A DNA stretch of 64,000 nucleotides. Source: a virus (Duplodnaviria > Caudoviricetes). The number at the start of each line of letters is the position of its first letter. The first letter of the stretch is position 1. Location of the stretch: IMG/VR virus record IMGVR_UViG_3300017691_000006, positions 1 through 64,000 of that record; one strand, written 5' to 3'. The notes below the pieces were generated by a model. That model was not told the origin of the DNA, did no database searches, and saw nothing but the letters and a program-made list of their open reading frames with translations. Below, piece after piece: positions 1-64,000 of the stretch. Both the position numbers and the translations under genes were made by a program.

Positions 1-632
1 CGGTCCGGGAAGTTCGCGGCCATGACGCTGTCGTAGCCGCCGTTGTAGTGGTAGTCCAGGCGCAGAGCGGCCTTGACGCCCGACGTCTTCTTCTTGGTCG
101 TGGTCGACTGGATCTCACCGTACGTGCCCAGCGAGGGATCGTCGATGTAGCGCGACCCGTCGATGATCGAGTCCTTGACGCCGTTGATCGGTCCGACGCA
201 GAGCACCTGCTGGAAGGCCAGGAAGTCGTTCTTGCCGCCGGTCAGCGAACCGGACATGTAGCCCGAGCCCTGCTGCGAGACGTTACCGACCTTGCCCAGC
301 TGAGCCCACAGGTTCGCGTCCCAGATCGAGTACGTGTAGCTGTAGGCGTTGTACCCGCCGGAGCCCGTCAGGAAGCTCTTGTCGGAGGTGGGCGCGTCGA
401 AGGCGAAGTCGTTGCAGGTGTTGTGGAAGGTGCGGGTGCCACCGACCATGGCGCGCCCGTAGATGAGCGGCACGTAGTCGGGCTCACCCTCGGTGACCAC
501 CTCGAAGCCCTTGCGAGCGTCGGCAGCGGCCTGTGCGGCAGCCTTCATCTTCTTCGCCTGCACCACCTGGTAGGCGGCTGAGGCGGCAGCGATTGCGAAG
601 GCCGCTGCGGCGATGATTACTTCAAGACCCAT
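1..632 (-). CDS. Tail tip / central fibre (host-specificity J-like) protein, N-terminal part; runs off the window
   Basis: ATG at 632 overlaps the upstream stop (TAATG). Translation MGLEVIIAAAAFAIAAASAAYQ...VPLIYGRAMVGG is a hydrophobic N-terminus plus a PxxYG motif typical of tail-tip proteins. Not in the ORF track because there is no stop in the window. Confidence 0.7.
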   Translation of the reverse strand, partial: MGLEVIIAAAAFAIAAASAAYQVVQAKKMKAAAQAAADARKGFEVVTEGEPDYVPLIYGRAMVGGTRTFHNTCNDFAFDAPTSDKSFLTGSGGYNAYSYTYSIWDANLWAQLGKVGNVSQQGSGYMSGSLTGGKNDFLAFQQVLCVGPINGVKDSIIDGSRYIDDPSLGTYGEIQSTTTKKKTSGVKAALRLDYHYNGGYDSVMAANFPD

Positions 633-1237
633 TAGGACCTACCCCACTTCAGGACCAGCGAGCTGGAGCCGTTGTAAATCTTGTCGCAGCAGGCGTCCTC
701 CTTGTCGCGTGCACGGATGCTGTCGCGGGAGAGGAAGATACCCTTGCTCATGTCGAGCGAGACCATGGGGCTGGCCCCGGTCATGTCGAACAGAGACTCG
801 CCGACCTCGTCGGTGCTGATGGTTGACGTCATACCGTCCACGCGTCCCTTGTACACCACGAAGGTGTCGGCGAGGTCCGTCAGGGGAAGGCCGGTGTCGG
901 GGTCCAGGAAGCCCAGGCGGGCCTCCATCTTCTTGCCGACTAGGCCGTTCTCCGCGTCCGCTGCGCTCTGGAAGTCGGGGTCGGCGAGCGTCACACGGTA
1001 CTGCTCGCGGTCCACGTTGGAGCTGATCTTGGGTGGGTCGACCGAGACGATGAAGTCGTCGGCCACGTAGGTGATGTCGTTGCCCAGCTTCACGGAGCTG
1101 AAGTGGGTGGTCGAAGCGCGGAATACGGTGCCGTCCGCGTTCAGGAGGTGCAGGGTGTAGAACACCCGCGCCCTCCCGTCGGCGATCAGCTGCCGCACGC
1201 GCGGGCTGAAAAGAAGCATTACGTTATACCCTCTCAA
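632..1237 (-). CDS. Tail tip assembly protein (lambda gpL / GTA DUF2163-like)
   Basis: Second gene after the tape measure; C-terminal DxCC...KWG pattern resembles gpL-like proteins. Confidence 0.55.
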   Translation of the reverse strand: MRGYNVMLLFSPRVRQLIADGRARVFYTLHLLNADGTVFRASTTHFSSVKLGNDITYVADDFIVSVDPPKISSNVDREQYRVTLADPDFQSAADAENGLVGKKMEARLGFLDPDTGLPLTDLADTFVVYKGRVDGMTSTISTDEVGESLFDMTGASPMVSLDMSKGIFLSRDSIRARDKEDACCDKIYNGSSSLVLKWGRS

Positions 1238-1817
1238 TAAGGCGAACCGTGCCCATGTCCATCAGAACGCCGTCCTCGTACTGCATACCGATAACGGTGT
1301 CAGTGTCGTACAGGCAGTTCATGATGACGTTGTCACGGAAGTTGAACGATGAGTCTGCGACGGATACCCGCAGCTCGGGGAAGATACGCATGGTACCTTG
1401 CCCGACCAGCGAGTCTGTCAGCATATAGATCTTAGAGTGGTTGTCGAAACGGATGAACGTGCCCTTGGGGATCATGCCGCTGTTCGCGGACACCTCCACC
1501 TGGCTAGCGCCCGCAGACCCCGTGGCCGTTGGCCTCCCGTTAGCCGTCCGTGCTCTGATGACCCCCATGTTCTGGGGGACTATGCACTGGATCGTCTCCG
1601 AGTGGCCGTTGACCACGAGGTGGACCATGAGGTCCTGAGCGCCCGCCGACAGGGGCTCCAGGCGGGTCTCGATCTCCCACCTGTGAGCTGCCCGTCGACG
1701 GGTACGCCGCTTCAAGGAGAGGGTATCCGATACGAAAACGGGCGTGTTTGACTTCATGGTCATCGGCACGACGAACTGAGCGATCACGTTACCGTTGTCG
1801 TAGATACCGTAGGGCAT
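1224..1817 (-). CDS. Putative distal tail protein
   Basis: Immediately follows the tape measure; 197 aa, beta-rich. Confidence 0.55.
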   Translation of the reverse strand: MPYGIYDNGNVIAQFVVPMTMKSNTPVFVSDTLSLKRRTRRRAAHRWEIETRLEPLSAGAQDLMVHLVVNGHSETIQCIVPQNMGVIRARTANGRPTATGSAGASQVEVSANSGMIPKGTFIRFDNHSKIYMLTDSLVGQGTMRIFPELRVSVADSSFNFRDNVIMNCLYDTDTVIGMQYEDGVLMDMGTVRLIERV

Positions 1818-4800
1818 TACCCACCTCCTCTTTCCTTGTTGTGTGCGTTCACTCCTGCAGCGATCTGCGGCATAAGCTCGAAGATCGTCGCCCTGGTCTG
1901 GCGATTGATGTCGCCGGTGATGCCGAGGTTGATCTCGGTCTTGCCGCCGTCCTTGGGCGTAGGCATCTTGCTCTCGTCGATGGTGGCGCTGGTGGGTACC
2001 GCCATCATCCCGACCGCCATGTCGGACACGGCGTTGGACTGACTGGACAGCTGCGTCACGAAGCCGCCGTCGGCGAACTTGAGTCGCTTGCCGCTGTTGA
2101 TCGCCCCGAGCAGCTTGCGGTGCTTCTTGGTCGACTCCGCGTTTACCACGAACTCGCCGTCGCTCAGCATCGCGGGGATGCTGTCGGAGCGGCTGGTGCC
2201 CGGACCCTTCACGTCGCCGCCGTTCGCGAGGAACAGCTTGGCGAACATGGTGCCGAACAGGGTGCCAGCGGCCATAGCGCCGCCGATCATGCCTCCACCG
2301 CCTCCACCGCCGAGACCCTTGAGAGCCTCGCCGATACCGCCAGCACCCTTCTCGAAGACCCCGGAGAGGTCCTTGGTCAGCGTACCGATGTCGGCGTTGA
2401 AGGTGTCGCTGAAGATGGTAGCACCGTCGCCGATGCCGCCCATGACGTCGCCGCCTAGCAGGTCGCCGCCCTTGCCGAACACCGACTTGTTGAGGCCGGA
2501 GCTGTCGAAGGCAGAGCCACCGCCGAACCCGAACATGCTGCCCAGGGTGCCGTTGGCTATCTCGAAGCCGGGCATGTCGCCCTCCCGGAGGCTGGCGTCC
2601 TTCTTCTTGCCGATGCCGAGGAAGCTCAGCGGGTTGAAGCCCGCCGCATCCGCCTCGTTGCCCTTCCCTCGCAGGAAGCGGGTCACGATACCGTTGTCGC
2701 CCGTGAGCGGCTTGGTGATCATGTCCACGGCGTTGGTGATCAGGCTGTTCGTCAGGTTGCTGAAGAGCGTCTTGATGAAGTCGCCCTTGCCCGTCAGGGC
2801 GGCGGTGAGGCCGTCCCGCAGACTGCCGTCCAGGCTCTGAGCGACTCGCTCGCCCATCTCACGGAAGGTGTGGCCGAGGTCCATGACATGCTCGGAGAAG
2901 CTAGCCATAGACTCCTGAGCGCGACGCAGCTTCGCGGACAGCTCGTCCGTAGGCGCACCCACGGTCTCCGCGTCCTCGATAGCCTGCTGCAGAGCACGGA
3001 CCTGGTCGGCCATGCCGATGAGCTTGGCCTTCTGCTTCCCGTCAGCAGCTCGGTAGACGTCCTGCTGGATGAGGTCGCCGTAGCCAGCCTTCGCAGCCCT
3101 CTCGCTCGCGCGGTAGAAGCCGTCGCTGACGTAGCCGCGCTCCTTGGGAGGCAGCGCGTTGGCCTGCACCTCCACGTCGGGAGGCAGCACCTCGTTGACC
3201 GTCGGCGTTACCTTCGCCTTCCCCAGCTTGCGCAGGTTCTTGGCGACGTAAGCCTGGGTCTCCTTGGGCATGTACTTCAGGTAGTTGTCACCACCCTTAG
3301 CCATCGCCTTCTCGAGGCTGCCCGGACCAGCGTTGTACGCGGCCCAAGCCTTAGCCGGGTCCTTGTACTTGGTCAGGAACGCCTTGAGCAGGTCGCGGCC
3401 TACCCTAGCCAGCTCGTCCGGCGAACCGTCCTTGGCGGGAGCGACGCCGTAGCCGGGCTTGCGCGCGGTGCTCGGGAGCACCTGCATCTCGCCCAGAGCG
3501 CCGGCGGAGGAGCGCAGCAGCTTGCCGTTGCGTCCGTACCGCTTGTTACCGCTCTCGCTGTCCAGCGTGACAGGCACCATCTTCGCGAACAGGTCGTTGC
3601 CCATCGGAAGGTTAGGCATCTGGACGCCGGCACCCACGCCCACGGCTGCGGTCAAGGCTATGACAGCCTTGGTGTTCTCTGCGGTGGCGTTGGTGTTGAG
3701 CTCCAGCGGCTGCGCCGTGGCGTCGTCGAAGCTCTTCTGGAACTCCAGCAGGTACTGGTCCTTGAACTCGCCCAGGACGCTGGTGGCGTTGGTGCCGTCG
3801 AACTTGTCCAGGACCTTGGCCAGGGTAGGCGTCAGGTCCGGAAGCTCAGCGGCCTTCTGCAGGGCGTCGAAGCTCATAGCCTCCTTGACGCGCGCGTTCT
3901 TCTCGTCCGGACGGAGCCGGTTGAACTGACGCACGGTCATCCCGATGTTCGGGAACACGTCCTTGATCTTCGAGAGGCCGGTCTTGGCCCCGCGAGCGAT
4001 CGCGTCCTCGAGGTTCGTAGCGAAGCTGGAGAAGAAGTCCAGGTACTCGCCCTGGCGCTTCACCTCCCTCATCCACGCGAAGGCGTTCTTGCCCTGCGCG
4101 GCGAGGTCGCGGATGCGGGCCTGCACCTTGAGCGCGGCACGGTTGAACGAGTCCACCATGCTGTCGCCCAAGTTGTCCACGGTCAGCTGCTGGAGGCTGC
4201 TGCCGAACGCGCCGTTGATCGTCTCAGCGACCTTGTTGGCGGTGTTGTTCAGCTTGTCCAGGGTACCCGCGCGCTGCCTCTCGACACCGGCGAGCTCCTT
4301 GCTGAGCGTCAGGTACTCCTCCAGGCTGCTGGCGTCGTCCACCTTGGCCTTGAGCAGAGCCACCTGCTTGCTGAGGTCGATGAGCTCCCGGAGGTTGCCC
4401 AGCGACATCGCGCTGATAGCGGACCTGTCGGACAGGCCGGCCTGGTCCAGCGTCTCGCCGATGGCCTTGCCGGTGCTGTCGAAGGCAGACACCAGCTTCT
4501 GGCGCATGTCCGCGAGCAGCTTCGCCTTGCGGGTCAGCTGGTCGGACACGTCCTGGGTCGGCGTAGCCTTCTCCAGCTCCTTCTCGATCCCGTGGATCTG
4601 AGCGGCGATGCTGGACAGCGAGGAGCGGGCGTCCTTGCCCAAGCGGGCGAAGCCGAGGTCAGAGATCGCGATCCCCGCCTCGTTCACGTCGGCCAGCAGC
4701 TGCTTGAACCCGTAGCGGTCCTTCTTCTCGGCCTTGGGAGCCTCGCCGAGCTTCTGCATCTGCTCGTCGATGTCGGCCGCACGCGACAGGGCGTCGCTGT

Positions 4801-7800
4801 ACGTCTTCACCTCGGAGGCGGAGAGGGTCCCGGTACGCAGCTTGGGCTGGTACTGAGCTACGGTGTACTCCGCGTCGGCCTTGCTGATAGACAGCTGCGT
4901 GAAGCGGGTAGCCTTGCCCTTGTTGGCGCGGATGCGAGCGTTGGGCTTGTCGCCCGTGATGCTCGCGGCCACGTCGGCCCCCGCGACTCCGGAGAGTCCC
5001 AGCGTGGCGATGCTGCCCAGCGCGTCGAAGCGAGCCTTGGCCGCAGCACGCTTGGCCTCACCGAACTTGTCGATGACACCCTGGATAGCGTCCTGCACCG
5101 CCTCGATGCCGGTCTTACCCTCCTCGTAGTCGAGCAGAGCCTGGTTGGCCTCCACCTGCGCGACCTTAACGTCCTTGAGGGCCTCGCCCAGCTGCATGAC
5201 GTCGTCGGTGGGCAGGTTGGCGTACATCTCCATGGAGATGCCCGCAGCCCCTACGTCGGTCAGCCCCTTGTTCAGCCCCTCGAAGGAGACGTCCACGGGA
5301 CCGAGCTTCGCCATCTGCAGCTGAGTGTCGCCCAGCTGCTTCTGCAGCCTACGCAGGTACTCGGGGGTGGCCTCGGAGGGAGCGTTGTCCAGGGCGTTCT
5401 TGAGCTCCAGGTACCGCTTGGTCACGGCGTCGAAGCTCTTGGAAGCCTCGCTGCCGGACAGACGGAAGCCACGGAGCAGGTCCTCTCCCACGCCGGAAGC
5501 GTCGGACTGCTGCTTCATCAGCGTCCCGAACAGCACGCGCTGGTCCAGGATGGCCTTGTAGCCCTTGGCCTCCTCCTCAGCGGACTTCTTCCAACTGAAG
5601 GCTCGGTTACGCTCGCCCATGTTGCGGGCACGGTCCACGCCCGTGTCGGCCATTCCACGAATCTTCGCCAGAGCGTCGAACCGCTTCATGTCCTTCTCGG
5701 TGCCGTAGAAGCTGTCGGGTGCCAATCCTGCGCCCAGACCCTTGGTACGGGTCTCGAAGCCCTTGAGCTTGTCCTTGAGCTTGTCGGCCAGGTCGATGTT
5801 CTTACCCATCGCACCAGCCGCGAGGCCGATCTTCTTGTACGACTCCTCGATGCGGGCCAGGTAGGCCAGCTCCGACTTGTAGCGCTTGACTGCGTCCTCT
5901 CGCGTACGGTCGCCCTGCGAGCGGTCGAAGCCGCCGGACTCCACCACCTTGCGGGTGTACTCAGCCTTCGTGACCGCCTTGTCGTACTCGGACTGAGCCT
6001 TGGTGAGGCTCTCCTGCACGGTCTTCGGCAGCTTGTCGAAGTACTTCACCGCGTCTCGGGTGAAGTTCGTCTCGAAGTCGTTGTACATTCGCCCGTTGGC
6101 GTTGTCACGGTCCATGACGCGATCGCGGGTGGCGACGAAGCCGTCCTTGATGCCCTTGCGGATGCCTCCGAAGAAGCGGCCCACGGCGCTGTCGCTGATC
6201 CAGTTGTCCAGAGCAGTCAGCGCGGGCATGACGGTGCCAGCGATGGCGACGCCCACAGCGGTGGCGAACCACGTCGCTGCCTTGGTGATGTCGCGGAAGG
6301 CGTCCACCACCTTGTCGCGGGCGTCGTAGTAGAGGCTGAACACGCTGTTGCCAGCGTTGGCGATGTTGGCGTCCGCACCGCCGAACAGGCGGCTGATGTT
6401 GCCGCCCAGGGAGGTGTCGCCCTGACCACGACGCTGCTGAGCCAGGGCCAGCTTGTCGCCGAAGTCGTTGCCGGGGTCGGCGTCCTTGCGGAGCTTCTGC
6501 CGGGCGATGATGCCCTTAGCCTCGTCGTACGCCTGCGACGCGCGCAGACGCTGATCGTCATTGGCCCCGCCCTGCTTGACAGCCTCGTCGTTGAGCGACT
6601 TCAGCGTGTCCTTGTAGGTGTCGAGAGCCTGCTTGACGCCGTCCAGCTGGGCAGCGGACATGTTGGCCGCGTCCATGTTCATCAGCTGGCGGGTGAGATC
6701 GTACGTCTGACCATCCACCTCGAGCTTGCCGTAGTCGTCGGCCATGCCCTTAGACTTGCCAGCGCCCGTCTTGGGCTCGAAGCCGGCGAAGCCGAGAACC
6801 TTGTCGGCCAGCCACTTCACGTTGTCGGTGAAGCTGTCGAACGGGCCGACGAAGCCAACGAAGGCCGTGGCGAGAAGGGTCAAGCCACCAGCCACCAGTG
6901 CCAGCGGCCCGAGAGCGATGCCGAGCACCTCGGTGGTCAGTAGGGACAGACCACGGAACAGCAGCTGGGTAGCGCCGCCGAGACCCTTCAAGCCCAAGCG
7001 GAAGGGAAGCATGAGCGTCTTTAGGACACCCATCTCCTTGACGCCGCTCATCACCTTAGCAGCCGCGTCGCCCTTGAACGCGCCCGAGAAGGCCTTGACC
7101 TTGTCGAACACGCCGGTAGCGTCGCCAGCGGCCTCCACGCCCTTGCCCAAGGCGCTGCCGGCCACCGCACCCTTGATCTTGTCGAAGGCGAAGGCGGTAC
7201 GCAGCTTAGCGAAGCCTGCGGTAACTCCCGTGAAGAAGCGACCTGCCTCCGCCTTAGCAGCCTGCCAAGCGGCCTGGTTTGCGGCCGGGATGGCGTCTGC
7301 CATGAGCGCCTTGCGCTTGGCCTCGAAGGCCTCGTTGGACTCCTTGCTGATTCGACCGCGATACACGCTGATCTTGTCGGTACCGAACGCCTCCTGCCTG
7401 TCGGCCTTGGGGGTGTTCTTGAAGGCGTTTACGGCCTCGAGCTTGCGCTCGCTGAACCGCAGCTTCATGTCCTTGAGCTCGTCCGCAGTGGCGTCGCTCA
7501 GGAACGACTTGCGAGCCGACCTGTACGCGCCGAAAGCCTTGGTGCCCAGGGACAGCGTCTTCATGGCGGCGGTCAGTGCGACCACCGCGACCGCCGTGCC
7601 CGCCAGCGAGTCACCCATGCTGGAGAACGCATCCGCAGCGCCCGTAGCCGCCGACGCCGAGGTGGCGAAGAAGGCAGCGAGGTTGACGCCCACGGAGAGC
7701 AGGAGCATCCGGTTCTGTAGCAACTTGCCTAGACCGTTGAACACGGGGCCGAGGAAGCTGTAGAACGACGAGATAGAGCCCTTGAGAGCTTCGAACGCCT

Positions 7801-10800
7801 TGGCGGTGAAGTTCTTGAACCCGTCAGCGACGATGGTGTTAGACACCGTCAGGCGAGCCACCAGGTCCAGCGCGACCTTGTTGTACAGGGTTCGCATCTG
7901 GGCCGCGTACTCGCGGATGCTCTTGCTGGCCGGGTCGATCTTGTAGTCGCCGACCGCCGTCTTCACGCGCTGGAAGGCGGTGCCGAAGCTGGTGTTGGCT
8001 GTGGGACGCTGCGGACCCTGAGGCCCGACGACGTCCGCGCCGAAGAACAGGTCCTTCATGCCGATCACACCGTCGGCGTAGAGCTTGCGCCCTGCCTCGA
8101 TGTTAGCGACGACCTGCTTGATGTTGTCCGTGAACCCCGCCATAGCGCGACCCACCGGACCCTTCACCTTCTTCGAGCGAGCCTCCATGGCGTCGAACGG
8201 AGCAGCCAGCCACTTGGTCAGCTTCTCGTAGGCCGAGGTCGGCAGCACCAGCTTGGCCATGTTCTTAGCGATGTCGCCGAAGGACTTGACCAGCAGGTTG
8301 GTGCCGAGGATCGTCGTCTCCTTCATGAAGCGAGCGCCGCCCTTGTTGCCAAGGATGGCCATCGCCAGGAAGGGAGCCGCCACCGCGAAGGCGTCTCGGA
8401 AGCGGAACGCGTCCATCAGCCCCAGGCTCATGATGCCTGCAGCGATGGCAGCGAACTTGGGCTTGTCGAACAGCTGGGTGGCCAGCGAGCTGGTGAACTT
8501 GACGCGCTGCGCCTGACCGACCACGGGACCGGCGAGGCTCTCGAACAGCGCCGGACCGATGCCGGCGGTAGCCTCCTTCTTACCCTTCGCGGGCGTGCCG
8601 AACAGGGTGGCCCACACGTCGGTGAACTTCTTGCCGGTGAACTTGAGGTAGGCTGCGGTCACGAGGGCCAGCGAGCCCAGCACCCCGTTGTTGAAGATCG
8701 GGATGAAGTTCGAGATCAGGTTCATCGGGTACTGGATGAACGGGATCAGGTCGGTGAACATCGTCTCTAAGAAGCTCGGCAGGGCCTTGCCCGCCAGGAT
8801 GATAGCTTCCTTGAACGACGTGATCAGACCCTTGGCGAACTCCGCCCCGAGCACGCCAGCGGCGCTGCCCACGGCGGGTGCCGCCTTGTTGATGGCACCG
8901 CCCGTGGCGTTGTCGAAGATAGACAGCAGGTAGGCTGCCGCCAGGAACTTGAAGCTGGCGTTCTTCGAGCGCAGAAGCGTGAAGGCGGAGTACAGGATCG
9001 CGCCGAACGAGCCGGCGATGTTGCGCGCCGTGCTGCCCCAGTCGATGTTCGTCACGACCACCGAAATCTCGCCCAGAGCACCGCCGAACTTCGAGAAGTA
9101 CGAGCGGACCTTGTCCAGGGTGCTCCTGAACGCCCCGAGCACGCCGTCGCTGAAGCGGTCGATCATGCTAGAGGACTGGAAGAGGTTCTTGGTGTAGGCG
9201 TTGACGTCGTCCACCATGTCGGGCCAGAAGGAGTGACCGACCACCTCGTCCCAGATGTTGAAGAACACGTCCTTGACGTGCTGCCCGAACCCGGTGATGC
9301 GGTTCTCCACCGCCTTGAGGTGCTGGTTGGCGTAGCTCAGGATGTCCGTAAACATCTTGACCACGAACTCGACGCCCTTGCCCGCAGCGGACTTGAGCCC
9401 GTCGAACACGCTGTCGTAGTCCACGGCTGCCAGCTGGGCGTAAATCTCCTGCGAGATGCCGGTGAAGGCGCCCGCGACGAAGCCTGGGATGGTGGCCAGC
9501 ACGCCTGCGATGACGTAGACGAACTGCTTGCCGAGGTCGCGCGAGTACCTGTCGAGGTCCACGCCCTTCTCGAACACCTCTGCCAGCGCCTTGCCGATGA
9601 AGCTAACGCCCGCGACGATTCCGCGAACCAGAGCCTTGCCGAACGCCTGGCCGTTGTCGAAGTTGAACGCCGACGAGAAAATGTCGGCCACTGTCTTGAG
9701 CGCGATCAGCAGGCTGATCTTGAGCTTGTAGACGAACAGGTTGATGTCCGGGGCCAGCAGCTGCTTGTAGGTGTAGGCGGCGCTGTCGCCGAGCAGCCGC
9801 ATGTACTCGATCACTCGGTCGAAGCGGGTGTCGCGGATGCGGATCAGGCGGTTGTCCATGAGACCCAGCTGGATCAGCAGGTCCTGAACGGGCCAGACGG
9901 TGAATGACTTGACGAACCGGGTCTTCTCGTTGAGGAAGTGCCCGAGGCTGTTCAGCCGGATGAAGTGCTGGTCGAAGACGTTGTTGAGCACGGTCAGGTT
10001 GTGCGCGAAGTCGACGATGTCGTCGGACTGGAACAGGCGCACGAACGCCCTGGGACCGAAGTTGTCGCCCAGGTTGCCGAAGCTGATGACGTCGCGGAAC
10101 TCCTCCAGACCGCGCGTGAGCGGCAGGAGAGCCTTGTAGACGTAGGTGTCCGCAGCCTTGGCGGTGATGGCGGAGTCTGCCAGCAGCGAGTCACGGAACC
10201 GGACCATCGGTGCGATGATCACGGGCATAGACCGCTTGATGTTGTGGGCCGTCAGCTCCACGCCGCGAGCCAGCTGCGCGAAGGTGTCCACGACAGCCTT
10301 CACGGTGGCGCGGGTGTCGCCCACGTCGAAGAACCCGGTGTCCTCCTTGGTCGGCATCTTGAGGCGCGACTTGAGACGCTCGATCAGGTTCTGCGGCACG
10401 TCGACGTCGTTGCCCGAGAAGAAGCTCTTGAGAGCCTCCAGCTGCTTCTTGGACTCCTTCTTCATCTCGGCCTCAACCGAGCCGTCGCCGGGGTCGAAGC
10501 GCCAGATTTCGAACTTGACCTTGCGGAGCCGCTCCAGCTCGTCGAAGTAGTTGTTGAGGGCGCGACGGATTGTGGTCAGCCGGGTGACGACCGCGTCGGA
10601 GTCCAGCCCCTTGCCCATGCTGACAAAGATCGAGCCGAGCTTGGCGGATGCGCCGGTGAACTGGTTGATGTCACCGAGGAAGTAGTTCAGCGACTGGCGG
10701 AACTGCCGGAAGCCGACGGTAGCCGAGGCCTGTGTGCGGCCGAAGTCGCGCTCAGCCGTCGAGGCCATCTTCTCGAGAGCGCCGACCAGCACCTCGGTGG

Positions 10801-11557
10801 TCAGCTGGCCCTCGTTGGCCATCTTGCGGAGACCGCCCACGGATACGCCCAGGGCGTCGGCGAGGCCGTTGCCGAGGTAGCGCATCTGCTCCATGACGGA
10901 GTTGAACTCCTCGCCACGGAGGACGCCGGAGCCGATGCCCTGCGACAGCTGCGTGAGCGCGGCCTCCACGCCCTGCACAGAGGAACCGGACAGCGCCGCG
11001 CTCTGCTGGATGGTGCGGTTGAGCTTGACGATGCGACCCTGCTCCACGTTAGCGCCCTTGAGCGCGGTGGTGAAGGTCACGAAGATGTCGGCGTTGGCTC
11101 CAAGGGCGGTGCGGGTGTCCTGCGCCGTCTTGAACAGCTCGCGCTGGCGCAGGGTCAGCTCGTAGGTGTCCTTGGTGACCAGCTTGAGGCGGTCGCGGAT
11201 GGCCAGGATGTCGTCGCCGGCCTGCGTGAAGGCGCTGACGCCCTTGGTAGCGGCGAACACGGCAGCGATGCTGAGCACCGAGCCCTTGAGCAGGTTGATG
11301 TTGGCCCGCAGCGCGGTGGTGTCGGCTGCGATCGCCTTGAGCGACGACGAGCCGGAGCCGCCGAACGCCTTGAATGAGTTGTTCGCCTGGTTGATGTTCT
11401 TGCTGAGGTCCTTGAACCGGTCTGCGTTGACCTTGTCCAAGGACTGCCCCGCGCGGCCCGACATCGTTACCATGTCGGCCAGGCGCTTGTTAAGGCTGCG
11501 GAGTCCGTTCTCCGCCTTCTCCGAGTTAGTTTCGACGTCGATGATTACGCCCGACAT
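1817..11557 (-). CDS. Tail tape measure protein (3246 aa) with lytic transglycosylase domain
   Basis: N-terminal tape-measure signature (ALTQLSQGIGSGVLRGEEFNSVMEQ), Ala/Gly-rich helical body, C-terminal GGDVKGPGTSRSDSIPAMLSDGEFVVNA motif; follows the tail chaperone. Confidence 0.95.
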   Translation of the reverse strand: MSGVIIDVETNSEKAENGLRSLNKRLADMVTMSGRAGQSLDKVNADRFKDLSKNINQANNSFKAFGGSGSSSLKAIAADTTALRANINLLKGSVLSIAAVFAATKGVSAFTQAGDDILAIRDRLKLVTKDTYELTLRQRELFKTAQDTRTALGANADIFVTFTTALKGANVEQGRIVKLNRTIQQSAALSGSSVQGVEAALTQLSQGIGSGVLRGEEFNSVMEQMRYLGNGLADALGVSVGGLRKMANEGQLTTEVLVGALEKMASTAERDFGRTQASATVGFRQFRQSLNYFLGDINQFTGASAKLGSIFVSMGKGLDSDAVVTRLTTIRRALNNYFDELERLRKVKFEIWRFDPGDGSVEAEMKKESKKQLEALKSFFSGNDVDVPQNLIERLKSRLKMPTKEDTGFFDVGDTRATVKAVVDTFAQLARGVELTAHNIKRSMPVIIAPMVRFRDSLLADSAITAKAADTYVYKALLPLTRGLEEFRDVISFGNLGDNFGPRAFVRLFQSDDIVDFAHNLTVLNNVFDQHFIRLNSLGHFLNEKTRFVKSFTVWPVQDLLIQLGLMDNRLIRIRDTRFDRVIEYMRLLGDSAAYTYKQLLAPDINLFVYKLKISLLIALKTVADIFSSAFNFDNGQAFGKALVRGIVAGVSFIGKALAEVFEKGVDLDRYSRDLGKQFVYVIAGVLATIPGFVAGAFTGISQEIYAQLAAVDYDSVFDGLKSAAGKGVEFVVKMFTDILSYANQHLKAVENRITGFGQHVKDVFFNIWDEVVGHSFWPDMVDDVNAYTKNLFQSSSMIDRFSDGVLGAFRSTLDKVRSYFSKFGGALGEISVVVTNIDWGSTARNIAGSFGAILYSAFTLLRSKNASFKFLAAAYLLSIFDNATGGAINKAAPAVGSAAGVLGAEFAKGLITSFKEAIILAGKALPSFLETMFTDLIPFIQYPMNLISNFIPIFNNGVLGSLALVTAAYLKFTGKKFTDVWATLFGTPAKGKKEATAGIGPALFESLAGPVVGQAQRVKFTSSLATQLFDKPKFAAIAAGIMSLGLMDAFRFRDAFAVAAPFLAMAILGNKGGARFMKETTILGTNLLVKSFGDIAKNMAKLVLPTSAYEKLTKWLAAPFDAMEARSKKVKGPVGRAMAGFTDNIKQVVANIEAGRKLYADGVIGMKDLFFGADVVGPQGPQRPTANTSFGTAFQRVKTAVGDYKIDPASKSIREYAAQMRTLYNKVALDLVARLTVSNTIVADGFKNFTAKAFEALKGSISSFYSFLGPVFNGLGKLLQNRMLLLSVGVNLAAFFATSASAATGAADAFSSMGDSLAGTAVAVVALTAAMKTLSLGTKAFGAYRSARKSFLSDATADELKDMKLRFSERKLEAVNAFKNTPKADRQEAFGTDKISVYRGRISKESNEAFEAKRKALMADAIPAANQAAWQAAKAEAGRFFTGVTAGFAKLRTAFAFDKIKGAVAGSALGKGVEAAGDATGVFDKVKAFSGAFKGDAAAKVMSGVKEMGVLKTLMLPFRLGLKGLGGATQLLFRGLSLLTTEVLGIALGPLALVAGGLTLLATAFVGFVGPFDSFTDNVKWLADKVLGFAGFEPKTGAGKSKGMADDYGKLEVDGQTYDLTRQLMNMDAANMSAAQLDGVKQALDTYKDTLKSLNDEAVKQGGANDDQRLRASQAYDEAKGIIARQKLRKDADPGNDFGDKLALAQQRRGQGDTSLGGNISRLFGGADANIANAGNSVFSLYYDARDKVVDAFRDITKAATWFATAVGVAIAGTVMPALTALDNWISDSAVGRFFGGIRKGIKDGFVATRDRVMDRDNANGRMYNDFETNFTRDAVKYFDKLPKTVQESLTKAQSEYDKAVTKAEYTRKVVESGGFDRSQGDRTREDAVKRYKSELAYLARIEESYKKIGLAAGAMGKNIDLADKLKDKLKGFETRTKGLGAGLAPDSFYGTEKDMKRFDALAKIRGMADTGVDRARNMGERNRAFSWKKSAEEEAKGYKAILDQRVLFGTLMKQQSDASGVGEDLLRGFRLSGSEASKSFDAVTKRYLELKNALDNAPSEATPEYLRRLQKQLGDTQLQMAKLGPVDVSFEGLNKGLTDVGAAGISMEMYANLPTDDVMQLGEALKDVKVAQVEANQALLDYEEGKTGIEAVQDAIQGVIDKFGEAKRAAAKARFDALGSIATLGLSGVAGADVAASITGDKPNARIRANKGKATRFTQLSISKADAEYTVAQYQPKLRTGTLSASEVKTYSDALSRAADIDEQMQKLGEAPKAEKKDRYGFKQLLADVNEAGIAISDLGFARLGKDARSSLSSIAAQIHGIEKELEKATPTQDVSDQLTRKAKLLADMRQKLVSAFDSTGKAIGETLDQAGLSDRSAISAMSLGNLRELIDLSKQVALLKAKVDDASSLEEYLTLSKELAGVERQRAGTLDKLNNTANKVAETINGAFGSSLQQLTVDNLGDSMVDSFNRAALKVQARIRDLAAQGKNAFAWMREVKRQGEYLDFFSSFATNLEDAIARGAKTGLSKIKDVFPNIGMTVRQFNRLRPDEKNARVKEAMSFDALQKAAELPDLTPTLAKVLDKFDGTNATSVLGEFKDQYLLEFQKSFDDATAQPLELNTNATAENTKAVIALTAAVGVGAGVQMPNLPMGNDLFAKMVPVTLDSESGNKRYGRNGKLLRSSAGALGEMQVLPSTARKPGYGVAPAKDGSPDELARVGRDLLKAFLTKYKDPAKAWAAYNAGPGSLEKAMAKGGDNYLKYMPKETQAYVAKNLRKLGKAKVTPTVNEVLPPDVEVQANALPPKERGYVSDGFYRASERAAKAGYGDLIQQDVYRAADGKQKAKLIGMADQVRALQQAIEDAETVGAPTDELSAKLRRAQESMASFSEHVMDLGHTFREMGERVAQSLDGSLRDGLTAALTGKGDFIKTLFSNLTNSLITNAVDMITKPLTGDNGIVTRFLRGKGNEADAAGFNPLSFLGIGKKKDASLREGDMPGFEIANGTLGSMFGFGGGSAFDSSGLNKSVFGKGGDLLGGDVMGGIGDGATIFSDTFNADIGTLTKDLSGVFEKGAGGIGEALKGLGGGGGGGMIGGAMAAGTLFGTMFAKLFLANGGDVKGPGTSRSDSIPAMLSDGEFVVNAESTKKHRKLLGAINSGKRLKFADGGFVTQLSSQSNAVSDMAVGMMAVPTSATIDESKMPTPKDGGKTEINLGITGDINRQTRATIFELMPQIAAGVNAHNKERGGG
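3244..3570 (-). other. SLT / lytic transglycosylase domain inside the tape measure
   Basis: Motifs ESG..., SSAGALGEMQVLPSTA, AWAAYNAGPG, ETQAYV. Confidence 0.9.
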
Positions 11558-11574
11558 GGGTGGTGTCTCCTTCT

Positions 11575-11613
11575 AAATTAAAAACCCCTACCAGGAGCGT
11601 TTCCTAGTAGGGG
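11575..11613 (-). terminator. Intrinsic terminator-like hairpin upstream of the tape measure
   Basis: Minus strand CCCCTACTAGGA-AACGC-TCCTGGTAGGGG followed by TTTTTAATTT. Confidence 0.75.
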
Positions 11614-11619
11614 CGAAGG

Positions 11620-11916
11620 TCATTGAGACCTCACAATGGTACCACTAGGGTTAACACCCTTGAGTGACAGTAGCGTCGACTCGACGAAGTAGGCCGGAGC
11701 CTGCTCCGAGTGACCAGCGTTGAGGTCGTCGATGTATTCGGCGTCGTTGGTGATGGACTTGCCGTCGTGCGTCCACCGGGACTGCGCGTAACCTGTGTCG
11801 ACCGGGGTGGCCTCCTCCAGCTTCTCGACGGCTTCATCCAGCACCTTGTTCACCTGCCTCTGCTTCTCGGCAGCTAGGCGGGTGAAGATGAGCGGGTCGA
11901 TCTTTACCTTGATCAT
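11620..11916 (-). CDS. HK97 gp10-like tail completion protein
   Basis: TPVDTGYAQSRW...NDAEYIDDLNAGHSEQAP pattern. Confidence 0.75.
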   Translation of the reverse strand: MIKVKIDPLIFTRLAAEKQRQVNKVLDEAVEKLEEATPVDTGYAQSRWTHDGKSITNDAEYIDDLNAGHSEQAPAYFVESTLLSLKGVNPSGTIVRSQ

Positions 11917-12254
11917 GGGTCTAGCTTGTCGCCTCCCTTTGCTCCCAGCATCATCTGCATGAACATGGAGTTCTGCAGAGAGGCCATCTCAGGTGCCTGA
12001 CCCTCCTTGGGCTCGGTCTTGTATATCTTCTCCAGCGACGGGAAGAGCTTCCAGGGCTTCTCCTTGACACCAGCGGACTGGATGATCTTGGAGGCGCGGT
12101 CGTCTTCGCGCCACCCGGCTGGCCTACGCTCGAAGTAGTCGTACCAGCCGAGGAGCTCCTCGTGCGGAAGCTCCATGACCTCCCATACGAACTTGCCCAG
12201 GTTGTGGGCGATCTCGTATATCGAGAGGTCAGCGTCGCTTAGGCGTCGTTTCCC
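11913..12254 (-). CDS. Tail assembly chaperone, -1 frame extension (gpT-like part of gpGT)
   Basis: The -1 frame is open from the slippery site: GKRRLSDADLSIYEIAHNLGKFVWEVMELPHEELLGWYDYF. Confidence 0.8.
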   Translation of the reverse strand, partial: GKRRLSDADLSIYEIAHNLGKFVWEVMELPHEELLGWYDYFERRPAGWREDDRASKIIQSAGVKEKPWKLFPSLEKIYKTEPKEGQAPEMASLQNSMFMQMMLGAKGGDKLDP

Positions 12255-12571
12255 GCGTCCTGGCCGATACCCGAGTACTCCATGATCGCGTTGGAGAGCT
12301 TCGACAGCTCGTCCATCGGGAAGCCCACGAAGTCGTCGTCGGTCAGGTGCTCGGCACCCTCGACCGCGCTACGGATAACGAGCCGGAGAATGTCCAGGCC
12401 GGCGTTCTCGTCCTCCTTGAGGGCCTGTGCGGCCTCCTGGATCGCCTTGACCTCGGCCACGGTGAGCTTCGAGATCTTGACGTCGGCGCCGAGGAACTTG
12501 TACGTCTTGGTCATACGCTTGCCAACGAGGGCGAGGATGCCGGTCTTCGGTGCGGTGTTCGTGTCGGTCAT
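12239..12571 (-). CDS. Tail assembly chaperone (gpG-like)
   Basis: 110-aa acidic protein between tail tube and tape measure, ending in a slippery heptamer. Confidence 0.8.
   Translation of the reverse strand: MTDTNTAPKTGILALVGKRMTKTYKFLGADVKISKLTVAEVKAIQEAAQALKEDENAGLDILRLVIRSAVEGAEHLTDDDFVGFPMDELSKLSNAIMEYSGIGQDAGNDA
12248..12254 (-). promoter_or_regulatory. -1 programmed frameshift heptamer G GGA AAC
   Basis: Minus strand GCG GGA AAC GAC GCC TAA; X XXY YYZ pattern in the correct phase. Confidence 0.8.
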
Positions 12572-12577
12572 TTCAAT

Positions 12578-12811
12578 TTATCCCTGAAACTTGTCTCGAT
12601 TGGCGAGCTGGAATGAGTCCAGCCACTGCCGCATACCATGTAGCATAGCCAGCGTCTGGAAGACCTCGGCTGCCTTCTCCTGGTTGTTCTCGAACTCCGG
12701 GAGGCGGGCAAATGTCTTGCGGATGCTGACGTCGATGTCCTTGCGCATGTGGCGCGAGGTCGTGCGGAGCACGTAGCCCATATCGAAGGGCGGCGGAGTA
12801 TCTTCTGCCAT
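12578..12811 (-). CDS. Hypothetical protein (77 aa)
   Basis: Clean ORF with RBS between the tRNA and the chaperone. Confidence 0.6.
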   Translation of the reverse strand: MAEDTPPPFDMGYVLRTTSRHMRKDIDVSIRKTFARLPEFENNQEKAAEVFQTLAMLHGMRQWLDSFQLANRDKFQG

Positions 12812-12828
12812 GATTTCCTGTGTGATGT

Positions 12829-12902
12829 TGGCGAGTCGGCCAGGTGTCGAACCTGGGTCGTCGGTTTTGGAGACCGATGCTCTACCGTTGAGCTACCTAC
12901 CC
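12829..12902 (-). tRNA. tRNA-Trp (CCA) with encoded 3' CCA
   Basis: GGGTAGG-TAGCTCAACGGTAGAGC-A-TCGGT-CTCCAAA-ACCGA-CGAC-CCAGG-TTCGACA-CCTGG-CCGACTC-G-CCA folds as a cloverleaf; one A.G mismatch in the acceptor stem. Confidence 0.92.
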
Positions 12903-12937
12903 GAGGGTGGGAGGGACCGGAGCCCCTCCCGTGAGCC

Positions 12938-13540
12938 TTAGCTCGTGAACGGGCCGAAGAACGAGCCCTGCATCGACAGCGTGAGCGCCGCCGTGTTGGC
13001 GTCGGTCAGCTGCGGGTTGACCTGCAGCGCCTCGACCTTGCCGACCCAGAAGAACTGCGAGTTCTGCGTGGTGCCGAGACCAGTCGAGCTCGACGCGAAC
13101 GCCGTCGCGGTGGTGCCGGTGGGCGGCGAGTTCAGGAGCGAGAAGCGGAACACGCGCGAGACGGCGTCGTTGACCATCGGCGCGAGCAGCTGACCGGCGA
13201 CGTCCTTCGCCCAGTCGGCAGCGATGTAGTTCAGCGTCAGCTCCAGCGAGGGAGCGTCGGCCTGGCCCTGAATCTGCGACGAGGTCGCCTGACCGTAGGC
13301 CGGGACGTTGACGATGTTCGCGGGTACGCCCATCGCGGGGAACTCGCGGACGTTCTTCACGCGGATGAACGCGCCGGCAGCGCGGGTGCCGCCCGTGGTG
13401 TTGATCTCCGAGGCGAAGAGCGCCTGGAAAGCAGCCGCCGTGTTGAGCGCTGCGAGGGCGGTCGGCGTGAGCTCGGCCACCGGGGTTGCGATGGACAGGT
13501 CCGAGTAGTTACCCGAACCGATCGAAGCGATATGTGCCAT
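12938..13540 (-). CDS. Major tail (tube) protein
   Basis: Position; VREFPAMGVPANIVNVPAYGQATSSQIQGQADAPSLELTLNY resembles tail-tube proteins. Confidence 0.85.
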   Translation of the reverse strand: MAHIASIGSGNYSDLSIATPVAELTPTALAALNTAAAFQALFASEINTTGGTRAAGAFIRVKNVREFPAMGVPANIVNVPAYGQATSSQIQGQADAPSLELTLNYIAADWAKDVAGQLLAPMVNDAVSRVFRFSLLNSPPTGTTATAFASSSTGLGTTQNSQFFWVGKVEALQVNPQLTDANTAALTLSMQGSFFGPFTS

Positions 13541-13541
13541 T

Positions 13542-13952
13542 CTAGTTACTTACTCCGTAGAGGTTGAAAGGTACCGTGTACTGAGACCGGGTGAGGGAGG
13601 GGTTCGCCTTGTCGGCGCCTCTCCCCTGCAGCGTGGAGCCCTTGAACTCCAAGCTGAGTCCTGCTGACAGCTGCACCGTCTTGAAGTGCATGTACTTGTC
13701 CAGGACGTCGGCGATAGCGAGGGCTCGGGCTGGACCCTCACCGTCGGCCGTGTAGATGTCTAAGATACAGATGCCAGATACGGAGACCTTGTTCAGCCCC
13801 TTCGCCGAGGGGATGACAGATACGCGTACGTACTCCTTGCTCGCCCTGTCCGGGACAACGTCCTGGGGGAAGGCGGGAATGTTCTCGGCCAGCCACGGGG
13901 CTGATCCGAAGATGGAGTTGACGGCGTCCTGCGCCTGCGTGTAGCGACCCAA
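13542..13952 (-). CDS. Tail terminator-like protein
   Basis: Position before the tube gene; TTG start at 13952 after a GGAGG RBS. Confidence 0.6.
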   Translation of the reverse strand: MGRYTQAQDAVNSIFGSAPWLAENIPAFPQDVVPDRASKEYVRVSVIPSAKGLNKVSVSGICILDIYTADGEGPARALAIADVLDKYMHFKTVQLSAGLSLEFKGSTLQGRGADKANPSLTRSQYTVPFNLYGVSN

Positions 13953-13953
13953 C

Positions 13954-14307
13954 CTACGCCTCCCTGAACAGCTTGACCATCCAGACACGTCCGGACTCGT
14001 GCAGCCTTTCGCCGAGCTTCCAGTCGAAGCCCTCGAACTTGACGCTGTCGTACGAGTTCAGGTCGCCGACCTCGGAAGCCTTGAGCAGCACGGTCTTGAC
14101 GATCGTGTTGGTGCCCTTGGCAGGCTTCTCGGTCTCGACGACGACCAGCTTGACGGCGATGGGGGCGAGCGACGTTGACGTCGTCTTGCCCGCGTTCCAG
14201 TCGAAGCCGGTGGACGTGCGCTTGGTGAAGGTCGCCTCGACGGCCAGGTCCTTCACCTTGTTGAAGGCGTTGGACACTTGCTTGTCAATGAGCGACCTGT
14301 AGCTCAC
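13954..14307 (-). CDS. Head closure / stopper protein
   Basis: 117-aa beta-rich protein after the adaptor. Confidence 0.55.
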   Translation of the reverse strand: MSYRSLIDKQVSNAFNKVKDLAVEATFTKRTSTGFDWNAGKTTSTSLAPIAVKLVVVETEKPAKGTNTIVKTVLLKASEVGDLNSYDSVKFEGFDWKLGERLHESGRVWMVKLFREA

Positions 14308-14780
14308 CAGGCTCTCCAGACTGTGCGACCGCCGCCGTTGCGCAGCAGGGGTCGCAGGTTACGCTTGACCTGGGACGGGATCACCGAGGCGTTCCTCAGC
14401 TTCTTCAGCAGGATCGGGCCGAGGCTCAGGTCCTCGACCGTACCCGTGTCGTCCAGCAGGCCGTCGTTGTTCAGCAGGTGGTAGGCCAGCTCGCAGGTGG
14501 CGTTCGCAACCCTGTCCGGGATGCTGTCCGTGCGGACGAGCCTTCCTAGGCGGGGGTCGAAGAACACCACGCGGCGGGGCCACGCTAGGGACTGGGTCTC
14601 CGAGACGGCGTACCCCTCCCACTCCAGGGAGTCCAGCAGCAGGGTGGCCGTAGCCAAGGCCCTGGAACGCTGGTCCTCCGACGCCTCCTCCCAAGCGGCA
14701 GCGTCGAGCCGCAGCGCGAAGTACGCCACAGCATCGGCGACCGTCACGTAGGTGTTGGTGCCCTTGGTCAGGGTAGCCAT
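14304..14780 (-). CDS. Head-tail adaptor / connector protein
   Basis: NTYVTVADAVAYF...QSLAWPR...IPDRVANATCELA pattern; directly after the capsid gene. Confidence 0.7.
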   Translation of the reverse strand: MATLTKGTNTYVTVADAVAYFALRLDAAAWEEASEDQRSRALATATLLLDSLEWEGYAVSETQSLAWPRRVVFFDPRLGRLVRTDSIPDRVANATCELAYHLLNNDGLLDDTGTVEDLSLGPILLKKLRNASVIPSQVKRNLRPLLRNGGGRTVWRAW

Positions 14781-14793
14781 GTCTCAGGCCTCC

Positions 14794-15981
14794 TTACGCG
14801 TGGAAGATCGGCAGGATGCCCAGCTGGAGAGCCGAGTTGGTCTTGCGCTGCCACACGCCGCGAACGTTCGCGATGTTGGCGTCGACCATGTTCACGGCCT
14901 TGCGGAGCGTGCCGGCGTCCATGACCGAGGCGTAGTCCGCGTCGGACGGGAAAGCCTCTTCCGGGCCAGCCCAGGTGTAGCCAGCCGGGTGAGCCACGTA
15001 GCCCCAGCGATGCCAGATCTCGGCGACGCCGGTACCCTTGTACGACGCCTCACGGTTGTCCACGCCGACCGGGTTCGGGATCGCCAGCTGCTCCATGGCG
15101 ATCGCGCCGGGGAGGATGACGTACGAGACGTACTGGCCGACGAGGTCGACGCCGGCGCCAACGTTGATCTTGGTGATCTCCGCCGGGCTGAGGTCCATGC
15201 TCGTGCGGGTCATGAGCAAGCGGAACTTGCCCTGGAAGATCGTGGTGAACTCGATGTTGCCGTCCACGACCTTGTCCTGGTCGACGAGGTTCGCCGAGCG
15301 CAGCGACGCCATGACCGCGGGGTCGATGACGAGGTACAGGTACTCGGGCTCGTAGTCCTTCCAGGCCATGCCGACTGCCTTCAGGAAGGCCTCCGCGCGC
15401 TGTGCGCCCTGCGAAGTGGTCGTGGGAGCGCCGACCATCTGGGCAGCACCCAGGTCGACGTAGAAGCCGTAGCGGCGGTCGGTCGGGTCGTTGTAGAAGG
15501 TCTGACCGCCCAGGCCGGTCTGGCCCGAGCCGGTGGCGGTACCGTTGAGCAGCTCCGAGATGGCGACGCCCTTGAGGATCGAGCGGACGGCCGAGTCCTC
15601 GTCGAGGGCGCGGTGCTCACCGAACGACTTGCCCATCTGGACGAGGTCGTCGGTCTTCGTGATCAGCTCGGTCAGGTTGCGCTTCTTCGCGCCCCAGGTG
15701 CGGACCGTCTTGATGTACTGCGAGTAGTCGCTGGAGAAGTCGTTGTACGCGCCGTCCGAGGCGTCGGTGATCGACGCGACGTTGATGACGGGGTTCATCG
15801 GCTTGAACCAGCGCATCTGACCGACGAACGTCTCCGTGTTCTTGTCGATCATGGGGTTGCCGCCCACGATCGCCGTGGTCGACAGTCGCTTGGCGTTGGT
15901 GTACGCCTCATCGCTGTACGCGGTGAGGGTCTCCTGCAGGACGAAGTTCGTCGCGCCTGCCGGGATTACGGGTGCGGGCAT
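14794..15981 (-). CDS. Major capsid protein
   Basis: 395 aa, strongly biased codons, between scaffold and adaptor. Confidence 0.85.
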   Translation of the reverse strand: MPAPVIPAGATNFVLQETLTAYSDEAYTNAKRLSTTAIVGGNPMIDKNTETFVGQMRWFKPMNPVINVASITDASDGAYNDFSSDYSQYIKTVRTWGAKKRNLTELITKTDDLVQMGKSFGEHRALDEDSAVRSILKGVAISELLNGTATGSGQTGLGGQTFYNDPTDRRYGFYVDLGAAQMVGAPTTTSQGAQRAEAFLKAVGMAWKDYEPEYLYLVIDPAVMASLRSANLVDQDKVVDGNIEFTTIFQGKFRLLMTRTSMDLSPAEITKINVGAGVDLVGQYVSYVILPGAIAMEQLAIPNPVGVDNREASYKGTGVAEIWHRWGYVAHPAGYTWAGPEEAFPSDADYASVMDAGTLRKAVNMVDANIANVRGVWQRKTNSALQLGILPIFHA

Positions 15982-15996
15982 TCAGTTGTCCTTGTG

Positions 15997-16689
15997 TTAT
16001 CCGCGCGCGGGCTTGCCGGCGAGGATGTTGCGCATGACCTCGGAAGGGTCGACGTCGAAGATTGACTTGGGCTTCTGCTGGGTACCCGGTGCCGGGTTCA
16101 GCGGGGCGTCTCCGCCCGTGCCGGTGGAACGCTTCGGCTTGAGGAGGAACTGGTTGTCCGCGTCCTCGAAGAACGCCTTGGCGTGGTCGGCGATGCTCTT
16201 ACCCTCGCGGGATACCCAGACACCGTTGGCGTCCTTGACCAGGTCAGTGGTGATGTCCTTGACGGCCATCGCGCGTGCCTTGGCGTTCCGGAACTCGTAG
16301 GTCGCGAGCGCGTCGCTCACGTCACGGTCACGGGTCAGGCCCACGTTCGCCTTGGTAAGCTCCTTCATCTGATTCTGGAGGTCCTCCAGCTCTCGTGCGT
16401 GAGCTTCCTTTTCCTGTCCTGCGTCGCGGAGACGCGCGGTCTCTCGGTCTCGCTCCAGCTTCTCCAGCTCCTTCGTGCGGGCCTCGGCCGCGTCCTTCGC
16501 CTCGTAGGCGGAGTTCAGACGCGCCTTGATCGGAGCCAACGCTGCGGCGACTGCCTTCTCGATGTCGGTGCGGTTGTCTTCCGCCGGCTCGATCGGGGTG
16601 CCGTCCTCGTTCTTCGTGGGGTCGAAGTCCGGGTTGTCGATCATCTGGCCCTCGTTGTCGGGGTCCGGAATCTGCTTGGGGTTCGGCAT
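15997..16689 (-). CDS. Capsid scaffolding protein
   Basis: Acidic N-terminus and coiled coil, directly before the capsid gene; start reassigned to MPNPKQ (16689). Confidence 0.75.
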   Translation of the reverse strand: MPNPKQIPDPDNEGQMIDNPDFDPTKNEDGTPIEPAEDNRTDIEKAVAAALAPIKARLNSAYEAKDAAEARTKELEKLERDRETARLRDAGQEKEAHARELEDLQNQMKELTKANVGLTRDRDVSDALATYEFRNAKARAMAVKDITTDLVKDANGVWVSREGKSIADHAKAFFEDADNQFLLKPKRSTGTGGDAPLNPAPGTQQKPKSIFDVDPSEVMRNILAGKPARG

Positions 16690-16801
16690 TGTTGGTATCT
16701 TCCTCTGAGCACAGCTCAATTGCGGCAGGGGCCACAGACCTCTACCAAATGGAATGTCGGTGTGGGCCGCTGGGAGTACAACTCCTTTACAGCCCATACC
16801 T

Positions 16802-16821
16802 GGGTTAATTCAACGGGTTGG
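16802..16821 (-). promoter_or_regulatory. Conserved motif, degenerate copy (candidate phage RNAP promoter for scaffold/capsid)
   Basis: Plus strand GGGTTAATTCAACGGGTTGG, 19/20 identical to the three perfect copies; lies just after the RNAP stop codon. Confidence 0.7.
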
Positions 16822-16823
16822 CG

Positions 16824-19800
16824 TCAACCTACCCCGTACCATCCGTAATTCTGCTCGAAGTCGTAAGGGACCTCCTCCCTCACGTCGTCTTGCGTCAGGA
16901 TGTCGTCCTCCGTCATCACCTTGCCGCCGACCACGGACCTGCCCGCAACGGGTATCAGGCCAGTGTCGATAGCTTCATCTAAGTACCTCTGGTATATCTC
17001 CTCGGGCAGTCCGCGACCCTTCATCTCGTCCAGGGTCATCTTTACCACGTTCTTGTCCAGCGTCTCTGCGTAAATCTCTCGGAGAGCCGAGCGACCGGGC
17101 AGCAGGTCGGCGATGTTGGTGAAGAACGCGTCGTGGATGGTGCTCGTGGCTACGCCCACGCGCTTGCCCCACTGGTGGAACTTCTTCACGATCACGGCGT
17201 CGTTGGAGTGGTTACCGTTCACGGCGAAGGCGGTGCGTGCCTTCGTGGGGTCGGCGATGTCGTTGATGGTACCAGCCTTGTTAAGGGTCTGGTCCCACCA
17301 GCTGGCCTCGGACTTCTGCGGGATCATCAGGATGTTGGTGACCCAGTTACCCTCCTTGTCCTTGTAGACCAGTCTCTCCTCGAACGTCTGGGTGAAGTTC
17401 TGCTCGATCACCTTGCCGTCGAAGTTGACCCACGGGGCTCGAGTCCAGCTGCCCGGGACGGCGTTCTTGTCCTTGTACAGCACGTTGACCTCGGTCGCCT
17501 TCGTCAGGTCCTTGAGGGCCGTGATGCCGGTGTACTTCTCCAAGATGTCCGGGGCGTACCCCAGGTCCAGCTTGAAGAGCCGCTTACCCACGGTCCTGGT
17601 CTCGGGAGCCTGGGTGCCGTGCAGCAGCGTGTACAGCCCGGAGTCGGGCTTCCAGTCGTAGAAGTACTTCTCCAGCAGCTGCTCGGTCAGCGGGGTGCGC
17701 GCTGGCAGCCCCAGCATCTTGGACACGGCTGGAGGCAGGGTGTAACCCTTCTTGTAGTCACCTCGCAGGGCGAAGGAGGCCACGGACTTCCAGTCCAGCT
17801 CCGCGTTCGACGGCTTGGCGTTCCCGAGGAACTCGCCGGCCAGTCGCCCGAAGAAGCGGGTGAAGTCCTTGAGGATGGGGACCTGCTCCGCCAGGTGCTC
17901 GCTCATGATCTTGGCGATGCCCTGGAAGTCGGCGGGGGTCACGATCCGCTCGTACTGCTGGCTCAGCTTGTCCACGAGGTCGCGGGTGGCCGGGTCCAGG
18001 AAGTACAGCTGCTCCATGATCTCGTCGCCGGGGTCCTGCCCCTTGTTGAAGATGTCGCGCACGTTGGCACGCAGACCTCGGAGCTTCTCAGCACCGTCCG
18101 CGTCGTAGCGCTCCACCCTGGCGATGCGGGCGTCTATCTCGTTGAGCACCTTCTGCCGGTCGGAGGCGGTGACCACCAGCGTTCCGGAGTCCTTGCCCAG
18201 CACCTTGCCGAGCTTGCCCTCTACGTTGAGGATGCCCGTCTTCTCGCCCGCGCCGTAGAACGTGACCATGTTCTGTGCCTTAGCGGCCTTCTGCAGGTCC
18301 TTGAGCTTGAGGCCCAGCTTCTCGTTCAGCACCTTGAAGCGAGGGTCGTTGTAGGTGGCTGCCGCGATCTCGTCGTACAGGCGTCGCTTCTGCGTCGTCG
18401 GCACCACGTTGGACAGCGAGGCCAGCTGCTTGTTCCTCGTCGTGAGGGCGATGATCTGTGCCCCCGAGGACGAGGCGTCCTGCTCCATGGCTAGCGCGGT
18501 CATGTAGTCGTCCAGCTTGTACAGGTTCGACTTCTCGAAGTTGCCGCGCAGGTGCTTGTTGAGCTTGGCCATCTCGATGGCGAACCGGAAGAACTTGCCC
18601 AGCTCCTCGCCGTCCACCTCGGCCACCACCGGGCTCTCCAGCACGAAGCGGAGGTCCGACGGCTTGGAGGAGATCATGGCCTCGCCTATCTCCACCAGCT
18701 CCGCCCTCCAGGCCTCGGCGATCCGCTGGCGACCCACGAAGGTGAGGCCGTCGTGGCGTCCCTCGAAGTAGTCGCTGAGGCCACCGAGGAAGGAGCCGAT
18801 CTGGTCGGTGAGGGCGTAGTAGCCGTCCACCCCCAGGGGCTTCTCCACCGAGGTGTTGAGGAACGGGCGGAAGCTCTCGCCCGACTGCGGGCTGATGAGG
18901 CCACGGTCGTAGACGCGGGCGCGGTGGTCGATGAACGGGTGGTTGCTGAACGCGACCTCCCTGCCCCTCAGCCACTGCATGGACTTGAACCGCTCGTAGG
19001 CGTCGCCGCGCGACGTGATGTACTTGCGGTAGTGGTTGAGCTCGTCGTACTTCTTCGCGCTACCGCGGTCGTCGCGGAAGTACAGCAGCTTCTCGATGAA
19101 GTCGTAGAAGTCGGGGTCGATCTTGTACTGGGTCTGAGCGGCCCAGTTGAGCGCGTCCGACAGGCTCTTGTCCACGAACTCGACGGGGAAGTCGGAGAAC
19201 GAGGAGGTCGAGGTGATCGGGATGCGGGTGTCGTAGTAGCCCAGCCCCTTCTTCACGAAGTAGGTCTTGTACCCCTCGCGCACCAGCAGCCGGTTGGACT
19301 CGTCGGTGACGGCCACGCGCAGCCCGAGCTCGATCTTGCGGTTGAGCTTGGAGTACTCTAGGATACGCGGGTCCACGACCTTGATGTAGTACGACAGCGT
19401 GTCGTAGTACGGGCCGAAGTAGGCTCCCGAGAGACGAGAGCGCATCCGTCGCTTCTGGACGGCGAACGCGTCGATCTCGAACAGGTGGCCGGCGTTCTTC
19501 TCCAGCAGCTTGAGCCCCAGGTTGTACCACTCCTTCCGCGTGCCGTTCATGTTGGCGGCGTTGAAGAGGTCGCGACCCAGGGAGACGGCGACGCTGTCCC
19601 GGTCGGGGCTGTCTGCCATGCCCAGCCGCTGGGCGAACCGCTGGTAGAACTCGCTGATCTGCTGCTCGGTCAGTCGGCTCCTGATCTTCTTGGGGATGTT
19701 CAGGTCGAGGATGTCACGGAGCTCGTTGGCGAGCTTGGGTGCCATGCTGTCGTCCCAGAGGTTCTTCCTCACGATGTTCGGGATGAAGTCTCGGGCCAGC

Positions 19801-21494
19801 TCGTCCAGCTGCGTCTCGCCCAGCACGGGGTCCACGTAGGCGTCCTTGGTCAGCTTGCGCAGCACGTCCTTGTCCTTGCGCAGCTGCGTCTCGATCGCGT
19901 CCGAGATGTTCATCACGTCGAACTTGATCTGGCTGTTCAGGACCGCCTTGAGGTTGCCCCAGGGCTCGCCGTTCCTGCGGAAGCGACCGATAGTGACGCG
20001 GAGGTTCTCGACCACCACGGCTCGCTCGTTCATGCCCATCTTTAGGGCCAGCGAGTCGTCCAGCTGGTTGATGAACTCCTTGTCCTGCTTGAGCAGGTCC
20101 GTGCTCTCGTCCACGCGCCTGAGGGCGCCCATGTAGACGTCCTGGTTGGGCTGGTAGACGCGCACGTCGTCGTAGCGCTGCGTCAGCGGGTTGTAGCGAC
20201 GCTGGTCCTCGGTCGGAGGGGTCGTCAGCACCCGGTTGCGGGTGTTGCGCTTGTTGTGCAGCAGCGTGCCACGGTAAGAGGTGATGGACAGGTTGCCGTT
20301 CAGGTCGCCCGCCTGCAGGAGGTAGTAGTCCTGGAGCGTCTTCTGCATCCGGTACAGGTCCTCCGGCATGGAGGCTCCCAGCTGCATCGCGTCGAGGCGG
20401 GCCTTGGCGTTGGCGAACTTGCGGGTGTCGCCGGGGATGACGTAGTCGCTGTCGGTGAGCTGCCTGAGCTCCTTGATGCCGAGCGAGTTGCCCTCCGGGT
20501 TCGTGAACTTGTCTACGGTGAGCTCGCCCGAGTTGAGCATGCCCACCTGCTTGTAGTCGCCTAGGTGCCTGAGCTGAACGTCCAGCGGCTGTCGGAGCAG
20601 CCAGTCGTTGTAGCTCTCCCTGAGAGGGGTCTGCCCGTCGTAGAACGCCTTCTGGGCGTCCGTCAGGCCGTTGAGGTTGCGCCGACGCACCTCGCCGAGG
20701 CCCTCCAGCTTGCCGACGTCCTCCCAGCTCTTGAACACCGGGACAGTAGTGCTCCGGCAGTTCCAGTGAGCCGGAGGTAGGTGAGAGACATCACCGACAG
20801 GGTATATCTGACCGTCTCGGTGGGCGCAGATAGGGGTGGTACGGGAGTCGAGCACAGCCACGTACTGGTAGCCATCGATAGCCTTCGCGTTGGCCTCGTA
20901 CACGGCGTGGTCTGCCTGCGCGTGCACCGAGGTGACGGCGGTCACGACCAAGGCCCTGGACTGCAGGCGCGTGATCTTGTTGACGTTGTTGCGGCGCAGG
21001 TCCAGCGCCATCTGCTCTACCGTGTCGCCGCGAGCGATGCCTGCCCGGATGAGCAGGTCGATACGCTTGCGCTCGTTGGCGGAAACGTTCGACCACCCCG
21101 AAGCCAGGGTGGTCTCTCCGTAGAGCGGTCGCTCCAGCACGATCTCCTCCGCCACGCGGCGTACGGGTCGCTGGGTGCGCCATATCTTGCCCATCGTGTT
21201 CTCGACGGACTGGTAGGCGAAGGAGAGCTGGTCGGACACGAGGTCCAGCAGCGAGCGGCGCGACAGGGAGAAAGTCTCCTCGTGCGTGCGCATCAGCTCC
21301 TGGTCCACGGCCTCCCGCAAGCGCAGGAGACCCTTGGTGGAGGTCTCCGCGCCCCGGACCAGCTCGTCCAGCCGCTCCTCGTGGCCGTCAAGCACCAGGC
21401 TCACCTTGCCGTTCACACGCCGCTCGTACAGCCGTACCATGGCCGCGCGGTCGACGATCTTGTCGTAAAGTTGAGTGTTGGCGTTGTCGGCCAT
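16824..21494 (-). CDS. SPP1 gp7/Mu gpF head morphogenesis domain fused to a T7-type single-subunit RNA polymerase (1556 aa)
   Basis: MuF signature YQYVAVLDSRTTPIC...PPAHWNCRS (aa ~205-250). RNAP motifs FIDHRARVY (cf. T7 DWRGRVY), A EQDASSSG, B KAAKAQNMVTFYG, GNHSNDA (cf. FVHSQDG), C TIHDAF. Confidence 0.92.
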   Translation of the reverse strand: MADNANTQLYDKIVDRAAMVRLYERRVNGKVSLVLDGHEERLDELVRGAETSTKGLLRLREAVDQELMRTHEETFSLSRRSLLDLVSDQLSFAYQSVENTMGKIWRTQRPVRRVAEEIVLERPLYGETTLASGWSNVSANERKRIDLLIRAGIARGDTVEQMALDLRRNNVNKITRLQSRALVVTAVTSVHAQADHAVYEANAKAIDGYQYVAVLDSRTTPICAHRDGQIYPVGDVSHLPPAHWNCRSTTVPVFKSWEDVGKLEGLGEVRRRNLNGLTDAQKAFYDGQTPLRESYNDWLLRQPLDVQLRHLGDYKQVGMLNSGELTVDKFTNPEGNSLGIKELRQLTDSDYVIPGDTRKFANAKARLDAMQLGASMPEDLYRMQKTLQDYYLLQAGDLNGNLSITSYRGTLLHNKRNTRNRVLTTPPTEDQRRYNPLTQRYDDVRVYQPNQDVYMGALRRVDESTDLLKQDKEFINQLDDSLALKMGMNERAVVVENLRVTIGRFRRNGEPWGNLKAVLNSQIKFDVMNISDAIETQLRKDKDVLRKLTKDAYVDPVLGETQLDELARDFIPNIVRKNLWDDSMAPKLANELRDILDLNIPKKIRSRLTEQQISEFYQRFAQRLGMADSPDRDSVAVSLGRDLFNAANMNGTRKEWYNLGLKLLEKNAGHLFEIDAFAVQKRRMRSRLSGAYFGPYYDTLSYYIKVVDPRILEYSKLNRKIELGLRVAVTDESNRLLVREGYKTYFVKKGLGYYDTRIPITSTSSFSDFPVEFVDKSLSDALNWAAQTQYKIDPDFYDFIEKLLYFRDDRGSAKKYDELNHYRKYITSRGDAYERFKSMQWLRGREVAFSNHPFIDHRARVYDRGLISPQSGESFRPFLNTSVEKPLGVDGYYALTDQIGSFLGGLSDYFEGRHDGLTFVGRQRIAEAWRAELVEIGEAMISSKPSDLRFVLESPVVAEVDGEELGKFFRFAIEMAKLNKHLRGNFEKSNLYKLDDYMTALAMEQDASSSGAQIIALTTRNKQLASLSNVVPTTQKRRLYDEIAAATYNDPRFKVLNEKLGLKLKDLQKAAKAQNMVTFYGAGEKTGILNVEGKLGKVLGKDSGTLVVTASDRQKVLNEIDARIARVERYDADGAEKLRGLRANVRDIFNKGQDPGDEIMEQLYFLDPATRDLVDKLSQQYERIVTPADFQGIAKIMSEHLAEQVPILKDFTRFFGRLAGEFLGNAKPSNAELDWKSVASFALRGDYKKGYTLPPAVSKMLGLPARTPLTEQLLEKYFYDWKPDSGLYTLLHGTQAPETRTVGKRLFKLDLGYAPDILEKYTGITALKDLTKATEVNVLYKDKNAVPGSWTRAPWVNFDGKVIEQNFTQTFEERLVYKDKEGNWVTNILMIPQKSEASWWDQTLNKAGTINDIADPTKARTAFAVNGNHSNDAVIVKKFHQWGKRVGVATSTIHDAFFTNIADLLPGRSALREIYAETLDKNVVKMTLDEMKGRGLPEEIYQRYLDEAIDTGLIPVAGRSVVGGKVMTEDDILTQDDVREEVPYDFEQNYGWYGVG

Positions 21495-21521
21495 CGTTCT
21501 AGTCGTCCTTGGTTGGGAGCC

Positions 21522-21809
21522 TCACAGCTGCGAGCTCCTGTGTGCGTAGGCCTCCAGACCCCACAGCTTGCGCATGGCGTCGTCCCGAGCGAACTTCTCG
21601 CCCACGGCCTTGTCGAAGTTCTCCACGCTGATGCAGGCGCTCTCGCCCGTCACCGTGAAGCCGTTGCGCGTGGTCAGCACGCAGATGGTGAGCGTCTTGT
21701 ACACGTGGAAGTACGTGTCCACGATCGCGGCCTCGACGTCGGCCAGCGTGATGCGCTTGGCGACGGCGACCGATGCGGCGAGCTCCTCGCCTGCCTGTAA
21801 CGTGCTCAT
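21522..21809 (-). CDS. N4 gp49 / Sf6 gene 66 family protein
   Basis: TLTICVLTTRNGFTVTGESACISVENFDKAVGEKFARDDAMRKLWGLEAY. Confidence 0.8.
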   Translation of the reverse strand: MSTLQAGEELAASVAVAKRITLADVEAAIVDTYFHVYKTLTICVLTTRNGFTVTGESACISVENFDKAVGEKFARDDAMRKLWGLEAYAHRSSQL

Positions 21810-22246
21810 GCCTGCTTGTCCTCCTTAGCTGGCGAATGGAAACCGATCACCCCCTTCCCGTTGTCCGCAGACTTCTTGACTACCGAATAACCGAGCTCGC
21901 GCATGGCGTGCTCAACGATGTGGTCCAGCAAGTAGGCCTCAGCCTCCATACTCGGGTTCTGCTCGCCGATGGTGCGCCAGATGAGCTGCACCGCGTGCAT
22001 GCTCTCGTGAGCGATCACCGCCGCCGGGCAGACGTCCTCGTCCTCGTGCATGTCCTCCGGGAAGGCCAGGAGCACGTAGGTGCCCTCCGGCGTCCCGTAG
22101 AAGACGGTGGTGGCGTAGCTGTCCTCGAGAGGGTTAGCCACGGGTAGGTCGTTCTTCCGCTGGAAGCGCTTGATGGCGGCGGGCGAGTCGGTCACGCCGA
22201 CCAGCACCGGATACATCAGCCCCTTCAGCCAGGCTATCTTGTTCAT
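21806..22246 (-). CDS. HExxH-motif protein (zincin-like)
   Basis: VIAHESMHAV followed by a downstream EAEAY glutamate. Confidence 0.55.
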   Translation of the reverse strand: MNKIAWLKGLMYPVLVGVTDSPAAIKRFQRKNDLPVANPLEDSYATTVFYGTPEGTYVLLAFPEDMHEDEDVCPAAVIAHESMHAVQLIWRTIGEQNPSMEAEAYLLDHIVEHAMRELGYSVVKKSADNGKGVIGFHSPAKEDKQA

Positions 22247-23934
22247 TTCGGTGGTGGCTTCTTGTCCTTAGACTTGTCCCCGCCCTGGAGCTTGGACTTC
22301 ATCTGGGTTGCGAAGTTGTCCTGCTGCTGGTCGTTCTGCTCGCGCAGCCCCACGACCGTCTCGTCCGCGTTGATCTCCTTCTGACCCTCCTCGTCGTTGT
22401 AGTCGGGGGCCAGCATGTCGTTCTGCTTCAGGATGAGCAGCCACGCCGTGCGGGGGATCAAACCGTTCTGGTACCACTCGGTCGCCAGCCTCAGCCAGTC
22501 CGCGCCCTGCGGCACGGGGTTGAAGTCTGAAGACAGCTCGAAGTCGATCTCCGAGGGCTTGAGCTCCAAGTCGTAGTGCCAGTTCACCATGAAGCAGATG
22601 ACCGCCCGCATGGTGTTGGAGACCTTGGTGTTCAGGGCACCCAGCTGTGCCGTCTGCGTCGCGTTCCTCAGCTCCAGCGCCACGCCAGACTGGTCGCCCG
22701 TCTCCGGGGCCAGCATGCGCACGCCTAGCTTCGCGATCTCCTCGTAACCGGCGGCGATCGCCAGCTCCATGTCCTTGAGCGCCTCGGTGGGCGTCTTGAG
22801 GACGTCTGCCGTGTCGCCCTGCTCCAGGTGGAGCCAGGTGCCGAGACCGCCCTCCACGACCTCGTCGAACTTATCGTCGGACATGTTCGAGGAGATGACG
22901 GGCGTGTAGGTCGCCGCGCCGTACATGAGGTGGTTGCGGCGGGAGATCTTGTTGTAGAGCGCGATCTCCTTGTTCACGATCGCCATGAGCATGGGCTCGT
23001 CGCGGTCGATGGAGCCGTTCAGGGGCCAGGCGGGGATGATGTCGATCTCCTCGTCCCTGATCTTGACCGGGACGGTGTCGACCAGCTGGAAGACCGGCTC
23101 TCCGCCGAACTTGACCTGCTTCTGCCCGCCGACGATCTCCACCGAGTCGGTGCTGTCGTCGACCTTGAAGATGCGCACGCGGTACTTGCCCCGCTGGTCC
23201 AGCTCGTGGACCCACACGGTGGGCACGTACTTGGGGTGGAACTCGTGCTTGTCGTTGTCGTAGACCTCGGTGTGGCCCTTGACGATGACGCGGTCCAGCA
23301 CGGTCCTGCCCTTGGCGTCGGTGCGGGTGCGCGTGTTGATGACGCTCTCGCCCGCCACCAGGACGGGGTACGGCCTGGGCTCCTCGCCCTCCTCGTACTC
23401 CTCGTCCTCGCCGACCTTGGGGTAGTCCACGAACAGCCAGGGAGCGGAGGTCTGCACCTCCTCCCACAGGGCGTCGTCCAGGAAGGCTGACAGCGCGCTG
23501 TCGTCCTTGCCGAACTCGTGGATGATCCAGCGGGCGGCGTCCTCCTGCTGCTCCTGCGGCATCGAGTCCGGGAACTTGATCGTGGGCTGCTTGCGCAGGA
23601 GACCGCCGACCAAGGTCTTGGCGAACTGGGAGGTGATGCCGGGCAGCTCAGCCTCGGCCTTGTAGAAGGCGTACTGGTCCTGCCGCATGGAGGGCGAGAA
23701 GGGGATCAGCAGGTTGGTGAAGCCCACCGTGTCCAGGTGAGAGTCGTAGTCCTTGACAAACTGCTCGCCCCTGCACACGGCCCTGCTCTTGCGCCACACG
23801 CCCACCAGGGACGCGTAGGCGGCGGAGGGGTCGGCCACCGTCTTCACCGTCTCGTGGGCGTTCGACGTCACCGCCGTCGCCTGGCGAGGTGCGAAGCCAG
23901 CGCCCTTTAGGCTCTCGTAGGTGGCCTCGTCCAC
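22243..23934 (-). CDS. Portal protein (DUF4055-like)
   Basis: 563 aa; LIPFSPSMRQDQYAFYKAEAELPG near the N-terminus; position in the head module. Confidence 0.85.
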   Translation of the reverse strand: MDEATYESLKGAGFAPRQATAVTSNAHETVKTVADPSAAYASLVGVWRKSRAVCRGEQFVKDYDSHLDTVGFTNLLIPFSPSMRQDQYAFYKAEAELPGITSQFAKTLVGGLLRKQPTIKFPDSMPQEQQEDAARWIIHEFGKDDSALSAFLDDALWEEVQTSAPWLFVDYPKVGEDEEYEEGEEPRPYPVLVAGESVINTRTRTDAKGRTVLDRVIVKGHTEVYDNDKHEFHPKYVPTVWVHELDQRGKYRVRIFKVDDSTDSVEIVGGQKQVKFGGEPVFQLVDTVPVKIRDEEIDIIPAWPLNGSIDRDEPMLMAIVNKEIALYNKISRRNHLMYGAATYTPVISSNMSDDKFDEVVEGGLGTWLHLEQGDTADVLKTPTEALKDMELAIAAGYEEIAKLGVRMLAPETGDQSGVALELRNATQTAQLGALNTKVSNTMRAVICFMVNWHYDLELKPSEIDFELSSDFNPVPQGADWLRLATEWYQNGLIPRTAWLLILKQNDMLAPDYNDEEGQKEINADETVVGLREQNDQQQDNFATQMKSKLQGGDKSKDKKPPPK

Positions 23935-23937
23935 GGG

Positions 23938-24135
23938 TTAGCCCCGGAGGCGCGCGTTGAACTCTGCGCGCGTGCCCTCGAAGGTCTCGCGGGTCGAGTA
24001 GTTGGTACCCACGATCGTGTCGGGGTCGTCCTCGTGCTCGACCAGCGACCAGTCGCTCGGGCAGCGGCCCTTGAACTGCTCCACCGGCGTCTGCTCGGGG
24101 GTAACGGTCTCGGTCTTGTCGAAGATGTCGGCCAT
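23938..24135 (-). CDS. Hypothetical protein (65 aa)
   Basis: Compact ORF in the operon. Confidence 0.55.
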   Translation of the reverse strand: MADIFDKTETVTPEQTPVEQFKGRCPSDWSLVEHEDDPDTIVGTNYSTRETFEGTRAEFNARLRG

Positions 24136-24150
24136 GGTATTCTTTCCTTG

Positions 24151-25389
24151 TTATGCGAAGAGTATCGTACCGACCAGCAGCGAGGCCGTGGCGGGTAGGG
24201 CGGTGTTGTCCAGGTCGGCGGGCAGGGTCGTCACGGCGTAGGTGATGCCCGTGCTGAACGCGAACCCGTACTGGTCGAAGATGTCCGCGAAGTTCACGAA
24301 CCCACCGGCGGGGATGGGCAGCTGGAACAGCGGGACCGTGGTACCGAGGGTGACGCCGCCCGTTGAGGTCGCGTTGAAGAACTTCATGTACAGCGGGGCG
24401 GTGTGCGTGTTGTGGACTATGCCTCCCACGATGCGCCCGATGCTGGACTTGATGTTGTTCAGGTTCGTCGTGCTCGCGACCGTGTTGACCTTGTGGTACT
24501 GGCTGCCGTTGCTGCCCGTGGTCACGCGCGCGTCGGTGACGTTGACGTTCGTGTTGCCGCCGACCACGTTGACGGGAACGCTGGCGGCGCCGGAGGAGTT
24601 GCCTCGGCCACCGCCCACCTCGACCTGCAGCTCCTGCACGTCCATCGACAGGATGCGCTGTACGGTCAGCTGCGCGTTGGTGGTCGCCGCCGTGTTGCGC
24701 ACCCAGATGAAGGGAGCGTAGCGCTTGGCGTGCGAGGGCACCATGCTGTTGATGCGGCCCACGTTGGCCGACCGTGCACCGCCGCTGTTCGCGGGGTTGT
24801 GCGAGTAGACCACGTCCTCGGGCCTGACCTCGATGGCCGACTCGATGTTGCCGTTCGAGCCGTTCTGACCTCCGAAGTTGACCTGGGTGCTGGTGGGGTT
24901 GCCTCCCGACAGCGTCTCCAGGATCGTGTTCGTGGTCGACGTGCCGTTGAGCAGCATCGCGCAGAAGTTGTTCGGGAAGTTCGTCAGGTTCGGGTTGGCG
25001 ACCATGTTGCCCGCCGCGTCCACCTCCAGGTAGCCCATGCGGACCTCCTGGTTGGCGTTCCTCGCAGACAGCGACCAGGTGATGGTCAGGTTCTGCGGGA
25101 TGGTGCAGATGTGCCTGCCGACCAGCAGCATCTCGTTGCCCGAGGCTGTGCCGGTGTTGATCAGCAGGGCGGAGCCGGTCTCCTGGATGGTGACGGAGCC
25201 CACGTTGCGGACCACGTTCCAGTTCTCGGCGATGGCAGCCAGGGTGGCCGCTCCGGCCGCGAGGTTGGGGCCCGAGAAGCCGTCGCTCCACTTGGTCATG
25301 GTCGTGCCGATCTGCGTGACCCGGCTCAGGTCGGGCAGCTGGACGGTGGAGTCGAGAGCCAGCCCGCCCAGGATGTTAACTAGGCTCAT
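24151..25389 (-). CDS. Putative virion fibre / decoration protein (412 aa, Thr/Asn/Gly-rich beta domains)
   Basis: Composition and a C-terminal beta-sandwich-like segment; location in the structural operon. Confidence 0.5.
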   Translation of the reverse strand: MSLVNILGGLALDSTVQLPDLSRVTQIGTTMTKWSDGFSGPNLAAGAATLAAIAENWNVVRNVGSVTIQETGSALLINTGTASGNEMLLVGRHICTIPQNLTITWSLSARNANQEVRMGYLEVDAAGNMVANPNLTNFPNNFCAMLLNGTSTTNTILETLSGGNPTSTQVNFGGQNGSNGNIESAIEVRPEDVVYSHNPANSGGARSANVGRINSMVPSHAKRYAPFIWVRNTAATTNAQLTVQRILSMDVQELQVEVGGGRGNSSGAASVPVNVVGGNTNVNVTDARVTTGSNGSQYHKVNTVASTTNLNNIKSSIGRIVGGIVHNTHTAPLYMKFFNATSTGGVTLGTTVPLFQLPIPAGGFVNFADIFDQYGFAFSTGITYAVTTLPADLDNTALPATASLLVGTILFA

Positions 25390-25390
25390 G

Positions 25391-25597
25391 TCAGTTGCCG
25401 TCCTCTATCCAGATGGTTACCTTGCCCGCCTGCCCGTCCACGTTGGTCTGGATCCACAGGTAGGGCTGCGTCTGCCCGGTGGGCTGCGCGTCGCTGATGA
25501 ACACGTTGTTCAGCAGCTTGAAGTTGGCGTCGAGCTCGCCGAAGGTCAGCGGACCTCCCTTCGTGGCCCGTAGCGTGGGGTACTGTGCTAGTGCCAT
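25391..25597 (-). CDS. Small virion protein with a fibre N-terminal-type motif
   Basis: LRATKGGPLTFGELDANF resembles the anchor motif at the start of many phage fibres. Confidence 0.5.
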   Translation of the reverse strand: MALAQYPTLRATKGGPLTFGELDANFKLLNNVFISDAQPTGQTQPYLWIQTNVDGQAGKVTIWIEDGN

Positions 25598-25600
25598 GCG

Positions 25601-25798
25601 TCAGGTGCTCGCGTAGTTGTTGGGGAGCCAGTAGTTGAAGCCCACGTACAGCGCGTTGTTGGGGGCCGGCCTGTCCCAGAAGCCGTTCTCCGTGTGGTAG
25701 CCGCCCTCCTCCACGTCGGGTGCGACGGTCACCGCCAGCGGCGTGGGGAAGCCGTAGGTCTCCAGCGGCTCGGGCGATCCCTTGGTCTTGATCGCCAC
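25601..25798 (-). CDS. Hypothetical protein (65 aa)
   Basis: Compact ORF in the operon. Confidence 0.5.
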   Translation of the reverse strand: MAIKTKGSPEPLETYGFPTPLAVTVAPDVEEGGYHTENGFWDRPAPNNALYVGFNYWLPNNYAST

Positions 25799-25801
25799 GG
25801 C

Positions 25802-26386
25802 TCAGGTCACGCCGTCGGTGGGCGAGAACTGCAGCTCCACCATGCCTCGCACCGGCTTCCAGGTCTGCTGGTACGCGCCGAGGGTCTCGGAGCAGCGCAG
25901 CTCGAAGAAGCCGTACACGTGGTTGGCGGTGGAGGGCTTCTGCGCCCAGTCGCTCCCCAGCGCCGAGGGGAAGCGTACGTAGATGCGCTGCAGCGTCGTG
26001 GGTCGCCACAGGTTGGGCAGCGAGGTGGGCGGCGTCGTGGACTGGTACTGCGCGCCCTGGTAGAGCTCGTAGTAGCCTCCCTGGTACGCCACCAGGTCTC
26101 CCCTGCTGTAGTTGGTGGTGCCCGACCAGTTGCCCATGTTCGGGGGAACTCGGGTGGTCAGCACGGTGGTCTTGCCCCCAGCCAGCACGTTGCCGGGAGG
26201 GGAGTCCTGGTTGGCCACGTTCTGAGCCTCCACGACCACGGCCCTCAGCGTCAGCTGCGCGGCGTCGTTGTAGAAGTTCAGGTCGACCGGGTACTCGATC
26301 TGCTCGCCCTTGACGAAGGAGAACAGGACCGAGCCGGCGTCCGTGATCGGGTCCAGGCTGGGGTCCGTTATCTTAGCTCGCGCCAT
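25802..26386 (-). CDS. Putative structural protein with CBM5/12-like segment
   Basis: GNWSGTTNYSRGDLVAYQGGYYE matches the W...Y..GD.V.Y.G..Y carbohydrate-binding pattern. Confidence 0.55.
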   Translation of the reverse strand: MARAKITDPSLDPITDAGSVLFSFVKGEQIEYPVDLNFYNDAAQLTLRAVVVEAQNVANQDSPPGNVLAGGKTTVLTTRVPPNMGNWSGTTNYSRGDLVAYQGGYYELYQGAQYQSTTPPTSLPNLWRPTTLQRIYVRFPSALGSDWAQKPSTANHVYGFFELRCSETLGAYQQTWKPVRGMVELQFSPTDGVT

Positions 26387-26783
26387 AGGCCCTCACCACG
26401 TTGTTGATGTCCAGGCCGGTGTGCGACCCGTCCACCCTCTGCTCGGCCTCGTGTTGGCGTCGCTTGATGGCGTTCGTGTGCTCCAGCGTGAAGTCGTAGA
26501 TCAGGAGCACCATCTGCGCCCCCAGGTCCACGAGGTTGCCGTTCATGAGCCTGACCGGGTGCGACCAGGTCTTGCTGTCACCGGCTCTGATGGCGCCCAC
26601 CGCTCCCCGGTACAGGTCGAGCTGACCCTCCCTGTCCAGGCATATGTCCCCGTAGGGGGAGTCGTAGGAGCCGTAGGTCTGCGTCAGGAAGTGCGCCCTG
26701 AGGCGGGCCTTAGCGTCAGCTCGGAGCATGGGCAGGTCGTCCAGCTCCGGGAATAGGCTGTACTGCATCTCACCTCCTGTCAC
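26373..26783 (-). CDS. Hypothetical protein (DUF4376-like fibre-associated protein)
   Basis: 136 aa; weak resemblance only. Confidence 0.4.
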   Translation of the reverse strand: MTGGEMQYSLFPELDDLPMLRADAKARLRAHFLTQTYGSYDSPYGDICLDREGQLDLYRGAVGAIRAGDSKTWSHPVRLMNGNLVDLGAQMVLLIYDFTLEHTNAIKRRQHEAEQRVDGSHTGLDINNVVRAYGAS

Positions 26784-26784
26784 T

Positions 26785-27111
26785 TTACTTGTCCTGCTTC
26801 TTGTCCAGCTTCCCGTCGATGCGCTCGAGGGTGGTGGCCACGCCGGCGAACAGCTCCTTGAGCTCCGCCTTGGTGACGTACTGCTTCGCGAGCAGGACCT
26901 CCAGCGAGGAGAGGCGTGCCAGCTGGGCCAGCACCTCGTCCTGTGCCTTGTCGATCGTCGTCTTGGGCACGTATGTCTGGGCGACGTGGAGCTCGAGCTT
27001 GTCGACCTTCTCCTTCGTCGCCCTCAGGTCGGCCCACACCGTCTTGACCCACCAGCTGAGCATGGTGATCACGATGGTGAGGACCAGACCGAGTACTTTC
27101 TCTAGGTCCAT
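26785..27111 (-). CDS. Small membrane protein (holin-like), N-terminal TM helix plus repeated coiled coil
   Basis: MDLEKVLGLVLTIVITMLSWWVK...; internal repeat LELHVAQTYVPK / LEVLLAKQYVTK; true start at 27111 inside a spurious 533-aa ORF. Confidence 0.55.
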   Translation of the reverse strand: MDLEKVLGLVLTIVITMLSWWVKTVWADLRATKEKVDKLELHVAQTYVPKTTIDKAQDEVLAQLARLSSLEVLLAKQYVTKAELKELFAGVATTLERIDGKLDKKQDK

Positions 27112-28466
27112 CAGAAGTTGAATCCCCTGGCCGTAGCCTTCTTGGCGCTCCTTATCGGCGCAAGGTAATCTGCTGCATACCGGACACCGTCGGAGTGATG
27201 CTCCACGCCCTCGCTCTTGTCGATGGTCGCCGTGTTCGGGTTGTTGTCCACCCACTTGGTGCGCTCCATCGAGGTGATGGTGTTCTTGCAGCGCGGGTGG
27301 AAGTACATGGAGACCTTCCCGTCGGCCGTCTTGAGCGCCGCGTTGACCGCGTTGACGCTGTCGACCATGGGAGGGGCCTTGCTGTGCGCCAGGCAGCGTA
27401 TGCCGTGGCTCTCCAGGATGGCGAAGTCGGTGACGCCCACCGTGGCCGAGGTCTTGCGCGCCCTGCCGCTCGGGTCGGGGTACGCGAAGATCCTGTGACC
27501 CCTGTACCGCGTCTTGAGCGCGATGGCCAGGGTCTCGGTGTCGGGGTGGCCGTGCATCTCGTCCAGGAAGTGGAACACCTTGCCCCTGCGGGCGAAGATG
27601 CTGGACGCCTGGATGCCGACGTTGAAGTCGATCGCCACGTGCACGTCCTCTCCGTCCACCTTCGTGGGGGAGGAGGGCTTGGCGAAGTCGGGCAGGTCGT
27701 GGACCACGTGCTCCTTGCGGTCGAAGCAGTAGAACACGTTGTTGCCCGAGTCCTTGAACTGAGCCAGGTACTCGGCGGCGAACGACCTGTCGTCCACCGT
27801 CGCCCTCAGCGCCTCTATCTCCTTGGGGTCCAGGTAGGGCGAGCCCAGGTAGTCGTAGTGGTACGACTTCCAGTTCTCGGGGTCCAGGTCCTGCATGTTG
27901 TACAGGTCGTAGAAGAAGTCGTAGCCGTTCGGTGTCGAGGCTATCAGCGCCCTGCCCGGCGACCTCGCGCCGTAGCGCCTGGCGTTCTCGGGGCTCCAGC
28001 GGGTCGAGATGCAGGGCCGGATGACGCTGTCCCAGGCCTTCTTCGGCTCGATGCCCCTCGTGCAGGTCGTCACCTCGTCCCAGGCCACGAAGTAGTAGCC
28101 CTTGCCGCGCATTCGCTCGACCGCCTCGTAGGACAGCAGCCTGAGCTCCACGTTGTTGGGCATGACGAACCTCGCCTGGTCCTGGGAGGACTTGATGGCG
28201 TACTGCTCGAAGCCCATGTCGTAGGCCAGCACGGGGTAGTAGATGTCCGTCACCTGGTCGTAGGTCGGGGCCACGATGGCGACGCGCTTGTTGGGCACCC
28301 AGGCGGGCAGCTCCATCAGCTCGAAGGTCGCGGTGGCGGCGGCGGTCGCCAGGAAGTAGCTCTTGCCCCAGCCGCGCGCGCAGCACACCGTGATGAAGCG
28401 GTGCTTGAGGTCGATGAACATGTCCTCGTAGGCCTCGGTCTGGCCCTCGTGCAGGTGTATCGCCAC
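27111..28466 (-). CDS. terL: Terminase large subunit
   Basis: Walker A ARGWGKS, Walker B FVAWDE, nuclease domain VAIDFN...HHSDGVRY. Confidence 0.95.
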   Translation of the reverse strand: MAIHLHEGQTEAYEDMFIDLKHRFITVCCARGWGKSYFLATAAATATFELMELPAWVPNKRVAIVAPTYDQVTDIYYPVLAYDMGFEQYAIKSSQDQARFVMPNNVELRLLSYEAVERMRGKGYYFVAWDEVTTCTRGIEPKKAWDSVIRPCISTRWSPENARRYGARSPGRALIASTPNGYDFFYDLYNMQDLDPENWKSYHYDYLGSPYLDPKEIEALRATVDDRSFAAEYLAQFKDSGNNVFYCFDRKEHVVHDLPDFAKPSSPTKVDGEDVHVAIDFNVGIQASSIFARRGKVFHFLDEMHGHPDTETLAIALKTRYRGHRIFAYPDPSGRARKTSATVGVTDFAILESHGIRCLAHSKAPPMVDSVNAVNAALKTADGKVSMYFHPRCKNTITSMERTKWVDNNPNTATIDKSEGVEHHSDGVRYAADYLAPIRSAKKATARGFNF

Positions 28467-28467
28467 C

Positions 28468-28569
28468 TCAGTCGCTCGCGAACAGCAGGTACAGCAGGAA
28501 CACCAGCAGGGCCAGCGGGTAGTGGGTGAACAGCATGCAGAACAGCACGACCATGAGCACCGTGTCCAT
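28468..28569 (-). CDS. Small hydrophobic peptide (33 aa)
   Basis: MDTVLMVVLFCMLFTHYPLALLVFLLYLLFASD. Confidence 0.4.
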   Translation of the reverse strand: MDTVLMVVLFCMLFTHYPLALLVFLLYLLFASD

Positions 28570-28699
28570 TACTCTATATCCTCTTGTATGTGGTTGTCCA
28601 GCGGGACGTAGAGCACGTCGTCGTCCCTGAGCTGGAAGGGGTAGCAGTCGCGAGGGGCGTCGGCCACGGGCACCCAGCAGGTACCCTCCAGCGCGTAGG

Positions 28700-29140
28700 T
28701 CATCCCTCCACCACCTGATCGTCCTCCTCGCGGTCACCCGTGTGGTAGACGGCTCCCTTCTTCGTGGTGTGAACGACGAACGCGGGCATCCTCTTGTCCT
28801 CCACCACCGTGGTCTCGGGAACGCGACCGTACCCGTACCTCAGCAGCTTGTCGCTGATGTTCATCTTCTTGTCCAGCAGCTTGTCCAGGTTGTCCGGGTA
28901 CCACGCCATCTCCAGACCCTTGGTCGTGAAGCGGATGATCTCCCTGTCCCTGTACTTGTACTCTAGTTGGATCAGCGCCTCGACCTCACGGTACAGCACC
29001 ACCAGCTCCTGTATGGGGTCGAAGCTGAGCTGAGCCAGTCGTTCCTTGGAGCGGGCAGACCCAGCGTGCATACGCTTCTGGGCTGTCAGCTGGTTGTCGT
29101 GAAGGCGAGGTTGCTCGATCACGCGCTTTGCGTCTGTCAC
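28700..29140 (-). CDS. Putative terminase small subunit
   Basis: First gene of the structural block, upstream of terL; helical LSFDPIQELV...LLRYGYGRVPE. Confidence 0.55.
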   Translation of the reverse strand: MTDAKRVIEQPRLHDNQLTAQKRMHAGSARSKERLAQLSFDPIQELVVLYREVEALIQLEYKYRDREIIRFTTKGLEMAWYPDNLDKLLDKKMNISDKLLRYGYGRVPETTVVEDKRMPAFVVHTTKKGAVYHTGDREEDDQVVEG

Positions 29141-29204
29141 GGCTACACCTCTGAGACTGCGGGCACAAAACTCCTTGAGAGCGCATCCCCGCTGTGTTAG
29201 TATC

Positions 29205-29217
29205 GTTAATCTAACGG
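29205..29217 (-). promoter_or_regulatory. Conserved motif core, degenerate copy
   Basis: Plus strand GTTAATCTAACGG versus core GTTAATTTAACGG (12/13), 65 nt upstream of the putative terS. Confidence 0.5.
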
Positions 29218-29361
29218 CCTCGGTGCAAGCCGCGTGTGGCTGACCCCAGCGTGCGGTCCCGTCGCTCTCCTCCCTATGTACGATCCGTGGACCCTCTCGG
29301 GTACGATCCCTCAGCGAGAGGGTGCTGACCCAGGGTACCCTCCCCTAGCCTCCTCTATCAG

Positions 29362-29389
29362 TATATAGATATATTATATATTTGTTATA
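29362..29389. other. AT-rich tract (26 of 28 nt A/T)
   Basis: TATATAGATATATTATATATTTGTTATA in an otherwise GC-rich genome. Confidence 0.9.
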
Positions 29390-29446
29390 CCCTATACCTA
29401 CCCTACCCAGAGGGGGATAGAGGGGCCTTACGGCCGGGAGGCGGCT

Positions 29447-29469
29447 CAGGGTTAATTTAACGGGTTGGG
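29447..29469 (-). promoter_or_regulatory. 23-bp conserved motif, perfect copy (candidate phage RNAP promoter)
   Basis: Plus strand CAGGGTTAATTTAACGGGTTGGG, identical at 50187 and 50234. Confidence 0.75.
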
Positions 29470-29484
29470 CCCTAAGGCGCGAGG

Positions 29485-29512
29485 TTGACAGTGCGTTGCT
29501 CTGAGGTATATA
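29485..29512 (+). promoter_or_regulatory. Sigma70-like promoter candidate on the non-coding strand
   Basis: TTGACA-N16-TATATA; perfect -35, imperfect -10. Confidence 0.4.
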
Positions 29513-29534
29513 GCCAAAAAATAAATAAGGTAGG

Positions 29535-29595
29535 AGCCCCTCCGGGCACACCATTCCAGCCCGCGAGGGACCAGAACGATGTGCCCGGAGGGGCT
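29535..29595 (-). terminator. 16-bp perfect inverted repeat closing the accessory block
   Basis: AGCCCCTCCGGGCACA ... TGTGCCCGGAGGGGCT; on the minus strand followed by CCTACCTTATTTATTTTTT. Confidence 0.7.
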
Positions 29596-29599
29596 GAGG

Positions 29600-29839
29600 T
29601 CAGATCATAGAGTGGTAGGTGCCCACCAAGCAGCCTAGGAAGCCCTTGACGAAGTCCTCGTTGACGCTGAAGCCGTTGGTGTCGGCCGACTTGGCGTAGA
29701 AGCTGCAGTCGGTGCCGTGCCAGACGCACTCCACGGATACTTGGCCGTTGGGGCTGCTGATCTTGTAGCGACCAGGCGCCTTGCGACCGTTCTCCAGCCA
29801 GTTGTTCATGGCGTGGAGCTTGATGTCGTTAAGCCTCAC
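29600..29839 (-). CDS. Hypothetical protein (79 aa)
   Basis: Last gene of the accessory block. Confidence 0.55.
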   Translation of the reverse strand: MRLNDIKLHAMNNWLENGRKAPGRYKISSPNGQVSVECVWHGTDCSFYAKSADTNGFSVNEDFVKGFLGCLVGTYHSMI

Positions 29840-30005
29840 CGCAGCTCCACCTTAACGCAGCCGTAGCGCTTGTAGTTGCGCGCGGCCGTGTAGATGGTCT
29901 TGAACAGGCTGTTGCCGTCGTACAGCTTCTCGTAGTGGTAGATGCCCTCGGGCCAGAGCGTCGTCTTCTCGTCTGTCCAGCCCCACACCTGGTGCTTCCA
30001 GCCCA

Positions 30006-30464
30006 TCAGTGACCTCCCGCGGTCAGCAGCTCGAGCCGCTCGTCGAGAGCCCACTCGTACAGTCGCATGGCGTCCGCCTGGCGCTCCATCAGCATCTGCA
30101 TCTCGCCGCTCACGAGGGTCTCGGCCTTGGTGGCCAGGAACTCCTCCAGGCGCTTGATGTTTTCTCGCAGCGCTGTTTGTTCGTCGTGGACCCGCTCGTA
30201 GAACGTGGTCTCGGCCTTCTCCGAGAACAGCTTGTCGAACAGGGCTCGGGCGAACACGGCGAGCGACTCGTCGGGCAGCTTGACGATCATGTCGCCGTCC
30301 TTGACGCGGGCGCCCTTGAGGAAGGTGTGGCCCTCGTCGTTCAACGTGAGCTCCTTCGCTACGACGGCCTGGATGACCCAGCGAGGGAGGGCGATGGTGT
30401 CCTCGCCGAAGTTGTCTCGGTGCTCGAAGGCTTCGACCTCGGTCTGGTTCAGCAGGTACTTCAT
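30006..30464 (-). CDS. Hypothetical protein with crAss001_48-like C-terminal helical hairpin
   Basis: ERVHDEQTALRENIKRLEEFL...LMERQADAMRLYEWALDERL. Confidence 0.55.
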   Translation of the reverse strand: MKYLLNQTEVEAFEHRDNFGEDTIALPRWVIQAVVAKELTLNDEGHTFLKGARVKDGDMIVKLPDESLAVFARALFDKLFSEKAETTFYERVHDEQTALRENIKRLEEFLATKAETLVSGEMQMLMERQADAMRLYEWALDERLELLTAGGH

Positions 30465-30474
30465 TGTTTTCTCC

Positions 30475-30696
30475 TCAGTTCACGAACGGGTGCCGCAGGC
30501 GACCCTCCTTGTCGAAGCAGAGCTTGCTCGGGCTGCCCTTACCGTTGTACACGATCTCGCCGCCCAGTTTCAGACAGTTGGTGTTCCACTGCACTCGGCG
30601 GCGCTCCTCCTCCTTGATCTGCTTCTCCCAATCGGCACAGCCGACCGTGACGAAGCTACATGCAAGGACGAGGGCGAACGTCAGCAGCTGGCGCAT
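30475..30696 (-). CDS. Small lipoprotein
   Basis: Signal peptide and lipobox VTVG-C. Confidence 0.55.
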   Translation of the reverse strand: MRQLLTFALVLACSFVTVGCADWEKQIKEEERRRVQWNTNCLKLGGEIVYNGKGSPSKLCFDKEGRLRHPFVN

Positions 30697-32104
30697 CCAG
30701 CATCTCCTTCTTGTTGGTTGCCATGCGAACGAACTCGAGCAGGTGGTCCCTGTCGCAGTACTCGTTGCCCGTGTACCTGCACTTGTACAGCTTGTAGACC
30801 CCGAGACCGATCTCCCAGGCGATGACCTGGGCCATCGTGATCTCCGAGGCTGTCAGCTTGAGGTTGTCGAACTCCTGCTTGCTGCGGAATACGTAGATCA
30901 ATGGATCACCTCGTCTGCCAGGTAGCACATGCCGACGATCGTGACGGCTAGGAGCGCCATGACCAGCCCGACGAAGATCATGATCTCCATGAAGTGAGCC
31001 GTAGCGTAGATTATCTCGAGTAGTTTCGACATTCTTCTCTCTTGAGTTTGATGTGGACGTAGGTGGCCACGGCCGACGAGACCGTGACCGCTGCTACAAG
31101 ACCCACGCCCAGGGTGAGCGCGAGGTCGGCTATCAACCGGTCAGCTTGCCGATCGTCGCGGAGATGGTGCCGATCAGCACCGCCCCGACGACCGTGAGCG
31201 AGAGCACGGTCCCGAAGAACAGCGTGAGGCTCACGACCAGATGAGCCCCAGGGCCGACGCGGCCACGGAGCCGGCCAGCAGGTAGATGCTCAGGCCGGCG
31301 ACGTTCTGGCCCAGCGAGATGGTGTCTCGGTTGTAGGACTGCGAGACCACCATGCCGCCGAAGATGCCCAGGCAGGACAGCACGGCGAACGTGAGGCTGA
31401 TGCAGACGAAGGTGGTCATGTTGTTACTCCTTATGACTTTGCGATTGCGTAGAGGCCCATCGAGACGACGGACACGGTCAGGAGACCCATGCCGAGCATG
31501 CCCATGGCCTTGCCGGTGGTGCCCATGAAGTCTTGGGTCGCGTCGACGATGAAGCCCGCCACGAAGGTGCCGACCGACAGCAGGGCCACGACCAGCATGA
31601 TTTTGATAAACAGAGGAATGTCAGCGGTCCTTGAGCGCGAGGAACGCCTGAGCGTTCTCGATGAGGTGGTTGAAGGTGTCGGCGGAGAGGTCGAGCTGCC
31701 TGTTCTCGGGCATGCGCGAGTGCAGGGTACCCGGCCTCGGCGACTTGTCGATGATGCGGTAGGTCACCTCACCGGCGATGTTCGTGTCACAGACGACCTT
31801 GAGCTTGTCGGTCTCGGCGACGGTGGAGCGGCTTGATCGGATGTCCATTACCAGCGCTTCCCCTTGAAGGTCTCGAACTTGCGGTTGTAGAGCTCGTGCA
31901 CGGCGTCAGTGGTGCAGAGGTCGGCGCTCTCGCTCAGCTTCTTGGCCTCCTCGATACGCGCCTTGAACTGCGCGATGTCGTGCTCGCTCTCGGCGATCGA
32001 GTCCTCGCACTGGCGAACCAGACTCACGAGGTTCATCATGTTGGAGTTGTGCAGGGACTCGGTCTTCTCCTGCATGAGCTCGTCGAAGGTCTTCATTGCC
32101 ATGT

Positions 32105-32587
32105 TCAGTTACCTGCCTGCAGCTTGCGGTACGAGTGGAAGACGCCGTTCGCGTCGGGCGCGACGACGAAGTTGCCCCGGTGGGCCTTGAGGAAGCCGTT
32201 GAGCTTGGCGACGATGGCGGTCAGCTCGCCGTTCGCCGTGACCTTGTCGATGATCGGGTTGGTCTCGGTCTCCGACGGGATCGCCGGCTTCTCGGCCACG
32301 TAGGCCTTGACGTTGATCTCCAGCTGGCGTCCGGGGAGCGGCATGCCCTCGACGCGCTCCATGCGGACGAGCAGCAGCTGCAGCCGGATCGACTTGGGCA
32401 GCGTGACGATGTGGCGGTCGATCGTGTCCTTGTACTGGATCGCGATCTTGCCGCCCGGCGACGGGATCAGCACGATGCTCTCGCCCTGCAGCGTGACGTC
32501 GACGTAGTCGGGGCGACCCAGCTGCTCGACGTCGTTGTCGGTGAGGGTCAGGTAGGAGGACTTGTCGGTGACGGTGATGTAGCTCAT
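32105..32587 (-). CDS. Hypothetical protein
   Basis: Start reassigned to MSYITV (32587). Confidence 0.55.
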   Translation of the reverse strand: MSYITVTDKSSYLTLTDNDVEQLGRPDYVDVTLQGESIVLIPSPGGKIAIQYKDTIDRHIVTLPKSIRLQLLLVRMERVEGMPLPGRQLEINVKAYVAEKPAIPSETETNPIIDKVTANGELTAIVAKLNGFLKAHRGNFVVAPDANGVFHSYRKLQAGN

Positions 32588-32609
32588 GTGTTCTCTCTCT
32601 CGATGTAGT

Positions 32610-32924
32610 TCAGGCGAGCGCGACGGAGACGGGCACTCCGTCCTCGAGCTGCACCTTGACGCAGACGGCGCTGCCGGCGACGAAGCCCTCGAGCTCGCTC
32701 TTCTCGACCTTGTTCTCGGCGCGCAGGCCGGTGAGCCTGAAGTTGGCAAACCTGTTCGGCGTCGTGATGTAGCCGTTGGCAGGGTCGATGAGCACCAGGT
32801 CGTTGCTGACCGACGGGTCGCGCTCGCTGCGCAGCACCTCCGCCACGACGCGGCCGTTCTCGATGGTGCCGATGACCTTAACGTTGTACTTACCGATTAC
32901 GATCGGCTTGCGAATGTTGATCAA
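32610..32924 (-). CDS. Hypothetical protein (104 aa)
   Basis: ORF in operon orientation. Confidence 0.55.
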   Translation of the reverse strand: MINIRKPIVIGKYNVKVIGTIENGRVVAEVLRSERDPSVSNDLVLIDPANGYITTPNRFANFRLTGLRAENKVEKSELEGFVAGSAVCVKVQLEDGVPVSVALA

Positions 32925-33167
32925 GGGGTTGGTCTTCCTGTGCGTAGAGTTTGCCGCGCGAGAGCACCACCCAGCCGCCCTGGGGCACGATGGCGCTCTC
33001 TACAGCGGATAGCCGGATGGCTGCCTGACCTGGTCGCGTGACGGACTCGTGCACCCTCGCGTCCTCGGCGAGCCACGCGGGCCACACGGACTTGTCCATG
33101 TTGTTTACTTGGTAAGCTTGCATACCAGGTCTCCTGTGAGGGCCATCGCACGGCCCTCGGGTTGTCG

Positions 33168-33554
33168 TCAGTCGAGCGCGGCGAGCTGCAGCTTGAGCTC
33201 CTCGACCGAGGCGCCGGAGAGCTTCTCGTCCTCCTTGTTCTCGATCAAGCGCATGATCTTGTCGCGCTTCTCCTTGTTCTCGCGGCGCTCGGTGGCCTTC
33301 TTGGCCTCCTCCTGCTTGACCTCGATGATGCGCTTGACGACCTCGAGCCGGGTCTTGAGGTCCGGGTCGGCGGTCGCCGTCTGCACGAGCGACTCGGTCT
33401 CGGTCGCCTTGATGTCGGCCAGCAGCACGGTGCCGATGGCGTTGAGGCTCGTGTCGCCGAGGATCGGCAGCGACCACAGCTGCTCGACGGTGAGCTGGCC
33501 CTTGTTGGAGTCGAAGCGGAGCTTCTTGCGGGTGACGGTCTCGAATGCGTTCAT
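33168..33554 (-). CDS. Conserved-looking phage coiled-coil protein (128 aa)
   Basis: FETVTRKKLRFDSNKGQLTVEQLWSLP; directly downstream of the 663-aa gene. Confidence 0.65.
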   Translation of the reverse strand: MNAFETVTRKKLRFDSNKGQLTVEQLWSLPILGDTSLNAIGTVLLADIKATETESLVQTATADPDLKTRLEVVKRIIEVKQEEAKKATERRENKEKRDKIMRLIENKEDEKLSGASVEELKLQLAALD

Positions 33555-33579
33555 GGTAGTCTGTATCCCTTCTTGGTTG

Positions 33580-35571
33580 TTACATCTTCACCCGGTACGG
33601 GCGACCGTCGGCGACCACCTCGAAGGTGGCCGAGTTCGTGGAGGAGAAGCCGACGCCCGCCAGCTGGTCCTCCGTGGGCTCGCACTTGGTCTTGGAGCCC
33701 AGCACCTCCAGCACCTTGCGGTGCTCCTGCAGCTCCGGCCGCAGCGCCTCGTTGAAGAAGCCGCGGACGGGGTCGGGCGACCTGCAGTCCTTGAGCATCA
33801 GGAACAGGTGCTTGTTGCCCTGCTGCCGCGACTGCTCCCAGTAGTTGGGCGAGAGCAGCACGGTCTCGACGGGCACGCGCTCGCCGAGCTTGACGCCCCA
33901 CTTCTCGCCGCCTCGCATGGAGCCCTCGCGGACGAGCTTGGACTTCTCGACGTTGACGACCTCGCCGTCGCGCACGGTGACCAGCAGGTAGGTGTTCTTG
34001 CCGCGCACCTCCTGGTCGAAGTGGAACTGGCGCACGACGCCCTTGTTCTCCAGCTCCAGCGTGAAGCCGAAGTCCTTGCCCTCGCGCTGCTTGTACTGGT
34101 TCACCTGCACCTGGTACGTGCCGTCCCGCAGGTTGAAGCGGGTGTAGGACACGTTCTCGACGGCGTCCCGCACCGGTTGCGACACGTTCATGTCGACGTC
34201 GAGCTTGCCGGCCTTGTTGCCGTGGTAGACGACGTGGCCGGTGGGCTCCGTGACCCAGATGTCGAGGTCGTCCAGGTTGAACCAAGCCAGCGAGATGCGG
34301 AGGGCGGCGTTCGTGACGTTACCGCCCTTAGCCTCCACCCGGTTCCTGATGCTGGCGTCCGCGACGTCGCCGTCGTAGGACCATGCGAAGTCGTTGCCCC
34401 ACGAGAAGAGCCCGCCCGAGGCCTCGTCCTGCGCCGCCGTCAGGGCGACGAAGTTGGTCGAGTTCTCGGGACGGACCACGGCCTCTAGCTTGCGGGTGCC
34501 CGGCAGCACCTCGCTCAGGAACGTCTGCACCGGGATGTCGGTGAACGCCTGGGGCAGCTTGTCGCCCTTGCCGACCGAGGTCCCCAGGATGTCCGACAGG
34601 CTCTCGGCGCCCTTCATGCGGTCGCGGACGTCGTTGTCCACGAACAGCACGTCGTTCACGTTGAGGTCGTCGGGCCGCGCCATGCGGCGACGGATCGCCC
34701 CGCCCAGGCCGAGCTCCTCCAGCTTCTTGGAGGCGTTCTCGACCATCTGCGCCGAGATCGGGGCGCTGGTACGGCGGTAGTTGTCGGGAGCCACCTTGCT
34801 CTCGAACGAGGCCACGGCCCTCTCCAGCAGAACGTCGTTCGACAGGTCGACGACGAGGGTGCCGATCGCCGTGTTGCGGAAGCGGGTCGCGGGCTGGTGC
34901 AGGTTGCCCCAGATGAAGTCCTCGCTGCGGCCCGACTCGGACCAGAGGTTCTTCAGCTTGAGGAAGTCTGCAACCGCCTTGCGATGCTCCTCACCGCGGT
35001 AGAGCTGCTTGCCGTCGATGAGCTCGAGCACGGTCTCCAGCGAGCCCGTGAGCAGCTCCTTGAGGCCGCGCTGCAGGACCTGGTAGGTCGAGTTGAGCTC
35101 GCCCGCCTTCTTGTCCGGCGTGAGCGAGAAGTGACGGTCCTCGACGCGGCCGTGGAAGTGGTGGAACTTCCGGTCGCTCTTGTCGTCGAAGTTGCTCTCG
35201 GTGCCGAACGAGCGCTCCTTGCTACGGAACACGCCGACGATCGGCGCGGCCATCAGCAGGTCGTGCAGCTTCTTGGCCACGACCTCGTACGCGTAGTAGC
35301 TGACCATGGCGTCGCCGAGGTCCCAGCAGGTCGTGCGGTTGCCCGCGCTGTCGACGGCCACCAGCGAGCCGAGGCGTCGCAGGTACTGCTTGCAGCAGTT
35401 GCAGTCGTGCTCGGTGCGCTCACGGAACAGCGGGTTGGTGCCGTCCGGGAACGCGGCGAGGTAGTGGTCGAACACGTCGACGTCGAGGCGCACGACGAAC
35501 AGCTCGCTCGTCTTGGCCATGTCGTTGTACTTGGTGTGGACGCGGTCTGCGAATGACTTGAAGTCGGACAT
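33580..35571 (-). CDS. Large protein (663 aa) with YfaP/DUF2135-like domain
   Basis: ISLAWFNLDDLDIWVTEP...LDVDMN...VENV...GTYQVQVNQY; N-terminal HDCNCC motif. Confidence 0.6.
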   Translation of the reverse strand: MSDFKSFADRVHTKYNDMAKTSELFVVRLDVDVFDHYLAAFPDGTNPLFRERTEHDCNCCKQYLRRLGSLVAVDSAGNRTTCWDLGDAMVSYYAYEVVAKKLHDLLMAAPIVGVFRSKERSFGTESNFDDKSDRKFHHFHGRVEDRHFSLTPDKKAGELNSTYQVLQRGLKELLTGSLETVLELIDGKQLYRGEEHRKAVADFLKLKNLWSESGRSEDFIWGNLHQPATRFRNTAIGTLVVDLSNDVLLERAVASFESKVAPDNYRRTSAPISAQMVENASKKLEELGLGGAIRRRMARPDDLNVNDVLFVDNDVRDRMKGAESLSDILGTSVGKGDKLPQAFTDIPVQTFLSEVLPGTRKLEAVVRPENSTNFVALTAAQDEASGGLFSWGNDFAWSYDGDVADASIRNRVEAKGGNVTNAALRISLAWFNLDDLDIWVTEPTGHVVYHGNKAGKLDVDMNVSQPVRDAVENVSYTRFNLRDGTYQVQVNQYKQREGKDFGFTLELENKGVVRQFHFDQEVRGKNTYLLVTVRDGEVVNVEKSKLVREGSMRGGEKWGVKLGERVPVETVLLSPNYWEQSRQQGNKHLFLMLKDCRSPDPVRGFFNEALRPELQEHRKVLEVLGSKTKCEPTEDQLAGVGFSSTNSATFEVVADGRPYRVKM

Positions 35572-36041
35572 TGACTTTCTCCTCAGAGGTGGTGTTGTGG
35601 TGTGGTCAGGGTGATCACGAGCTGGTGCCTGTGCGTCTTCCTGAAGCTCAGCTTCGTGAAGCGCCAGTGCCAGCCCTCCCGCTGCGTGTCCTTGCCCGTA
35701 CCTACGTGGTACAGGCCGACGACGCCGGGTATCTTCCAGGAGCGGCGGGTCGCCCAGCCGTTGGTCCCGCCGTTGCGGGTGTAGACGATAGCGCCGAACA
35801 GCCGCCTGTGGCCCGCGTCGACGCGCTTGTTCTCCACGCGCTTGTAGAGGCCGAAGAACCTCTCTGTCTCGTCGAAGTCGTAGATGTTACTTCTCCTTCT
35901 TCCGGAACACGCCGAGCACGGTTATCCGCGTCAGCCTGCGTACGTCGAGTACAGCCAAGTAGGCCTCCTCGCGGGTCATCCAGTGCGCTGAGCACCAGTA
36001 CCCCACGTGCTCGCTGTAGTAGGCGAGCTTGCAGTCCTCTT

Positions 36042-36728
36042 TCACCAGCCCTCCATCGGGAACTCGAGGTACACCTGCGCCTGCTGGCGTATCTCGTTGG
36101 TGATGCGGTCGACGCGGTCGGTGTTGCGCGAGACGCGGCCGAACCAGCGCCAGCCGGAGCCCACCGCTTTGGTACCCTGGTGAAAGGCCTGCCAGTCGAA
36201 GAACACCAGCGACCTGTCGGGCACGGGTGACCTCTCCATCTTGCCCGCCTCGATGGCGGCGACCACCTCCGCGTGCCACTTGCGGTAGATGAGCTCGCCC
36301 TCCGACGGTATCTCCAGCTCGATCTCGCCCAGGGCGAAGTCGGTAGGCGCGACGTCGGCGTTGACGAGGCCGAGGATGTGCTCGCTCTTGTAGCGCGGGT
36401 TACGGTAATCGGGCTGGCCCGCCGTGGCGAAGTGCTGGCCCACCGGGATAGGAGGCCGTGGCACGTCGTCGTGGTGGTACCCTGGGATGGCCGGGTACCA
36501 GCCGGGCATGAGCATGTGCACTCGGCTGTCGAACACGCAGTTCTGGTGTGTCCAGCTGCGCGGCAGGGCGTCGACGAAGCTGCGCGTGATCGGACCTCCG
36601 TGCTGGTAGGCGAAGCTGATGTCGCAGTTGAAGAACATGGGCTCGTCCTTCACGCGCTCGTTGCCGACCTCCTGCGCGAAAGGGCGGAGGACCATGGCGT
36701 CGGAGCTGATCTTGATGGTGTCTACCAT
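36042..36728 (-). CDS. 2OG-Fe(II) oxygenase superfamily protein
   Basis: HxD (YHHDD), distal His (AFHQG), basic C-terminal strand (RWFGRVS); start MVDTIK. Confidence 0.6.
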   Translation of the reverse strand: MVDTIKISSDAMVLRPFAQEVGNERVKDEPMFFNCDISFAYQHGGPITRSFVDALPRSWTHQNCVFDSRVHMLMPGWYPAIPGYHHDDVPRPPIPVGQHFATAGQPDYRNPRYKSEHILGLVNADVAPTDFALGEIELEIPSEGELIYRKWHAEVVAAIEAGKMERSPVPDRSLVFFDWQAFHQGTKAVGSGWRWFGRVSRNTDRVDRITNEIRQQAQVYLEFPMEGW

Positions 36729-36971
36729 TCTGTACCTCTTGGTGCTAGGGGTTGAGTCTGTAGCCGACGACGTTGCCGGCCTCGAAGCGTTCCAGGCAGC
36801 GCTCAGCCGCCTCCTTCGTAACGTAGTACTCGGAGTCGCGGGAGCCCGGCTCGTCGCCGAACTCACCATGGTAGACGGTACCCACGTACCATCCTGCAGG
36901 TGACTTCATGACCTGCAGCTCGCTGTAGTTAGGCTCGCCCTCGGGGTGTACCTTGGACGCCTGCAGCGACC

Positions 36972-37520
36972 TCACAGGCCGGCCTCCTTCTTGAATGCCC
37001 TGACCGCTTCTACAGCGGTCTCTACGCCGCAGTGGGTGCGGGTAAGGGCTACAGCGAATATTTTAGCGATCTGCTCAAGCTGAACGTTATCGTAAACGGG
37101 CTTCTCGGGCGCGTCGCAGTCCTCTACCTCGGGGGCGAGTCGAGCGTAGAGCATCTCGAGCTCCTCGGCCATCACGCGGCACTTGTCGTAGTGGCTCTCG
37201 ATGTAGGGCAGCCGCTCGCCGGGCTGGCGGTTCTTTGGCATGTCGCCGTAGCGCTTGAGGGCGGAGATGAACTCCTCGATGCGCGGGCGGTCGAGCGTCG
37301 CGATGAGCTCGATGCGGGCCGTGTCGCCGTTGAGGTTCCTGCGCTCCGCTGCGTAGTAGTTGGCTGCTCCCGGTGACTCGAACTTCACCATGTTGGTGAA
37401 GCCGCCGTAGGTGTCGTCCAGTACCAGGTAGATGCCGTCGTTGTAGGCGCTGATGTGGCCGTTCTTGTCGGCCTGGGTGTTCACGACGCGGACGGTGTTG
37501 AATCGCTTGAAGTCTTGCAC
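36972..37520 (-). CDS. Hypothetical protein (182 aa)
   Basis: ORF with RBS in operon orientation. Confidence 0.55.
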   Translation of the reverse strand: MQDFKRFNTVRVVNTQADKNGHISAYNDGIYLVLDDTYGGFTNMVKFESPGAANYYAAERRNLNGDTARIELIATLDRPRIEEFISALKRYGDMPKNRQPGERLPYIESHYDKCRVMAEELEMLYARLAPEVEDCDAPEKPVYDNVQLEQIAKIFAVALTRTHCGVETAVEAVRAFKKEAGL

Positions 37521-37574
37521 GGGGTCTCTCCTCGGGTGGGTTAGGGCCTACCAAGCCAGCAGGCCCTGGGGGTG

Positions 37575-38084
37575 TCAGACGCGCGGTCGGGGGTGGCGAG
37601 TCATGGGTGCGCCCGTGCGGCGCTCCTGCGTACCTATCGCTGGCACAGGAGCTGGTACGGGTGTGCGGTCGATGAGGCGAGAGTGGTCGAGCCAGCCGGC
37701 GTCGGCCTGCTTGAACGCCTTAGCGTCGTGTCTCGGCGTGACGATCACCATCAGGCAGCCGTTGAGCGTTATGGAGCGGGCCGTGACCGTGCCCACGATG
37801 CCCGTGATCTTGTCCTCGACCAGCTGCCCCAGGTCAACCTTGAAGGGCAGCTCGGCTTGCGGCAGGAGGTCGCACAGCTCCTCGTCTACGACCTCCATGG
37901 CGTAGTGATCAAAGCCGATCCGCTCCGGCACGGTCCCGCCGTCCGTGACCTTGGGTTGCACGATGAGGTGTACGGAGCCGTTGTGCAGCTCGGTGAAGGA
38001 CTCGAGGATACCCTCCAGCCCGGTGATCTTGTCGCGAACCTTCTGGCCGCGCTTGAACCCGCTCGGGATTGTGAAGTCTACCAT
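37575..38084 (-). CDS. Hypothetical protein with an internal tandem domain duplication
   Basis: GQKVRDKITGLEGIL / GQLVEDKITGIVGTV. Confidence 0.65.
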   Translation of the reverse strand: MVDFTIPSGFKRGQKVRDKITGLEGILESFTELHNGSVHLIVQPKVTDGGTVPERIGFDHYAMEVVDEELCDLLPQAELPFKVDLGQLVEDKITGIVGTVTARSITLNGCLMVIVTPRHDAKAFKQADAGWLDHSRLIDRTPVPAPVPAIGTQERRTGAPMTRHPRPRV

Positions 38085-38088
38085 GTCG

Positions 38089-38514
38089 CTATTCCTCTTG
38101 GATGTTGATGAACTCACGGGCGAACGCCTGCAGCGCCGCCATGTACTCCTTGTCGTTCCATATCCTGCAGATGCCGCTGGTGTGCGGGAGCAGCAGGACG
38201 TTGTCTACTACGTCTCCTATCTTCATGTTGCGAAACTTCACGGGCATGGCTCGGTTGGCCGAGATACCCATGACCAGGAATGGGTGCATGCCCGACCGGT
38301 TGTAGTACCGGCTGACGCGCTCCCTGACGTGGGTGCGGGTCGTGGGCGTCTTCCCCTCCTCGACGGCGTTCATGCGGGTCGTCCCCGCCCTGTACTCGTC
38401 GGACGACATGCCCAGCAAGGCCGCGAGGCGCTTGCCGGACATGCTGTCGTCGGGGTCCAGGGGAGAGGACGGGTCGGTGTTGGGACCGGGCCGCTCCCCC
38501 AGCACGTAGATCAC
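38089..38514 (-). CDS. Uracil-DNA glycosylase-like fold protein (141 aa)
   Basis: VLGERPG (cf. GEAPG) ... SGKRL ... LPHTSG (cf. HPS); GTG start overlaps the upstream TGA. Confidence 0.55.
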   Translation of the reverse strand: MIYVLGERPGPNTDPSSPLDPDDSMSGKRLAALLGMSSDEYRAGTTRMNAVEEGKTPTTRTHVRERVSRYYNRSGMHPFLVMGISANRAMPVKFRNMKIGDVVDNVLLLPHTSGICRIWNDKEYMAALQAFAREFINIQEE

Positions 38515-38969
38515 CCCACGCAGACGTCGTTGACGCGCGGGGCGTAGCGGTGTTGGATCCACTCGTACTCGAAGCCCTGCGCCATCGCGAAGCCCACGGC
38601 GAGGCACCTGAACACCTCCCTGTCCCAGGTGGACGTGGGGCTCAGGCCGAGGTGGGCCGCGTCGTGCAGCACCTGCAGTCGGCTGAGGAACTCCTCCGAC
38701 ACGCCCTGCTTGGCGAGGCGCTCCGCCACGTCGGGGTTGTTCGCGAAGTAGGTGCCCACGCTGCCGTACAGCGTGCTGTCGTTGGCCAGCTCCGCCTCGG
38801 TGAGTAGCCAACCCACGGCGCAGTGCACGTTGGGCTCCTTGTCCAGCTTGTAGGCGCAGAGCATGTCCACGTGGTTGTAGCAGCGCTTGCCCTGCTGGAT
38901 GATGCCGTAGACGGAGACCTTGAAGGCGTCCTCCTCGGACGCTACTTCCAGTTGTACGTTCTCTCGCAC
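38511..38969 (-). CDS. Paralog family A, copy 3
   Basis: FKVSVYGIIQQ...CAVGWLL.E.E...FLSRLQVLHD...GFAMAQGF. Confidence 0.75.
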   Translation of the reverse strand: MRENVQLEVASEEDAFKVSVYGIIQQGKRCYNHVDMLCAYKLDKEPNVHCAVGWLLTEAELANDSTLYGSVGTYFANNPDVAERLAKQGVSEEFLSRLQVLHDAAHLGLSPTSTWDREVFRCLAVGFAMAQGFEYEWIQHRYAPRVNDVCVG

Positions 38970-39421
38970 TTGCGAAGCTCCTTGATTGGTGCTAGGTGTT
39001 CGTTGTCGATGAAGGGCCAGGAGCCCTCTGTGGTGAGCCAGGTGGTGGAGAAACCCATGGCTTGGGCGAAGCCGACGGCCTTCATTCGGAAGAAGTCGAA
39101 GTCGAACTCTAAGCCCTTGCTGTAGTCGGTACGGTCGTGAAGCTGCTGCATACGGCTGAGGAACCGCATCCCGTCCTCACGAGACATGCCGGTTTGCTCC
39201 AGCAGCCTCTCACCCACCGCCGGGAACCTGGTGAACAGCTGTTCGACATCCATAGACTCTAGGCCTACGGTGGCCTTCGCCTCCTCTTCGGTCAGCAGCC
39301 AGCCGACCGCGCAGCGCTTGCCCTCCGGGTCCAGGTAGACGCAGGACGGGCCGTAGAAGGCCCTGCCGTTCTGCTTGAGGATGTTGTAGACCGCCTTGCG
39401 GAACAGGTTCTCGGCGCTCAT
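38942..39421 (-). CDS. Paralog family A, copy 2
   Basis: FRKAVYNILKQ...CAVGWLLTEEEA...FLSRMQQLHD...GFAQAMGF; start MSAENL. Confidence 0.75.
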   Translation of the reverse strand: MSAENLFRKAVYNILKQNGRAFYGPSCVYLDPEGKRCAVGWLLTEEEAKATVGLESMDVEQLFTRFPAVGERLLEQTGMSREDGMRFLSRMQQLHDRTDYSKGLEFDFDFFRMKAVGFAQAMGFSTTWLTTEGSWPFIDNEHLAPIKELRKCERTYNWK

Positions 39422-39864
39422 GCCTCGAATACCTTGTTCAGGGGCGGGTGGTCCTCGCCGTCGAAGTAAACGGAGATACCGGTCTCCAGCAGCCAGCCGG
39501 CTCCGAAGCCCATGGCCTGGGAGAAACCGTAGGCGCGCTGGCGGAAGGCGTCGCGGTCGAACGCCGTCATGTCGTCGTGAAGCGCCTGCAAACGTGACAA
39601 GAACTCCCTGTCGCTGCCCTTGTACTCCTCGTTCATGTCGACCTGCAGCCGATCGGCGACGGCGGGGAGGTGTTGCAGCAGCTTGACCGCTGTCATCGAC
39701 GGCATGGTCTGGGTGACCAGCGCCTCCTCCTCCGTCAGCAGCCAGCCGACCGCGCACCGGCGCTCGCCGTCCTTGTACACGCAGGAGCCCGTCTTGCCGA
39801 CCGCGCGGGCGTTCTGCTTGAGGATGTTGTAGACGGCCTTGTTGAATACGAACTGTCTGTTCAT
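39418..39864 (-). CDS. Paralog family A, copy 1
   Basis: FNKAVYNILKQ...CAVGWLLTEEEA...FLSRLQALHD...GFSQAMGF. Confidence 0.75.
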   Translation of the reverse strand: MNRQFVFNKAVYNILKQNARAVGKTGSCVYKDGERRCAVGWLLTEEEALVTQTMPSMTAVKLLQHLPAVADRLQVDMNEEYKGSDREFLSRLQALHDDMTAFDRDAFRQRAYGFSQAMGFGAGWLLETGISVYFDGEDHPPLNKVFEA

Positions 39865-40047
39865 GGTGTTGTTCCTACTTGAGGGCGTTTGAGACGACGG
39901 CGTTGACGTACTGGCTCTCGCTGCTGCTGGCGACGAAGCGGGCGTTGGCCCAGCTCCGTAGGTCCTGCAGAGCCTGCTGCTGTCGCGCGTTGGTGGCGAT
40001 GAGCTCGACGACGTCGACCTCGACCTCCTCGCTGGCGATCTTGACGA

Positions 40048-40437
40048 TCACTGGGCGTTCTCGAGGATGTAGTCGCCGATCTCCTCGAAGCTCTTCTGCT
40101 CGTCGTCGTTCATGCGGACGAAAATCATCATCGAGAAGCCCATGTCCGTGAGCAGCTGGTCCACAGCGTTTGGGTCGGAAGCTTGCTCGCGGTGCGTGCG
40201 GTGCTGCACGACCACCGGCGCGCCGAGGTGTGACACAGCCAGCACGTCCAGGCAGCAGTGCGCGGTCGCCTTACCGTCCTCGGTGCGGTGACTGTTGTTC
40301 CAGTTGCCGCGATTCTGCTCGAACTTACCGCTCTTGAGGTCGGCAGCCCACCTCTCCGCGATCTTGCGGCTCTCGGTCTTCGGCACGCAGCTGTCGATAC
40401 GGAACCAAGCTGCGATCTTCTTGAGGATGTTCTTCAT
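40048..40437 (-). CDS. Paralog family B protein
   Basis: DLKSGKFEQ...CCLDVL...MNDDEQKSFEEIGDYI. Confidence 0.65.
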   Translation of the reverse strand: MKNILKKIAAWFRIDSCVPKTESRKIAERWAADLKSGKFEQNRGNWNNSHRTEDGKATAHCCLDVLAVSHLGAPVVVQHRTHREQASDPNAVDQLLTDMGFSMMIFVRMNDDEQKSFEEIGDYILENAQ

Positions 40438-40706
40438 GGGGTCTCGCTTGATGAAGGGTTGCCCTCCCACGGGATTGCGAGAGGGCGTGTGGTCGTCAGG
40501 CCGGGGCCATCGTCTGTTGGGTGTCGCGGAACTTCTCGACAGCGTCGCTGGCGAAGCCCATCGGGTCGGGCATGTCCAGCTCGCCGGCGGTCAGCAGGGC
40601 GTTGTTGAACACCTGGCTCTCGATCTCCTTGATCTTGTTGTTGTTGAAGCGCCGGAACTCGTTGATGCCCCGGTCGAACGTCGCGCGGTCGTTGAAGTCG
40701 AACATG

Positions 40707-41300
40707 TCAGCGGCGACCCGACGAGAATGACGACGAGCGGAAGCTGCTCGACGACGAGTACGAGGGGCGGCTGTACGACGAGGACGAGCGGTACGAGCTG
40801 GTGTAGCTCGGGCGGCTGTAGGTGGTCCGGGTCGTCGTGGTCGTGCGCGAGTAGGAGTTCGGCGTCACGACGCGCGAGGTGCTGCCGTCGCTGTTGAACC
40901 GCACCGTCGACGCCTTGTTGACGTAGGGGCTGCGGTAGGTGCTCGGGTTGGCGATGCGGGTCACCGAGCGGTACGAGGCCGGCGAGCGGTGGATGATCGT
41001 GGTCTTCTGCGACACGATCGTGCGGTAGTTCTGGCGGTAGTAGTCGTGGCGCACCGGCGGGCGGTAGCCGCTGTAGTTCGGCGTCGGCTGCAGGTAGGTC
41101 TGTCCCGAGCCCATGCGGCCGATCATGTAGCCGGCCATGCCGTAGAGCAGGTACTGGCTGACGTCGCCGCCCGCGTTGCTGTACTGGCGGCACTCCGCCG
41201 GGTTGGTCGCCGCTGCGCACTGGTCACCGCCGCCCATCTGCGGGCCGCAGGCGGTCAGGGTCAGGACGGAGGCGACGGCTGCGATGATGATCTTCTTCAT
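40707..41300 (-). CDS. Lipoprotein with Ser/Arg/Tyr-rich tail (YgiB/DUF1190-like)
   Basis: MKKIIIAAVASVLTLTA-C lipobox; C-x7-C; LLYGMAGYMIGRM; low-complexity C-terminus. Confidence 0.65.
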   Translation of the reverse strand: MKKIIIAAVASVLTLTACGPQMGGGDQCAAATNPAECRQYSNAGGDVSQYLLYGMAGYMIGRMGSGQTYLQPTPNYSGYRPPVRHDYYRQNYRTIVSQKTTIIHRSPASYRSVTRIANPSTYRSPYVNKASTVRFNSDGSTSRVVTPNSYSRTTTTTRTTYSRPSYTSSYRSSSSYSRPSYSSSSSFRSSSFSSGRR

Positions 41301-41327
41301 GTGATGGTCTTCCTTGTAGCTTGAGGT

Positions 41328-41762
41328 TCAGAGGGCGATGATGCGCGGGTTGCAGACCCAGGGCTCAGCGCCGGGTCGATCGCACAGGTTCTGCAGTTGC
41401 AGCAGGATGCTCTCGGCGGTCTCGAGGTCGTACGCCTCGACGCCGTCGATGTCGAAGTTCTTCTCGCGGGTGACGTCGTTCATCAGCGAGTAGTTGCACT
41501 CCATCGAGAAGCTGTAGGAGCAGGCCGCAGCGTATACCGTCTTCCCGTTTTCGGACTGGTCCGTGAAATTGGAGGCGACATCGGCGGCGACCAGGTACTT
41601 GTTGCTCTCGGAGTAGGGGATGTAGTCGGCCGCCGTGATGACGATCTCCTCGTGCTCCGAGACGACCTCGACGGGGTGGCGGCGAACGTACAGCCAGACG
41701 CCGACGAAGCCGAGAAACAGGAGCGCGGTGGCGAAGAGCATGATCAGAGTCTTTGCGTGCAT
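41328..41762 (-). CDS. Membrane-anchored hypothetical protein
   Basis: N-terminal TM helix. Confidence 0.55.
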   Translation of the reverse strand: MHAKTLIMLFATALLFLGFVGVWLYVRRHPVEVVSEHEEIVITAADYIPYSESNKYLVAADVASNFTDQSENGKTVYAAACSYSFSMECNYSLMNDVTREKNFDIDGVEAYDLETAESILLQLQNLCDRPGAEPWVCNPRIIAL

Positions 41763-42673
41763 GGTGTCAGTAGTCCTTGCGTGCGAGTTGGGTGTGGGTG
41801 TAGGAGCGGACGGCCCGCAGCACGAGTATCTCCTTGCCCGGCATGAGCTTGGCGATACGCTGTGCCTCGGCGTCGGCCTTGTCGAGGTTCGGCTGGCGAA
41901 CCTTCGGCTTCTCGCCGTCGGGGTTGAACACGAAGTACGTGCCCTGGCCTCCGCGCGTCAGCACCTTGCGGGTAAACTCGTTGTTGACGTCGTAGAGCGT
42001 GGCGGAGAGGGTCCCGCCTCCGCCGTGTAGCGGCCAGCGCAGCTCGTGGTTGGGCGCGATCATCGGGTTCTTACGCAGGTCGTTGACCAGCTCGCCCAAC
42101 AGGTCGTCGCCCACGAACAGCTTGTGGGTGATACTGAGGTTATGGTCCATCAGAGCACCCAGTAGGCGACCGACTGCAGCACGAAGCCGGCCAGCAGGGT
42201 GTAGCGCACGATGTTGTGGTGCCGCAAGCTAACGTAGCGGCGGTGCCAGCCCTCGTGGTCGGTGACGCTGTCGAACTCGATCTCCGCCGAGTGCCGGTCG
42301 GCGTGGGCGACATGGACGGTCACGCCGTCGTGCAGCACGTGGTCGGAGCGGCGCTCGTAGGCGTCCCGGAAGTAGTCGCGCTCCTTGATGATCACCTCGG
42401 TCGCGGCTGCGGCGACCTTGATGCCCTGCGCCGCCTCGTCCAGGCGGAGCGTGGTCTGCGCGATGGCAGCGCCCATACGGTCGCGGTGCAGCTGGTAGGC
42501 CAGCGAGTTGATGCTGATGGACCGACCCATCTGGTCGATGAGCATGTAGGACGGCACGCCGGTCTGCACCAGCTTGTCGTTGCTGTAGACGTTGTAGTGG
42601 CCCTTGTCGGCCTCCTCGATGCGCACGGTGATGTCGCCTGCGATCAGGTAGCGGGTGGTCTCACGGGTCATGT

Positions 42674-42973
42674 TCAGAACTTTTCCTCTACGTAGTCCGC
42701 GATCTGGGCGAACGTGAGCTCGTCCCGATCGTTCAGGTGTATGATAGTCATGCATTGTTCGAGGGTAAGGGATGTTTTCCGCAGCACGTCAGTCCAGTGA
42801 ACCGGCATCATGCTGGCGCCCACCTGTACGAGAGGTTCGTTCAGGGTTAGCAGCAGTACGCCCAGCGCGCAGGCGCAGCTGCGGTTCTCGGGGTCGACGT
42901 AGATGCGTCGTATCTGCTTGTAGCGCCCCGAGCGAAGGTTGGTGAGGAATGCGGCCTTCACGTGCGGTGGCAT
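42674..42973 (-). CDS. Paralog family B protein
   Basis: NLRSGRYKQ...CALGVLL...LNDRDELTFAQIADYV. Confidence 0.65.
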   Translation of the reverse strand: MPPHVKAAFLTNLRSGRYKQIRRIYVDPENRSCACALGVLLLTLNEPLVQVGASMMPVHWTDVLRKTSLTLEQCMTIIHLNDRDELTFAQIADYVEEKF

Positions 42974-43010
42974 GGTTTCTCCTCTCGGCCGTAAAAAGTT
43001 TAGGTGGGAG

Positions 43011-43037
43011 GGTCAGTTTAGCGTCGTGACCAGGACG
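43011..43037 (-). ncRNA. H-type pseudoknot motif, copy 1
   Basis: CGTC-CT-GGTCA-C-GACG-CTAAAC-TGACC; P1 CGTC/GACG, P2 GGTCA/TGACC. Confidence 0.6.
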
Positions 43038-43043
43038 TGTTCG

Positions 43044-43637
43044 TTACGCGGTGTGGTGCCGCTTGCTCGCGGCCTTCCTCGCGGCCTTGGCCTTGCGGCG
43101 GCGGTCCCGGCGGTTGCCGGTGAAGACCTGCTCCGGCTCCTCGCCGAAGGCGGCGGTGGTCGGCTCGTCCATGTCGGCGAACTCGACCTCGCGGTCGTCC
43201 TCGTCGGGCTCCAGCGAGACCATCTGGAGACGGAGCTCCTCCACCAGCTCGGGGCTGATGTTCATGCCGATCTGCTTGAGCTTGGTGTCGATGATCGCTC
43301 GCGCAACCTCGTGGCTGAGCGTCGGGTCCTTGAGCTGGTCAGCAGCGGACGCGATGTGGAGGTCTGCGGGGACGAGACCAGCGGCCTCCATCTGCGCGCT
43401 GAACGGCTCCAGCTCACCCCTGTCGACCAGGAAGAGCTCAGCGCCCTCCGGCAGTGCGAGCGCCTCCTCGGAGGTCTCCACCTCGACCAGGCCGTCCTCG
43501 TTGTGCGTGCAGAGAGCGTACCACTTGTTCGAGAGACCCTCCTCGACCAGCTCCACGGTCGCTGCGGGCTTGCCCTTGGCGATCAGGAACAGGTTGGCGA
43601 CGAGCGCGCTGTCGTAGTTCTTCATGTGCATTCTCAC
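43044..43637 (-). CDS. Hypothetical acidic protein with basic C-terminus
   Basis: 197 aa; ends NRRDRRRKAKAARKAASKRHHTA. Confidence 0.6.
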   Translation of the reverse strand: MRMHMKNYDSALVANLFLIAKGKPAATVELVEEGLSNKWYALCTHNEDGLVEVETSEEALALPEGAELFLVDRGELEPFSAQMEAAGLVPADLHIASAADQLKDPTLSHEVARAIIDTKLKQIGMNISPELVEELRLQMVSLEPDEDDREVEFADMDEPTTAAFGEEPEQVFTGNRRDRRRKAKAARKAASKRHHTA

Positions 43638-43659
43638 TTGAGGTTGTTAGTGGTGGGTC

Positions 43660-43688
43660 AAGCCAGTTTAGCGTCGTGGCTCAGGACG
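43660..43688 (-). ncRNA. H-type pseudoknot motif, copy 2
   Basis: CGTC-CT-GAGCCA-C-GACG-CTAAAC-TGGCTT. Confidence 0.6.
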
Positions 43689-43782
43689 TCACAGCCGTTT
43701 GCGTGCGGCATTTTACTCTGGTATCGTTTGGGGTTGTTGAACTTACTTCATGATAACCTCCTAGGTGTTTCATATAAGATGC

Positions 43783-44076
43783 TCAGTTCTGCGCGAGCCA
43801 CTCCTCGACGTGCTGGACCGACACGAGGCCGATCTTGCTGCCCATCAGCACCCCGTTCTTGAACAGGTACAGGGTGGGCACGGCCCGGAGCTCCAGCTCC
43901 TTGGCCACCAGCGCGTTCTCGGTGACGTCGCAGACGAGCACGTCCTCGCGGTCGGACAGGCGTTCACCCATCTCGACCGCCAGGTTGGACCAGTCGGTGC
44001 GGCAAAGCAGCATCACCCTCCCCGCGCGCTGCTTCACCTTCGCCTCGAAGTTGGCGTCCGTTACGGCCTCAGGCAC
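43783..44076 (-). CDS. Thioredoxin-fold protein lacking CxxC
   Basis: Aligns by eye with E. coli TrxA (VTDANF..., RAVPTLYLFKNG...KIG), but WCGPC is replaced by WSNLA. Confidence 0.8.
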   Translation of the reverse strand: MPEAVTDANFEAKVKQRAGRVMLLCRTDWSNLAVEMGERLSDREDVLVCDVTENALVAKELELRAVPTLYLFKNGVLMGSKIGLVSVQHVEEWLAQN

Positions 44077-45046
44077 TCAGCCGCACCTGCACGGGAGCGG
44101 ACATCTCGCGGATGTCCAGCTCCGCCTCGATGGCGTGCTTGAAGTGTACGCCGTGCACCGTGATGCGGTAGACCTCGGGACCGACCTCCTTGATGAGGCC
44201 GTACTTCAGCAGCTCCTGGATGGAGCGCGCCGACGGGGTGTTAGCCATGACGAGCTTCTTCTCGCCGGTCGCCAGCACGTCCTTCTGGAGGTCAGTCACC
44301 GTGAAGGGCTTGTTGATGGGAGCCCTGCTCAAGCACAACATCGTGCCTAAGCTAACCTTGTTGATCAATGCGTGGAAACCGGTAAGCATATTCATATCTC
44401 CTCTTGGATCAATCGACCTCAATGATGAGGTTCTCGTGGCCATGTTTGTGGAGGTAGGCCACCCTGTCCTCGTAGCTCATGTTGTCGAGCTCGGCCTGGT
44501 TGGACCGTCGAACGAAGGCGTTGACTTGTTTCTCTGCGAAGGCGTTCACCATCCGCTGCAGGTCCTGGGGCATGCCGCCCCGGATGATCTGCTCCATCAC
44601 GTCCTGGCTGATGTCGTCCCGCGCGTGAAGGCTCACGTTCGGTGCGATCATGCCGCGGACTCTCTCCTCTACCTCAACTGCCTGTCTGTTCAACATACCA
44701 CCCCACTCCACTCAGTTTGTTGTTGCTGCGGTTGTACTTGCACTATCCCACTTGGGCTTTGTCCTTTCATATGGTGTTACTGCAGCATATGCAGCTGCGA
44801 CTCGGCCCGCATGCGCAGGTCGAGAACGGACTCCACCTCCGACGCCTCGCGGCTCGGGGTCGAGATGTTGAGCACGGGAGGGCCTGCGGGCTTGTGGTCG
44901 ACCTGCTGGTCGCCCTCGCTCGCCGTGCGTGTCTTGGTGAACTGGTCGAGCTGCAGCTCAGCTACAACTCCGTTGATGGCGACGACCGCGCCGGGATCGA
45001 ATTGTTCGAGAAGGTGAATCAGCTGGTGGTTGCGCATGTTGCCTGC

Positions 45047-45082
45047 ATTTAAAAGGGAGTGACACCCGAAGGCATCACTCCC
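45047..45082 (-). terminator. Intrinsic terminator
   Basis: GGGAGTGATGCC-TTCG-GGTGTCACTCCC-TTTTAAAT. Confidence 0.8.
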
Positions 45083-45369
45083 GTAGTTGTCGTCAGAGCG
45101 TCTCGAACACCGCCTCGAGCTCGTCCTTGAGCGGGTGGTCCGCTGCGACGGCTGCGCGCTGGAACACGTCGCGTCGCTCCTCGGAGCCCTCGACCCAGGG
45201 CACCAGCACGGACATGATCGAGGCGACGTCGCTCGCCCTATTCTCCGGGTGGTCCCGGAAGTGACGCGTCATCACGGTCACGGCGTTCTCGCCGGCGTCG
45301 GAGACCACGGCCTCGTCCACCTTCGGCGACACCGCCGCGTCGTCGATCACGATGTCGTTCGCGTCGTTT

Positions 45370-45621
45370 TCATCGGCCATTCTTCTTGTCTTCCTCTTCG
45401 AGTAGCTTCCTGAGGTCCTCGTAGCCGCCGACGTGGCGACCTCCCATGAAGACCTGTGGTACGGTGGTGAAGCCGGCGCCTACCAGGAACTCCTTGAACT
45501 TGGAGTCCTGGCTGTAGTTGAACAAGCCGACACCCACACCGCGGCTAAGCAGAAGGTCCTTAGCCCTGTCACACCACTCACAGTTGTCGCGGGTGACAAT
45601 CACGGCACAGTTGTTATTCAT
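45370..45621 (-). CDS. Glutaredoxin
   Basis: TRDNCEWCDRAK, TVPQVF, VGGYEDL. Confidence 0.9.
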   Translation of the reverse strand: MNNNCAVIVTRDNCEWCDRAKDLLLSRGVGVGLFNYSQDSKFKEFLVGAGFTTVPQVFMGGRHVGGYEDLRKLLEEEDKKNGR

Positions 45622-45825
45622 TTTCGAGCAGTTCCTGCAGTGTTCGTCGAGGCCGTACTCGCGGAGTCCGCATGGTCCACAGGCCATACTTGTTTGCCCT
45701 CCTTGATGTCGAAGATGGTCGCGCCCTCCCTCAGCGCCTTGGCGTACGAGAGGGCGGCGCAGTACAGTTTGAATGCCGTTTGGCCGTAGGTCCAGTCGTC
45801 GTCGTGTCCGGAGACGCGGTAACGG

Positions 45826-46332
45826 TTAACCTTGAACAAGCGGCCTCTCCCTGAACTTCTCCCACAGGGGCCACAGGTCGACGACCTGGACACCCTGCTC
45901 GCGAGCGTAGCGTACGGTGTACTCGGAGCCGCCGGTGCCGCTCGATAGCGACAGCAGCTTCTGGCTCTCGTCGACCATCTGCCGGTTGCGCTTGAGGTAC
46001 GCGTCGTCGGTGAAGGTGGGCGACGTCACCGTCACCGTCTCGCACCTAGCCAGCAGCCGCCTGTAGCGCGTCTGCGCGTCGGCTGGCCAGTGGCGCTCCT
46101 GCCCCTCGAACGGCACCCTGGCGTGCACGGGGATACCCAGGACGACGCAAGCGTCGCACACCGCCTGGTCCCAGCCCTGCGCCATGCCTTGCACGACGTG
46201 GAACGCCGTGTCCTGCTCGGCGACCTCGTTGTTGAGGATCAGCCGCGCGAAGGCGTACAGCTTGTTGCGGCCCTCGATGGAGTAGCCGCCCAGCTTCTCG
46301 GGCCTGTGACCCGTCACGGAGAGGCGCATCAT
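45826..46332 (-). CDS. YspA/DUF1273 SLOG-family protein
   Basis: VTGHRPEKLGGY, QGMAQGWD, KRNRQMVD, GGSEYTVRYA. Confidence 0.85.
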   Translation of the reverse strand: MMRLSVTGHRPEKLGGYSIEGRNKLYAFARLILNNEVAEQDTAFHVVQGMAQGWDQAVCDACVVLGIPVHARVPFEGQERHWPADAQTRYRRLLARCETVTVTSPTFTDDAYLKRNRQMVDESQKLLSLSSGTGGSEYTVRYAREQGVQVVDLWPLWEKFRERPLVQG

Positions 46333-46712
46333 GTGCGCTTCTGCCTCACGCCGCCGGGAACGCACCGGTCGATGCGCTCCTTGAGGTCGTCGTAGGTGAT
46401 GTTCACCATCAGCGACTTGCCGGAGACCATCGTGATCTCGCAGTCGGTGGCGCCGGGATAGATGAACTCGACGTTGTCGAAGTTCACCATCGTCATCTTG
46501 CCGGTGTAGCGGAGGGGTAGCTCAATTACCATCGTAGATGCACTCCATGCTCATGAAGTGGCGGTACAGCATGATCATCTTGCCGCCGTGGAACAGACGG
46601 AGCACGCCCCTGTCGTCGCAGCCGTGGTTGTCGACAGTGTGCTCGGTGACGCGGTTCTCGTGGGTGACCTTCACCTTGTAGGGCTTGGTCTCGCGGATCA
46701 TGATATTCAAGC

Positions 46713-47420
46713 TCATAGGAAGATGTCCTTGGCACTTACCTTGGCAGACACAGGTTGCTTCTGAGCGACCGGCTCGGGCTGCCGTACCGGCTCCTTCGGG
46801 GTGAAGAAGCTCATGTCCAGGTCGCTGTAGTCGACGGTGGCCGCCACCGCCTTCTTGACCTCCTTGTACGCGATCACCCAGTCGGGCTGCGCGCGGTTGG
46901 TCCAGTTGTTGCCGTTGATCTTCTCGGCCAGGTAGTAGGCCCGGTACGCCTGCATCGTGTTCTCCCGGTCCATCGGGTCACGCTTGTAGACGTCCGGCAC
47001 GCATGCTTTCGGCGTCGTGTGGTTGAGGATGACGAACTTGCTCAACCAGTACTTCATGGCGGGCACGATCACTCGCGCTCGCTCGAACTTGTCCGGGTTG
47101 CCTGGGTAGCGATAGTCGTACTCGTTGACCATCGCTCGGAGGTGGTCCACCAGCCAGCTCACGTTCCCGAGGCCCTCGTTCAGCCAGAGGGCGGCGGGGT
47201 GGTTGGCGTGGGACAGCCCCGTCCAGGGCACGTCCGGAGCCTTGTCGGGCACCAGGTCGGTCTCCACGAACTGGTGCGTCTCGTCGTCGTGCGGGCCGGT
47301 GTATCGGCTGGCCCACACGGACAGCAGCTGGCACGATTCGGATATCATTTTGATGATATGCCGGTCATGCAGCGCGATAGCTGCTTTTGCAGGGTCTTTA
47401 TCGACGTAGAATATATTCAC
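46713..47420 (-). CDS. Pyrimidine-dimer DNA glycosylase (DenV-like)
   Basis: MNIFYVD.DP...A...D.H..KM..ES.QLLS ... HANHP..LW. Confidence 0.8.
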   Translation of the reverse strand: MNIFYVDKDPAKAAIALHDRHIIKMISESCQLLSVWASRYTGPHDDETHQFVETDLVPDKAPDVPWTGLSHANHPAALWLNEGLGNVSWLVDHLRAMVNEYDYRYPGNPDKFERARVIVPAMKYWLSKFVILNHTTPKACVPDVYKRDPMDRENTMQAYRAYYLAEKINGNNWTNRAQPDWVIAYKEVKKAVAATVDYSDLDMSFFTPKEPVRQPEPVAQKQPVSAKVSAKDIFL

Positions 47421-47923
47421 AGGCCAAGTAGCTCCATCTGGCTGGCTTTGGCTTTACTGTAAGCTGCCTCAGCCTCCTCGGGCGTGTTGAAGTGCCCGAG
47501 ATTCTTCTTTTGGAAAGTTGCGCGCCACTTGGCTGTAGAGGGTACGAAGGACACACCTAGTATTCCGGTGAGACTGTCCTTGTGAGCAACCACGTTGAGC
47601 ATGTTGCCAGCTCTCGTGACCAACCGCAGGTTCTCAATGCGGTTGTTGCTCTTGTTTTGATCTATATGATCTATGTCCATCCCTGCAGGGATAGGTCCGT
47701 TGTGCATTATCCAGACCAGCTGGTGCACTCTGAACTTCTTACCCAGCAGGGTGGTCTGTACGTAGCCTTGCCCGTCGTCGCTGCCTACCCGGCTACCAAC
47801 CTTAACACGATTACTGGTAGACACGAGCCAGAACAGCTCTCCTTCCTTGTACTCAAAGAAGTAGGCTAGGTCCTCAGGGCTGAACTGCACCCTGGGGCGG
47901 CACGTGGTTGTTGTGGTATTCAC
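47417..47923 (-). CDS. HNH homing endonuclease with AP2-like C-terminus
   Basis: HQLVWIMHNG...IDHIDQNKSNNRIENLR; GV.F......W.A...LG.F.T.EEA; visibly lower GC than flanks. Confidence 0.9.
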   Translation of the reverse strand: MNTTTTTCRPRVQFSPEDLAYFFEYKEGELFWLVSTSNRVKVGSRVGSDDGQGYVQTTLLGKKFRVHQLVWIMHNGPIPAGMDIDHIDQNKSNNRIENLRLVTRAGNMLNVVAHKDSLTGILGVSFVPSTAKWRATFQKKNLGHFNTPEEAEAAYSKAKASQMELLGL

Positions 47924-48440
47924 TGCTGTGCACCGGGCCGTCCTTCGTGTGGAAGAACCACGCCTTCTCCTTGCGGAGGGTGGCGAACAGCGAGAGGCAG
48001 TCCTTGGACGTGTACACGATCGCGTGCACGGACTCGGCGCTGCGGAGGACGACGTCGCCCGCGCTGCGCCACTCGGTCGAGATCAGCTTGTTGGTGCCGG
48101 CCTCGTACATCGCCTCGCAGTACTTGCCGCGCACCACCAGCGTGGCGTTGGACCACGGGTGGCAGTGCGGGTCGTCCGCGTCGCTTCGGGCGTACTCGTG
48201 CAGGTAGACGTTCTCCAGCTCGGAGTGCATCCACCCGGAGAAGCCCAGCTGCTTCGCGGGGTCGTCGTAGATCGGGACGACGGCCTTTCGGGCCAGCATC
48301 CAGCGGTTGATGTACGCCGAACCGTTGCGCATGATCGGCTGGTTCGGCGCGCGGTCCCGCATGACGGCCTCGCAGGCGGAGCGGATCAGTCCCGTCAGCT
48401 CGGGCGTCACCGCTTGCGGCAGGTAGCGGAAGTCATTCAT
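47874..48440 (-). CDS. Cupin-like protein
   Basis: YLHEY...DPHCHPW...VRGKYCE...VHAI. Confidence 0.65.
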   Translation of the reverse strand: MNDFRYLPQAVTPELTGLIRSACEAVMRDRAPNQPIMRNGSAYINRWMLARKAVVPIYDDPAKQLGFSGWMHSELENVYLHEYARSDADDPHCHPWSNATLVVRGKYCEAMYEAGTNKLISTEWRSAGDVVLRSAESVHAIVYTSKDCLSLFATLRKEKAWFFHTKDGPVHSSEYHNNHVPPQGAVQP

Positions 48441-49049
48441 TGTCGTTCTTCTCGCGCTTGATCTTCTTGAACTCGAGGCGACGGTCCCGGTCGTACTCCT
48501 CGTTGCTGATCAGGTTCGCGGCCATCTCCCTGACGGTCTCCGGGTCCCGCTTGAGGGCGGGAGGGAGGCTGTCCGGGTCCGGGTGCTCGATGACCTTGAG
48601 CGGGTGCTCGGCCAGGATGGCGTCGCGGGCACGGCGCTGCACCTGGTTGTCGGTGGACAGGAAGTAGTTGTCGAACTTGTCCTTGCCCGGCTTGTCGTCG
48701 TGGAGCTTGCGCGTGTTGGACACGATCTTGTCCGAGATGTCGCGCAGCTCCTGCATGTGGTCTTCCTGCATCTAGCCCTTCCTGTAGCGTTCGGACGCAC
48801 GTCCCTTGAAGGTGTTCTTGTACTCGCGCTCGAAGTCCGCAGGAGACATCTCGAAGTGCCTGAAGTACGGCCTCATCGGCGGGTGCCAGCCCTCTGCGCG
48901 GCCCTTGAGCGGGCTGACAGCTGGACCGCTGGGCTTCACCTTGGCGAGACGCTCCGCCAGCATGACGTCCTGCATGCAGTACCGCATGATGTCCTGCATG
49001 TGGGACTTACCGCCCCCGCGAGGCTGGTAGAGGATCTCCGAGCAGGGGC

Positions 49050-49346
49050 TCAGAACGTGTAGTAGCTGCCCCCGAAAGGGTCGTTCGTCCGGAGTGCCTC
49101 CTCTGCCTTGTTGAGGGCAGCGTCGACCTCTGCCTGGCTCTCCAGGCTCCTGTCGTCTCCGGCGAAGTTGTCGAGCGCCATGCGTGCCTGTACCAGCTTG
49201 GCAGCGGCCTCCTGCGCGTCGATAGCGGCCTTGTCGAGCGCCTCGATCTTCGCGATCAAGGTCTCGCGCTTGCCTGCCAGCTGCTGCGCGCGCTGCTTGA
49301 GCTTCGCAATGTTGTTCTCGTCACGGACTTCCTGGTAGATGCTCAT
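49050..49346 (-). CDS. Hypothetical coiled-coil protein
   Basis: 98 aa with RBS. Confidence 0.6.
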   Translation of the reverse strand: MSIYQEVRDENNIAKLKQRAQQLAGKRETLIAKIEALDKAAIDAQEAAAKLVQARMALDNFAGDDRSLESQAEVDAALNKAEEALRTNDPFGGSYYTF

Positions 49347-49366
49347 GGTGTAGTTCCTCTGGTTGC

Positions 49367-49407
49367 AAATTTAAAGCCCACCCCGCCGGTTAGGGCAGAG
49401 TGGGCTT
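49367..49407 (-). terminator. Intrinsic terminator-like hairpin
   Basis: AAGCCCACTCTGCC-CTAACC-GGCGGGGTGGGCTT-TAAATTT. Confidence 0.7.
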
Positions 49408-49510
49408 AGAGCGCGGTACGGGCGCACCGTGTGGTAGACGCGTAGATCAACCTTGCTGGTGTCGTTTAGTGCGCGGCCTGCTAGTGCGACGCACCCTTAC
49501 GGGGCATGGT

Positions 49511-49540
49511 GGTGCAGTTTATAGTCATGCTCCAGGACTA
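49511..49540 (-). ncRNA. H-type pseudoknot motif, copy 3
   Basis: TAGTC-CT-GGAGCA-T-GACTA-TAAAC-TGCACC. Confidence 0.6.
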
Positions 49541-49548
49541 ACTCGGGC

Positions 49549-50139
49549 TTAGCCCTGCGCTTCGGCAGCGGCTTCCTTCTCGGCCTTCTGCGCCGCCATC
49601 TTCTGGCGGTACGCCTCCAGGCCGGCGGCTGCCTGCGGCGAGACCTCGCGCTTCGGCTTGCCCGCGTCGAACGACGTCAGGATGGCGTCCTTGTTCGCGT
49701 AGACGAGCTCGGCGAGCTTCTCGTTGCCCTCGGCGACCTCGGTCAGCGCTGCGGTCGCTGCGGCGCTCTGCTCCTCGTCCGTCATGCGCTTGACCGACGG
49801 CCAGCGGAACGACGCCTTGAACGCGTCGACGTTGTCCACGACGAACGCGGCCTGGCGGTCGCCGGCGAGGGTCGTCGCGATGTAGTCGAGCGCCTTGGTG
49901 AGCGCGGTGTTCTCGGACTTGGTGACGCGCTTGATCTTGCCGGTCTCGAGTGCGACCTCGACCTTCTCGCGGTTCTCGACCAACCAGTTGGCGATCTTCT
50001 CGTTCGCCTCACCGGCGGGCAGTGCAGCGCGCAACGCCGCGACGATCTGCGGGCGACGCTGGTAGTCCTGGGCCTCGGCCTTGGTCTCGAAATAGATGCC
50101 GTCGACGACGTAAACGGGCTTCAGTTCGTTCGATGCCAT
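49549..50139 (-). CDS. Hypothetical protein, first gene after the tandem motifs
   Basis: Ala-rich, extremely biased codons suggesting high expression. Confidence 0.75.
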   Translation of the reverse strand: MASNELKPVYVVDGIYFETKAEAQDYQRRPQIVAALRAALPAGEANEKIANWLVENREKVEVALETGKIKRVTKSENTALTKALDYIATTLAGDRQAAFVVDNVDAFKASFRWPSVKRMTDEEQSAAATAALTEVAEGNEKLAELVYANKDAILTSFDAGKPKREVSPQAAAGLEAYRQKMAAQKAEKEAAAEAQG

Positions 50140-50186
50140 GTGAATCAAATCTCTCTCAGATGCGGGCCGCAGGTGCGCGACCCTTT

Positions 50187-50209
50187 CAGGGTTAATTTAA
50201 CGGGTTGGG
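50187..50209 (-). promoter_or_regulatory. 23-bp conserved motif, perfect copy
   Basis: Plus strand CAGGGTTAATTTAACGGGTTGGG. Confidence 0.75.
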
Positions 50210-50233
50210 GTGCCCGTCGCTCAGCCCTGTGAA

Positions 50234-50256
50234 CAGGGTTAATTTAACGGGTTGGG
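50234..50256 (-). promoter_or_regulatory. 23-bp conserved motif, perfect copy (47 bp from the previous one)
   Basis: Plus strand CAGGGTTAATTTAACGGGTTGGG. Confidence 0.75.
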
Positions 50257-50405
50257 CTGGCTGACGGGAGCGGGCGGGTGCCCGCAGAGTGCCGCTTCTG
50301 GCACGCCTCTGGCTCGCTCGGCAACGCCGCGCTTGGGGGTGGGCCTCGGTGACCCCGGCGCGACTCGGCGCTGCCCCGCTCCAACGCGGAACGGGGCGTA
50401 ACCGA

Positions 50406-50786
50406 TCAGTCGACCTCGACCCTACCGTCGACGGCGTTCTGCTCGATGTAGCGACGCTGGGCCTTCTTCACGAGGCCGACGCGGTGCTGTCGAGCGAAGT
50501 CGTAAACGTTCTGGGGGCTGCCGTACTGGCAAGTGGGAACGAATTCCTTGATGAACTCCCAGATGCACTGCAGGCGAGCCTCCTCCAGCGGCGTCTTCGG
50601 TGCCGAGAACGTGGCGTCCAGGTCGCCGCAGAGAAGGTGGTAGAGCCAGGACTTCTCGTCGACGACGCCCTCGGTGAGGTAGTCGGTCAACAGGCCTCGG
50701 ACGTGCAGGGGCACGACGAGACCGGAGGAGCTCTGCCAGCCCATGAAGAGCTTGCCCCAGGCGAGACGGTGGAGTGGGTTCGACAT
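50406..50786 (-). CDS. Hypothetical protein
   Basis: Start reassigned to MSNPLH; last gene of the replication block. Confidence 0.55.
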   Translation of the reverse strand: MSNPLHRLAWGKLFMGWQSSSGLVVPLHVRGLLTDYLTEGVVDEKSWLYHLLCGDLDATFSAPKTPLEEARLQCIWEFIKEFVPTCQYGSPQNVYDFARQHRVGLVKKAQRRYIEQNAVDGRVEVD

Positions 50787-51540
50787 GTCGGTGTCCTTAC
50801 TGTTGTTGTCGGGGTTTGTGGGTCGCCTCGAAGTCTTCGAGACGTTTCTTGTATTCCAACACCTTCTCTCGCCAGCGTTGCGGCGACATAGGCATTGCCT
50901 TCTGCTCCTCCGTCTCCGGAGGGTAGTTCTGGTCTTCCATGAACCGGCTGTACACGCGCATGGACTGGAACAAAAACGCCATGCCCATGCCGTCATCCCG
51001 GTCGAAGAAGCCGGAGACGAAGCCGGCCTCAGTGTTGTAGGTCGGCTGAGCTGCCTTACGCGCCTCCAAGCGTCGCGCATCGGCTAGCGTAGGCTGTCGT
51101 ACCAGTTCTTGCTTCTTCACAGAATACCTCGGGTCGGATGAGGCCGCAGATCAGGCCGTCGAGCAGCCACTGACCCCAGCCAAGTTTGATGAGAGTCTCG
51201 CAGCCCCACCGCAAGCCGCCGCTGTCGGGCATGTAGCGGTAGTTGAACCAGAAGTCTGCGGGACGGTCGCAGTGTCGCGCGACGAAGTTGTAGATCGTCT
51301 CGCGCTCGTTGCGCTTGTTCAAGCCTCTACCTCCTCCAGCAGGTCGAGTGGGTGCTCCACCGCCTTCTTGATGTACGAGCCGTCGCTGTTGAACGTCTCG
51401 AGCCTCTTGTTGACGACGACGATGAACTTGGTGTCGTCCGAGACCTTGGTGAAGTTGCGCCTGCCACCGACAGAGAAGGAGCGCTGGACGAGTCCAACGC
51501 CCCCGGACCGTGTGCGGTAGGACTTACCTACCTGCAGCAC

Positions 51541-51915
51541 TTACTTGGTCTTGGTGGCGGCGCGTGCGCCGACCGCGATGTCGTGCGCGGCCTGGGCGCG
51601 CTTGATCAGGTTGCCCTCTAGCTTGATGATCTCGTCGAGGGCGTCGCGGTACAGGTTGCCGCGATCGCGCAGCGAGTTCACCGCGTTGCGGAAGTCGGTC
51701 GTGACGCGGCTGTGCTCGGTACGCTCACGGTCGATGCTGGCGAGCAGGTTGTCGTGCTGCAGCTGCCACGCGTTGGACCGCTTAGCGCTGGCCTCGGCGT
51801 TCTGGCGCAGCGACGTGTTCAGGTCACGCAGGTCTGCCAGGCGGTTCATCTGGCGCGTGATGGTGATCGCCGCACCGATGAGAAGGGCGGCGAGCAGGAT
51901 GAGAGTGAAGGTCAT
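51541..51915 (-). CDS. Membrane-anchored coiled-coil protein
   Basis: N-terminal TM helix then coiled coil. Confidence 0.55.
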   Translation of the reverse strand: MTFTLILLAALLIGAAITITRQMNRLADLRDLNTSLRQNAEASAKRSNAWQLQHDNLLASIDRERTEHSRVTTDFRNAVNSLRDRGNLYRDALDEIIKLEGNLIKRAQAAHDIAVGARAATKTK

Positions 51916-51916
51916 G

Positions 51917-52900
51917 TTATTCGAATACCTTGTCGATGAGTTGTGCAACGTAGGTGGCGTCCGGCGTGCCCTTGTGCTTGGACAGCTCGGACAGGAGCTG
52001 GGACATGTAGGCCTGGTCGACCCCGATCAGCTGCTCTCGCAGCACGAGCGGGTCCTTGAGGTCGATGGCGTTGAGCTGCCAGATGATCTTGAGCATCTGA
52101 CCTGCTGTGATCCGCCAGCCGCGAGCGATGAACTTGCGGGTGCGGAACAGGGAAGCGATGGGGTACAGCGAGCCCTTGTACACGAGCGTCTTCGAGAGCA
52201 AGGCCTCCATGGCCTCCTCGCTGATCGACACCTTACCCGTGGCGTGGTCGTAGTAGCCCATCGCGTGGGCGAAGTCGTAGTTGCGGTGCAGCTCGGCCGG
52301 CTCGCCGTAGAACCGGATGATAAGCTGCACGCGGTCGGAGAGGGTCACGGCGTTCTCGGACATGAACACCGGGCGGTACTTGCCCTTCTTCTTGACCTCC
52401 TCCACCGCTGCCTCCGCGAGGTCGCCCTTGTCGAGGACCTCCTCGGGCAGGACACCGAACACGCCGTCGATGAACTCAGCGGACGCTTCCGGCGGCTGGC
52501 TCTCGAAATAGGTGTAGTCTGGCGTGTCGTTGTTCTCGCCGGCGACGCCAGCGGACTGCATCCAGATGACGATCCTGGGCTCTTCCTCGCCTAGGATATT
52601 GGTGCGTACAATCTCCTTAACTGTCGGAGAATAGCCTCGTACCTTTGTTCGACAGTCGGATACCTCGTTGAACTTACGTACGTAGTAATGAGCAACTGCG
52701 AGTGTTGTGTCCTTAGTACGAAAATAAACATCGTAGTCGTTGACCTCCTCTCCCAACATCATGGAGGCTACGCAACCGCCCGTAACGATGATGTCGCGAG
52801 CCATCGCCTCGCGGACCGCTTGGTCGTCGATAGTCTCCAGGAGGCTGTTGATTTTCTTTTTGATGACGGCAGCGATGGTGCTCCGCTTCATTCCAGCCAT
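51917..52900 (-). CDS. Pol-beta superfamily nucleotidyltransferase
   Basis: IVTGGCVAS...NDYDVYFR (hGG...DxD); third Asp in NYDFAH. Confidence 0.75.
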   Translation of the reverse strand: MAGMKRSTIAAVIKKKINSLLETIDDQAVREAMARDIIVTGGCVASMMLGEEVNDYDVYFRTKDTTLAVAHYYVRKFNEVSDCRTKVRGYSPTVKEIVRTNILGEEEPRIVIWMQSAGVAGENNDTPDYTYFESQPPEASAEFIDGVFGVLPEEVLDKGDLAEAAVEEVKKKGKYRPVFMSENAVTLSDRVQLIIRFYGEPAELHRNYDFAHAMGYYDHATGKVSISEEAMEALLSKTLVYKGSLYPIASLFRTRKFIARGWRITAGQMLKIIWQLNAIDLKDPLVLREQLIGVDQAYMSQLLSELSKHKGTPDATYVAQLIDKVFE

Positions 52901-53156
52901 AGTCAGAGTTACCCTTGCTTGGGGATTACGAACAACAGCCTCGGCACCGTCACGCGGACGTTGCGGGGGCTGTAGCGGCGTTGCCTAGGGTGCCCCCAGT
53001 AGGCAGTAGTGTCGCTGTGAGGCTGCGGGACAGCGCTCAGCAGCACGTCCTTCTCGTTCACCTCGAGGACCGTGCGTCGCGTGAACTTGCACTGGCTAGC
53101 GCTGGTGGCCTGGACCACCTCGTCGCCGACCTTGATCTCAGTGCCCTCGAAGTCCT

Positions 53157-53411
53157 TCACTGCTTCTTCTCCTTCGGTCTGCCGTCCGGGAACTCCCAGC
53201 GCACGCAGACGTCGTAGTCGTGCGCCGGTACCACGTTCGGTATCTGGCTTATGATGGTCACTGTACCACCCGGTCCCGCGCCGTAGATGGGTATCATCTC
53301 TACGTACTCGGGAGCCGTACGCGTCTCAGAGGCGAGGCACTTGCCCCGGTCCACGCACCCACCCGCGACCAACAGCAGGAGGGGCATAAGGAATAGCTTC
53401 TTCATGTTCAC
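53157..53411 (-). CDS. Small lipoprotein
   Basis: MKKLFLMPLLLLVAGG-C. Confidence 0.55.
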   Translation of the reverse strand: MNMKKLFLMPLLLLVAGGCVDRGKCLASETRTAPEYVEMIPIYGAGPGGTVTIISQIPNVVPAHDYDVCVRWEFPDGRPKEKKQ

Positions 53412-54316
53412 AGGTCCATCTTGTCGCGGAAGCCGAGCGCGCGAGCCTGACGCAGCTCGTCCTTCGCGCCGTGCGGGAAGTGGCGGGCCTTGAGTATCTT
53501 GCCCTTGTCGCGCGGCCAGTTGTCCCAGATGTCCTGGAGCTGGTCGTGATTGAACTGGCCGGGAGCGACGCTGATCTCTCGGCCGTTGTAGATGCCTCGG
53601 AACTTGCCTACGGTACCCATCGGCACGAGGCCTTCCTTGGCGGTGGAACGCTTGGCTTGCCCGAGTGCGCCGCGCTCCTGCACGTTGCTGTTGTGCATGC
53701 GCTCGATGAGACCGCTGAGCTCGACCTCGACGTCCTCCTCACGCTTGAGCTTGAAGACGATGCCCTGGTTCACCGTGCCGCGACCCTGCTTGTAGGGAGA
53801 CAGCGGGTTGCTCAGCATCACGCCCTCGAAGCCCTGCTCCAGGAACTCGGCCTCGGCGGCGAGCAGGTCGTCCATGTTGTAGACCGGCTGGTGCTGGACC
53901 AGCTCGGCACCCTTCGGCAGCTCCAACATACCCAGCGCCTCCAGTCGGCGGAAGTACTCCTTGCCGATGAAGTCCGGGTGGAAGTAGTCGAAGATGTGAA
54001 AGCCGAGGTCACCGGGGTTGCTGAACGCCATGACGTGCGACTGCGTCAGGTTGTAGACGTCGGGCGCTGCGGCGGGGCCAGCCACGGCCTCGCCGTCGCA
54101 GTAGGCCAGGTGTCCGAACTCGCCCTGCAGCTGGTAGCTGCGGAGCGGGTCGCCCTTGCGGGACAGGCAGAGACCCTCCTGGACCATACAGCGGATGCCG
54201 TCGATCTTGGGGCTGAGCAGCCAGCCAGCCTCCTTGAACCCCTTCTCGACCCGCTCGAAGTACGCGGGGTTGCCGTTGGGGCTGAAAGTCGGGGCGAGTT
54301 GGGGCTTGATCAGCAT
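53408..54316 (-). CDS. ATP-dependent DNA ligase
   Basis: KIDGIR (motif I), DGE, FHIFD, EGVML, FKLK. Confidence 0.95.
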   Translation of the reverse strand: MLIKPQLAPTFSPNGNPAYFERVEKGFKEAGWLLSPKIDGIRCMVQEGLCLSRKGDPLRSYQLQGEFGHLAYCDGEAVAGPAAAPDVYNLTQSHVMAFSNPGDLGFHIFDYFHPDFIGKEYFRRLEALGMLELPKGAELVQHQPVYNMDDLLAAEAEFLEQGFEGVMLSNPLSPYKQGRGTVNQGIVFKLKREEDVEVELSGLIERMHNSNVQERGALGQAKRSTAKEGLVPMGTVGKFRGIYNGREISVAPGQFNHDQLQDIWDNWPRDKGKILKARHFPHGAKDELRQARALGFRDKMDL

Positions 54317-55114
54317 CAGGTGCGATCCTTCGCGTCGCCTGCGGTGGTGCCCATCATGAAGGCGTCGTTGCCCCGCTTGAGGGCGCTCTGCAGCTCCAAG
54401 AAGCCGCTCTCGTAGTTGGTGTAGGTCTTGCCGACGTACTCCTGATAGAAGTGGTCGAAGGCGAAGACGACGAACACGCGCGAGTCCACCGTGAATCGAC
54501 TGTACATGAGCAGCGGCCGACTGACGTTCGATACCAGCGGAAGCTTGGCTAACCAGCGGCGCATGTCGAGTGCGCTGAGGAACTCGCGCAGCAGGAGCTT
54601 GTAGCCCCGGTTGTGGTGGTAAACCGCTGCGTAGGCCGGCTTGTTCGGGGACTTGTAGTGGGTGGCTGCCCAGCGCTTCTTGGCCGGCTGCTCCGCCGCG
54701 AGGGTGTTCATCTGCTCTTCAACTTGAGCTTCGGTAGGTACGGTCTTGGCTTGCATCACTTGATCTCCCGAATCATCTTGACGTTGCACTCCTTGTACAT
54801 CGCCTGTCGTTTCTGTAGTGTCTTGAAGTAGCGGCGGTAGCGCTGTCGCATGTTACGGCACCGCCAGTGGAAGGGTGCCGTGCCCGCGCTCGCTTGTCCG
54901 TCGGGCCACTCCATGAAGATCATCAGCCCGGACGAGAACTCTTCGTCCGAGAAATGCTTGGTGTTGTACTGCTGTGCGCCGACGAAAACCTTGTCGCCGC
55001 ACTCCTTCTGGCGCTTGCCGAACCACTTGGCGTCATTCTTCCGGTCGAAGGGTGTGACCTTGACTTCGCCGGATTTGTCTTTGTGAACGACGTAATATGC
55101 TGACATTGTGCCTC

Positions 55115-55145
55115 AAATAAAAGGGGAGAGGCCTGAGCCCCTCCC
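55115..55145 (-). terminator. Intrinsic terminator
   Basis: GGGAGGGGC-TCAG-GCCTCTCCC-CTTTTATTT. Confidence 0.7.
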
Positions 55146-55509
55146 GGTTAGTCACTTGTTCTTCTGCTGGTGGTCCATCGCCTCGTGCATCATATTCCGC
55201 AGACGCTCGAAGTCCGAGTTGTCGAATCGGATGATGTCGTCGAAGGTCACCGGCTCCCCGTCTACGCGCAGGGCGCGCTGCAGGAAGCGGGCGTTCCGGT
55301 GGTTGCCGGGGTTCGTGGCGATGACCACGTCCTCGTAGGTGAGGCGGTAAAGGATTGCCTCACGACCGTCCCGCAGGTAGATCGCGCCGATGATGTTCAG
55401 GCGCATTGTGTCCAGAGGCGGGAAGAGGCGGTCCAGCAGACTGTCTTTGCTCTTGTGGTACTTGAGCCGTAGGATCGGCCGGTTAGGTGTCTTGTCCATG
55501 CGTGGTCTC

Positions 55510-57432
55510 TCAGCGGACAGGGCAGGCGCCTCCAGCGCACTCGTCGATGCCCTCGAACTCGGCGGAGTCGATGGACGTGATGAGCTGCGTCGTCGCCTGC
55601 AGGTCCAGGTACTGTTGTTCGGTGATCTCCTCGTAGGGAGCCTGGTCGAAGCCGTGGCCACTGTGCAGCAGGAACGAGAGGCTCTTGTGCACGGTGCGGT
55701 AGTTCTTGGCCAGGTACTCCTTGATCTCGGGGAGCTCCTCGAGGCGGTAGTATACGGTACAGCTAACGCTGTTGTCCGACCACACGGTCTGGAGATGTTC
55801 GATCACCTTGAGCTGGTCGATCGCCGTCATGTCCGCGGCCAACCGGGCGTTCTCCGGGTAGGCGTACGGGAAGGTGGCGATCATCGAGCCGTAGTCGTTG
55901 CTCTTGTCGAAGTTGCGCTTGTACTCGACCGGATACCCGTGGTCCTTGATGACCTGGATCAGCGGGTGGTCGGATGCGACGGTAATACGCCGGTACATGA
56001 AGCGGGCGTAGCCTGGGTGACAGCCGGGCAGCACGCCTGGCAGCAACGACAGCGTGCCCGAAGGCTTCACCGTCGTGAGCTTGACGCTTACGTTCCACTT
56101 CTTGATCTGCGAGTAGGCCTCGTCGAACTGGCGCAGGTGGTCGTAGGCCGGGTCGCACCAGCCCATCTGCTCCGGCGTGCACTGTAGCCAGCCGGTGACG
56201 CCGATGCCCATGCGCATGTTCTTGTGCACGATCTCCTGCGTGTCGCGGTTGTGGCACGGCAGCGCGAGCGAGTGCTTGTTGATGCGGTACACGAGCTCCA
56301 GGATGTCGAGGAACTCGTAGTACGACGTCACGTTGGGAAGGAAGATCTCCGCCAAGCAGCACGTCTCCTTGCTGGCGAGCGACTGCTCCGCGCAGGGGTT
56401 GTAGCCCTCGACGTCGGGGTCGGGGTACTCGGTCTCGCCCAGCCGACCGATCTTGCGGCTGAGCTCCAGGTTGATGAGGCCGTACGGCTCGCCCTTGCCC
56501 TCGTAGCCGTCCCAGAAGTAGTCGTGGAGCTCGGAGATGTCCGAGGCCACCACGCTGTTGTTCGAGAGGGCGCGCCACTTCGGGATGTTGCCGAGGTCCC
56601 AGCGCTTGGCCAGGAGGTACTCGACGTCGTCGGGGTCGCCGATCGCGATCTCCGCCGACCGACGCACGTTGCCGGCGACGATGATGTACGCGATGATGTT
56701 CATGATGTCGAGGGCGTCGATCGGCCTGATCTGCTTGCCCGCGCGTCGGATGAGGATCTTGCTGATCTCGGCGATGCCGTAGACCAGGTCCTCGGGTCCG
56801 CTCGCGGTGCCGCCGAAGCCCTTGATCGGCGTGCCCTTGCCACGGACAGCGCCGGTGTAGTACGTGAAGGTGCCCTTGTCCTCGTGGTCGGAGAGGAACG
56901 CGGCCTTGAGGGTCTTGCCCAGGAACTTGACCCAGCCCTCGCGGCTGTCGGGGATGATGAAGTCAGCGCCCGCGTCCTCGACGCGCGTGGGCGCCTTGAA
57001 CCAGGTCTTCACCGTGGGGAGCTTGTCGACGTGCTTCTTCTGGATGTTGAAGCCGACGCCCGAGCCGAGCGCCAGCATGTCCATAGCCCAGCAGAAGGGC
57101 CGGACGGGCTCGTCGACTACGGTGAACGCGCAGTTCTGGAGGCTGGCCAAGCCGAGCTTGCCGACGGTGCCGGTGCCCAGCTGCCACAGGAAGCGGCCAG
57201 CTACCGAGCACTTGAGGCTCAGCATGTAGTAGCGGAGGCGGTCCTCCTCCTCGCGCGTGAAGCCCACCTTGAGCTGTTCTCGGCAAGCGGTGATCACCCG
57301 CTCGACGGTATCGGGAAACTCCTCCGTGCGCCCGGTCTCGTTACCGTTCTCGTCCAGGATGGGACGCGAGTAGGTGCGCTTGTAGGTCAGGTAGCCGACC
57401 GACGACCACGGAGTTTTTACGTCATAGCTCAT
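55510..57432 (-). CDS. nrdJ: Class II (adenosylcobalamin-dependent) ribonucleotide reductase
   Basis: ASLQNC, VAGNVRRSAEI, NPCAEQ...CCLAE, TTVKPSGT, C-terminal CAGGACPVR; no nrdB-like partner in the window. Confidence 0.9.
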   Translation of the reverse strand: MSYDVKTPWSSVGYLTYKRTYSRPILDENGNETGRTEEFPDTVERVITACREQLKVGFTREEEDRLRYYMLSLKCSVAGRFLWQLGTGTVGKLGLASLQNCAFTVVDEPVRPFCWAMDMLALGSGVGFNIQKKHVDKLPTVKTWFKAPTRVEDAGADFIIPDSREGWVKFLGKTLKAAFLSDHEDKGTFTYYTGAVRGKGTPIKGFGGTASGPEDLVYGIAEISKILIRRAGKQIRPIDALDIMNIIAYIIVAGNVRRSAEIAIGDPDDVEYLLAKRWDLGNIPKWRALSNNSVVASDISELHDYFWDGYEGKGEPYGLINLELSRKIGRLGETEYPDPDVEGYNPCAEQSLASKETCCLAEIFLPNVTSYYEFLDILELVYRINKHSLALPCHNRDTQEIVHKNMRMGIGVTGWLQCTPEQMGWCDPAYDHLRQFDEAYSQIKKWNVSVKLTTVKPSGTLSLLPGVLPGCHPGYARFMYRRITVASDHPLIQVIKDHGYPVEYKRNFDKSNDYGSMIATFPYAYPENARLAADMTAIDQLKVIEHLQTVWSDNSVSCTVYYRLEELPEIKEYLAKNYRTVHKSLSFLLHSGHGFDQAPYEEITEQQYLDLQATTQLITSIDSAEFEGIDECAGGACPVR

Positions 57433-57435
57433 ATG

Positions 57436-59166
57436 TTACTTTTTCGCCCAAGTTGATTCAACAGGTCCGAACGACTCTTCCTCGTCGTCCATCGAGTCCA
57501 CGTCAGCTGCGTGGAGACGGCCAGTATCGTGGTCGTAGATCGCGCCCGTAACCCGGCCCGTGAGGCCGGTGGTGCGCGCCTTGAGCACAGCCATCTTGAT
57601 CGTGTTTCTTGCCTTCTCCTCCTTCGCGTTCAGGTTACGTGCGAACGCGATGATGTCGAAGCAGATCTGCTTGATCGAGCCGGAGCCCTTGATGTCGTCC
57701 AGGGTGGGCAGCTTGCCCTCCTCGAACGATACGGCGCCGGAGCCCACCTTACGTAGGTGGCTGACCAGACCGATCCACACCGGGTACCGCTTGACGATAC
57801 TCAGCAGGTCGTTCATGATCTTGTCTTGGGCCTCGTTGCCCTGCAGCTTCTCAACACCCTCCGACACGAGGATGGTGATGTGGTCGATGATGATGTACTT
57901 GCAGCCCATGAGGCACATGTACTCGATCTTGTCGATGATCGAGGTATCGTTCATGCTGCCCTGGTGGTCGAGCATCATGATGCGCTCTGGCTCGTCGTCC
58001 GTGCCGAACAGCTCGTCGAAGCCACGCTCGAGCTCCTCGAACGCCATCTCCTCCTTCGCCGTGTTGCGGCTGAGCTGCATGCCCGACAGGCGTCGAGCCT
58101 CTGCCTCGGGCGACTCCTCCAGCGCACAGATGCCGATCTTGTCCTCGGGCGCTGCGGCGCGCTTGATCTCCAGCACGATCTCGCGCAGGAGGGTGGACTT
58201 GCCGGAGCCGGTGCCCGAGGTCAGCAGCGTGATCTCGCCGAAGCGCATGCCCTTGAGCTTGCTGTTCACGCCCTCCATGCACGCCGGGTAGGGCAGCGCG
58301 GAGACCGAGTTCAGCAGACGCATGCGCTCCTTGAGGACCGCGCGCGTGAGGATGCCGCCGGGGGTGGCGGGCATGGCGTCGAAGATCACCTGCGTGATCG
58401 CCTTGATGCCGGGCACCTCGGTCGAGCGCAGCAGCGTCTCGTTGGCGTCCTTGAAGGTCTGGTGCTTCGCCAGCTTGACCTTGTCGTAGCCGATCATCTT
58501 GGTAGCCTTCTCGGCTGCCTCCCTGCCCGGCTCGTCGTTGTCGAACCAGAGGATGACCTCGCCGAAGGACCTGATCCACTCGCGGTTCATCGCGATGAGT
58601 TTCAGGTTGGCGCTGCTGCCCATCGTGACGACGGGGTAGATCTTGTTCCAGGTCTTGCGGCTGGCGTAGGCCACCGCCATCGCGTCGGGCTCGCCCTCAG
58701 TGATGATCAGCCGCTTGCCGCCGCCGTTGAACTTGTCTTGACCGAACAGCCGCTCCTGGCTGCCGACCTGGAAGAAGTCCTTGTCGTGGACCTTGCGCAC
58801 GTTGTAGGCGTTGTCGCCGTACGGGTAGTAGTGCGTGTCGATGTCGCCCTTGGTGTCGAACGAGACCCTGACCTCGAAGAACTCGGCGATGTCGCGCGGG
58901 ATACCCCGCTCTCGAAAGCCTCGCATCTGGAAGGTCTTGACCTCCTCTACCGTCAGCTTCTTCGCCACCGGAGCGAAGTCATCGTCGTCGTCGCGCACCC
59001 TGGGTTTTACCTCGATTGTACCTGCTGCGTCCACTTGGCGCTTGGTGAAGTTTTCCTTGCACGAGAAGCAGAAGGCGCTCCCGTCCTCGTACAGAGCCAT
59101 CGCGTTCGATGACTTACAGAAGTCTTGATCTAGACAGGGGTTCTTGTACTTGACAATTGTACCCAA
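57436..59166 (-). CDS. DNA primase-helicase (T7 gp4-like)
   Basis: Zn finger C..C/CFSC, TOPRIM ITEGEPDAM and FDND, Walker A GTGSGKST, IDHI, SHLRK, GSGSIKQ. Confidence 0.95.
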   Translation of the reverse strand: MGTIVKYKNPCLDQDFCKSSNAMALYEDGSAFCFSCKENFTKRQVDAAGTIEVKPRVRDDDDDFAPVAKKLTVEEVKTFQMRGFRERGIPRDIAEFFEVRVSFDTKGDIDTHYYPYGDNAYNVRKVHDKDFFQVGSQERLFGQDKFNGGGKRLIITEGEPDAMAVAYASRKTWNKIYPVVTMGSSANLKLIAMNREWIRSFGEVILWFDNDEPGREAAEKATKMIGYDKVKLAKHQTFKDANETLLRSTEVPGIKAITQVIFDAMPATPGGILTRAVLKERMRLLNSVSALPYPACMEGVNSKLKGMRFGEITLLTSGTGSGKSTLLREIVLEIKRAAAPEDKIGICALEESPEAEARRLSGMQLSRNTAKEEMAFEELERGFDELFGTDDEPERIMMLDHQGSMNDTSIIDKIEYMCLMGCKYIIIDHITILVSEGVEKLQGNEAQDKIMNDLLSIVKRYPVWIGLVSHLRKVGSGAVSFEEGKLPTLDDIKGSGSIKQICFDIIAFARNLNAKEEKARNTIKMAVLKARTTGLTGRVTGAIYDHDTGRLHAADVDSMDDEEESFGPVESTWAKK

Positions 59167-59167
59167 G

Positions 59168-59665
59168 TTACTCTTCGAAGGTTTCCATGTTCATAACGCG
59201 CTCCAGTCTGTCTTTGTGTCTGTCGGTCACGTCCTCGCTGACGTTCCACGTGACCTCTTCGATTCGCTTGTTGTACCAGGTCTCGCCGAACGGAGCCTTG
59301 ACCTGCACGAGGCCCCAGGTCTCCGCCCAGCCAACCGCCCCCTTGAACCTGTATTGCTCGAGAACGATCGCGTCGAACTCGCTCCAGGGGCGGTGCTGCA
59401 GGATGGTCTTGATCGTGTTGCTGGAGCTCTTGTACGTCTTCCAGTCGCTCTCCTTGAAGCCCGCACCCGTGGTGAAGAACTTCTTGCCCATGTAGAAGCG
59501 CCCCAGGACGTTGTCCCTGAGCACGTACACGAAGCCGGAGTGCTTGCCTCCCAGCTGTTCCGGGAAGGACCAGTGACCGTTAGGCCGGAGGTGCGCCGGG
59601 AGCCGCGCCGCGTTTCCGCCTGTTGCGGCGCCCAGGTCGATCGACGCTGCGCTTATCGTTACCAT
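59168..59665 (-). CDS. GIY-YIG-like endonuclease
   Basis: GFVYVL....GRFYMGKK...SDWKTYKSSS. Confidence 0.7.
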   Translation of the reverse strand: MVTISAASIDLGAATGGNAARLPAHLRPNGHWSFPEQLGGKHSGFVYVLRDNVLGRFYMGKKFFTTGAGFKESDWKTYKSSSNTIKTILQHRPWSEFDAIVLEQYRFKGAVGWAETWGLVQVKAPFGETWYNKRIEEVTWNVSEDVTDRHKDRLERVMNMETFEE

Positions 59666-59849
59666 TGTTCCACCTGTGTACGAGGGCCTCGGCGCAGCGC
59701 GCCCTCGACTGTGGTGTCGATCCCGCGTCCACCGGCCCGAACATGAAGAGCGAGCAGCTGGTACAGGATATGTACGGCGCACCAGACGCCGTGCGGCCGG
59801 TTGTGATTGTATCGCGGTTACATACGCGACAGTTTCTTAGGTTGAGCAA
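59580..59849 (-). CDS. Zinc-ribbon protein (Lar-like)
   Basis: TTG start; CRVC...CTSC...EALVHRWN. Confidence 0.4.
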   Translation of the reverse strand: MLNLRNCRVCNRDTITTGRTASGAPYISCTSCSLFMFGPVDAGSTPQSRARCAEALVHRWNNGNDKRSVDRPGRRNRRKRGAAPGAPPA

Positions 59850-60682
59850 GCCAGTATCTCCTGCGCGATGGGCCAATCTTCGAGGTCGAACCAGTCGTTC
59901 TCGTGGCGCATGATGTGGATCAACTTGCCGTTCGCCAGCAGCTGGTTGTGCCACTGATCCTGGTAGTGCCGTATGTACATGTCGACCACGGCGTACTGGT
60001 ACTCTTCTACGGTCGTGCAAGCGGCCAGCGCCTTCTGCGCCTTGACGGGACCGATGCCGACGATGCCAGGGATGTTGTCGATCTGGTCGCCCTGGATCAG
60101 CTGCTCGTAGTACAGCCGGAGCGCCGCCGCCTCGTCGACGTCGGTGAACTCCTCCTTCTTGATGTTGTAGTGCTTGCCGGGGATACACAGCAGGTCCTTG
60201 TCGATGGACGCCACCACGTACTCCTGGCCGCACGCCCTCGCCTCGTTCGCCCAGATGCGGATGAGGTCGTCTGCCTCGCAGCCGACTGAGGGGATGGCCA
60301 AGCCACCTTTCACGGCGAGCTGCCTGATGGTCGGAACCAGCTGGGACATCTCGCTCGGCTTGTAGGCTCGGCTCTTCTGCTGCTTGTACATGGGGTACAT
60401 CTTGGCCCGGAAGTTGCCCGGACCCTGCACCGCCATGACGTACTCGTCGCAGAAACAGGCATCCACGAGGTCCGGCAGCTTCCTCTCGAAGCGCTGCCAG
60501 GTCTGCATCAGATACTCTGCGTTTTCCTCTTGGGTGTAGGTCTTGACGCGGGGTGTCGCCTTGCCCGTTTCCGGGTCGATGTCGAACACCCTCTGTCCAT
60601 GTGCATCGACGTTGTACTCCCAGCGGGGCTCGAACGAGCGGTACGCCAGGACGTCACCGTCGATAATGCACAGTCTGCTCAC
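59837..60682 (-). CDS. 5'-3' exonuclease / RNase H (T7 gp6-like)
   Basis: IIDGD, NFR..MYPMYKQ, EADDLI, SIDKDL, GDQIDNIPGIVGIG. Confidence 0.92.
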   Translation of the reverse strand: MSRLCIIDGDVLAYRSFEPRWEYNVDAHGQRVFDIDPETGKATPRVKTYTQEENAEYLMQTWQRFERKLPDLVDACFCDEYVMAVQGPGNFRAKMYPMYKQQKSRAYKPSEMSQLVPTIRQLAVKGGLAIPSVGCEADDLIRIWANEARACGQEYVVASIDKDLLCIPGKHYNIKKEEFTDVDEAAALRLYYEQLIQGDQIDNIPGIVGIGPVKAQKALAACTTVEEYQYAVVDMYIRHYQDQWHNQLLANGKLIHIMRHENDWFDLEDWPIAQEILACST

Positions 60683-61005
60683 GCGGGGCTGAGGTCGTCG
60701 TCGTCGAATGCCCGCACGATGGCCCATATCACGCCGATGGCCAATGCCATCAGCAGCAGCTGTTGTTCAGGCGTCATAGGATTACCCTTATCTCTCTGAG
60801 GCCGAGGCGCTGGGCGAGCTCCTGCACCACGGCGATGTCTTCCATTTGGTGGTAGTCGTTGATGTAGAACACCCGCGCGCCGGGACGGTTCACACCCCGC
60901 ATCTGTCTGCCGGAGTAGATGTGCCGTGCGTTGCGCGGGTCCATGTTGAACACCTGCAGGAACGATTGGTAGAGGTGGCGGTTGCGAGCCACCACGTAGA
61001 ACAGC

Positions 61006-62988
61006 TCAGTGGATGTCATACCATGATCTTCCGAGTTTCGCCTCACCACCGTCCATGATGGTGACGCCGAACATCGCCGGGCCGTCCTTGAAGCACTGGC
61101 GACCGATCTTGCCGGCCTCCTCAGCGAACTCGTCCGGGACCATGAAGTCCAACTCGTCGTGCATGAACACGCAGGGGATGTATGGGATGCCAGCCGCCTC
61201 CAGCCGCTCCATCAGGAGCATGCAGGCTGCCGAGCACGTGATCTTCTCGCAGGACTGCAGCAGGTACACCAGCAGCTTGTGGAAGCTGTCGACGTACACC
61301 CTGTTGCCCGCGAGAGAGGGTATCCAGCCCTCGCCGTACTTCTTCGAGGCACCGTAGAGGTTCTCGAGCTTGTCCATCAGCGCCTTGAAACCGGGCACCG
61401 ACTTCGTGAAGCCGTTCTTGAGCTTGTTGCCGTTGGCCGCGTCCTGCGCGCTGAACACGTAGGACCACAGCTTCTTGCCGGAGGCGCCGAACAGGAACGC
61501 GTAGAGGATGCGCTTAGCCGCCGCGCGCTTCACAGCCGCCAGCGCCTTCTTCGCACCCTCGGAGCCGCCCCTGAGGTACTCCTCCTTGGAGCCGTAGTTG
61601 CTCCAGAGCTTCTCGTCGACCTGAGCCTTCCCGGTCTTGATGATGTAGGCGTCCCACGACGTGCCCATGGCGGTCAACACCTTGTCCAGCAGTTGGCCGT
61701 TGAAGGTGTGGATGTCGCCGTTGATAAGCGTGTCGGTGAACGCCGCGTTGTCCAGGAAGTGAGCTAGGCCGCGCGCCTGGTTGGACGCGGAGTCGCAGCC
61801 GATCAGGGTCCAGCCCGGCAGGGTGCCGAAGAGCTCGCGCATCTCCTTGCCGTACTTGGAGTCGCCCGAAGGGACGTTCACGATGATGCTGTGTGTGGCG
61901 CGCATGGACGGCGTGCCGATCGTCTTGCAGGTGCCGTGCAGCAGCCCCTTGTCGTCCGTGGCCTCGATCCAGCCCTTGAGGACGCCGTAGCGGCTGCCTG
62001 CGGTGAGGTAGTCCTTGTACAGCTTGCCGTCGCCGCCCAGGAACTCCAGGGAGTCCTCGGTGATCTTCGGCGACGTCTCGCGCTTCTTCTTCGTCTCGGG
62101 GTCCCAGACCGAGTTGTACTCGGTGGGCTCCCATCCGTTCCGGAACAGGAACGTCTTCACGTCGTCGCTTGAGGAGAGCTTTAGCGGCTTCACCTCGACC
62201 CGGTGGAACGGACCCGCGACGGGTCGCTCCTCCAGGCCCGCGAGCGGGTCCACACCGAACCAGTTGGCGGTGTGGGAGTCGTACAGCCCGCTCTTGACCC
62301 ACTTGGGATTCTTCGCGACGTACTCGCCCTTCTCCCTGTCCTTGTGCACCACCTTGTAGCCGAGCCTGTGCTCGAGCTCGTCCGTCACCGACGCGAGCTC
62401 CGCCTCCAGCACGACCTTGAGCTGCTCAGCCTTGTCCAGGTTGAACGGCCAGCCGTGCTCGAAGGCCATGCGGCACCACCTTGCCACCGCGTGCTCGCAG
62501 CGCATGTAGTCCCGCATCAGCGGGTTCTTGCCGATCAGGGACTTGAACTCCAGCACGAGCTCCTCGTACACGAGGGCGGTCAGACGCACGTCCTGCAAGC
62601 AGTAGTGCTTCATCTCCTCCGAGTACTTCGAGAAGTCGTGGAAGTCGCCCTTGGGGTAGTTGAGGTGTCTGCCCCAGGCCGCGAGACCGTGACCCTGGTC
62701 GCCGAAGCGACGGTAGTCCAGCACGCGGCTCATGATGATCGTGTCGTGGATGGTGCACGTCTTCGGGGCCTCCCACCCGAAGAGCTTCTTGAGGACGTAG
62801 AGGTCGTAGTCCATGATGTTGTGGCCTACGAGCAGGGTCGCCTGGTTGAAGGTCTCCTGCCAAGACAGGTCGCCCTCCAGCCAGTAGTACATCTTCTTCT
62901 CGTCGATGTTCCACGCCGCCAGGATCCACATGCGGGATACCTTGCGGTGCAGATCATCGCCTTCGATGTCGAATACCCAGCGGCTCAA
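61006..62988 (-). CDS. Family A DNA polymerase with 3'-5' exonuclease domain
   Basis: Exo FDIEGD, GHNIMDYD, YCLQD; pol motif A GCDSASNQARGL, B AKRILYAFLFG, C MHDEL. Confidence 0.95.
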   Translation of the reverse strand: MSRWVFDIEGDDLHRKVSRMWILAAWNIDEKKMYYWLEGDLSWQETFNQATLLVGHNIMDYDLYVLKKLFGWEAPKTCTIHDTIIMSRVLDYRRFGDQGHGLAAWGRHLNYPKGDFHDFSKYSEEMKHYCLQDVRLTALVYEELVLEFKSLIGKNPLMRDYMRCEHAVARWCRMAFEHGWPFNLDKAEQLKVVLEAELASVTDELEHRLGYKVVHKDREKGEYVAKNPKWVKSGLYDSHTANWFGVDPLAGLEERPVAGPFHRVEVKPLKLSSSDDVKTFLFRNGWEPTEYNSVWDPETKKKRETSPKITEDSLEFLGGDGKLYKDYLTAGSRYGVLKGWIEATDDKGLLHGTCKTIGTPSMRATHSIIVNVPSGDSKYGKEMRELFGTLPGWTLIGCDSASNQARGLAHFLDNAAFTDTLINGDIHTFNGQLLDKVLTAMGTSWDAYIIKTGKAQVDEKLWSNYGSKEEYLRGGSEGAKKALAAVKRAAAKRILYAFLFGASGKKLWSYVFSAQDAANGNKLKNGFTKSVPGFKALMDKLENLYGASKKYGEGWIPSLAGNRVYVDSFHKLLVYLLQSCEKITCSAACMLLMERLEAAGIPYIPCVFMHDELDFMVPDEFAEEAGKIGRQCFKDGPAMFGVTIMDGGEAKLGRSWYDIH

Positions 62989-62991
62989 GGA

Positions 62992-63612
62992 TCAGCGCGC
63001 CAGGATAGCGTCGACGTCGGCGGTGCGGATCGGCTGGTAGCCGTTCTTGGCGAACGCCGTGGCGAACTTGACGTACCAGAGGTACTTCACCTGCTCCTGC
63101 AGCTCGTCGTCCTTGCGGCCGAGTCGCGACTGGTAGCGGCTAGCCAGCAGCATGATCGCGTGGTAGAAGGCCTTGGGGTTGGCCCGCCAGAACGGCTCCA
63201 GCTGGTTCGCCTCCAGCCACTCCAGGCTGACGCCCAGACCCTCCAGGTAGCCCTTGTAGTGGGCGGCGCTGCCCTGGTTGCTGTACGCCGCCTCCATGAA
63301 GTCGGTCCGGATCGTCTCGTCCATCTCAAGAGGCGGAAGGGCGAGACCCGCCTCGGAAGCTGCTTCTGCCTCGTCGTCATTCGCGAGCGAGTAGTCGGGC
63401 ACGACCGGGCTGAAGCGGTCGAAGGACGTGCGCCAGGTGGCGAACTCGTCGTGCGTGTTGAAGGTTCGCGCGTAGCGTCCGTCGTCGAACAGGTCGTAGA
63501 CGCACGCGACGTCGCCGCGCTCGATGAAGTCGGACTCGTAGATTTGCTCGATAGGTACGGGCTGCCCCGAACCGACCTCGGTGTTTGCTGCGCGATATTG
63601 GAAGCTGAACAT
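62992..63612 (-). CDS. Protein with DUF3310-like C-terminal domain
   Basis: AAHYK...LEWLE...RY.SRLGRKD...KYLWY. Confidence 0.55.
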   Translation of the reverse strand: MFSFQYRAANTEVGSGQPVPIEQIYESDFIERGDVACVYDLFDDGRYARTFNTHDEFATWRTSFDRFSPVVPDYSLANDDEAEAASEAGLALPPLEMDETIRTDFMEAAYSNQGSAAHYKGYLEGLGVSLEWLEANQLEPFWRANPKAFYHAIMLLASRYQSRLGRKDDELQEQVKYLWYVKFATAFAKNGYQPIRTADVDAILAR

Positions 63613-63628
63613 CTTTATTCCCCGAAGC

Positions 63629-63668
63629 GTTTAAAGGGCACCTCTCGTAACGCTTTGAGAGGTGCCCT
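63629..63668 (-). terminator. Intrinsic terminator-like hairpin after ssb
   Basis: AGGGCACCTCTC-N10-GAGAGGTGCCCT-TTAAAC. Confidence 0.7.
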
Positions 63669-63691
63669 GTTGAATCAGTTGATGGTTGAGA

Positions 63692-64000
63692 TCAGAAGAT
63701 CTCGTCGGGGTCGATGTTCGCCGAGTGCGGGTTCGCAGCTGCAGCCGCCTGAGCGGGAGCAGGCTTCGGAGCCGGGGTCGCCTGAGCGCCGGGAGTCGCC
63801 TCCTCGGTCGGTGCCTCGACGCGGACGGTCGTGGCGGTGCCGAACTCGTCGCCCTCGTCGCGCACGCGCGGGACGTAGACGATGTGCGTGGTGAGCTGGA
63901 CGCCCATGAGCACCGACGCCTTGCCGGACTGGCCGGACTCGCGGTCGGTGTAGTCGTACTGGAAGATTCGAATGTTCGCGATCGAGCCGTTGCCGATCGA
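63692..64000 (-). CDS. Single-stranded DNA-binding protein (T7 gp2.5-like), C-terminal part
   Basis: Frame open to the window edge: IGNGSIANIRIFQY...LMGVQL; acidic tail ending in Phe (DPDEIF). Confidence 0.75.
   Translation of the reverse strand, partial: SIGNGSIANIRIFQYDYTDRESGQSGKASVLMGVQLTTHIVYVPRVRDEGDEFGTATTVRVEAPTEEATPGAQATPAPKPAPAQAAAAANPHSANIDPDEIF

Follow-up and report, generated by a model that had tools for sequence, protein, structure and literature searches.

The 64,000-nucleotide window analysed here covers the initial 64 kb of an IMG/VR virus record of 76,750 bp, which has an estimated completeness of 97% and a G+C content of 63%. All genes with coding signal (GC3 about 0.9) lie on the minus strand, and the gene set is that of a siphovirus, including a tape measure protein of 3246 aa, a terminase, a portal protein and a 1556-aa fusion between a MuF domain and an RNA polymerase (MuF-RNAP), alongside replication-type genes for a DNA polymerase, primase-helicase, ribonucleotide reductase, ligase and exonuclease. 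Megablast of 14 kb of the genome against 50,697 phage records returned no match, and a tRNA was the sole match in an Rfam search. The phage family is frequent in metagenomes: with the MuF-RNAP as query, 170 relatives were confirmed in IMG/VR, and 80 loci, whose MuF-RNAPs are 55-65% identical to the query, were kept. The roseophages with dU-DNA (Naomviridae) belong to the same family, and their "head morphogenesis" protein is a MuF-RNAP fusion.

A short repeated sequence, here termed the class-1 motif, precedes several of the gene blocks; in gene sense it reads CCCAACCCGTTAAATTAACCCTG, with a 16-nt core of CCCGTTAAATTAACCC (Table 1). Its conserved bases number 19-20 (RAM-CCCGTTAAATTAACCC-T/A), with variation concentrated in the three central bases; the centre forms an 11-bp palindrome, and the conserved flanks are asymmetric (CCC...CCC). 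The original prediction had described a plus-strand 23-mer that is identical at three sites and varied at two more, all of them intergenic and in one orientation, and this description holds. The copy next to the MuF-RNAP gene matches at 19 of 20 positions over 16802-16821 and carries three mismatches to the full 23-mer, and the variant at 29205-29217 retains 12 of the 13 nucleotides of the shorter core; the latter copy may be weak because four positions differ from the 16-mer core. Extending the search to the full genome added two copies in the 12.7 kb beyond the window, which brings the genome to six core sites and one degenerate copy, all intergenic. No match to the motif arose in 100 dinucleotide shuffles.

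Table 1. Motif copies, genes and other features; positions above 64,000 are genome coordinates beyond the window.
Feature	Position	Strand	Remarks
Class-1 variant CCCGTTGAATTAACCC	16800..16822	(-)	Directly past the MuF-RNAP stop codon; heads scaffold, capsid and tail block
Class-1 degenerate second copy GCCGTTAGATTAACGA	29203..29218	(-)	4 mismatches to 16-mer core; 65 nt upstream of GTG 29140
Class-1 exact copy	29447..29469	(-)	Heads block of TerS-like 146-aa gene, terminase, portal and MuF-RNAP
Class-1 exact copy	50187..50209	(-)	Downstream partner of tandem pair; ATG 50148 is 40 nt downstream
Class-1 exact copy	50234..50256	(-)	Upstream partner of tandem pair; spacing 47 nt
Class-1 copy	64337-64355		1 mismatch; outside window
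Class-1 copy	74717-74735		Exact; outside window
Class-2 degenerate copy GCATCTTATATGA	43770..43782	(-)	Sole copy in the window
Class-2 exact copies	73694, 69088, 68899		All beyond the window
Predicted capsid operon 5' leader	16690..16799	(-)	About 110 nt
Terminator-like hairpin, then T-run (ttatttattttttgg)	29515..29595	(-)	Long and G+C-rich; read from sequence
MuF-RNAP fusion, 1556 aa	16824..21494	(-)	MuF domain residues 145-250; T7-fold polymerase domain about 640-1556
T7-like RNAP (nvRNAP), 746 aa	65029-67269		1 kb beyond the window

Within this genome the shared orientation of the motif copies is less informative, as all coding genes lie on one strand. Across the relatives, the comparison is decisive: 74 sites lie on the gene strand and none on the other, a count that overstates the support in so far as the related loci are not phylogenetically independent. 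Five complete relatives have four to seven class-1 sites each, co-oriented with the genes and nearly all intergenic. The proposal that the motif heads gene blocks is likewise borne out, since the same conserved blocks are headed in the relatives; syntenic sites lie ahead of a conserved 200-aa gene and the DNA polymerase, ahead of a conserved 199-aa gene, ahead of the TerS-like gene and terminase, and ahead of scaffold and capsid. The 199-aa gene (49549-50148 in this genome) is headed by the tandem pair at 50187/50234, and relatives have a motif at the syntenic spot. Tandem copies are common among the relatives and also occur at the 29447 locus, where the position of the degenerate second copy holds a perfect one; the 29447 site itself is of a "composite" type with a C-rich box and an AT-rich tract after the motif. 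At the MuF-RNAP loci the core is found no more than 900 nt past the gene in 59 of 65 cases, and no more than 12 nt from the stop codon in 42 of 65.

The exact 16-mer leads back to the same phage family, proteins of which are encoded by all 75 further IMG/VR stretches that contain it. Its core is identical in relatives that span about 28% to 66% G+C, and this constancy implies that the reader is encoded by the phage and not by the host. The same observation bears on the reading of class-1 as a host sigma-factor promoter, with TAAATT as its -10 element. TAAATT does fit TANNNT, the minimal form of a -10 element; however, 16-20 bases that stay identical within and between genomes of such different composition are unlike host promoters, no conserved -35 element accompanies them, and scans for sigma-70-like promoters found no enrichment relative to shuffles, which makes a host promoter highly improbable.

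The surroundings of the motif are structured on both sides. About 45 nt separate the end of the terminator-like hairpin from the 29447 motif downstream of it, and the relative G004 has a similar hairpin and T-run upstream of its motif. The hairpin had been overlooked by a scan for simple terminators, which were not enriched relative to shuffles; folding upstream of all class-1 sites gave no systematic terminator, with clear examples at only a few of them. Downstream, stem-loops start 1-7 nt past the core at 46 of 63 distinct class-1 sites, and their stems covary. For the capsid-operon site in relatives the stems start 1-2 nt past the motif, with pairs such as AGGTGT...ACACCT, AGAACA...TGTTCT and AAGCTA...TAGCTT. 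The predicted capsid leader of our phage is strongly structured, with -23.9 kcal/mol for the first 45 nt (z = -5.0), and two of its hairpins (16785-16773 and 16717-16707) have loops centred on TGT. For the scaffold gene, ATG 16689 is a more likely start than 16797, since GC3 jumps there and a ribosome site, AGGAAG, is present; with this start the gap after the MuF-RNAP gene is about 134 nt instead of 26 nt.

Invariance over the G+C range, syntenic positions at the heads of blocks and strict orientation, together with the tandem copies, the 5' stem-loops after the motif and, in places, the terminators before it, argue that class-1 is, with high probability, a promoter of new sequence for a phage polymerase. 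Transcription would probably start at the motif's 3' edge or a few bases beyond it, in many cases with a stem-loop as the first element of the transcript. The comparative evidence hence supports one half of the original prediction, a promoter of new specificity.

The palindromic centre had also raised the question of recognition as a hairpin, as in phage N4, where the virion-RNAP promoters are G+C-rich hairpins with stems of 5-7 bp and a 3-nt loop, centred at -11, and covariation is seen at those stem bases that are not conserved (PMC4496689). Hairpin recognition finds little support here: the possible stem, GTTA/TAAC, consists of four A/T-rich pairs, and none of 22 core variants holds a compensatory change. 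The sites, moreover, are not confined to the early region in the manner of N4 but head the replication, packaging and capsid blocks. Alternatively, the 11-bp palindromic centre could mark a site for some other phage factor, either a DNA operator comparable to the stoperators of mycobacteriophages or an RNA element of the sense transcript, namely a processing or antitermination site built on a GUUA-NNU-UAAC hairpin. An RNA element would likewise be intergenic and co-oriented with the genes, and the only change seen in the stem, A to G, keeps a G-U pair in the sense RNA. Yet a stem of four A/U-rich pairs with no compensatory double changes and with asymmetric conserved flanks fits such a site poorly; the stretch from the upstream terminators to the class-1 sites holds no other conserved motif that could act as promoter, and two phage polymerases would be left without promoters. 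We thus regard a site of this kind as quite unlikely. A family scan that took in roughly 40 of the proteins returned no member of a helix-turn-helix, repressor or integrase family.

Compared with known promoters of single-subunit polymerases, class-1 presents a mixture of shared organisation and new sequence. The original statement that it does not resemble the T7 or SP6 promoters stands: in contrast to the T7, T3 and SP6 promoters, class-1 has no conserved AT-rich or TATA-like stretch at -4 to -1, no fixed +1 G or GGGAGA start, and a variable centre. Class-1 and the consensus T3 promoter do have an exact 10-nt run in common, AATTAACCCT, which spans T3 positions -17 to -8 and turned up in 138 of 200,000 shuffles. 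The initiation half of the T3, T7 and SP6 promoters (-7 to +6, CACTAWAGGGAGA) is not conserved after the class-1 core, and a T3 register, in which +1 would fall nine bases past the core, was rejected as it shows no conserved initiation signal there. The organisation is closer. Systems of the T7/T3/SP6 type (Autographiviridae) and class-1 have in common short, near-identical and co-oriented sequences ahead of the middle and late blocks, a first copy right after the RNAP gene, tandem copies and abutting stem-loops; in the T3 record, 23-bp promoters abut RNase III stem-loops and one promoter lies directly past the RNAP gene. As in T7-family phages, a near-identical, gene-oriented intergenic sequence is repeated in a genome that encodes single-subunit RNAPs, in this case two, and the cognate polymerase that we propose is T7-like as in the T7, T3 and SP6 systems. 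The phage itself, a 77-kb siphovirus with its long tape measure protein, is unlike the Autographiviridae.

The first of the two polymerases is the MuF-RNAP, which the original prediction had named as the reader of the motif. Profile and sequence searches against the PDB gave marginal T7 matches only (E about 0.003-0.05), and so a comparison of folds was needed. According to its predicted structure (pLDDT 82.7, pTM 0.80), the MuF-RNAP is a T7-fold enzyme and not N4-like: the model aligns with T7 RNAP at a Z of about 30 and an rmsd of 3.5 A over about 545 residues, compared with a Z of about 21 for the N4 mini-vRNAP, and it has a well-modelled beta-hairpin at the position of the specificity loop. 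The hairpin-promoter idea therefore gains nothing from this enzyme. Its catalytic motifs, DxRxRxY, A (D1006), B (K1069, K1072, Y1080, G1081) and C (H1454, D1455), are invariant in 19 and in 37 homologues. The polymerase domain has only 152 matching representatives among 1.84 billion proteins; two partial contigs, L226 and L227, carry distant MuF-RNAPs. Iyer et al. 2017 place N4-like virion RNAPs in N4-like phages only (PMC5512222), and neither a MuF-fused single-subunit RNAP nor the class-1 and class-2 motifs turned up in the searchable literature.

On these grounds one might suppose that class-1 is the promoter of a capsid-delivered MuF-RNAP, which would drive its own gene along with the rest of the middle and late blocks. 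The enzyme is a complete T7-fold polymerase with invariant catalytic motifs, a good model and a specificity-loop hairpin, and the most constant class-1 copy lies directly past its gene. We nonetheless regard this as unlikely, and the MuF-RNAP, though probably a virion-delivered polymerase, is not the best candidate reader of class-1. The assignment is called into question by a second polymerase and a second class of motif.

The second enzyme is a canonical T7-like RNAP of 746 aa (nvRNAP, for non-virion), with matches to the Pfam RNA_pol family (E = 9e-65) and to T7 RNAP (E = 5e-45); its length falls 137 aa short of that of T7 RNAP, and the nearest podovirus enzymes share only about 27-30% identity with it. 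The second motif, class-2, reads GCG(G/C)AAAAA-N3-GTATCTTATATGA, heads the hypervariable early genes and, like class-1, is unchanged across the G+C classes. The two classes are arranged in a characteristic order around the nvRNAP gene. Among 40 loci that extend for 6 kb to either side of this gene, class-2 sites number 74 upstream and one downstream, and class-1 is the first motif downstream in 31 of the 40; of the 23 loci in which both classes occur upstream of the gene, 22 have class-1 outside every class-2 site. Most genomes have a class-1 copy just upstream of the early region, one that a simple cascade does not need. Since the first molecules of a polymerase have to come from a promoter other than its own, the class-2 motif upstream of the nvRNAP gene is to be attributed to an injected enzyme or to the host, which leaves class-1 for the T7-like RNAP.

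The same arrangement is seen in the roseophage DSS3_VP1 (Naomviridae): its gene order is that of our phage, both polymerases are present at 31% and 35% identity, and motifs of two classes lie at syntenic places. Its block heads carry a T3-like 23-mer, ATAGGGTGCGTTAAA|GAGGGG, at syntenic positions; this late motif, ATAGGGTGCGTTAAAGAGGGG, has only CGTTAAA in common with class-1. Upstream of its RNAP gene, only a class-2-like motif is present. In the paper describing the Naomviridae there is no mention of an RNA polymerase or of these motifs (PMC8323127). Were the MuF-RNAP the reader of class-1, the only motif remaining for the T7-like RNAP would be the early-region one, which stands ahead of the gene for this RNAP itself, a bootstrapping problem that is clearest in DSS3_VP1; in addition, a few injected molecules would have to drive all late genes. 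A review of N4 makes the point that few injected molecules cannot serve many promoters (PMC4496689).

A third line of evidence comes from a relative in which class-1 has been lost. The complete genome G006, which ends in terminal repeats, lacks class-1 sites but carries three exact copies of class-2. Among the nvRNAPs of the family, that of G006 stands apart (47.5-52% identity, compared with 54-64% for the rest), with a 12-residue deletion and rewritten sequence in the segment that HMMER aligns to residues 739-763 of T7 RNAP, the specificity loop; the change takes in the equivalents of T7 R746 and N748. In all motif-bearing genomes the nvRNAP loop is kept as YGPP.G.R.ST.Y..NT.Q...(C/S)F. The MuF-RNAP of G006, on the other hand, shares 70% identity with its counterparts in G002 and G005, two genomes with seven perfect class-1 sites, and the hairpin at the loop position of the MuF-RNAP is conserved in eight of eight genomes, G006 included; a reader that is retained in this form where the motif has gone speaks against the MuF-RNAP. 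It is important to note that the whole early and replication module of G006 is more diverged, so that linkage rather than cause may account for the joint change. A late motif that might have taken the place of class-1 was sought de novo in G006 and G007, with ribosome-binding sites as the only result, and a single-protein search of IMG/VR with the G006 polymerase matched only itself.

Changes are also seen in other genomes. CTGTT replaces CCGTT at three sites in G007, alongside substitutions in the nvRNAP loop, and the altered nvRNAP loops of L261 and L266 are paired with absent or variant class-1 sites; L295 is an exception, with a canonical loop but no class-1 site within 6 kb on either side. 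The co-change of motif and loop is thus correlative, agreeing in G006, G007 and L266 and differing in L295, and it draws on few lineages with one clear loss, that of G006.

Taken together, the cascade logic, the synteny with DSS3_VP1 and the joint loss of motif and loop segment in G006 favour the nvRNAP, and the MuF-RNAP part of the original prediction is probably wrong. We infer that class-1 is likely to be the middle and late promoter of the 746-aa T7-like non-virion RNAP. The proposed programme would begin with the capsid-packaged MuF-RNAP, or the host polymerase, reading the class-2 motif ahead of the hypervariable early genes, the last large one of which would encode the T7-like RNAP. This enzyme would then initiate at the class-1 motif ahead of five blocks: the first for DNA replication, the second comprising mostly unnamed genes headed by the conserved 199-aa gene, the third with terminase, portal and MuF-RNAP, the fourth with scaffold, capsid and tail, and the fifth with a CHAP-domain, endolysin-like gene. 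If the assignment holds, the 746-aa enzyme is a compact polymerase of the T7 type that comes with a new promoter of 16-20 bp, and a promoter that stays constant in phages whose hosts must differ greatly would be an attractive part for orthogonal expression. It would also help to define a programme in which a long-tailed phage starts with a polymerase fused to a head protein before a second phage polymerase takes over; no description of such a two-polymerase programme in a long-tailed phage was found in the searchable literature. A further step, which we put forward tentatively and at somewhat less than even chance, is that the phage family carries two mutually orthogonal T7-fold polymerase/promoter pairs, with the MuF fusion, ejected from the capsid, reading GTATCTTATATGA and the 746-aa enzyme reading CCCGTTAAATTAACCC. 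Should this prove true, it would add the first example outside the N4-like phages of a T7-fold polymerase delivered from the capsid, and the two pairs would supply a two-channel expression system, ready for use and indifferent to the host.

Two known systems come closest to the proposed programme. With N4, our phage shares a packaged single-subunit RNAP (probable here), a second, smaller and early-encoded RNAP, and early promoters that are confined to the early region. N4 proceeds from the virion RNAP gp50 to RNAPII and then to the host RNAP, whereas here the late genes also bear a phage motif. The Thermus phage P23-45, also a siphovirus, has a virion polymerase fused to a structural protein, which transcribes the gene of the second phage polymerase (10.1101/2022.12.01.518664). 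The P23-45 enzymes are of the two-barrel type and the fusion is with the tape measure protein; our phage has two enzymes of the T7 fold, one of them fused to a MuF head protein. The packaged polymerase gene of our phage is adjoined by a gene of the N4 gp49 family, as it is in N4.

The early region ends in a second polymerase gene (see table), separate from that of the MuF-RNAP, the fusion of a MuF head protein with a polymerase that is encoded in the window. Early genes are preceded by a second conserved motif (class 2), GCG(G/C)AAAAA-N3-GTATCTTATATGA, which is unchanged across relatives of low to high G+C content. This motif is a candidate promoter, with either the injected MuF-RNAP or a host polymerase as its reader.

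The class-1 motif, the 23-base repeat that heads gene blocks in the source genome, is absent from the whole of one complete relative, G006 (IMGVR_UViG_3300042292_000345; L229-L232), as are gaps between its RNAP gene and its replication genes. In the roseophage DSS3_VP1 (NC_055826.1; L109/L110), gp108, annotated as a 'head morphogenesis' protein, is a MuF-RNAP, and the genome carries 12-14 copies of a T3-like 23-nt motif, ATAGGGTGCGTTAAAGAGGGG, in every case on the gene strand; the Naomviridae family paper (PMC8323127) contains no mention of the motif or of any RNA polymerase. A distant MuF-RNAP lineage (L226) has a separate repeated motif, TCGACCCATTACCCAAT, at 2657, 3928 and 3963, its copies including a tandem pair that precedes the terminase block.

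Immediately upstream, the MuF-RNAP gene is adjoined by a member of Phage_gp49_66, a Pfam family whose name derives from N4 Gp49 and Sf6 gene 66. In N4, gp49 adjoins the virion RNAP gene gp50, so the MuF-RNAP neighbourhood would match that of N4.

The stretch between two class-1 copies contains a C-rich box (GCCGCCTCCC...CCCCTCT) as well as a tract of very high A+T content; it may be an origin activated by transcription or else a region for packaging. A comparable C-rich box is found behind the class-1 copy at genome position 74717 and behind the 'composite' copies of relatives, in which the motif is joined by such a box and tract.

Judged from the sequence, the true start of the scaffold gene is probably ATG 16689 rather than 16797 (window 16689-16797, minus strand): ATG 16689 is preceded by AGGAAG, and GC3 in this region rises abruptly from ~0.5 to 0.9 at codon 37. 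The predicted leader holds two hairpins, xxxT-TGT-Axxx and xxxC-TGT-Gxxx, whose loop is constant and whose stems covary. Both are kept in relatives; the first type is also present in DSS3_VP1, as gtaagTTGTActtac. They may act as an operator for translation or else as a processing site.

Coordinates of features in the window and the wider genome
Feature	Position	Strand	Remarks
tRNA-Trp (CCA) gene	window 12829-12902	-	within tail-gene block
Scaffold-leader hairpins, TGT-centred loop	window 16785-16773 and 16717-16707	-	immediately 5' of scaffold ribosome site
Phage_gp49_66 gene	window 21522-21809	-	95 aa; E = 3e-21
C-rich box and AT-rich tract	window 29219-29446	-	
Class-2 motif	window 43770-43782; genome 73694, 69088, 68899	- (window copy)	
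T7-like RNAP, canonical, single-subunit	genome 65029-67269 (L111:1029-3269)	-	746 aa; outside window

Some relatives have interrupted polymerase genes, and the interruptions look like mobile introns or inteins. The MuF-RNAP of G005 (L081) measures 1775 aa, that of EBPR siphovirus 1 (L108) is split by an HNH endonuclease gene, and the T7-like RNAP of G007 (39595-42345) is in two pieces with ~500 nt between them. Both ends of the G007 genome (L233:1-280 and L237) carry 69-bp tandem repeats.

What the first reader, a model, noticed from the sequence alone, without database searches (positions are those of the whole stretch)
16824..21494. Capsid minor-protein (MuF/gp7) domain fused to a complete T7-type RNA polymerase: candidate virion-packaged, injected RNAP
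Seen: aa ~205-250 carry the MuF signature; about 600 aa of unassigned sequence follow; then an ordered T7-RNAP core (DHRARVY ~aa 857, motif A Asp ~1006, motif B Lys/Tyr ~1072-1080, motif C HD ~1455) with all catalytic residues present. The gene occupies the gp7 slot between portal and scaffold. Known: SPP1 gp7 binds the portal, is packaged in few copies and accompanies DNA ejection; MuF domains are known as carriers of C-terminal toxin cargo; T7 RNAP is not virion-borne; N4 packages its RNAP by a different route. Inference: MuF acts as a packaging tag delivering an RNAP, making early transcription independent of the host enzyme. No other RNAP is in the window. I cannot tell without a search whether this fusion is already described.
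Basis: partly seen in the sequence, partly recalled or inferred. Interest (0 to 1): 0.9.

Follow-up and report, generated by a model that had tools for sequence, protein, structure and literature searches.

The report
Head-protein-fused phage RNA polymerase
A long-tailed phage joins its only portal-associated minor head protein (MuF) to a complete, apparently active T7-type RNA polymerase, so it probably carries its own transcription enzyme inside the capsid to start infection; hundreds of uncultured phages and the cultured marine Naomviridae share this design, and I found no paper that describes it.

Summary
Confirmed. ORF 16824-21494 (-) encodes one 1556-aa protein with four parts. These are a MuF/SPP1-gp7 minor-head domain (aa 1-348), a disordered hinge (349-358), a helical domain with no informative match (359-560), and a complete T7-type single-subunit RNA polymerase (561-1556). 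The polymerase matches T7 RNAP at VIA Z 30.7 and hhalign 99%. Its catalytic residues are invariant in relatives down to ~20% identity.

It is not an assembly artefact. At least 595 IMG/VR contigs and 159 clusters at 50% identity share the family. The gene lay between portal and scaffold in all 21 loci checked. Cultured DSS3_VP1 has it, annotated only as 'head morphogenesis'.

New context: the 76.75-kb genome encodes a second, canonical T7-like RNAP just outside the window. It also has two conserved promoter-like box classes. One relative without RNAP2 lacks exact class-1 boxes but keeps class-2 boxes and the fusion.

Best reading (~0.6): MuF packages the enzyme, it leaves with the DNA, and it reads class-2 boxes to express early genes including RNAP2. 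RNAP2 then reads class-1 boxes. This is an N4-like relay with a different delivery device. Packaging and activity are untested. This scan has already reported the same fusion in at least five other genomes.

The parts
16824..21494 (-). MuF-RNAP fusion gene, 1556 aa (P0001), including the TGA stop at 16824-16826
   Evidence: ORF list and translation. An AAGGA Shine-Dalgarno-like box lies 11 nt upstream of the ATG.
20451..21494 (-). MuF / SPP1-gp7-type minor head (head morphogenesis) domain, aa 1-348
   Evidence: Pfam PF04233, 57 bits, aa 145-250. phrog_241, E 9e-64, aa 1-347. BFVD Foldseek gives 93 hits at E<=1e-3 to minor capsid / head morphogenesis proteins. The invariant signature lies at aa 215-252 (L215, D216, T219, C223, P240, P241, H243, C246, R247, S248, P252). 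It is the only MuF match in the genome.
20421..20450 (-). Predicted flexible hinge, aa 349-358, at the MuF/polymerase junction
   Evidence: This is the only segment with pLDDT below 50 in the aa 1-620 model (mean pLDDT 86).
19815..20420 (-). Helical domain of unknown role, aa 359-560, conserved in the family
   Evidence: It is modelled confidently (pLDDT mostly 64-95). It lies outside the range aligned to T7, mitochondrial or N4 RNAPs. No informative PDB match was found.
16827..19814 (-). Complete T7-type single-subunit RNA polymerase, aa 561-1556 (N-terminal domain, thumb, palm, fingers, specificity-loop hairpin, C-terminal foot)
   Evidence: hhalign to T7 RNAP: 99.0% probability, E 2.9e-18, 443 columns. 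Foldseek to T7 and mitochondrial RNAPs: E ~2e-17. VIA-align: Z 30.7, rmsd 3.5 A over 524 residues, model 207-1197 against T7 35-883.
18906..18926 (-). DHRARVY motif (aa 857-863), equivalent to T7 DWRGRVY (D421/R423/R425)
   Evidence: phmmer and hhalign alignments. R860 (R501 in alignment numbering) is nearly invariant.
18456..18485 (-). Motif A, EQDASSSGAQ (aa 1004-1013), with catalytic D1006 (T7 D537)
   Evidence: D1006 is invariant in 45 sequences and aligns to T7 D537.
18252..18281 (-). Motif B, KAQNMVTFYG (aa 1072-1081), with K1072, Y1080, G1081 (T7 K631, Y639, G640)
   Evidence: All three residues are invariant and aligned to T7. In EBPR siphovirus 1 a group I intron with an HNH gene splits the codons between aa 1077 and 1078.
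17130..17135 (-). Motif C, H1454-D1455 (T7 H811-D812)
   Evidence: D1455 is invariant and H1454 is at least 90% conserved.
16800..16822 (-). Class-1 promoter-like box (GCCAACCCGTTGAATTAACCCAG) starting 2 nt after the stop codon, ahead of scaffold and capsid genes
   Evidence: Mismatch search and direct sequence. The same core follows the stop codon in 12 of 18 relatives' loci, including AT-rich ones.
22243..23934 (-). Portal protein gene, upstream neighbour
   Evidence: phrog_145, E 2e-51. Portal lies upstream of the fusion gene in 21 of 21 related loci.
14794..16797 (-). Scaffold (15997..16797 as the longest ORF; the true start is probably ~110 nt further downstream) and major head protein (14794..15981), downstream neighbours
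   Evidence: phrog_206 and phrog_247. Synteny holds in 21 of 21 loci. Relatives place the start after a conserved hairpin plus AGGA.
29447..29469 (-). Class-1 box heading the late block that contains portal and the fusion gene
   Evidence: Exact 23-mer, intergenic.
50187..50256 (-). Two tandem class-1 boxes (50187-50209 and 50234-50256)
   Evidence: Exact 23-mers, intergenic.

Best explanation
The gene encodes a virion-delivered RNA polymerase. The gene sits in the head operon behind a class-1 box, which suggests late expression. The N-terminal MuF domain would dock the protein on the portal or procapsid, as MuF proteins such as SPP1 gp7 do, so a few copies would be enclosed in each head. A disordered hinge (aa 349-358) and a helical domain (aa 359-560) tether a complete T7-type polymerase. 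At infection the protein would leave through the tail with the DNA and recognise class-2 boxes (CGCGCAAA-N5-GGTATCTTATATGA...). It would then transcribe the early genes, including a second, canonical T7-like RNAP at 65-67 kb. That second enzyme would read class-1 boxes (CCCGTTAAATTAACCC) ahead of the replication, packaging, head, tail and lysis blocks. Shown here: the fusion, the fold, the intact active site, conservation of the fusion and its synteny, the second RNAP, the two box classes and where they lie, and the absence of both RNAP2 and exact class-1 boxes in one relative. Inferred: late expression, packaging through MuF, ejection, enzymatic activity, and which polymerase reads which box.
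For: (1) Architecture. MuF and RNA_pol both score above the Pfam cutoffs in one frame without stops. AF2 models have pLDDT 83 and 86. T7 RNAP matches at Z 30.7, rmsd 3.5 A over 524 aa, covering T7 35-883. hhalign gives 99%.
(2) Active site. D1006, K1072, Y1080, G1081, D1432 and D1455 are invariant across 45 sequences down to ~20% identity. Tyr at the T7 Y639 position fits rNTP use (established knowledge of T7 RNAP).
(3) The fusion is ancestral and selected. There are 159 representatives at 50% identity, 419 or more clusters at 90% and at least 595 IMG/VR contigs. All six of the most distant members tested keep MuF above the cutoff. Apparent RNAP-only forms include at least one contig-end truncation.
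(4) It is the only MuF in the genome. It holds the portal-MuF-scaffold-capsid slot in 21 of 21 loci.
(5) A second RNAP (746 aa, PF00940 219.7 bits) lies in the early region. It is present in 8 of 9 near-complete relatives and in DSS3_VP1. The two enzymes share only ~27% identity over 78 aa.
(6) Two intergenic box classes lie on the transcribed strand only. Class 1 heads the middle and late blocks, including the block that holds this gene and the scaffold/capsid genes. The three full class-2 copies lie only upstream of RNAP2. Both classes are conserved in relatives of 39-48% GC against 63% here, with analogous boxes in DSS3_VP1.
(7) Natural test. G008 lacks RNAP2 at its syntenic slot and has no exact class-1 box, but keeps the fusion and class-2 boxes.
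(8) Class 2 drives the RNAP2 gene, so RNAP2 cannot be the first enzyme to read it.
(9) Precedents. MuF carries C-terminal enzymatic cargo thought to be delivered to the host (PMC5512222). N4 injects a virion RNAP whose products include a second RNAP (PMC4496689 abstract). P23-45 fuses its virion RNAP to the tape measure protein (10.1101/2022.12.01.518664 abstract).
Against: There is no direct evidence that the protein is in virions, is ejected or is active. The only cultured relatives (DSS3_VP1, DSS3_PM1) have no structural proteome or transcription data in the paper I could read. Assigning class 2 to the fusion enzyme works by elimination, and host RNAP is not excluded. The class-2 core contains -10-like hexamers (TATGAT here, TATAAT in DSS3_VP1), although I saw no TTGACA-like -35 by eye and the 13-nt core is invariant across very different genomes. 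The co-loss test rests on one lineage and on a linear contig estimated 98% complete. A 172-kDa protein would have to pass through a very long tail, presumably unfolded. In G008 only two class-2 boxes exist, so most of its genes must be read some other way.
Confidence: 0.6

Rival explanations
1. The protein is packaged and ejected, but it is not the early-gene transcriptase. Host RNAP reads the class-2 boxes and RNAP2 does the rest, as in T7. The MuF-tethered polymerase serves another entry function: pulling the genome into the cell by transcribing it, making replication primers or R-loops, or protecting the leading DNA end.
For: The class-2 core holds -10-like hexamers. T7 RNAP is known to help internalise T7 DNA and to prime replication (established knowledge, not tested here). 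Primases are common cargo of proteins transferred with DNA (PMC5512222). G008 has only two class-2 boxes, so host RNAP must read much of that genome anyway.
Against: I saw no -35 element or extended -10 by eye. The 13-nt core GGTATCTTATATG is invariant in phages of 39-63% GC. That fits a conserved phage enzyme better than varied host sigma factors. A full promoter-recognition apparatus (N-terminal domain and specificity-loop hairpin) is retained.
Confidence: 0.15
2. The polymerase works inside the producing cell as a late transcriptase, and MuF is an assembly or regulatory add-on. For example, capture by proheads might remove the enzyme at the end of the cycle. Any packaged copies would be incidental.
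For: The gene lies in the late head operon behind a class-1 box. Nothing shows ejection.
Against: Only two box classes were found. Class 1 drives the block holding the fusion gene itself, so the fusion enzyme cannot be what first reads class 1. Class 2 lies only before early genes. RNAP2 and class-1 boxes are absent together in G008 while the fusion stays. MuF stays attached in every full-length member tested, over a divergence of ~20% identity. That is hard to explain if tethering to the head did not matter.
Confidence: 0.12
3. The polymerase fold has been exapted as a structural or DNA-binding head component and no longer polymerises RNA.
For: The sequence is highly divergent from other ssRNAPs. 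phmmer against PDB gives only E ~0.05 to T7 RNAP. Only 159 representatives are found among 1.84 billion. There are ~120-aa insertions with low-confidence segments.
Against: All catalytic residues are invariant across the family. A homing group I intron sits inside motif B in one relative, which is typical of functionally constrained sites.
Confidence: 0.05
4. The fusion is an artefact: a sequencing or assembly frameshift that joins two genes.
For: None was found.
Against: The same single frame occurs in hundreds of independent assemblies and in isolate genomes.
Confidence: 0.01

Closest known systems
Coliphage N4 virion RNA polymerase gp50 and the N4 polymerase relay (Schitoviridae)
   Same: A divergent T7-family single-subunit RNAP encoded among late/structural genes and carried in the particle. 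It transcribes early genes, which include a second T7-like RNAP for the next class (PMC4496689 abstract). Here too there is a divergent RNAP in the head operon plus a canonical RNAP in the early region.
   Different: N4 gp50 is ~3500 aa, with its own N-terminal ejection region and C-terminal encapsidation region and no MuF (PMC5512222). It belongs to podoviruses and uses hairpin promoters. Here the carrier is a MuF domain in a siphovirus-type module. The polymerase is structurally nearer T7 (Z 30.7, 19% identity) than N4 mini-vRNAP (Z 16-20, 10-11% identity). The class-2 boxes do not form stable DNA hairpins.
T7 RNA polymerase (Autographiviridae gene 1) and mitochondrial RNAPs
   Same: The whole fold (T7 residues 30-883) and all catalytic motifs match. 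The candidate promoters are long and conserved, like T7-type promoters.
   Different: T7 RNAP is an early, non-virion enzyme made by host transcription. This one is fused behind ~560 extra residues and encoded in the head operon. The sequence is so divergent that phmmer does not reach ordinary T7-like RNAPs.
MuF (SPP1 gp7 / Mu gpF) minor head proteins carrying C-terminal cargo (MuF polymorphic toxins, MuF-ART, MuF-PBECR, MuF-RelA/SpoT)
   Same: An N-terminal MuF fold next to the portal gene with an enzymatic C-terminal extension (PMC5512222; PMC7302621). A MuF-ADP-ribosyltransferase of Xanthomonas phage Xp12 is among the structural matches.
   Different: The known cargo consists of toxins, RNases, ARTs and alarmone synthetases. 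Among the papers I could search, the survey that catalogued such fusions states that virion RNAP modules occur only in N4-like phages. The cargo here is a ~1000-aa polymerase.
Thermus phage P23-45 tape-measure-fused virion RNAP
   Same: A virion RNAP fused to a structural protein. It transcribes pre-early genes, including a gene for a second, non-virion phage RNAP (10.1101/2022.12.01.518664 abstract).
   Different: That enzyme is a two-barrel RNAP fused to the tape measure protein. Here a T7-type (Pol A-like) RNAP is fused to a head protein. This phage's 3246-aa tape measure protein shows no polymerase match.

Membership tests
T7-type single-subunit RNA polymerases (Pfam PF00940) | Profile match above the curated threshold | tested here: met
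   PF00940 scores 31.1 bits against a cutoff of 22. hhalign to T7 RNAP gives 99.0% probability, E 2.9e-18.
T7-type single-subunit RNA polymerases (Pfam PF00940) | Right-hand fold with N-terminal domain, thumb, palm and fingers, colinear with T7 RNAP | tested here: met
   VIA Z 30.7, rmsd 3.5 A over 524 aa, model 207-1197 against T7 35-883. Foldseek E 2e-17.
T7-type single-subunit RNA polymerases (Pfam PF00940) | Catalytic Asp of motifs A and C; motif B Lys/Tyr/Gly; DxRxR motif | tested here: met
   D1006, D1455, K1072, Y1080 and G1081 are invariant. DHRARVY lies at 857-863.
T7-type single-subunit RNA polymerases (Pfam PF00940) | Template-dependent, promoter-specific RNA synthesis | not testable with these tools
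   This needs purified protein and templates carrying class-1 and class-2 boxes.
MuF / SPP1 gp7 minor head proteins (Pfam PF04233) | Profile match above the curated threshold and a MuF-like fold | tested here: met
   PF04233 scores 57.1 bits against a cutoff of 29.6. phrog_241 E 9e-64. BFVD matches to head morphogenesis / minor capsid proteins reach E 2e-17, apart from the DSS3_VP1 orthologue at E 3.5e-34.
MuF / SPP1 gp7 minor head proteins (Pfam PF04233) | Gene located next to the portal gene in the head module | tested here: met
   Portal, then two small ORFs, then the fusion, then scaffold and capsid. The order is conserved in 21 of 21 loci.
MuF / SPP1 gp7 minor head proteins (Pfam PF04233) | Present in a few copies in the head, bound to the portal | not testable with these tools
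No virion proteome is reported for DSS3_VP1.
N4-like virion RNA polymerases (Schitoviridae gp50) | Protein of ~3500 aa with N-terminal ejection and C-terminal encapsidation regions flanking the polymerase | tested here: not met
   The protein has 1556 aa, MuF lies at the N-terminus, and the polymerase runs to the last residue.
N4-like virion RNA polymerases (Schitoviridae gp50) | Polymerase domain closest to N4 mini-vRNAP | tested here: not met
   N4 mini-vRNAP gives Z 16-20 at 10-11% identity. T7 gives Z 30.7 at 19%.
N4-like virion RNA polymerases (Schitoviridae gp50) | Hairpin-form promoters | tested here: inconclusive
   Class-2 boxes fold no better than shuffles as single-stranded DNA (z -0.6 to -1.6). 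It is not shown that these boxes are this enzyme's promoters.
MuF-borne cargo / polymorphic toxin carriers | N-terminal MuF with a variable C-terminal effector that is swapped between relatives | tested here: not met
   The cargo is not variable. Every full-length family member tested carries the same polymerase.
Two-barrel virion RNAPs fused to structural proteins (P23-45 type, crAss-like) | Double-psi beta-barrel catalytic core | tested here: not met
   The fold is Pol A / T7-type. The tape measure protein has no polymerase match.

The most novel reading that the evidence does not exclude
MuF tethering is a third, independent way for tailed phages to carry a transcription enzyme. A portal-docked T7-type RNAP is co-ejected with the DNA and starts a host-independent two-polymerase relay. 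A conserved early promoter (core GGTATCTTATATG) is read by the packaged enzyme. A conserved middle/late promoter (CCCGTTAAATTAACCC) is read by the early-encoded one. The design defines a large, globally distributed clade of ~70-80-kb siphophages that includes the cultured Naomviridae.
Probability: 0.55. Interest if true: 0.85.

Novelty: new variant of a known kind. Interest (0 to 1): 0.75.

Why it matters
Virion-borne RNA polymerases are known from a few lineages: N4-like, phiKZ/AR9-like, crAss-like and P23-45. Each uses its own packaging device. A MuF-tethered T7-type enzyme would add a simple, modular route. It would extend the known cargo of MuF proteins from toxins to a core information-processing enzyme. 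It would also explain how a large, mostly uncultured siphophage clade (at least 595 IMG/VR contigs) starts infection without, or ahead of, host RNAP.

The idea can be tested directly, because DSS3_VP1 grows on Ruegeria pomeroyi DSS-3. This work supplies candidate promoters for both enzymes. The pair of orthogonal, compact single-subunit RNAPs with distinct ~20-30-nt candidate promoters could also be useful as expression tools. Public annotation currently calls these genes only 'head morphogenesis' or 'SPP1 gp7 family', so the polymerase goes unnoticed.

Tried and rejected
1. dU-DNA link. The cultured relatives have dU-DNA, and other dU phages carry virion RNAPs. This genome has no YfbR-type HD phosphatase (PF12917) or dCMP-deaminase-family gene (PF00383), so the fusion is not tied to dU-DNA.
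2. N4-type hairpin promoters. Class-2 boxes are near-palindromic but do not fold better than shuffled sequences.
3. Stand-alone polymerase forms. P0087 (980 aa, RNA_pol only) abuts its contig end and is therefore truncated. The other short forms were not checked.
4. Longer family members (1626-1890 aa). They show no extra Pfam domain such as an intein or HNH at E<=1e-3. Their insertions remain unexplained.
5. Fold of aa 1-620 against PDB. Foldseek found nothing at E<=1e-3. The wide VIA search gave only generic helical bundles on aa 8-202 (Z up to 11.7).
6. Portal-MuF complex prediction.
7. Expression evidence from public runs.
8. The exact 23-mer class-1 pattern in viral contigs gave 0 hits. 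The core was then found in relatives by direct inspection.
9. Prohead protease that might cleave the fusion. No Peptidase_S78 or ClpP match exists in the genome. Other protease families were not searched.
10. Recent duplication of RNAP2 as the origin. The two enzymes share only ~27% identity over 78 aa.
11. Literature. Eight full-text searches and six papers read gave no description of a MuF-RNAP fusion. The library lacks most subscription journals.
Full report
OBSERVATION. The window holds an uninterrupted minus-strand ORF at 16824..21494 encoding 1556 aa. Pfam places Phage_Mu_F at aa 145-250 (57.1 bits, cutoff 29.6). It places the T7-family RNA_pol model at 31.1 bits (cutoff 22), best stretch aa 993-1095. 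PHROGs gives a head-morphogenesis family over aa 1-347 (E 9e-64) and an RNA polymerase family over aa 854-1086 (E 1e-19). Upstream lies the portal gene (22243..23934) followed by two small ORFs. Downstream lie scaffold, major head protein, head-tail adaptor and major tail protein. A 3246-aa tape measure protein follows further on.

ARCHITECTURE. Two AlphaFold2 models were built on family alignments: aa 360-1556 (pLDDT 83.4, pTM 0.80) and aa 1-620 (pLDDT 86.0). They give four parts.
- Part (i), aa 1-348, is a minor-head-protein fold. It matches 93 predicted viral structures at E<=1e-3. Nearly all the named ones are head-morphogenesis or minor-capsid proteins, and one is a MuF-ADP-ribosyltransferase fusion of Xanthomonas phage Xp12.
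- Part (ii), aa 349-358, is the only disordered segment.
- Part (iii), aa 359-560, is a confidently modelled helical domain. It falls outside every alignment to known RNAPs and has no informative PDB match.
- Part (iv), aa ~561-1556, is a whole T7-type polymerase. VIA-align gives Z 30.7 (rmsd 3.5 A, 524 residues, 19% identity), with model 207-1197 against T7 35-883. Mitochondrial RNAPs give Z 21-29 and N4 mini-vRNAP gives Z 16-20 at 10-11% identity. Foldseek's top listed matches are all T7 or mitochondrial RNAPs at E ~1e-17 to 1e-15.
A profile-to-sequence comparison with T7 RNAP gives 99.0% probability, E 2.9e-18, over 443 columns. So most of the '600 unassigned residues' are the polymerase's own N-terminal domain.

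ACTIVE SITE. A 45-sequence alignment reaches ~20% identity to the query. Its invariant columns are E974, D1006, N1029, K1072, Y1080, G1081, D1432 and D1455, and H1454 is at least 90% conserved (P0001 numbering). In the hhalign alignment D1006, K1072/Y1080/G1081, and H1454/D1455 pair with T7 D537, K631/Y639/G640 and H811/D812. DHRARVY pairs with T7 DWRGRVY, and HSND pairs with T7 HSQD. The roles of these T7 residues (metal-binding aspartates, NTP-binding lysine, ribose-discriminating tyrosine) are established knowledge and were not tested here. The long beta-hairpin that aligns with the T7 specificity loop is present, and the alignment runs to the last residue. The enzyme looks catalytically competent and promoter-specific.

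NOT AN ARTEFACT, AND OLD. A search with the polymerase part found at least 419 clusters at 90% identity. Nearly all are 1520-1580 aa with both Pfam domains, and many lie on 65-90-kb contigs. JGI names them only 'SPP1 gp7 family putative phage head morphogenesis protein'. An exhaustive phmmer scan of 1.84 billion representatives returned just 159 hits, and ordinary T7-like RNAPs were not reached. Every long hit carries the match at the same C-terminal position. All six of the most divergent members tested keep MuF above Pfam's cutoff. IMG/VR holds at least 595 contigs with a relative. In all 21 loci with enough flank the order portal - fusion - scaffold - capsid - adaptor is kept. One apparent 'polymerase-only' protein is cut by a contig end.

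Among deposited phage genomes only EBPR siphovirus 1 (54.5% identity) and the Ruegeria phages DSS3_VP1 and DSS3_PM1 (Naomviridae, 30.8%) have it. There it is annotated 'head protein', 'minor head protein-like' or 'head morphogenesis'. In EBPR siphovirus 1 the gene is split between the codons for aa 1077 and 1078, inside motif B, by ~850 bp that carry an HNH endonuclease gene. A full-length group I intron match starts at the exon boundary (RF00028, 40.5 bits, E 1.4e-8, below Rfam's gathering score of 50). Homing elements typically sit in the most constrained parts of important genes. This agrees with a working active site.

GENOMIC CONTEXT. The window is bases 1-64000 of a 76,750-bp virus record estimated 97% complete. 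Nearly all genes are on the minus strand. The record is cut inside the tail module, so its ends are arbitrary. The fusion is the only MuF in the genome. Just outside the window, at 65029..67269 (-), lies a second RNAP of 746 aa that matches PF00940 strongly (219.7 bits). It shares only ~27% identity over 78 aa with the fusion. DSS3_VP1 has the same pair, and so do 8 of 9 near-complete relatives.

Two repeated motifs occur only in intergenic DNA and only on the transcribed strand.
- Class 1 is GCCCAACCCGTTAAATTAACCCTG. It lies at 74736, 64356, 50256, 50209 and 29469. A 3-mismatch copy lies at 16822, which is 2 nt after the fusion gene's stop codon and ahead of scaffold and capsid.
- Class 2 is CGCGCAAA-N5-GGTATCTTATATGATATC-N-ACCTAGG. 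It lies at 73692, 69086 and 68897, all upstream of RNAP2, with a weak variant at 43780.
The class-1 core follows the fusion gene's stop codon in 12 of 18 relatives' loci. Three AT-rich relatives that have RNAP2 (39-42% GC) keep the layout. They have 4-7 class-1 boxes ahead of later blocks. Their intergenic class-2 boxes lie upstream of RNAP2, within 1-7 kb, across the record junction in one case. DSS3_VP1 has 13 copies of a T7-like box (ATAGGnnnCGTTAAAG followed by a G-rich start). It also has a second box whose core (GCATCTATAATGA) resembles class 2, lying 6-7 kb upstream of its RNAP2.

A NATURAL TEST. Relative G008 (67.9 kb, 98% complete by CheckV, 48% GC) has the fusion. It has no RNAP2 by Pfam search or by tblastn with this phage's RNAP2. 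It has no exact class-1 box, only one 3-mismatch variant, and it keeps two class-2 boxes. The absence is not a contig-end effect. In G008 a class-2 box directly precedes a SleB-like hydrolase gene. The homologue of that gene in G007 lies immediately downstream of RNAP2. So RNAP2 and class-1 boxes are absent together, while the fusion and class-2 boxes stay together. This is one lineage only, and the contig is not closed.

MECHANISM. The best-supported reading is a relay. The fusion gene sits in the head operon behind the class-1 box at 29469, which suggests late expression (inferred). MuF then brings the protein into the procapsid at the portal, as known for SPP1 gp7 and inferred for MuF-borne cargo (PMC5512222). 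At infection the protein leaves with the DNA. It starts at class-2 boxes and makes the early transcripts, including RNAP2 mRNA. RNAP2 then reads class-1 boxes.

The logic for the first step has three legs. Class 2 drives the RNAP2 gene, so another enzyme must read it first. Its 13-nt core is invariant in phages whose base composition, and presumably hosts, differ widely. I also saw no -35 or extended -10 element by eye, so the host sigma-70 holoenzyme is a poorer candidate than the one conserved phage enzyme that is left. Packaging, ejection, activity and promoter assignment are all inferred. I put this reading at about 0.6.

RIVALS. (a) The protein is packaged but has another entry function (DNA internalisation, priming) while host RNAP reads class 2; about 0.15. 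(b) It is an intracellular late transcriptase with MuF as an assembly or regulatory add-on; about 0.12. This fits poorly with class 1 driving the block that holds the fusion gene and with the G008 pattern. (c) It is an exapted, inactive fold; about 0.05, contradicted by the invariant catalytic residues. (d) It is an artefact; refuted.

COMPARISON WITH KNOWN SYSTEMS. In function it resembles the N4 scheme: a virion RNAP for early genes, followed by a T7-like RNAPII (PMC4496689). It also resembles phage P23-45, whose virion RNAP is fused to the tape measure protein and transcribes the gene of a second phage RNAP (10.1101/2022.12.01.518664). It is not a member of the N4 vRNAP family. It has the wrong size and domain plan, it is structurally nearer T7, and its candidate promoters are not stable hairpins. 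It is a member of the T7-type RNAP family and of the MuF family by every computable criterion. It differs from MuF polymorphic-toxin carriers because the cargo is fixed rather than swapped.

The survey of injected 'polyvalent' proteins lists MuF fusions to RNases, 2H phosphoesterases and RelA/SpoT. It states that virion RNAP modules occur only in N4-like phages. The DSS3_VP1 paper mentions no RNA polymerase and no MuF. Eight full-text searches found no description of the fusion. The library lacks most subscription journals, so an existing report cannot be excluded.

EARLIER SCAN NOTES. After my own analysis I looked at the scan's notebook. The same fusion has been reported from at least five other genomes with the same reading. 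On this genome, other notes describe the second RNAP and both motif classes. I had reached these points independently and tested them here. One note proposes a hairpin in the class-2 element, and my folding does not support a stable one.

VERDICT. This is a real, conserved and apparently undescribed variant of a known kind of system, the virion-borne phage RNA polymerase. It uses a new carrier (MuF) and sits in a new, very large clade. The structural and comparative parts are solid. The functional core awaits virion proteomics and transcription assays in DSS3_VP1.

Noticed in passing
genome 65029-67269 (-), about 1 kb beyond the window end; L007:3029-5269 (-): A second, canonical T7-like RNAP (746 aa, PF00940 219.7 bits) sits in the presumptive early region. 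It is present in 8 of 9 near-complete relatives and in DSS3_VP1. In relative G001 it is split into two frames.
   Followed up: yes
window 16800-16822, 29447-29469, 50187-50209, 50234-50256 (-); also genome 64356 and 74736: Class-1 box with core CCCGTTAAATTAACCC. It is intergenic, on one strand only, and heads the middle and late blocks. It is conserved in relatives of 39-42% GC. It is probably the promoter of the second RNAP.
   Followed up: yes
genome 73692, 69086, 68897 (-), outside the window; weak variant at window ~43766-43781 (-): Class-2 box CGCGCAAA-N5-GGTATCTTATATGA... In this genome its three full copies lie only upstream of the second RNAP gene. The core is conserved in all relatives examined, and DSS3_VP1 has a similar core (GCATCTATAATGA). 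It does not form a stable DNA hairpin.
   Followed up: yes
G008 (IMG/VR record behind L085), 67,865 bp: A family member lacks the second RNAP at its syntenic slot and has no exact class-1 box. It keeps the MuF-RNAP and two class-2 boxes. How it transcribes most of its genes is unclear.
   Followed up: partly
L001:11176-12037 (EBPR siphovirus 1, JF412302): A group I intron (RF00028, E 1.4e-8, below the gathering score) carrying HNH endonuclease gene gp48 splits the MuF-RNAP homologue inside catalytic motif B. The record annotates the exons as separate genes gp47 and gp49.
   Followed up: yes
window ~16690-16760 (-), and the same position in L013-L088: Between the class-1 box and the scaffold start codon lie small hairpins with a TGT loop (GAGCTGTGCTC here, GAGTTGTACTC in relatives). 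They show compensatory changes and are directly followed by AGGA. This may be a translation or RNA-stability element. The scaffold ATG at 16797 given by the ORF list is probably not the real start.
   Followed up: no
window 1817-11557 (-): The tape measure protein is 3246 aa, with a lytic (endolysin / lytic tail fiber-like) segment at aa ~2660-2780. This predicts a very long tail. No polymerase domain is present.
   Followed up: partly
L111-L114 (DSS3_VP1, NC_055826): Thirteen plus-strand copies of ATAGGnnnCGTTAAAG followed by G-rich sequence look like T7-type promoters. The DSS3_VP1 paper that I searched does not mention RNA polymerase.
   Followed up: partly
P0050, P0062, P0100, P0104, P0107, P0111, P0116, P0154, P0167, P0172: Some family members are 70-500 aa longer (1626-2073 aa). 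Those scanned (P0100, P0104, P0116, P0154, P0167, P0172) show no recognisable extra Pfam domain. The nature of the insertions is unknown.
   Followed up: partly
genome 75671-76735 (-), L007:13671-14735: A tail-tip protein (PF09327) lies at the far end of the record. The record is therefore cut inside the tail module and its ends are not the physical genome ends.
   Followed up: no

Follow-up and report, generated by a model that had tools for sequence, protein, structure and literature searches.

A compact intergenic RNA pseudoknot carried by many unrelated phages is a candidate roadblock to 5'-3' RNA decay

The siphovirus genome studied here is a record of 76,750 bp, of which a stretch of 64 kb forms the window, and its genes run on the minus strand throughout. 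The phage encodes two single-subunit RNA polymerases. In its family a fusion of head protein and RNA polymerase is also present, and two promoter-like motifs are conserved across the whole family. Five copies of a short element, (C)GUC-CU-[P2a]-Y-GAC(G)-YUAAAC-[P2b], lie between genes in the non-structural half, all on the coding (minus) strand, and three of them fall in the window (Table 1). These three had been proposed as intergenic, minus-strand pseudoknots and were all re-read at the same positions; placement in gene gaps on the coding strand holds for the other two as well. The pattern GTCCTG-N4-8-GAC-N1-3-TAAACTG has three matches in the window against 0.00 expected from 100 shuffles, while a search of the window for weaker copies with up to three mismatches found none. 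With a covariance model the five copies score 31-46 bits.

Table 1. Positions of the pseudoknot copies and of the features next to them.
Feature	Position	Strand	P1	P2	Loops	Basis
Pseudoknot copy 1	43011..43037	-	CGUC 43037-43034 with GACG 43025-43022	GGUCA 43031-43027 (P2a) with UGACC 43015-43011 (P2b)	L1 CU 43033-43032; junction C 43026; L3 CUAAAC 43021-43016	sequence read, pattern match, covariance model 46.1 bits, E 1e-7
Pseudoknot copy 2	43660..43688	-	CGUC 43688-43685 with GACG 43675-43672	GAGCCA 43682-43677 with UGGCUU 43665-43660; outermost pair a G.U wobble	L1 CU; L3 CUAAAC 43671-43666	sequence read, pattern match, covariance model 33.5 bits
Pseudoknot copy 3, divergent	49511..49540	-	UAGUC 49540-49536 with GACUA 49526-49522	GGAGCA 49533-49528 with UGCACC 49516-49511; one A.A mismatch		sequence read, pattern match, covariance model 31.4 bits
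Further copy, outside window	68347-68369	-		GGCUA/UGGCC		found in whole record
Further copy, outside window	71528-71550	-		GGCCA/UGGCC		found in whole record
Leader after copy 1, up to ATG (CUCCCACCUAAACUUUUUACGGCCGAGAGGAGAAACC)	42974..43010	-				flank comparison
Strong terminator-like hairpin, 13-14 bp stem then CUUUAAAUUU	49371..49403	-				fold and terminator scan

As first noticed, two copies follow closely on a stop codon: copy 1 starts 6 nt past the TAA (43046-43044) of a 197-aa ORF and copy 3 starts 8 nt past the TAA (49551-49549) of a 199-aa ORF. The first ATG 3' of copy 1 is at 42973, and the leader before it is almost unchanged after the copies at 68.3 kb and 71.5 kb, which indicates that the pseudoknot was duplicated along with its 5' leader. 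A class C promoter-like motif (43770-43781) is found about 85 nt upstream of copy 2, and the gene after this copy starts at GTG 43637 or ATG 43625. In copy 3 a P1 pair has changed from C-G to A-U, a compensatory change; the same GACU variant with its matching upstream A recurs independently in a viral contig (L163). The terminator-like hairpin lies about 110 nt 3' of copy 3, ahead of the next ORF (ATG 49346), and pseudoknot, spacer and terminator could together make up an attenuated leader or else a non-coding RNA about 170 nt long.

The fold consists of P1, (C)GUC/GAC(G), and of P2, in which the P1 loop pairs with the bases directly after UAAAC over 5-6 variable base pairs, with CU as L1, one nucleotide joining the stems and the A-rich linker YUAAAC as L3; the consensus is CGUCCUG-NNNYA-CGACGUUAAACUG. 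Covariation inside this genome is modest, as it contains only five copies. Among 53 distinct copies from many phages, 97.9% of cells are paired against 89.7% in shuffles, and two-sided changes occupy 48 cells against 14.7, values which none of 500 shuffles reached in either case; when the 3' partner is shifted by 1-3 columns, pairing falls to 20-51% of cells. The two central P2 pairs switch among G-C, A-U, C-G and U-A, the outer P1 pair is C-G 40 times, U.G eight times, A-U twice and G-C once, and in Staphylococcus and Lactobacillus phages P1 is CGAC/GUCG, a compensatory swap. Wobble pairs (G.U or U.G, 33 cells) occur on the sense strand only and are A.C or C.A mismatches on the opposite one. 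Covarying stems together with wobbles confined to one strand point to an RNA pseudoknot of the sense strand, and the original prediction, an H-type pseudoknot in which CU and UAAAC stay fixed and both stems show compensatory changes, is thus strengthened.

Exact-pattern scans located the motif in unrelated viral contigs (44 stretches) and in the genomes of bacteria or archaea (at least 119 stretches). A search of Rfam 15, a comparison that had been suggested from the outset, gave no match to any known family, riboswitches and Pistol included. The element is a member of a large RNA family that spans unrelated phages and is absent from Rfam 15. It is found in hosts of many phyla; cultured carriers infect Staphylococcus, Lactobacillus, Bacillus, Mycobacterium, Microbacterium, Synechococcus, Microcystis, Paracoccus and others, with no enterobacterial or Pseudomonas hosts among them. 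Proteins common to this phage and the other carriers were not found.

Four functions had been put forward for the element, and the evidence favours nuclease blocking among them, because its core is identical to that of the coremin xrRNA and because RNase J is enriched in carriers. We read it, with a confidence slightly short of even, as a roadblock that stops 5'-3' RNA decay and so protects the message downstream. Coremin (GUCCGAAGACGUUAAACUAC; PMC10520033), also called xrRNA-C, is found in beny-, cucumo- and other plant and fungal RNA viruses together with a downstream hairpin, hp2 (PMC6546385, PMC10520033); its hp1 is CGUC/GACG and its spacer UUAAACUAC (PMC6546385). It stalls the 5'-3' exonuclease Xrn1, and needs hp2 and a YGAD loop to do so. 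Since the phage core matches that of this Xrn1-stalling RNA, the downstream message is probably shielded from decay. Each copy would be transcribed within a phage message and fold into a compact pseudoknot of about 27-30 nt, a coremin-like mechanical block to enzymes moving 5' to 3' on RNA. The enzyme opposed, we infer, would chiefly be the bacterial exonuclease RNase J, or else other 5'-end-dependent decay; decay begun upstream would halt at the knot and leave the downstream cistron or non-coding RNA stable. Of 72 genomes whose motif is P2-consistent, 48 (67%) have RNase J (TIGR00649), against 5 of 19 genomes with a chance hit (26%; Fisher p = 0.003), the latter being a small control, neither composition-matched nor phylogenetically independent. 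It was not found in 24 of the 72 carrier genomes; some of the 24 are incomplete assemblies, but Omnitrophota, Planctomycetes and two Bacteroidetes turn up repeatedly. For flaviviral xrRNAs, resistance to RNase J1 has been reported (PMC7603331).

Placement relative to genes counts towards the roadblock reading and also bears on the alternatives. In Staphylococcus and Lactobacillus phages the element is directly 5' of scaffold and capsid genes. The distance from stop codon to P1 is most often 5 nt (nine copies) and is 5-11 nt in 22 of 55 copies, and in a second set from cellular genomes 23 of 96 copies lie 5-12 nt past a stop codon. By our own reckoning, the sharp minimum of 5 nt matches the stretch of message enclosed by a ribosome whose A site is on the stop codon, so that the knot would remain folded during termination. 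This speaks for an element that acts on ribosomes rather than nucleases, by blocking the sliding of post-termination ribosomes between cistrons, by tuning termination, or as a standby site or enhancer for the next start, as do the many copies located 25-28 nt ahead of a start codon. Coremin itself is an obstacle to scanning ribosomes and promotes -1 frameshifting, as seen also in an E. coli screen (PMC10520033, PMC10321173). We nevertheless consider such a role unlikely, if worth keeping in view: in the larger set the next start codon lies anywhere from 3 to nearly 300 nt away, some copies are followed by a tRNA or a non-coding stretch (in mycobacteriophage Bongo the element ends 3 nt ahead of a tRNA), and a slippery heptamer is located upstream in only 3 of 145 copies. 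Readthrough frames are not maintained either; the analogy with readthrough pseudoknots fails, as of 22 copies preceded by an ORF stop at 3-12 nt only six have a frame that joins the next gene, about as expected by chance, and the extensions are often 0-20 codons long.

The proximity to stop codons could also be attributed to a 3'-end cap or processing mark of the upstream message, which would stop 3'-5' exonucleases or mark a cleavage and so stabilise the upstream RNA. About 25-40% of copies are close to the upstream stop despite a long downstream spacer (copy 3 and loci L129, L137, L145 and L151 are examples), and a U-run follows several copies. This run is present in only a minority, however, other copies are close to the downstream start, loci L130 and L146 lie near a predicted transcription start with a long ORF-free gap upstream, and known knots of the xrRNA type are directional and yield from the 3' side (PMC7603331), all of which makes this explanation distinctly unlikely.

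It is improbable that the element specifically binds a small ligand or a conserved protein of the host and so controls a set of phage genes, as a riboswitch-like aptamer or an operator would. The nearly invariant P1, L1 and L3 beside a variable P2 are aptamer-like, and the topology is that of preQ1-I and SAM-II type pseudoknots. Yet the riboswitches of Rfam gave no match with E relaxed to 10, the fold sequesters no ribosome-binding site and has neither such a site nor a terminator built in, and the genes that follow the element are unrelated to one another (SSB, capsid, Cas4-like nuclease and unknowns). The small-ligand aptamer of the original prediction is therefore disfavoured, and its protein-binding site finds no phage protein that co-occurs with the element.

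Slightly less probable still is a signal at the level of DNA, either a promoter (a TAAACT -10 box or a site for phage RNA polymerase) or an ssDNA hairpin. TAAACT is compatible with TAnnnT, the phage has its two polymerases, and the N4 virion polymerase uses hairpin promoters. A promoter for the phage's own polymerases was rejected because the element is absent from nine relatives that keep both enzymes and a T7-like polymerase is present in only 1 of 32 other carriers; promoter roles are moreover filled by the two family-wide motifs. Against a -10 box, the alternative named at the start, stand the lack of a conserved -35, the strand-specific wobbles and the many host phyla, and at least two contigs have, 5' of the element, a near-consensus sigma-70 promoter that would start transcription at P1. 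Pairing alone would fit the ssDNA signal first suggested, but placement by stops, starts and tRNAs argues for RNA.

Just as improbable is a self-cleaving or otherwise catalytic RNA akin to the pistol ribozyme, whose env25 sequence the UUAAA-type linker resembles. Pistol (RF02679) shares a short P1 with its loop in a pseudoknot and is frequent in phages (PMC4604425), but its P2, P3 and GU cleavage junction are missing here, P2b follows directly after UAAAC, the sequence downstream of P2b is not conserved, and the Rfam model does not match.

Several known pseudoknots are close to the element. Frameshift pseudoknots of luteoviruses (BWYV type) are alike in size (about 28 nt), in an S1 of 4-5 bp, in a 2-nt L1 beginning with C, in a single junction base and in an A-rich L3 in the S1 minor groove. 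They differ in their upstream slippery site, rare in the phage copies, and in sequence, unrelated except for the A-rich loop. Topological likeness is insufficient, as a BWYV pseudoknot fails to stall Xrn1 even when hp2 is added to it (PMC10321173). Another is the Watson-Crick variant of coremin, xrRNA-WCC, known from selected hits and Sanxia picorna-like virus 5, in which the loop pairs with bases past UUAAA and which stalls Xrn1 and stimulates -1 frameshifting (PMC10321173). It shares the canonical antiparallel pairing of the hp1 loop with bases past UUAAA and the S1-L1-S2-L2 layout, and we count its non-substitutable L1 base among the likenesses. Its S2 has only 3 bp (nt 6-8 with 18-20) and its L1 is a single G, whereas the phage S2 has 5-6 bp and begins one base later, past UUAAAC, with CU as L1. 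Frameshifting by xrRNA-WCC does not need hp2, but Xrn1 resistance still does.

Coremin belongs to eukaryotic RNA viruses and Xrn1, the phage element to DNA phages and presumably to RNase J. Coremin requires hp2, while no conserved hairpin is located past P2b; neither hp2 nor a YGAD loop was found as a conserved feature of the phage element. The coremin loop has 4 nt (YGAD) or 6 nt (YGNNAD) and makes only a non-canonical contact with the spacer, in contrast to the phage loop of 9-10 nt (CU, 5-6 nt and Y) with its Watson-Crick P2 of 5-6 bp, and UUAAAC is followed by UAC in coremin and by UG in the phage element. In both, occurrence is tandem and intergenic, the first loop base is a pyrimidine (C), and the lower stem is maintained in structure over sequence, stems of 3-5 bp being tolerated. 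The stem and linker of the phage element (GUC…GACGUUAAACU) are those of coremin: CGUC/GACG with its C-G loop-closing pair is the same sequence, the linker UUAAACU, in which AAA is essential to coremin, is identical, and overall 15 of 20 coremin positions agree with the phage consensus in matching structural roles.

The three H-type RNA pseudoknots of the original prediction are borne out by reading of the sequence, and the pattern GTCCTG-N4-8-GAC-N1-3-TAAACTG has three matches in the window where 0.00 are expected. The complete IMG/VR record (G000; 76,750 bp, of which the window is bases 1-64000; GC about 63%, estimated to be 97% complete), whose credible genes all lie on the minus strand, contains five copies, all on the coding strand. 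They have the form (C)GUC-CU-P2a-Y-GAC(G)-YUAAAC-P2b, in which (C)GUC and GAC(G) make up the first stem (P1) and bases of its loop pair with bases after UAAAC (P2); in copy 3 P1 is UAGUC with GACUA. It had also been observed correctly that two copies stand just 3' of a TAA stop codon, copy 1 at 6 nt and copy 3 at 8 nt. The leader down to the ribosome-binding site is common to copies 1, 4 and 5, which indicates that knot and leader were duplicated together. A possible sixth copy, weak and perhaps decayed, reads ...GUCGUAAAACUGCCC... and stands about 96 nt 5' of copy 4. An extra (C)UAAAC word is seen 10-50 nt 3' of copies 1 and 3, in the contexts CACCUAAACUUUUU and GCACUAAACGAC, respectively, and copies 4 and 5 have CACCUAAC at that place.

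Coordinates of the pseudoknot copies, the family-wide motifs and other features of the phage genome
Feature	Coordinates	Strand	Remarks
Pseudoknot copy 1	window 43037-43011	-	P2 GGUCA/UGACC
Pseudoknot copy 2	window 43688-43660	-	P2 GAGCCA/UGGCUU
Pseudoknot copy 3	window 49540-49511	-	P2 GGAGCA/UGCACC (one mismatch)
Pseudoknot copy 4	G000 68347-68369	-	P2 GGCUA/UGGCC
Pseudoknot copy 5	G000 71528-71550	-	P2 GGCCA/UGGCC
Possible sixth copy	contig locus L004 1590-1622 = G000 about 68436-68468	-	16 bits, E about 0.8
(C)UAAAC word after copy 1	window 43005-43000	-	
(C)UAAAC word after copy 3	window 49467-49462	-	
Class A motif, six copies	window 50237-50250, 50190-50203, 29450-29463, 16803-16816; G000 64337-64350, 74717-74730	-	CCAACCCGTT(A/G)AATTAACCCT; sense strand only
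Class C motif, four copies	window 43770-43781; G000 68888-68899, 69077-69088, 73683-73694	-	(G)GTATCTTATATGATATCCACCTAGG; sense strand only
Mini-ORF ATG AAG TAA	window 43751-43743	-	with ribosome-binding site, 43743-43763
MuF-polymerase fusion	window 16824-21494	-	1556 aa
T7-like RNA polymerase	G000 65029-67269	-	746 aa; just past window end
Tape measure protein	window 1817-11557	-	3246 aa
tRNA-Trp (CCA)	window 12829-12902	-	

The two stems with compensatory changes, as originally proposed, are confirmed by covariation in 53 distinct copies, which were aligned and their pairs counted for the structure ..((((..[[..[[[.))))......]]]]]..... In this alignment 97.9% of cells pair compared with 89.7% in shuffles, and 48 cells are changed on both sides compared with 14.7 in shuffles, values that none of 500 shuffles reached; in slid controls only 20-51% of cells pair. 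P2 is 97% paired, its two central pairs vary over G-C, A-U, C-G and U-A, and each of them is changed on both sides in 22-23 of the 53 copies. The GUC/GAC of P1 is invariant (53/53 copies) under scan patterns that fixed those letters; since GUCCUG, GAC and UAAAC were all fixed in this way, invariance is partly a matter of ascertainment, and the covarying positions were free. The outer, fourth P1 pair is C-G in 40 copies, U.G in 8, A-U in 2 and G-C in 1. Cultured Staphylococcus and Lactobacillus phages show the P1 swap CGAC/GUCG, and mycobacteriophage Bongo has UGAAAC as a variant of the YUAAAC loop. A total of 33 cells are G.U or U.G, which would be A.C or C.A mismatches on the other strand, and the fold therefore belongs to the sense strand.

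The element belongs to a phage RNA family of wide distribution. IMG/VR, scanned for exact matches to GTCCTG-N4-6-CGACGYTAAACTG, gave 44 stretches, on contigs of 34-62% GC which carry one to four copies each, on a single strand in all records but one. A like scan of one genome per prokaryotic species gave at least 119 stretches; among the matches listed, P2 is fully paired in 98 of 121, and the taxa represented are Bacillota, Actinomycetota, Cyanobacteria, Chloroflexota, Deltaproteobacteria, Saccharibacteria, Omnitrophota and Planctomycetes, with a few Bacteroidetes and two archaea. The titled gamma- and betaproteobacterial stretches among these matches are all without P2 pairing and appear to be chance matches. 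BLAST with three variants of the element identified as cultured carriers Staphylococcus aureus phages of the genus Phietavirus (phiETA, 80, 55, B236 and others), phages of Lactobacillus, Bacillus, Moorella, Anoxybacillus, Microbacterium, Arthrobacter, Cellulosimicrobium, Paracoccus, Synechococcus and Microcystis, and cluster M mycobacteriophages; the same BLAST found none among enterobacterial or Pseudomonas phages. A search of limited sensitivity for one variant in 5,426 genomes of E. coli gave no match. No phage protein partner shared with carriers was found by tblastn of all ORFs of the record against 10 carrier genomes and nine relatives, and a DNA comparison with 50,697 deposited phage genomes brings up no close relative of this phage. 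The comparison with known pseudoknot families suggested at the outset gave nothing, as no Rfam 15 family matches at gathering score, nor at E up to 10, and a literature search for the motif string returned primers only. The family is thus without an Rfam entry and not found in the searchable literature, and by sequence its core appears to equal that of coremin (xrRNA-C), a plant-virus RNA which stalls Xrn1.

The best-supported reading, one we hold tentatively and a little short of probable, is that the element acts directionally, as a roadblock in the way of 5'-3' RNA decay. From the functions offered in the original prediction it is the nuclease-blocking one that is favoured, by the coremin-identical core and by RNase J enrichment, so that its interpretation stands in part. 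RNase J is a bacterial 5'-3' exonuclease. Among the matches listed it (TIGR00649) is found in 48 of 72 P2-consistent carrier genomes compared with 5 of 19 genomes without P2 pairing (odds ratio 5.6, Fisher p = 0.003, with a control group of only 19 and genomes that are not mutually independent). About one third of carrier genomes are without an RNase J match, and many of the genomes are incomplete assemblies. To our knowledge the hosts of the cultured carriers all belong to lineages that have RNase J. This co-occurrence favours the roadblock as support and not as proof. Flaviviral xrRNAs have been reported as resistant to RNase J1 as well as to Xrn1 (PMC7603331). Our literature search found no paper on nuclease-resistant RNAs in phages. 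It is possible, if rather doubtful, that phages, and hence prophages, carry a true exoribonuclease-resistant RNA with coremin's core base for base, in a range that would take in Firmicutes, Actinomycetota, Cyanobacteria, candidate phyla and even haloarchaea. A strong terminator hairpin lies about 110 nt 3' of copy 3, and it may be speculated that, if decay halts at this knot, what remains could be a non-coding RNA about 170 nt long, which can be likened to those made by flaviviruses and benyviruses; the terminator hairpin excepted, the region after copy 3 has a fold not significantly more stable than shuffles (z = -1.5).

Measured from the stop codon of the upstream ORF (at least 50 codons) to where P1 begins, the spacing is most often 5 nt, with a sharp peak of 9 copies; it is 5-11 nt in 22 of 55 copies and 0-4 nt in none. 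In the independent cellular-genome set, among the matches listed, it peaks at 5 and 7 nt and is 5-12 nt in 23 of 96. About 5 nt is also the length of message from the ribosomal A site to the mRNA-channel entrance, and by this geometry a terminating ribosome would abut the knot and leave it folded. A ribosome-directed, translation-linked role, with this spacing on its side, is nevertheless unlikely; the knot-to-start distance is 25-28 nt in many copies and broad overall. A programmed -1 frameshift or stop read-through signal is rejected: the stop spacing, with its mode of 5 nt, fits the 5-9 nt such signals call for, but a slippery heptamer lies upstream in only 3 of 145 copies and the extended frame is not kept; of 22 copies, 6 have a frame that runs into the following ORF, roughly the chance level, and the extensions are often 0-20 codons long. 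The analogy with read-through pseudoknots drawn in the original prediction therefore fails.

That the knot caps the 3' end of the upstream message, or marks it for processing, is improbable. The closeness to stop codons stands beside at least two contigs in which a near-consensus sigma-70 promoter would start transcription at P1 itself (L130, TTGACC-17-TATACT-6-G; L146, TTGACG-18-TATAAT-8-G). In Bongo the knot ends 3 nt ahead of tRNA-Arg. A specific protein or ligand site is very improbable; the genes 3' of the knot are of unrelated kinds, among them SSB, the major head protein, a Cas4-like nuclease and many unknowns. In particular, the preQ1-I riboswitch (RF00522), whose ribosome-binding site is in P2 or the A-rich tail, is rejected, with no Rfam match, a P2b that ends about 20 nt or more before starts and downstream genes unrelated to queuosine. 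In the pistol ribozyme (RF02679) cleavage takes place at a GU junction, and the partner strand of the pseudoknot lies where the P2 and P3 stems join (PMC4604425); it is rejected because P2, P3 and cleavage junction are missing, P2b comes directly after UAAAC, the sequence beyond is unconserved and Rfam gives no match.

The original prediction had named a -10 box as the alternative that would overturn it, and a promoter scan finds none at the copies; for sigma-54, ECF and sigma-70 readings the scan is equally empty there and the spacings misfit by eye. A Bacteroidetes-type -7 box upstream (TTGAT...) is dismissed because the TGA that recurs in it is the stop codon of the upstream ORF, at a constant distance of 5 nt; the contig group showing it may be cyanophage-like. 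A promoter for the phage's own single-subunit polymerases, T7-like or N4-like, is rejected because the element is absent from polymerase-bearing relatives and present in phages without a polymerase. It was found, by pattern search or covariance model, in 0/9 relatives with both polymerases and not in EBPR siphovirus 1, and only 1 of 32 other carriers has PF00940.

The polymerases in question are two. The 1556-aa protein has a head-morphogenesis domain of Mu-F/SPP1-gp7 type at its N-terminus (PF04233, aa 145-250) and, at residues of about 850-1490, a diverged T7-like single-subunit RNA polymerase (PF00940, phrog_414), whose IHDAF aligns to IHDSF of T7. This fusion is encoded by more than 170 IMG/VR contigs at 55-65% identity, and its nearest named phages are EBPR siphovirus 1 (54%) and roseophages DSS3_VP1 and DSS3_PM1 (31%). 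The obvious reading would be a polymerase carried inside the head and delivered along with the DNA, an N4-like arrangement in a siphovirus. The DSS3_VP1 paper mentions no polymerase (PMC8323127), and a 2017 survey places virion polymerases in N4-like phages only (PMC5512222). With the 746-aa enzyme, a canonical T7-like polymerase (PF00940, 217 bits) kept in 9/9 relatives, the phage carries two single-subunit RNA polymerases, a set resembling vRNAP plus RNAPII of N4. The phage is a siphovirus. Its 3246-aa ORF, once considered as an N4-like giant virion polymerase, is a tape measure protein; it predicts an exceptionally long tail, and towards its C-terminus there are matches to lytic tail-fibre and endolysin-type families (phrog_28504, phrog_1044). 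The lone tRNA-Trp gene lies amid structural genes beside a terminator-like hairpin.

A de novo motif search of intergenic regions in the nine near-complete relatives (GC 35-48%) gave two family-wide motifs, both on the coding strand only, and absence of the element from these relatives makes the two motifs the natural promoter candidates and the element something else. Class A, CCGTT(A/G)AATTAACC, has matches in 8 of 10 genomes, is near-identical in most relatives across GC 35-63%, often with a small hairpin directly 3', precedes replication, packaging and capsid blocks, and is likely to be the promoter of one of the two phage polymerases. Class C, GTATCTTATATGA, has matches in 9 of 10 genomes; its core is common to most relatives, its centre is near-palindromic, and in the early region it is likely to serve the other polymerase as a promoter, or else to be the site of a regulator. 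Directly after a class C motif, a strong ribosome-binding site (AGGAGG) precedes a two-codon mini-ORF about 55 nt upstream of pseudoknot copy 2.

Were RNase J, or another decay route dependent on the 5' end, stalled by the element, this would be the first class of nuclease-resistant RNA known in bacteria and their viruses. A true xrRNA, by halting RNase J, would turn long phage transcripts into stable pieces: sub-operon messages, tRNA precursors, and non-coding RNAs resembling sfRNA, of which the unit after copy 3 would be an example. Stalled decay would explain differing amounts of neighbouring proteins from one such transcript, for example little head-morphogenesis protein and much scaffold and capsid. 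In Staphylococcus phage B236 the knot has the head-morphogenesis gene on one side and the genes for scaffold and capsid on the other, and in Lactobacillus phage phiEF-1.1 the latter two are directly 3' of it. If it stalls decay, the knot would also provide a portable tag, about 30 nt long, with which RNA could be stabilised in Gram-positive bacteria, actinobacteria and cyanobacteria. For annotation of phage genomes the motif, missing from Rfam, offers an inexpensive way to mark cistron boundaries. With a coremin-identical core, hundreds of natural variants are at hand to study how a tiny fold stops a processive enzyme, and a 20-nt RNA machine of DNA phages and eukaryotic RNA viruses would be either very deeply shared or strikingly convergent.

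Coremin, GUCCGAAGACGUUAAACUAC (PMC10520033, Methods), consists of hp1, C1G2U3C4-CGAA-G9A10C11G12, a stem of 3-5 bp (CGUC/GACG) whose loop is closed by C-G, then a spacer U13U14A15A16A17C18U19A20C21, that is UUAAACUAC, in which AAA, CU and AC are each essential, and directly thereafter hp2 of at least 4 bp, required for Xrn1 resistance (PMC6546385). Its hp1 loop is YGAD (4 nt) or YGNNAD (6 nt), and it blocks scanning ribosomes (PMC10520033). In the Watson-Crick variant xrRNA-WCC, loop bases 6-8 pair with bases 18-20; this variant stalls Xrn1 and, without hp2, stimulates -1 frameshifting (PMC10321173). Phages or bacteria are unmentioned in these three papers (PMC10520033, PMC6546385, PMC10321173). 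The phage consensus, CGUCCUG-NNNYA-CGACGUUAAACUG, has the same P1, of CGUC/GACG type with a C-G closing pair, and the same UUAAACU, agreeing at 15 of 20 positions with the same structural roles. YUAAACU of the spacer is kept over 7 nt; at the two final spacer positions, where coremin has AC, the phage element has G-N, and these bases pair in P2. The phage loop, C-U-G-N3-4-A-Y, is 9-10 nt long with U as second base where coremin has G. No hp2 is conserved: in 145 copies the 24 nt after P2b fold like shuffles (mean -1.6 compared with -1.3 kcal/mol), 17% reaching -4 kcal/mol or lower compared with 11%, and P2, of 5-6 bp, may take over the role of hp2. The element also has a one-base junction. These differences in loop, P2, junction and hp2 make the element coremin-like and not xrRNA-C proper. 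With xrRNA-WCC it shares a canonical antiparallel S2, made by the hp1 loop and bases after UUAAA, which in the phage element is shifted one base further 3' and has 5-6 bp instead of 3 bp.
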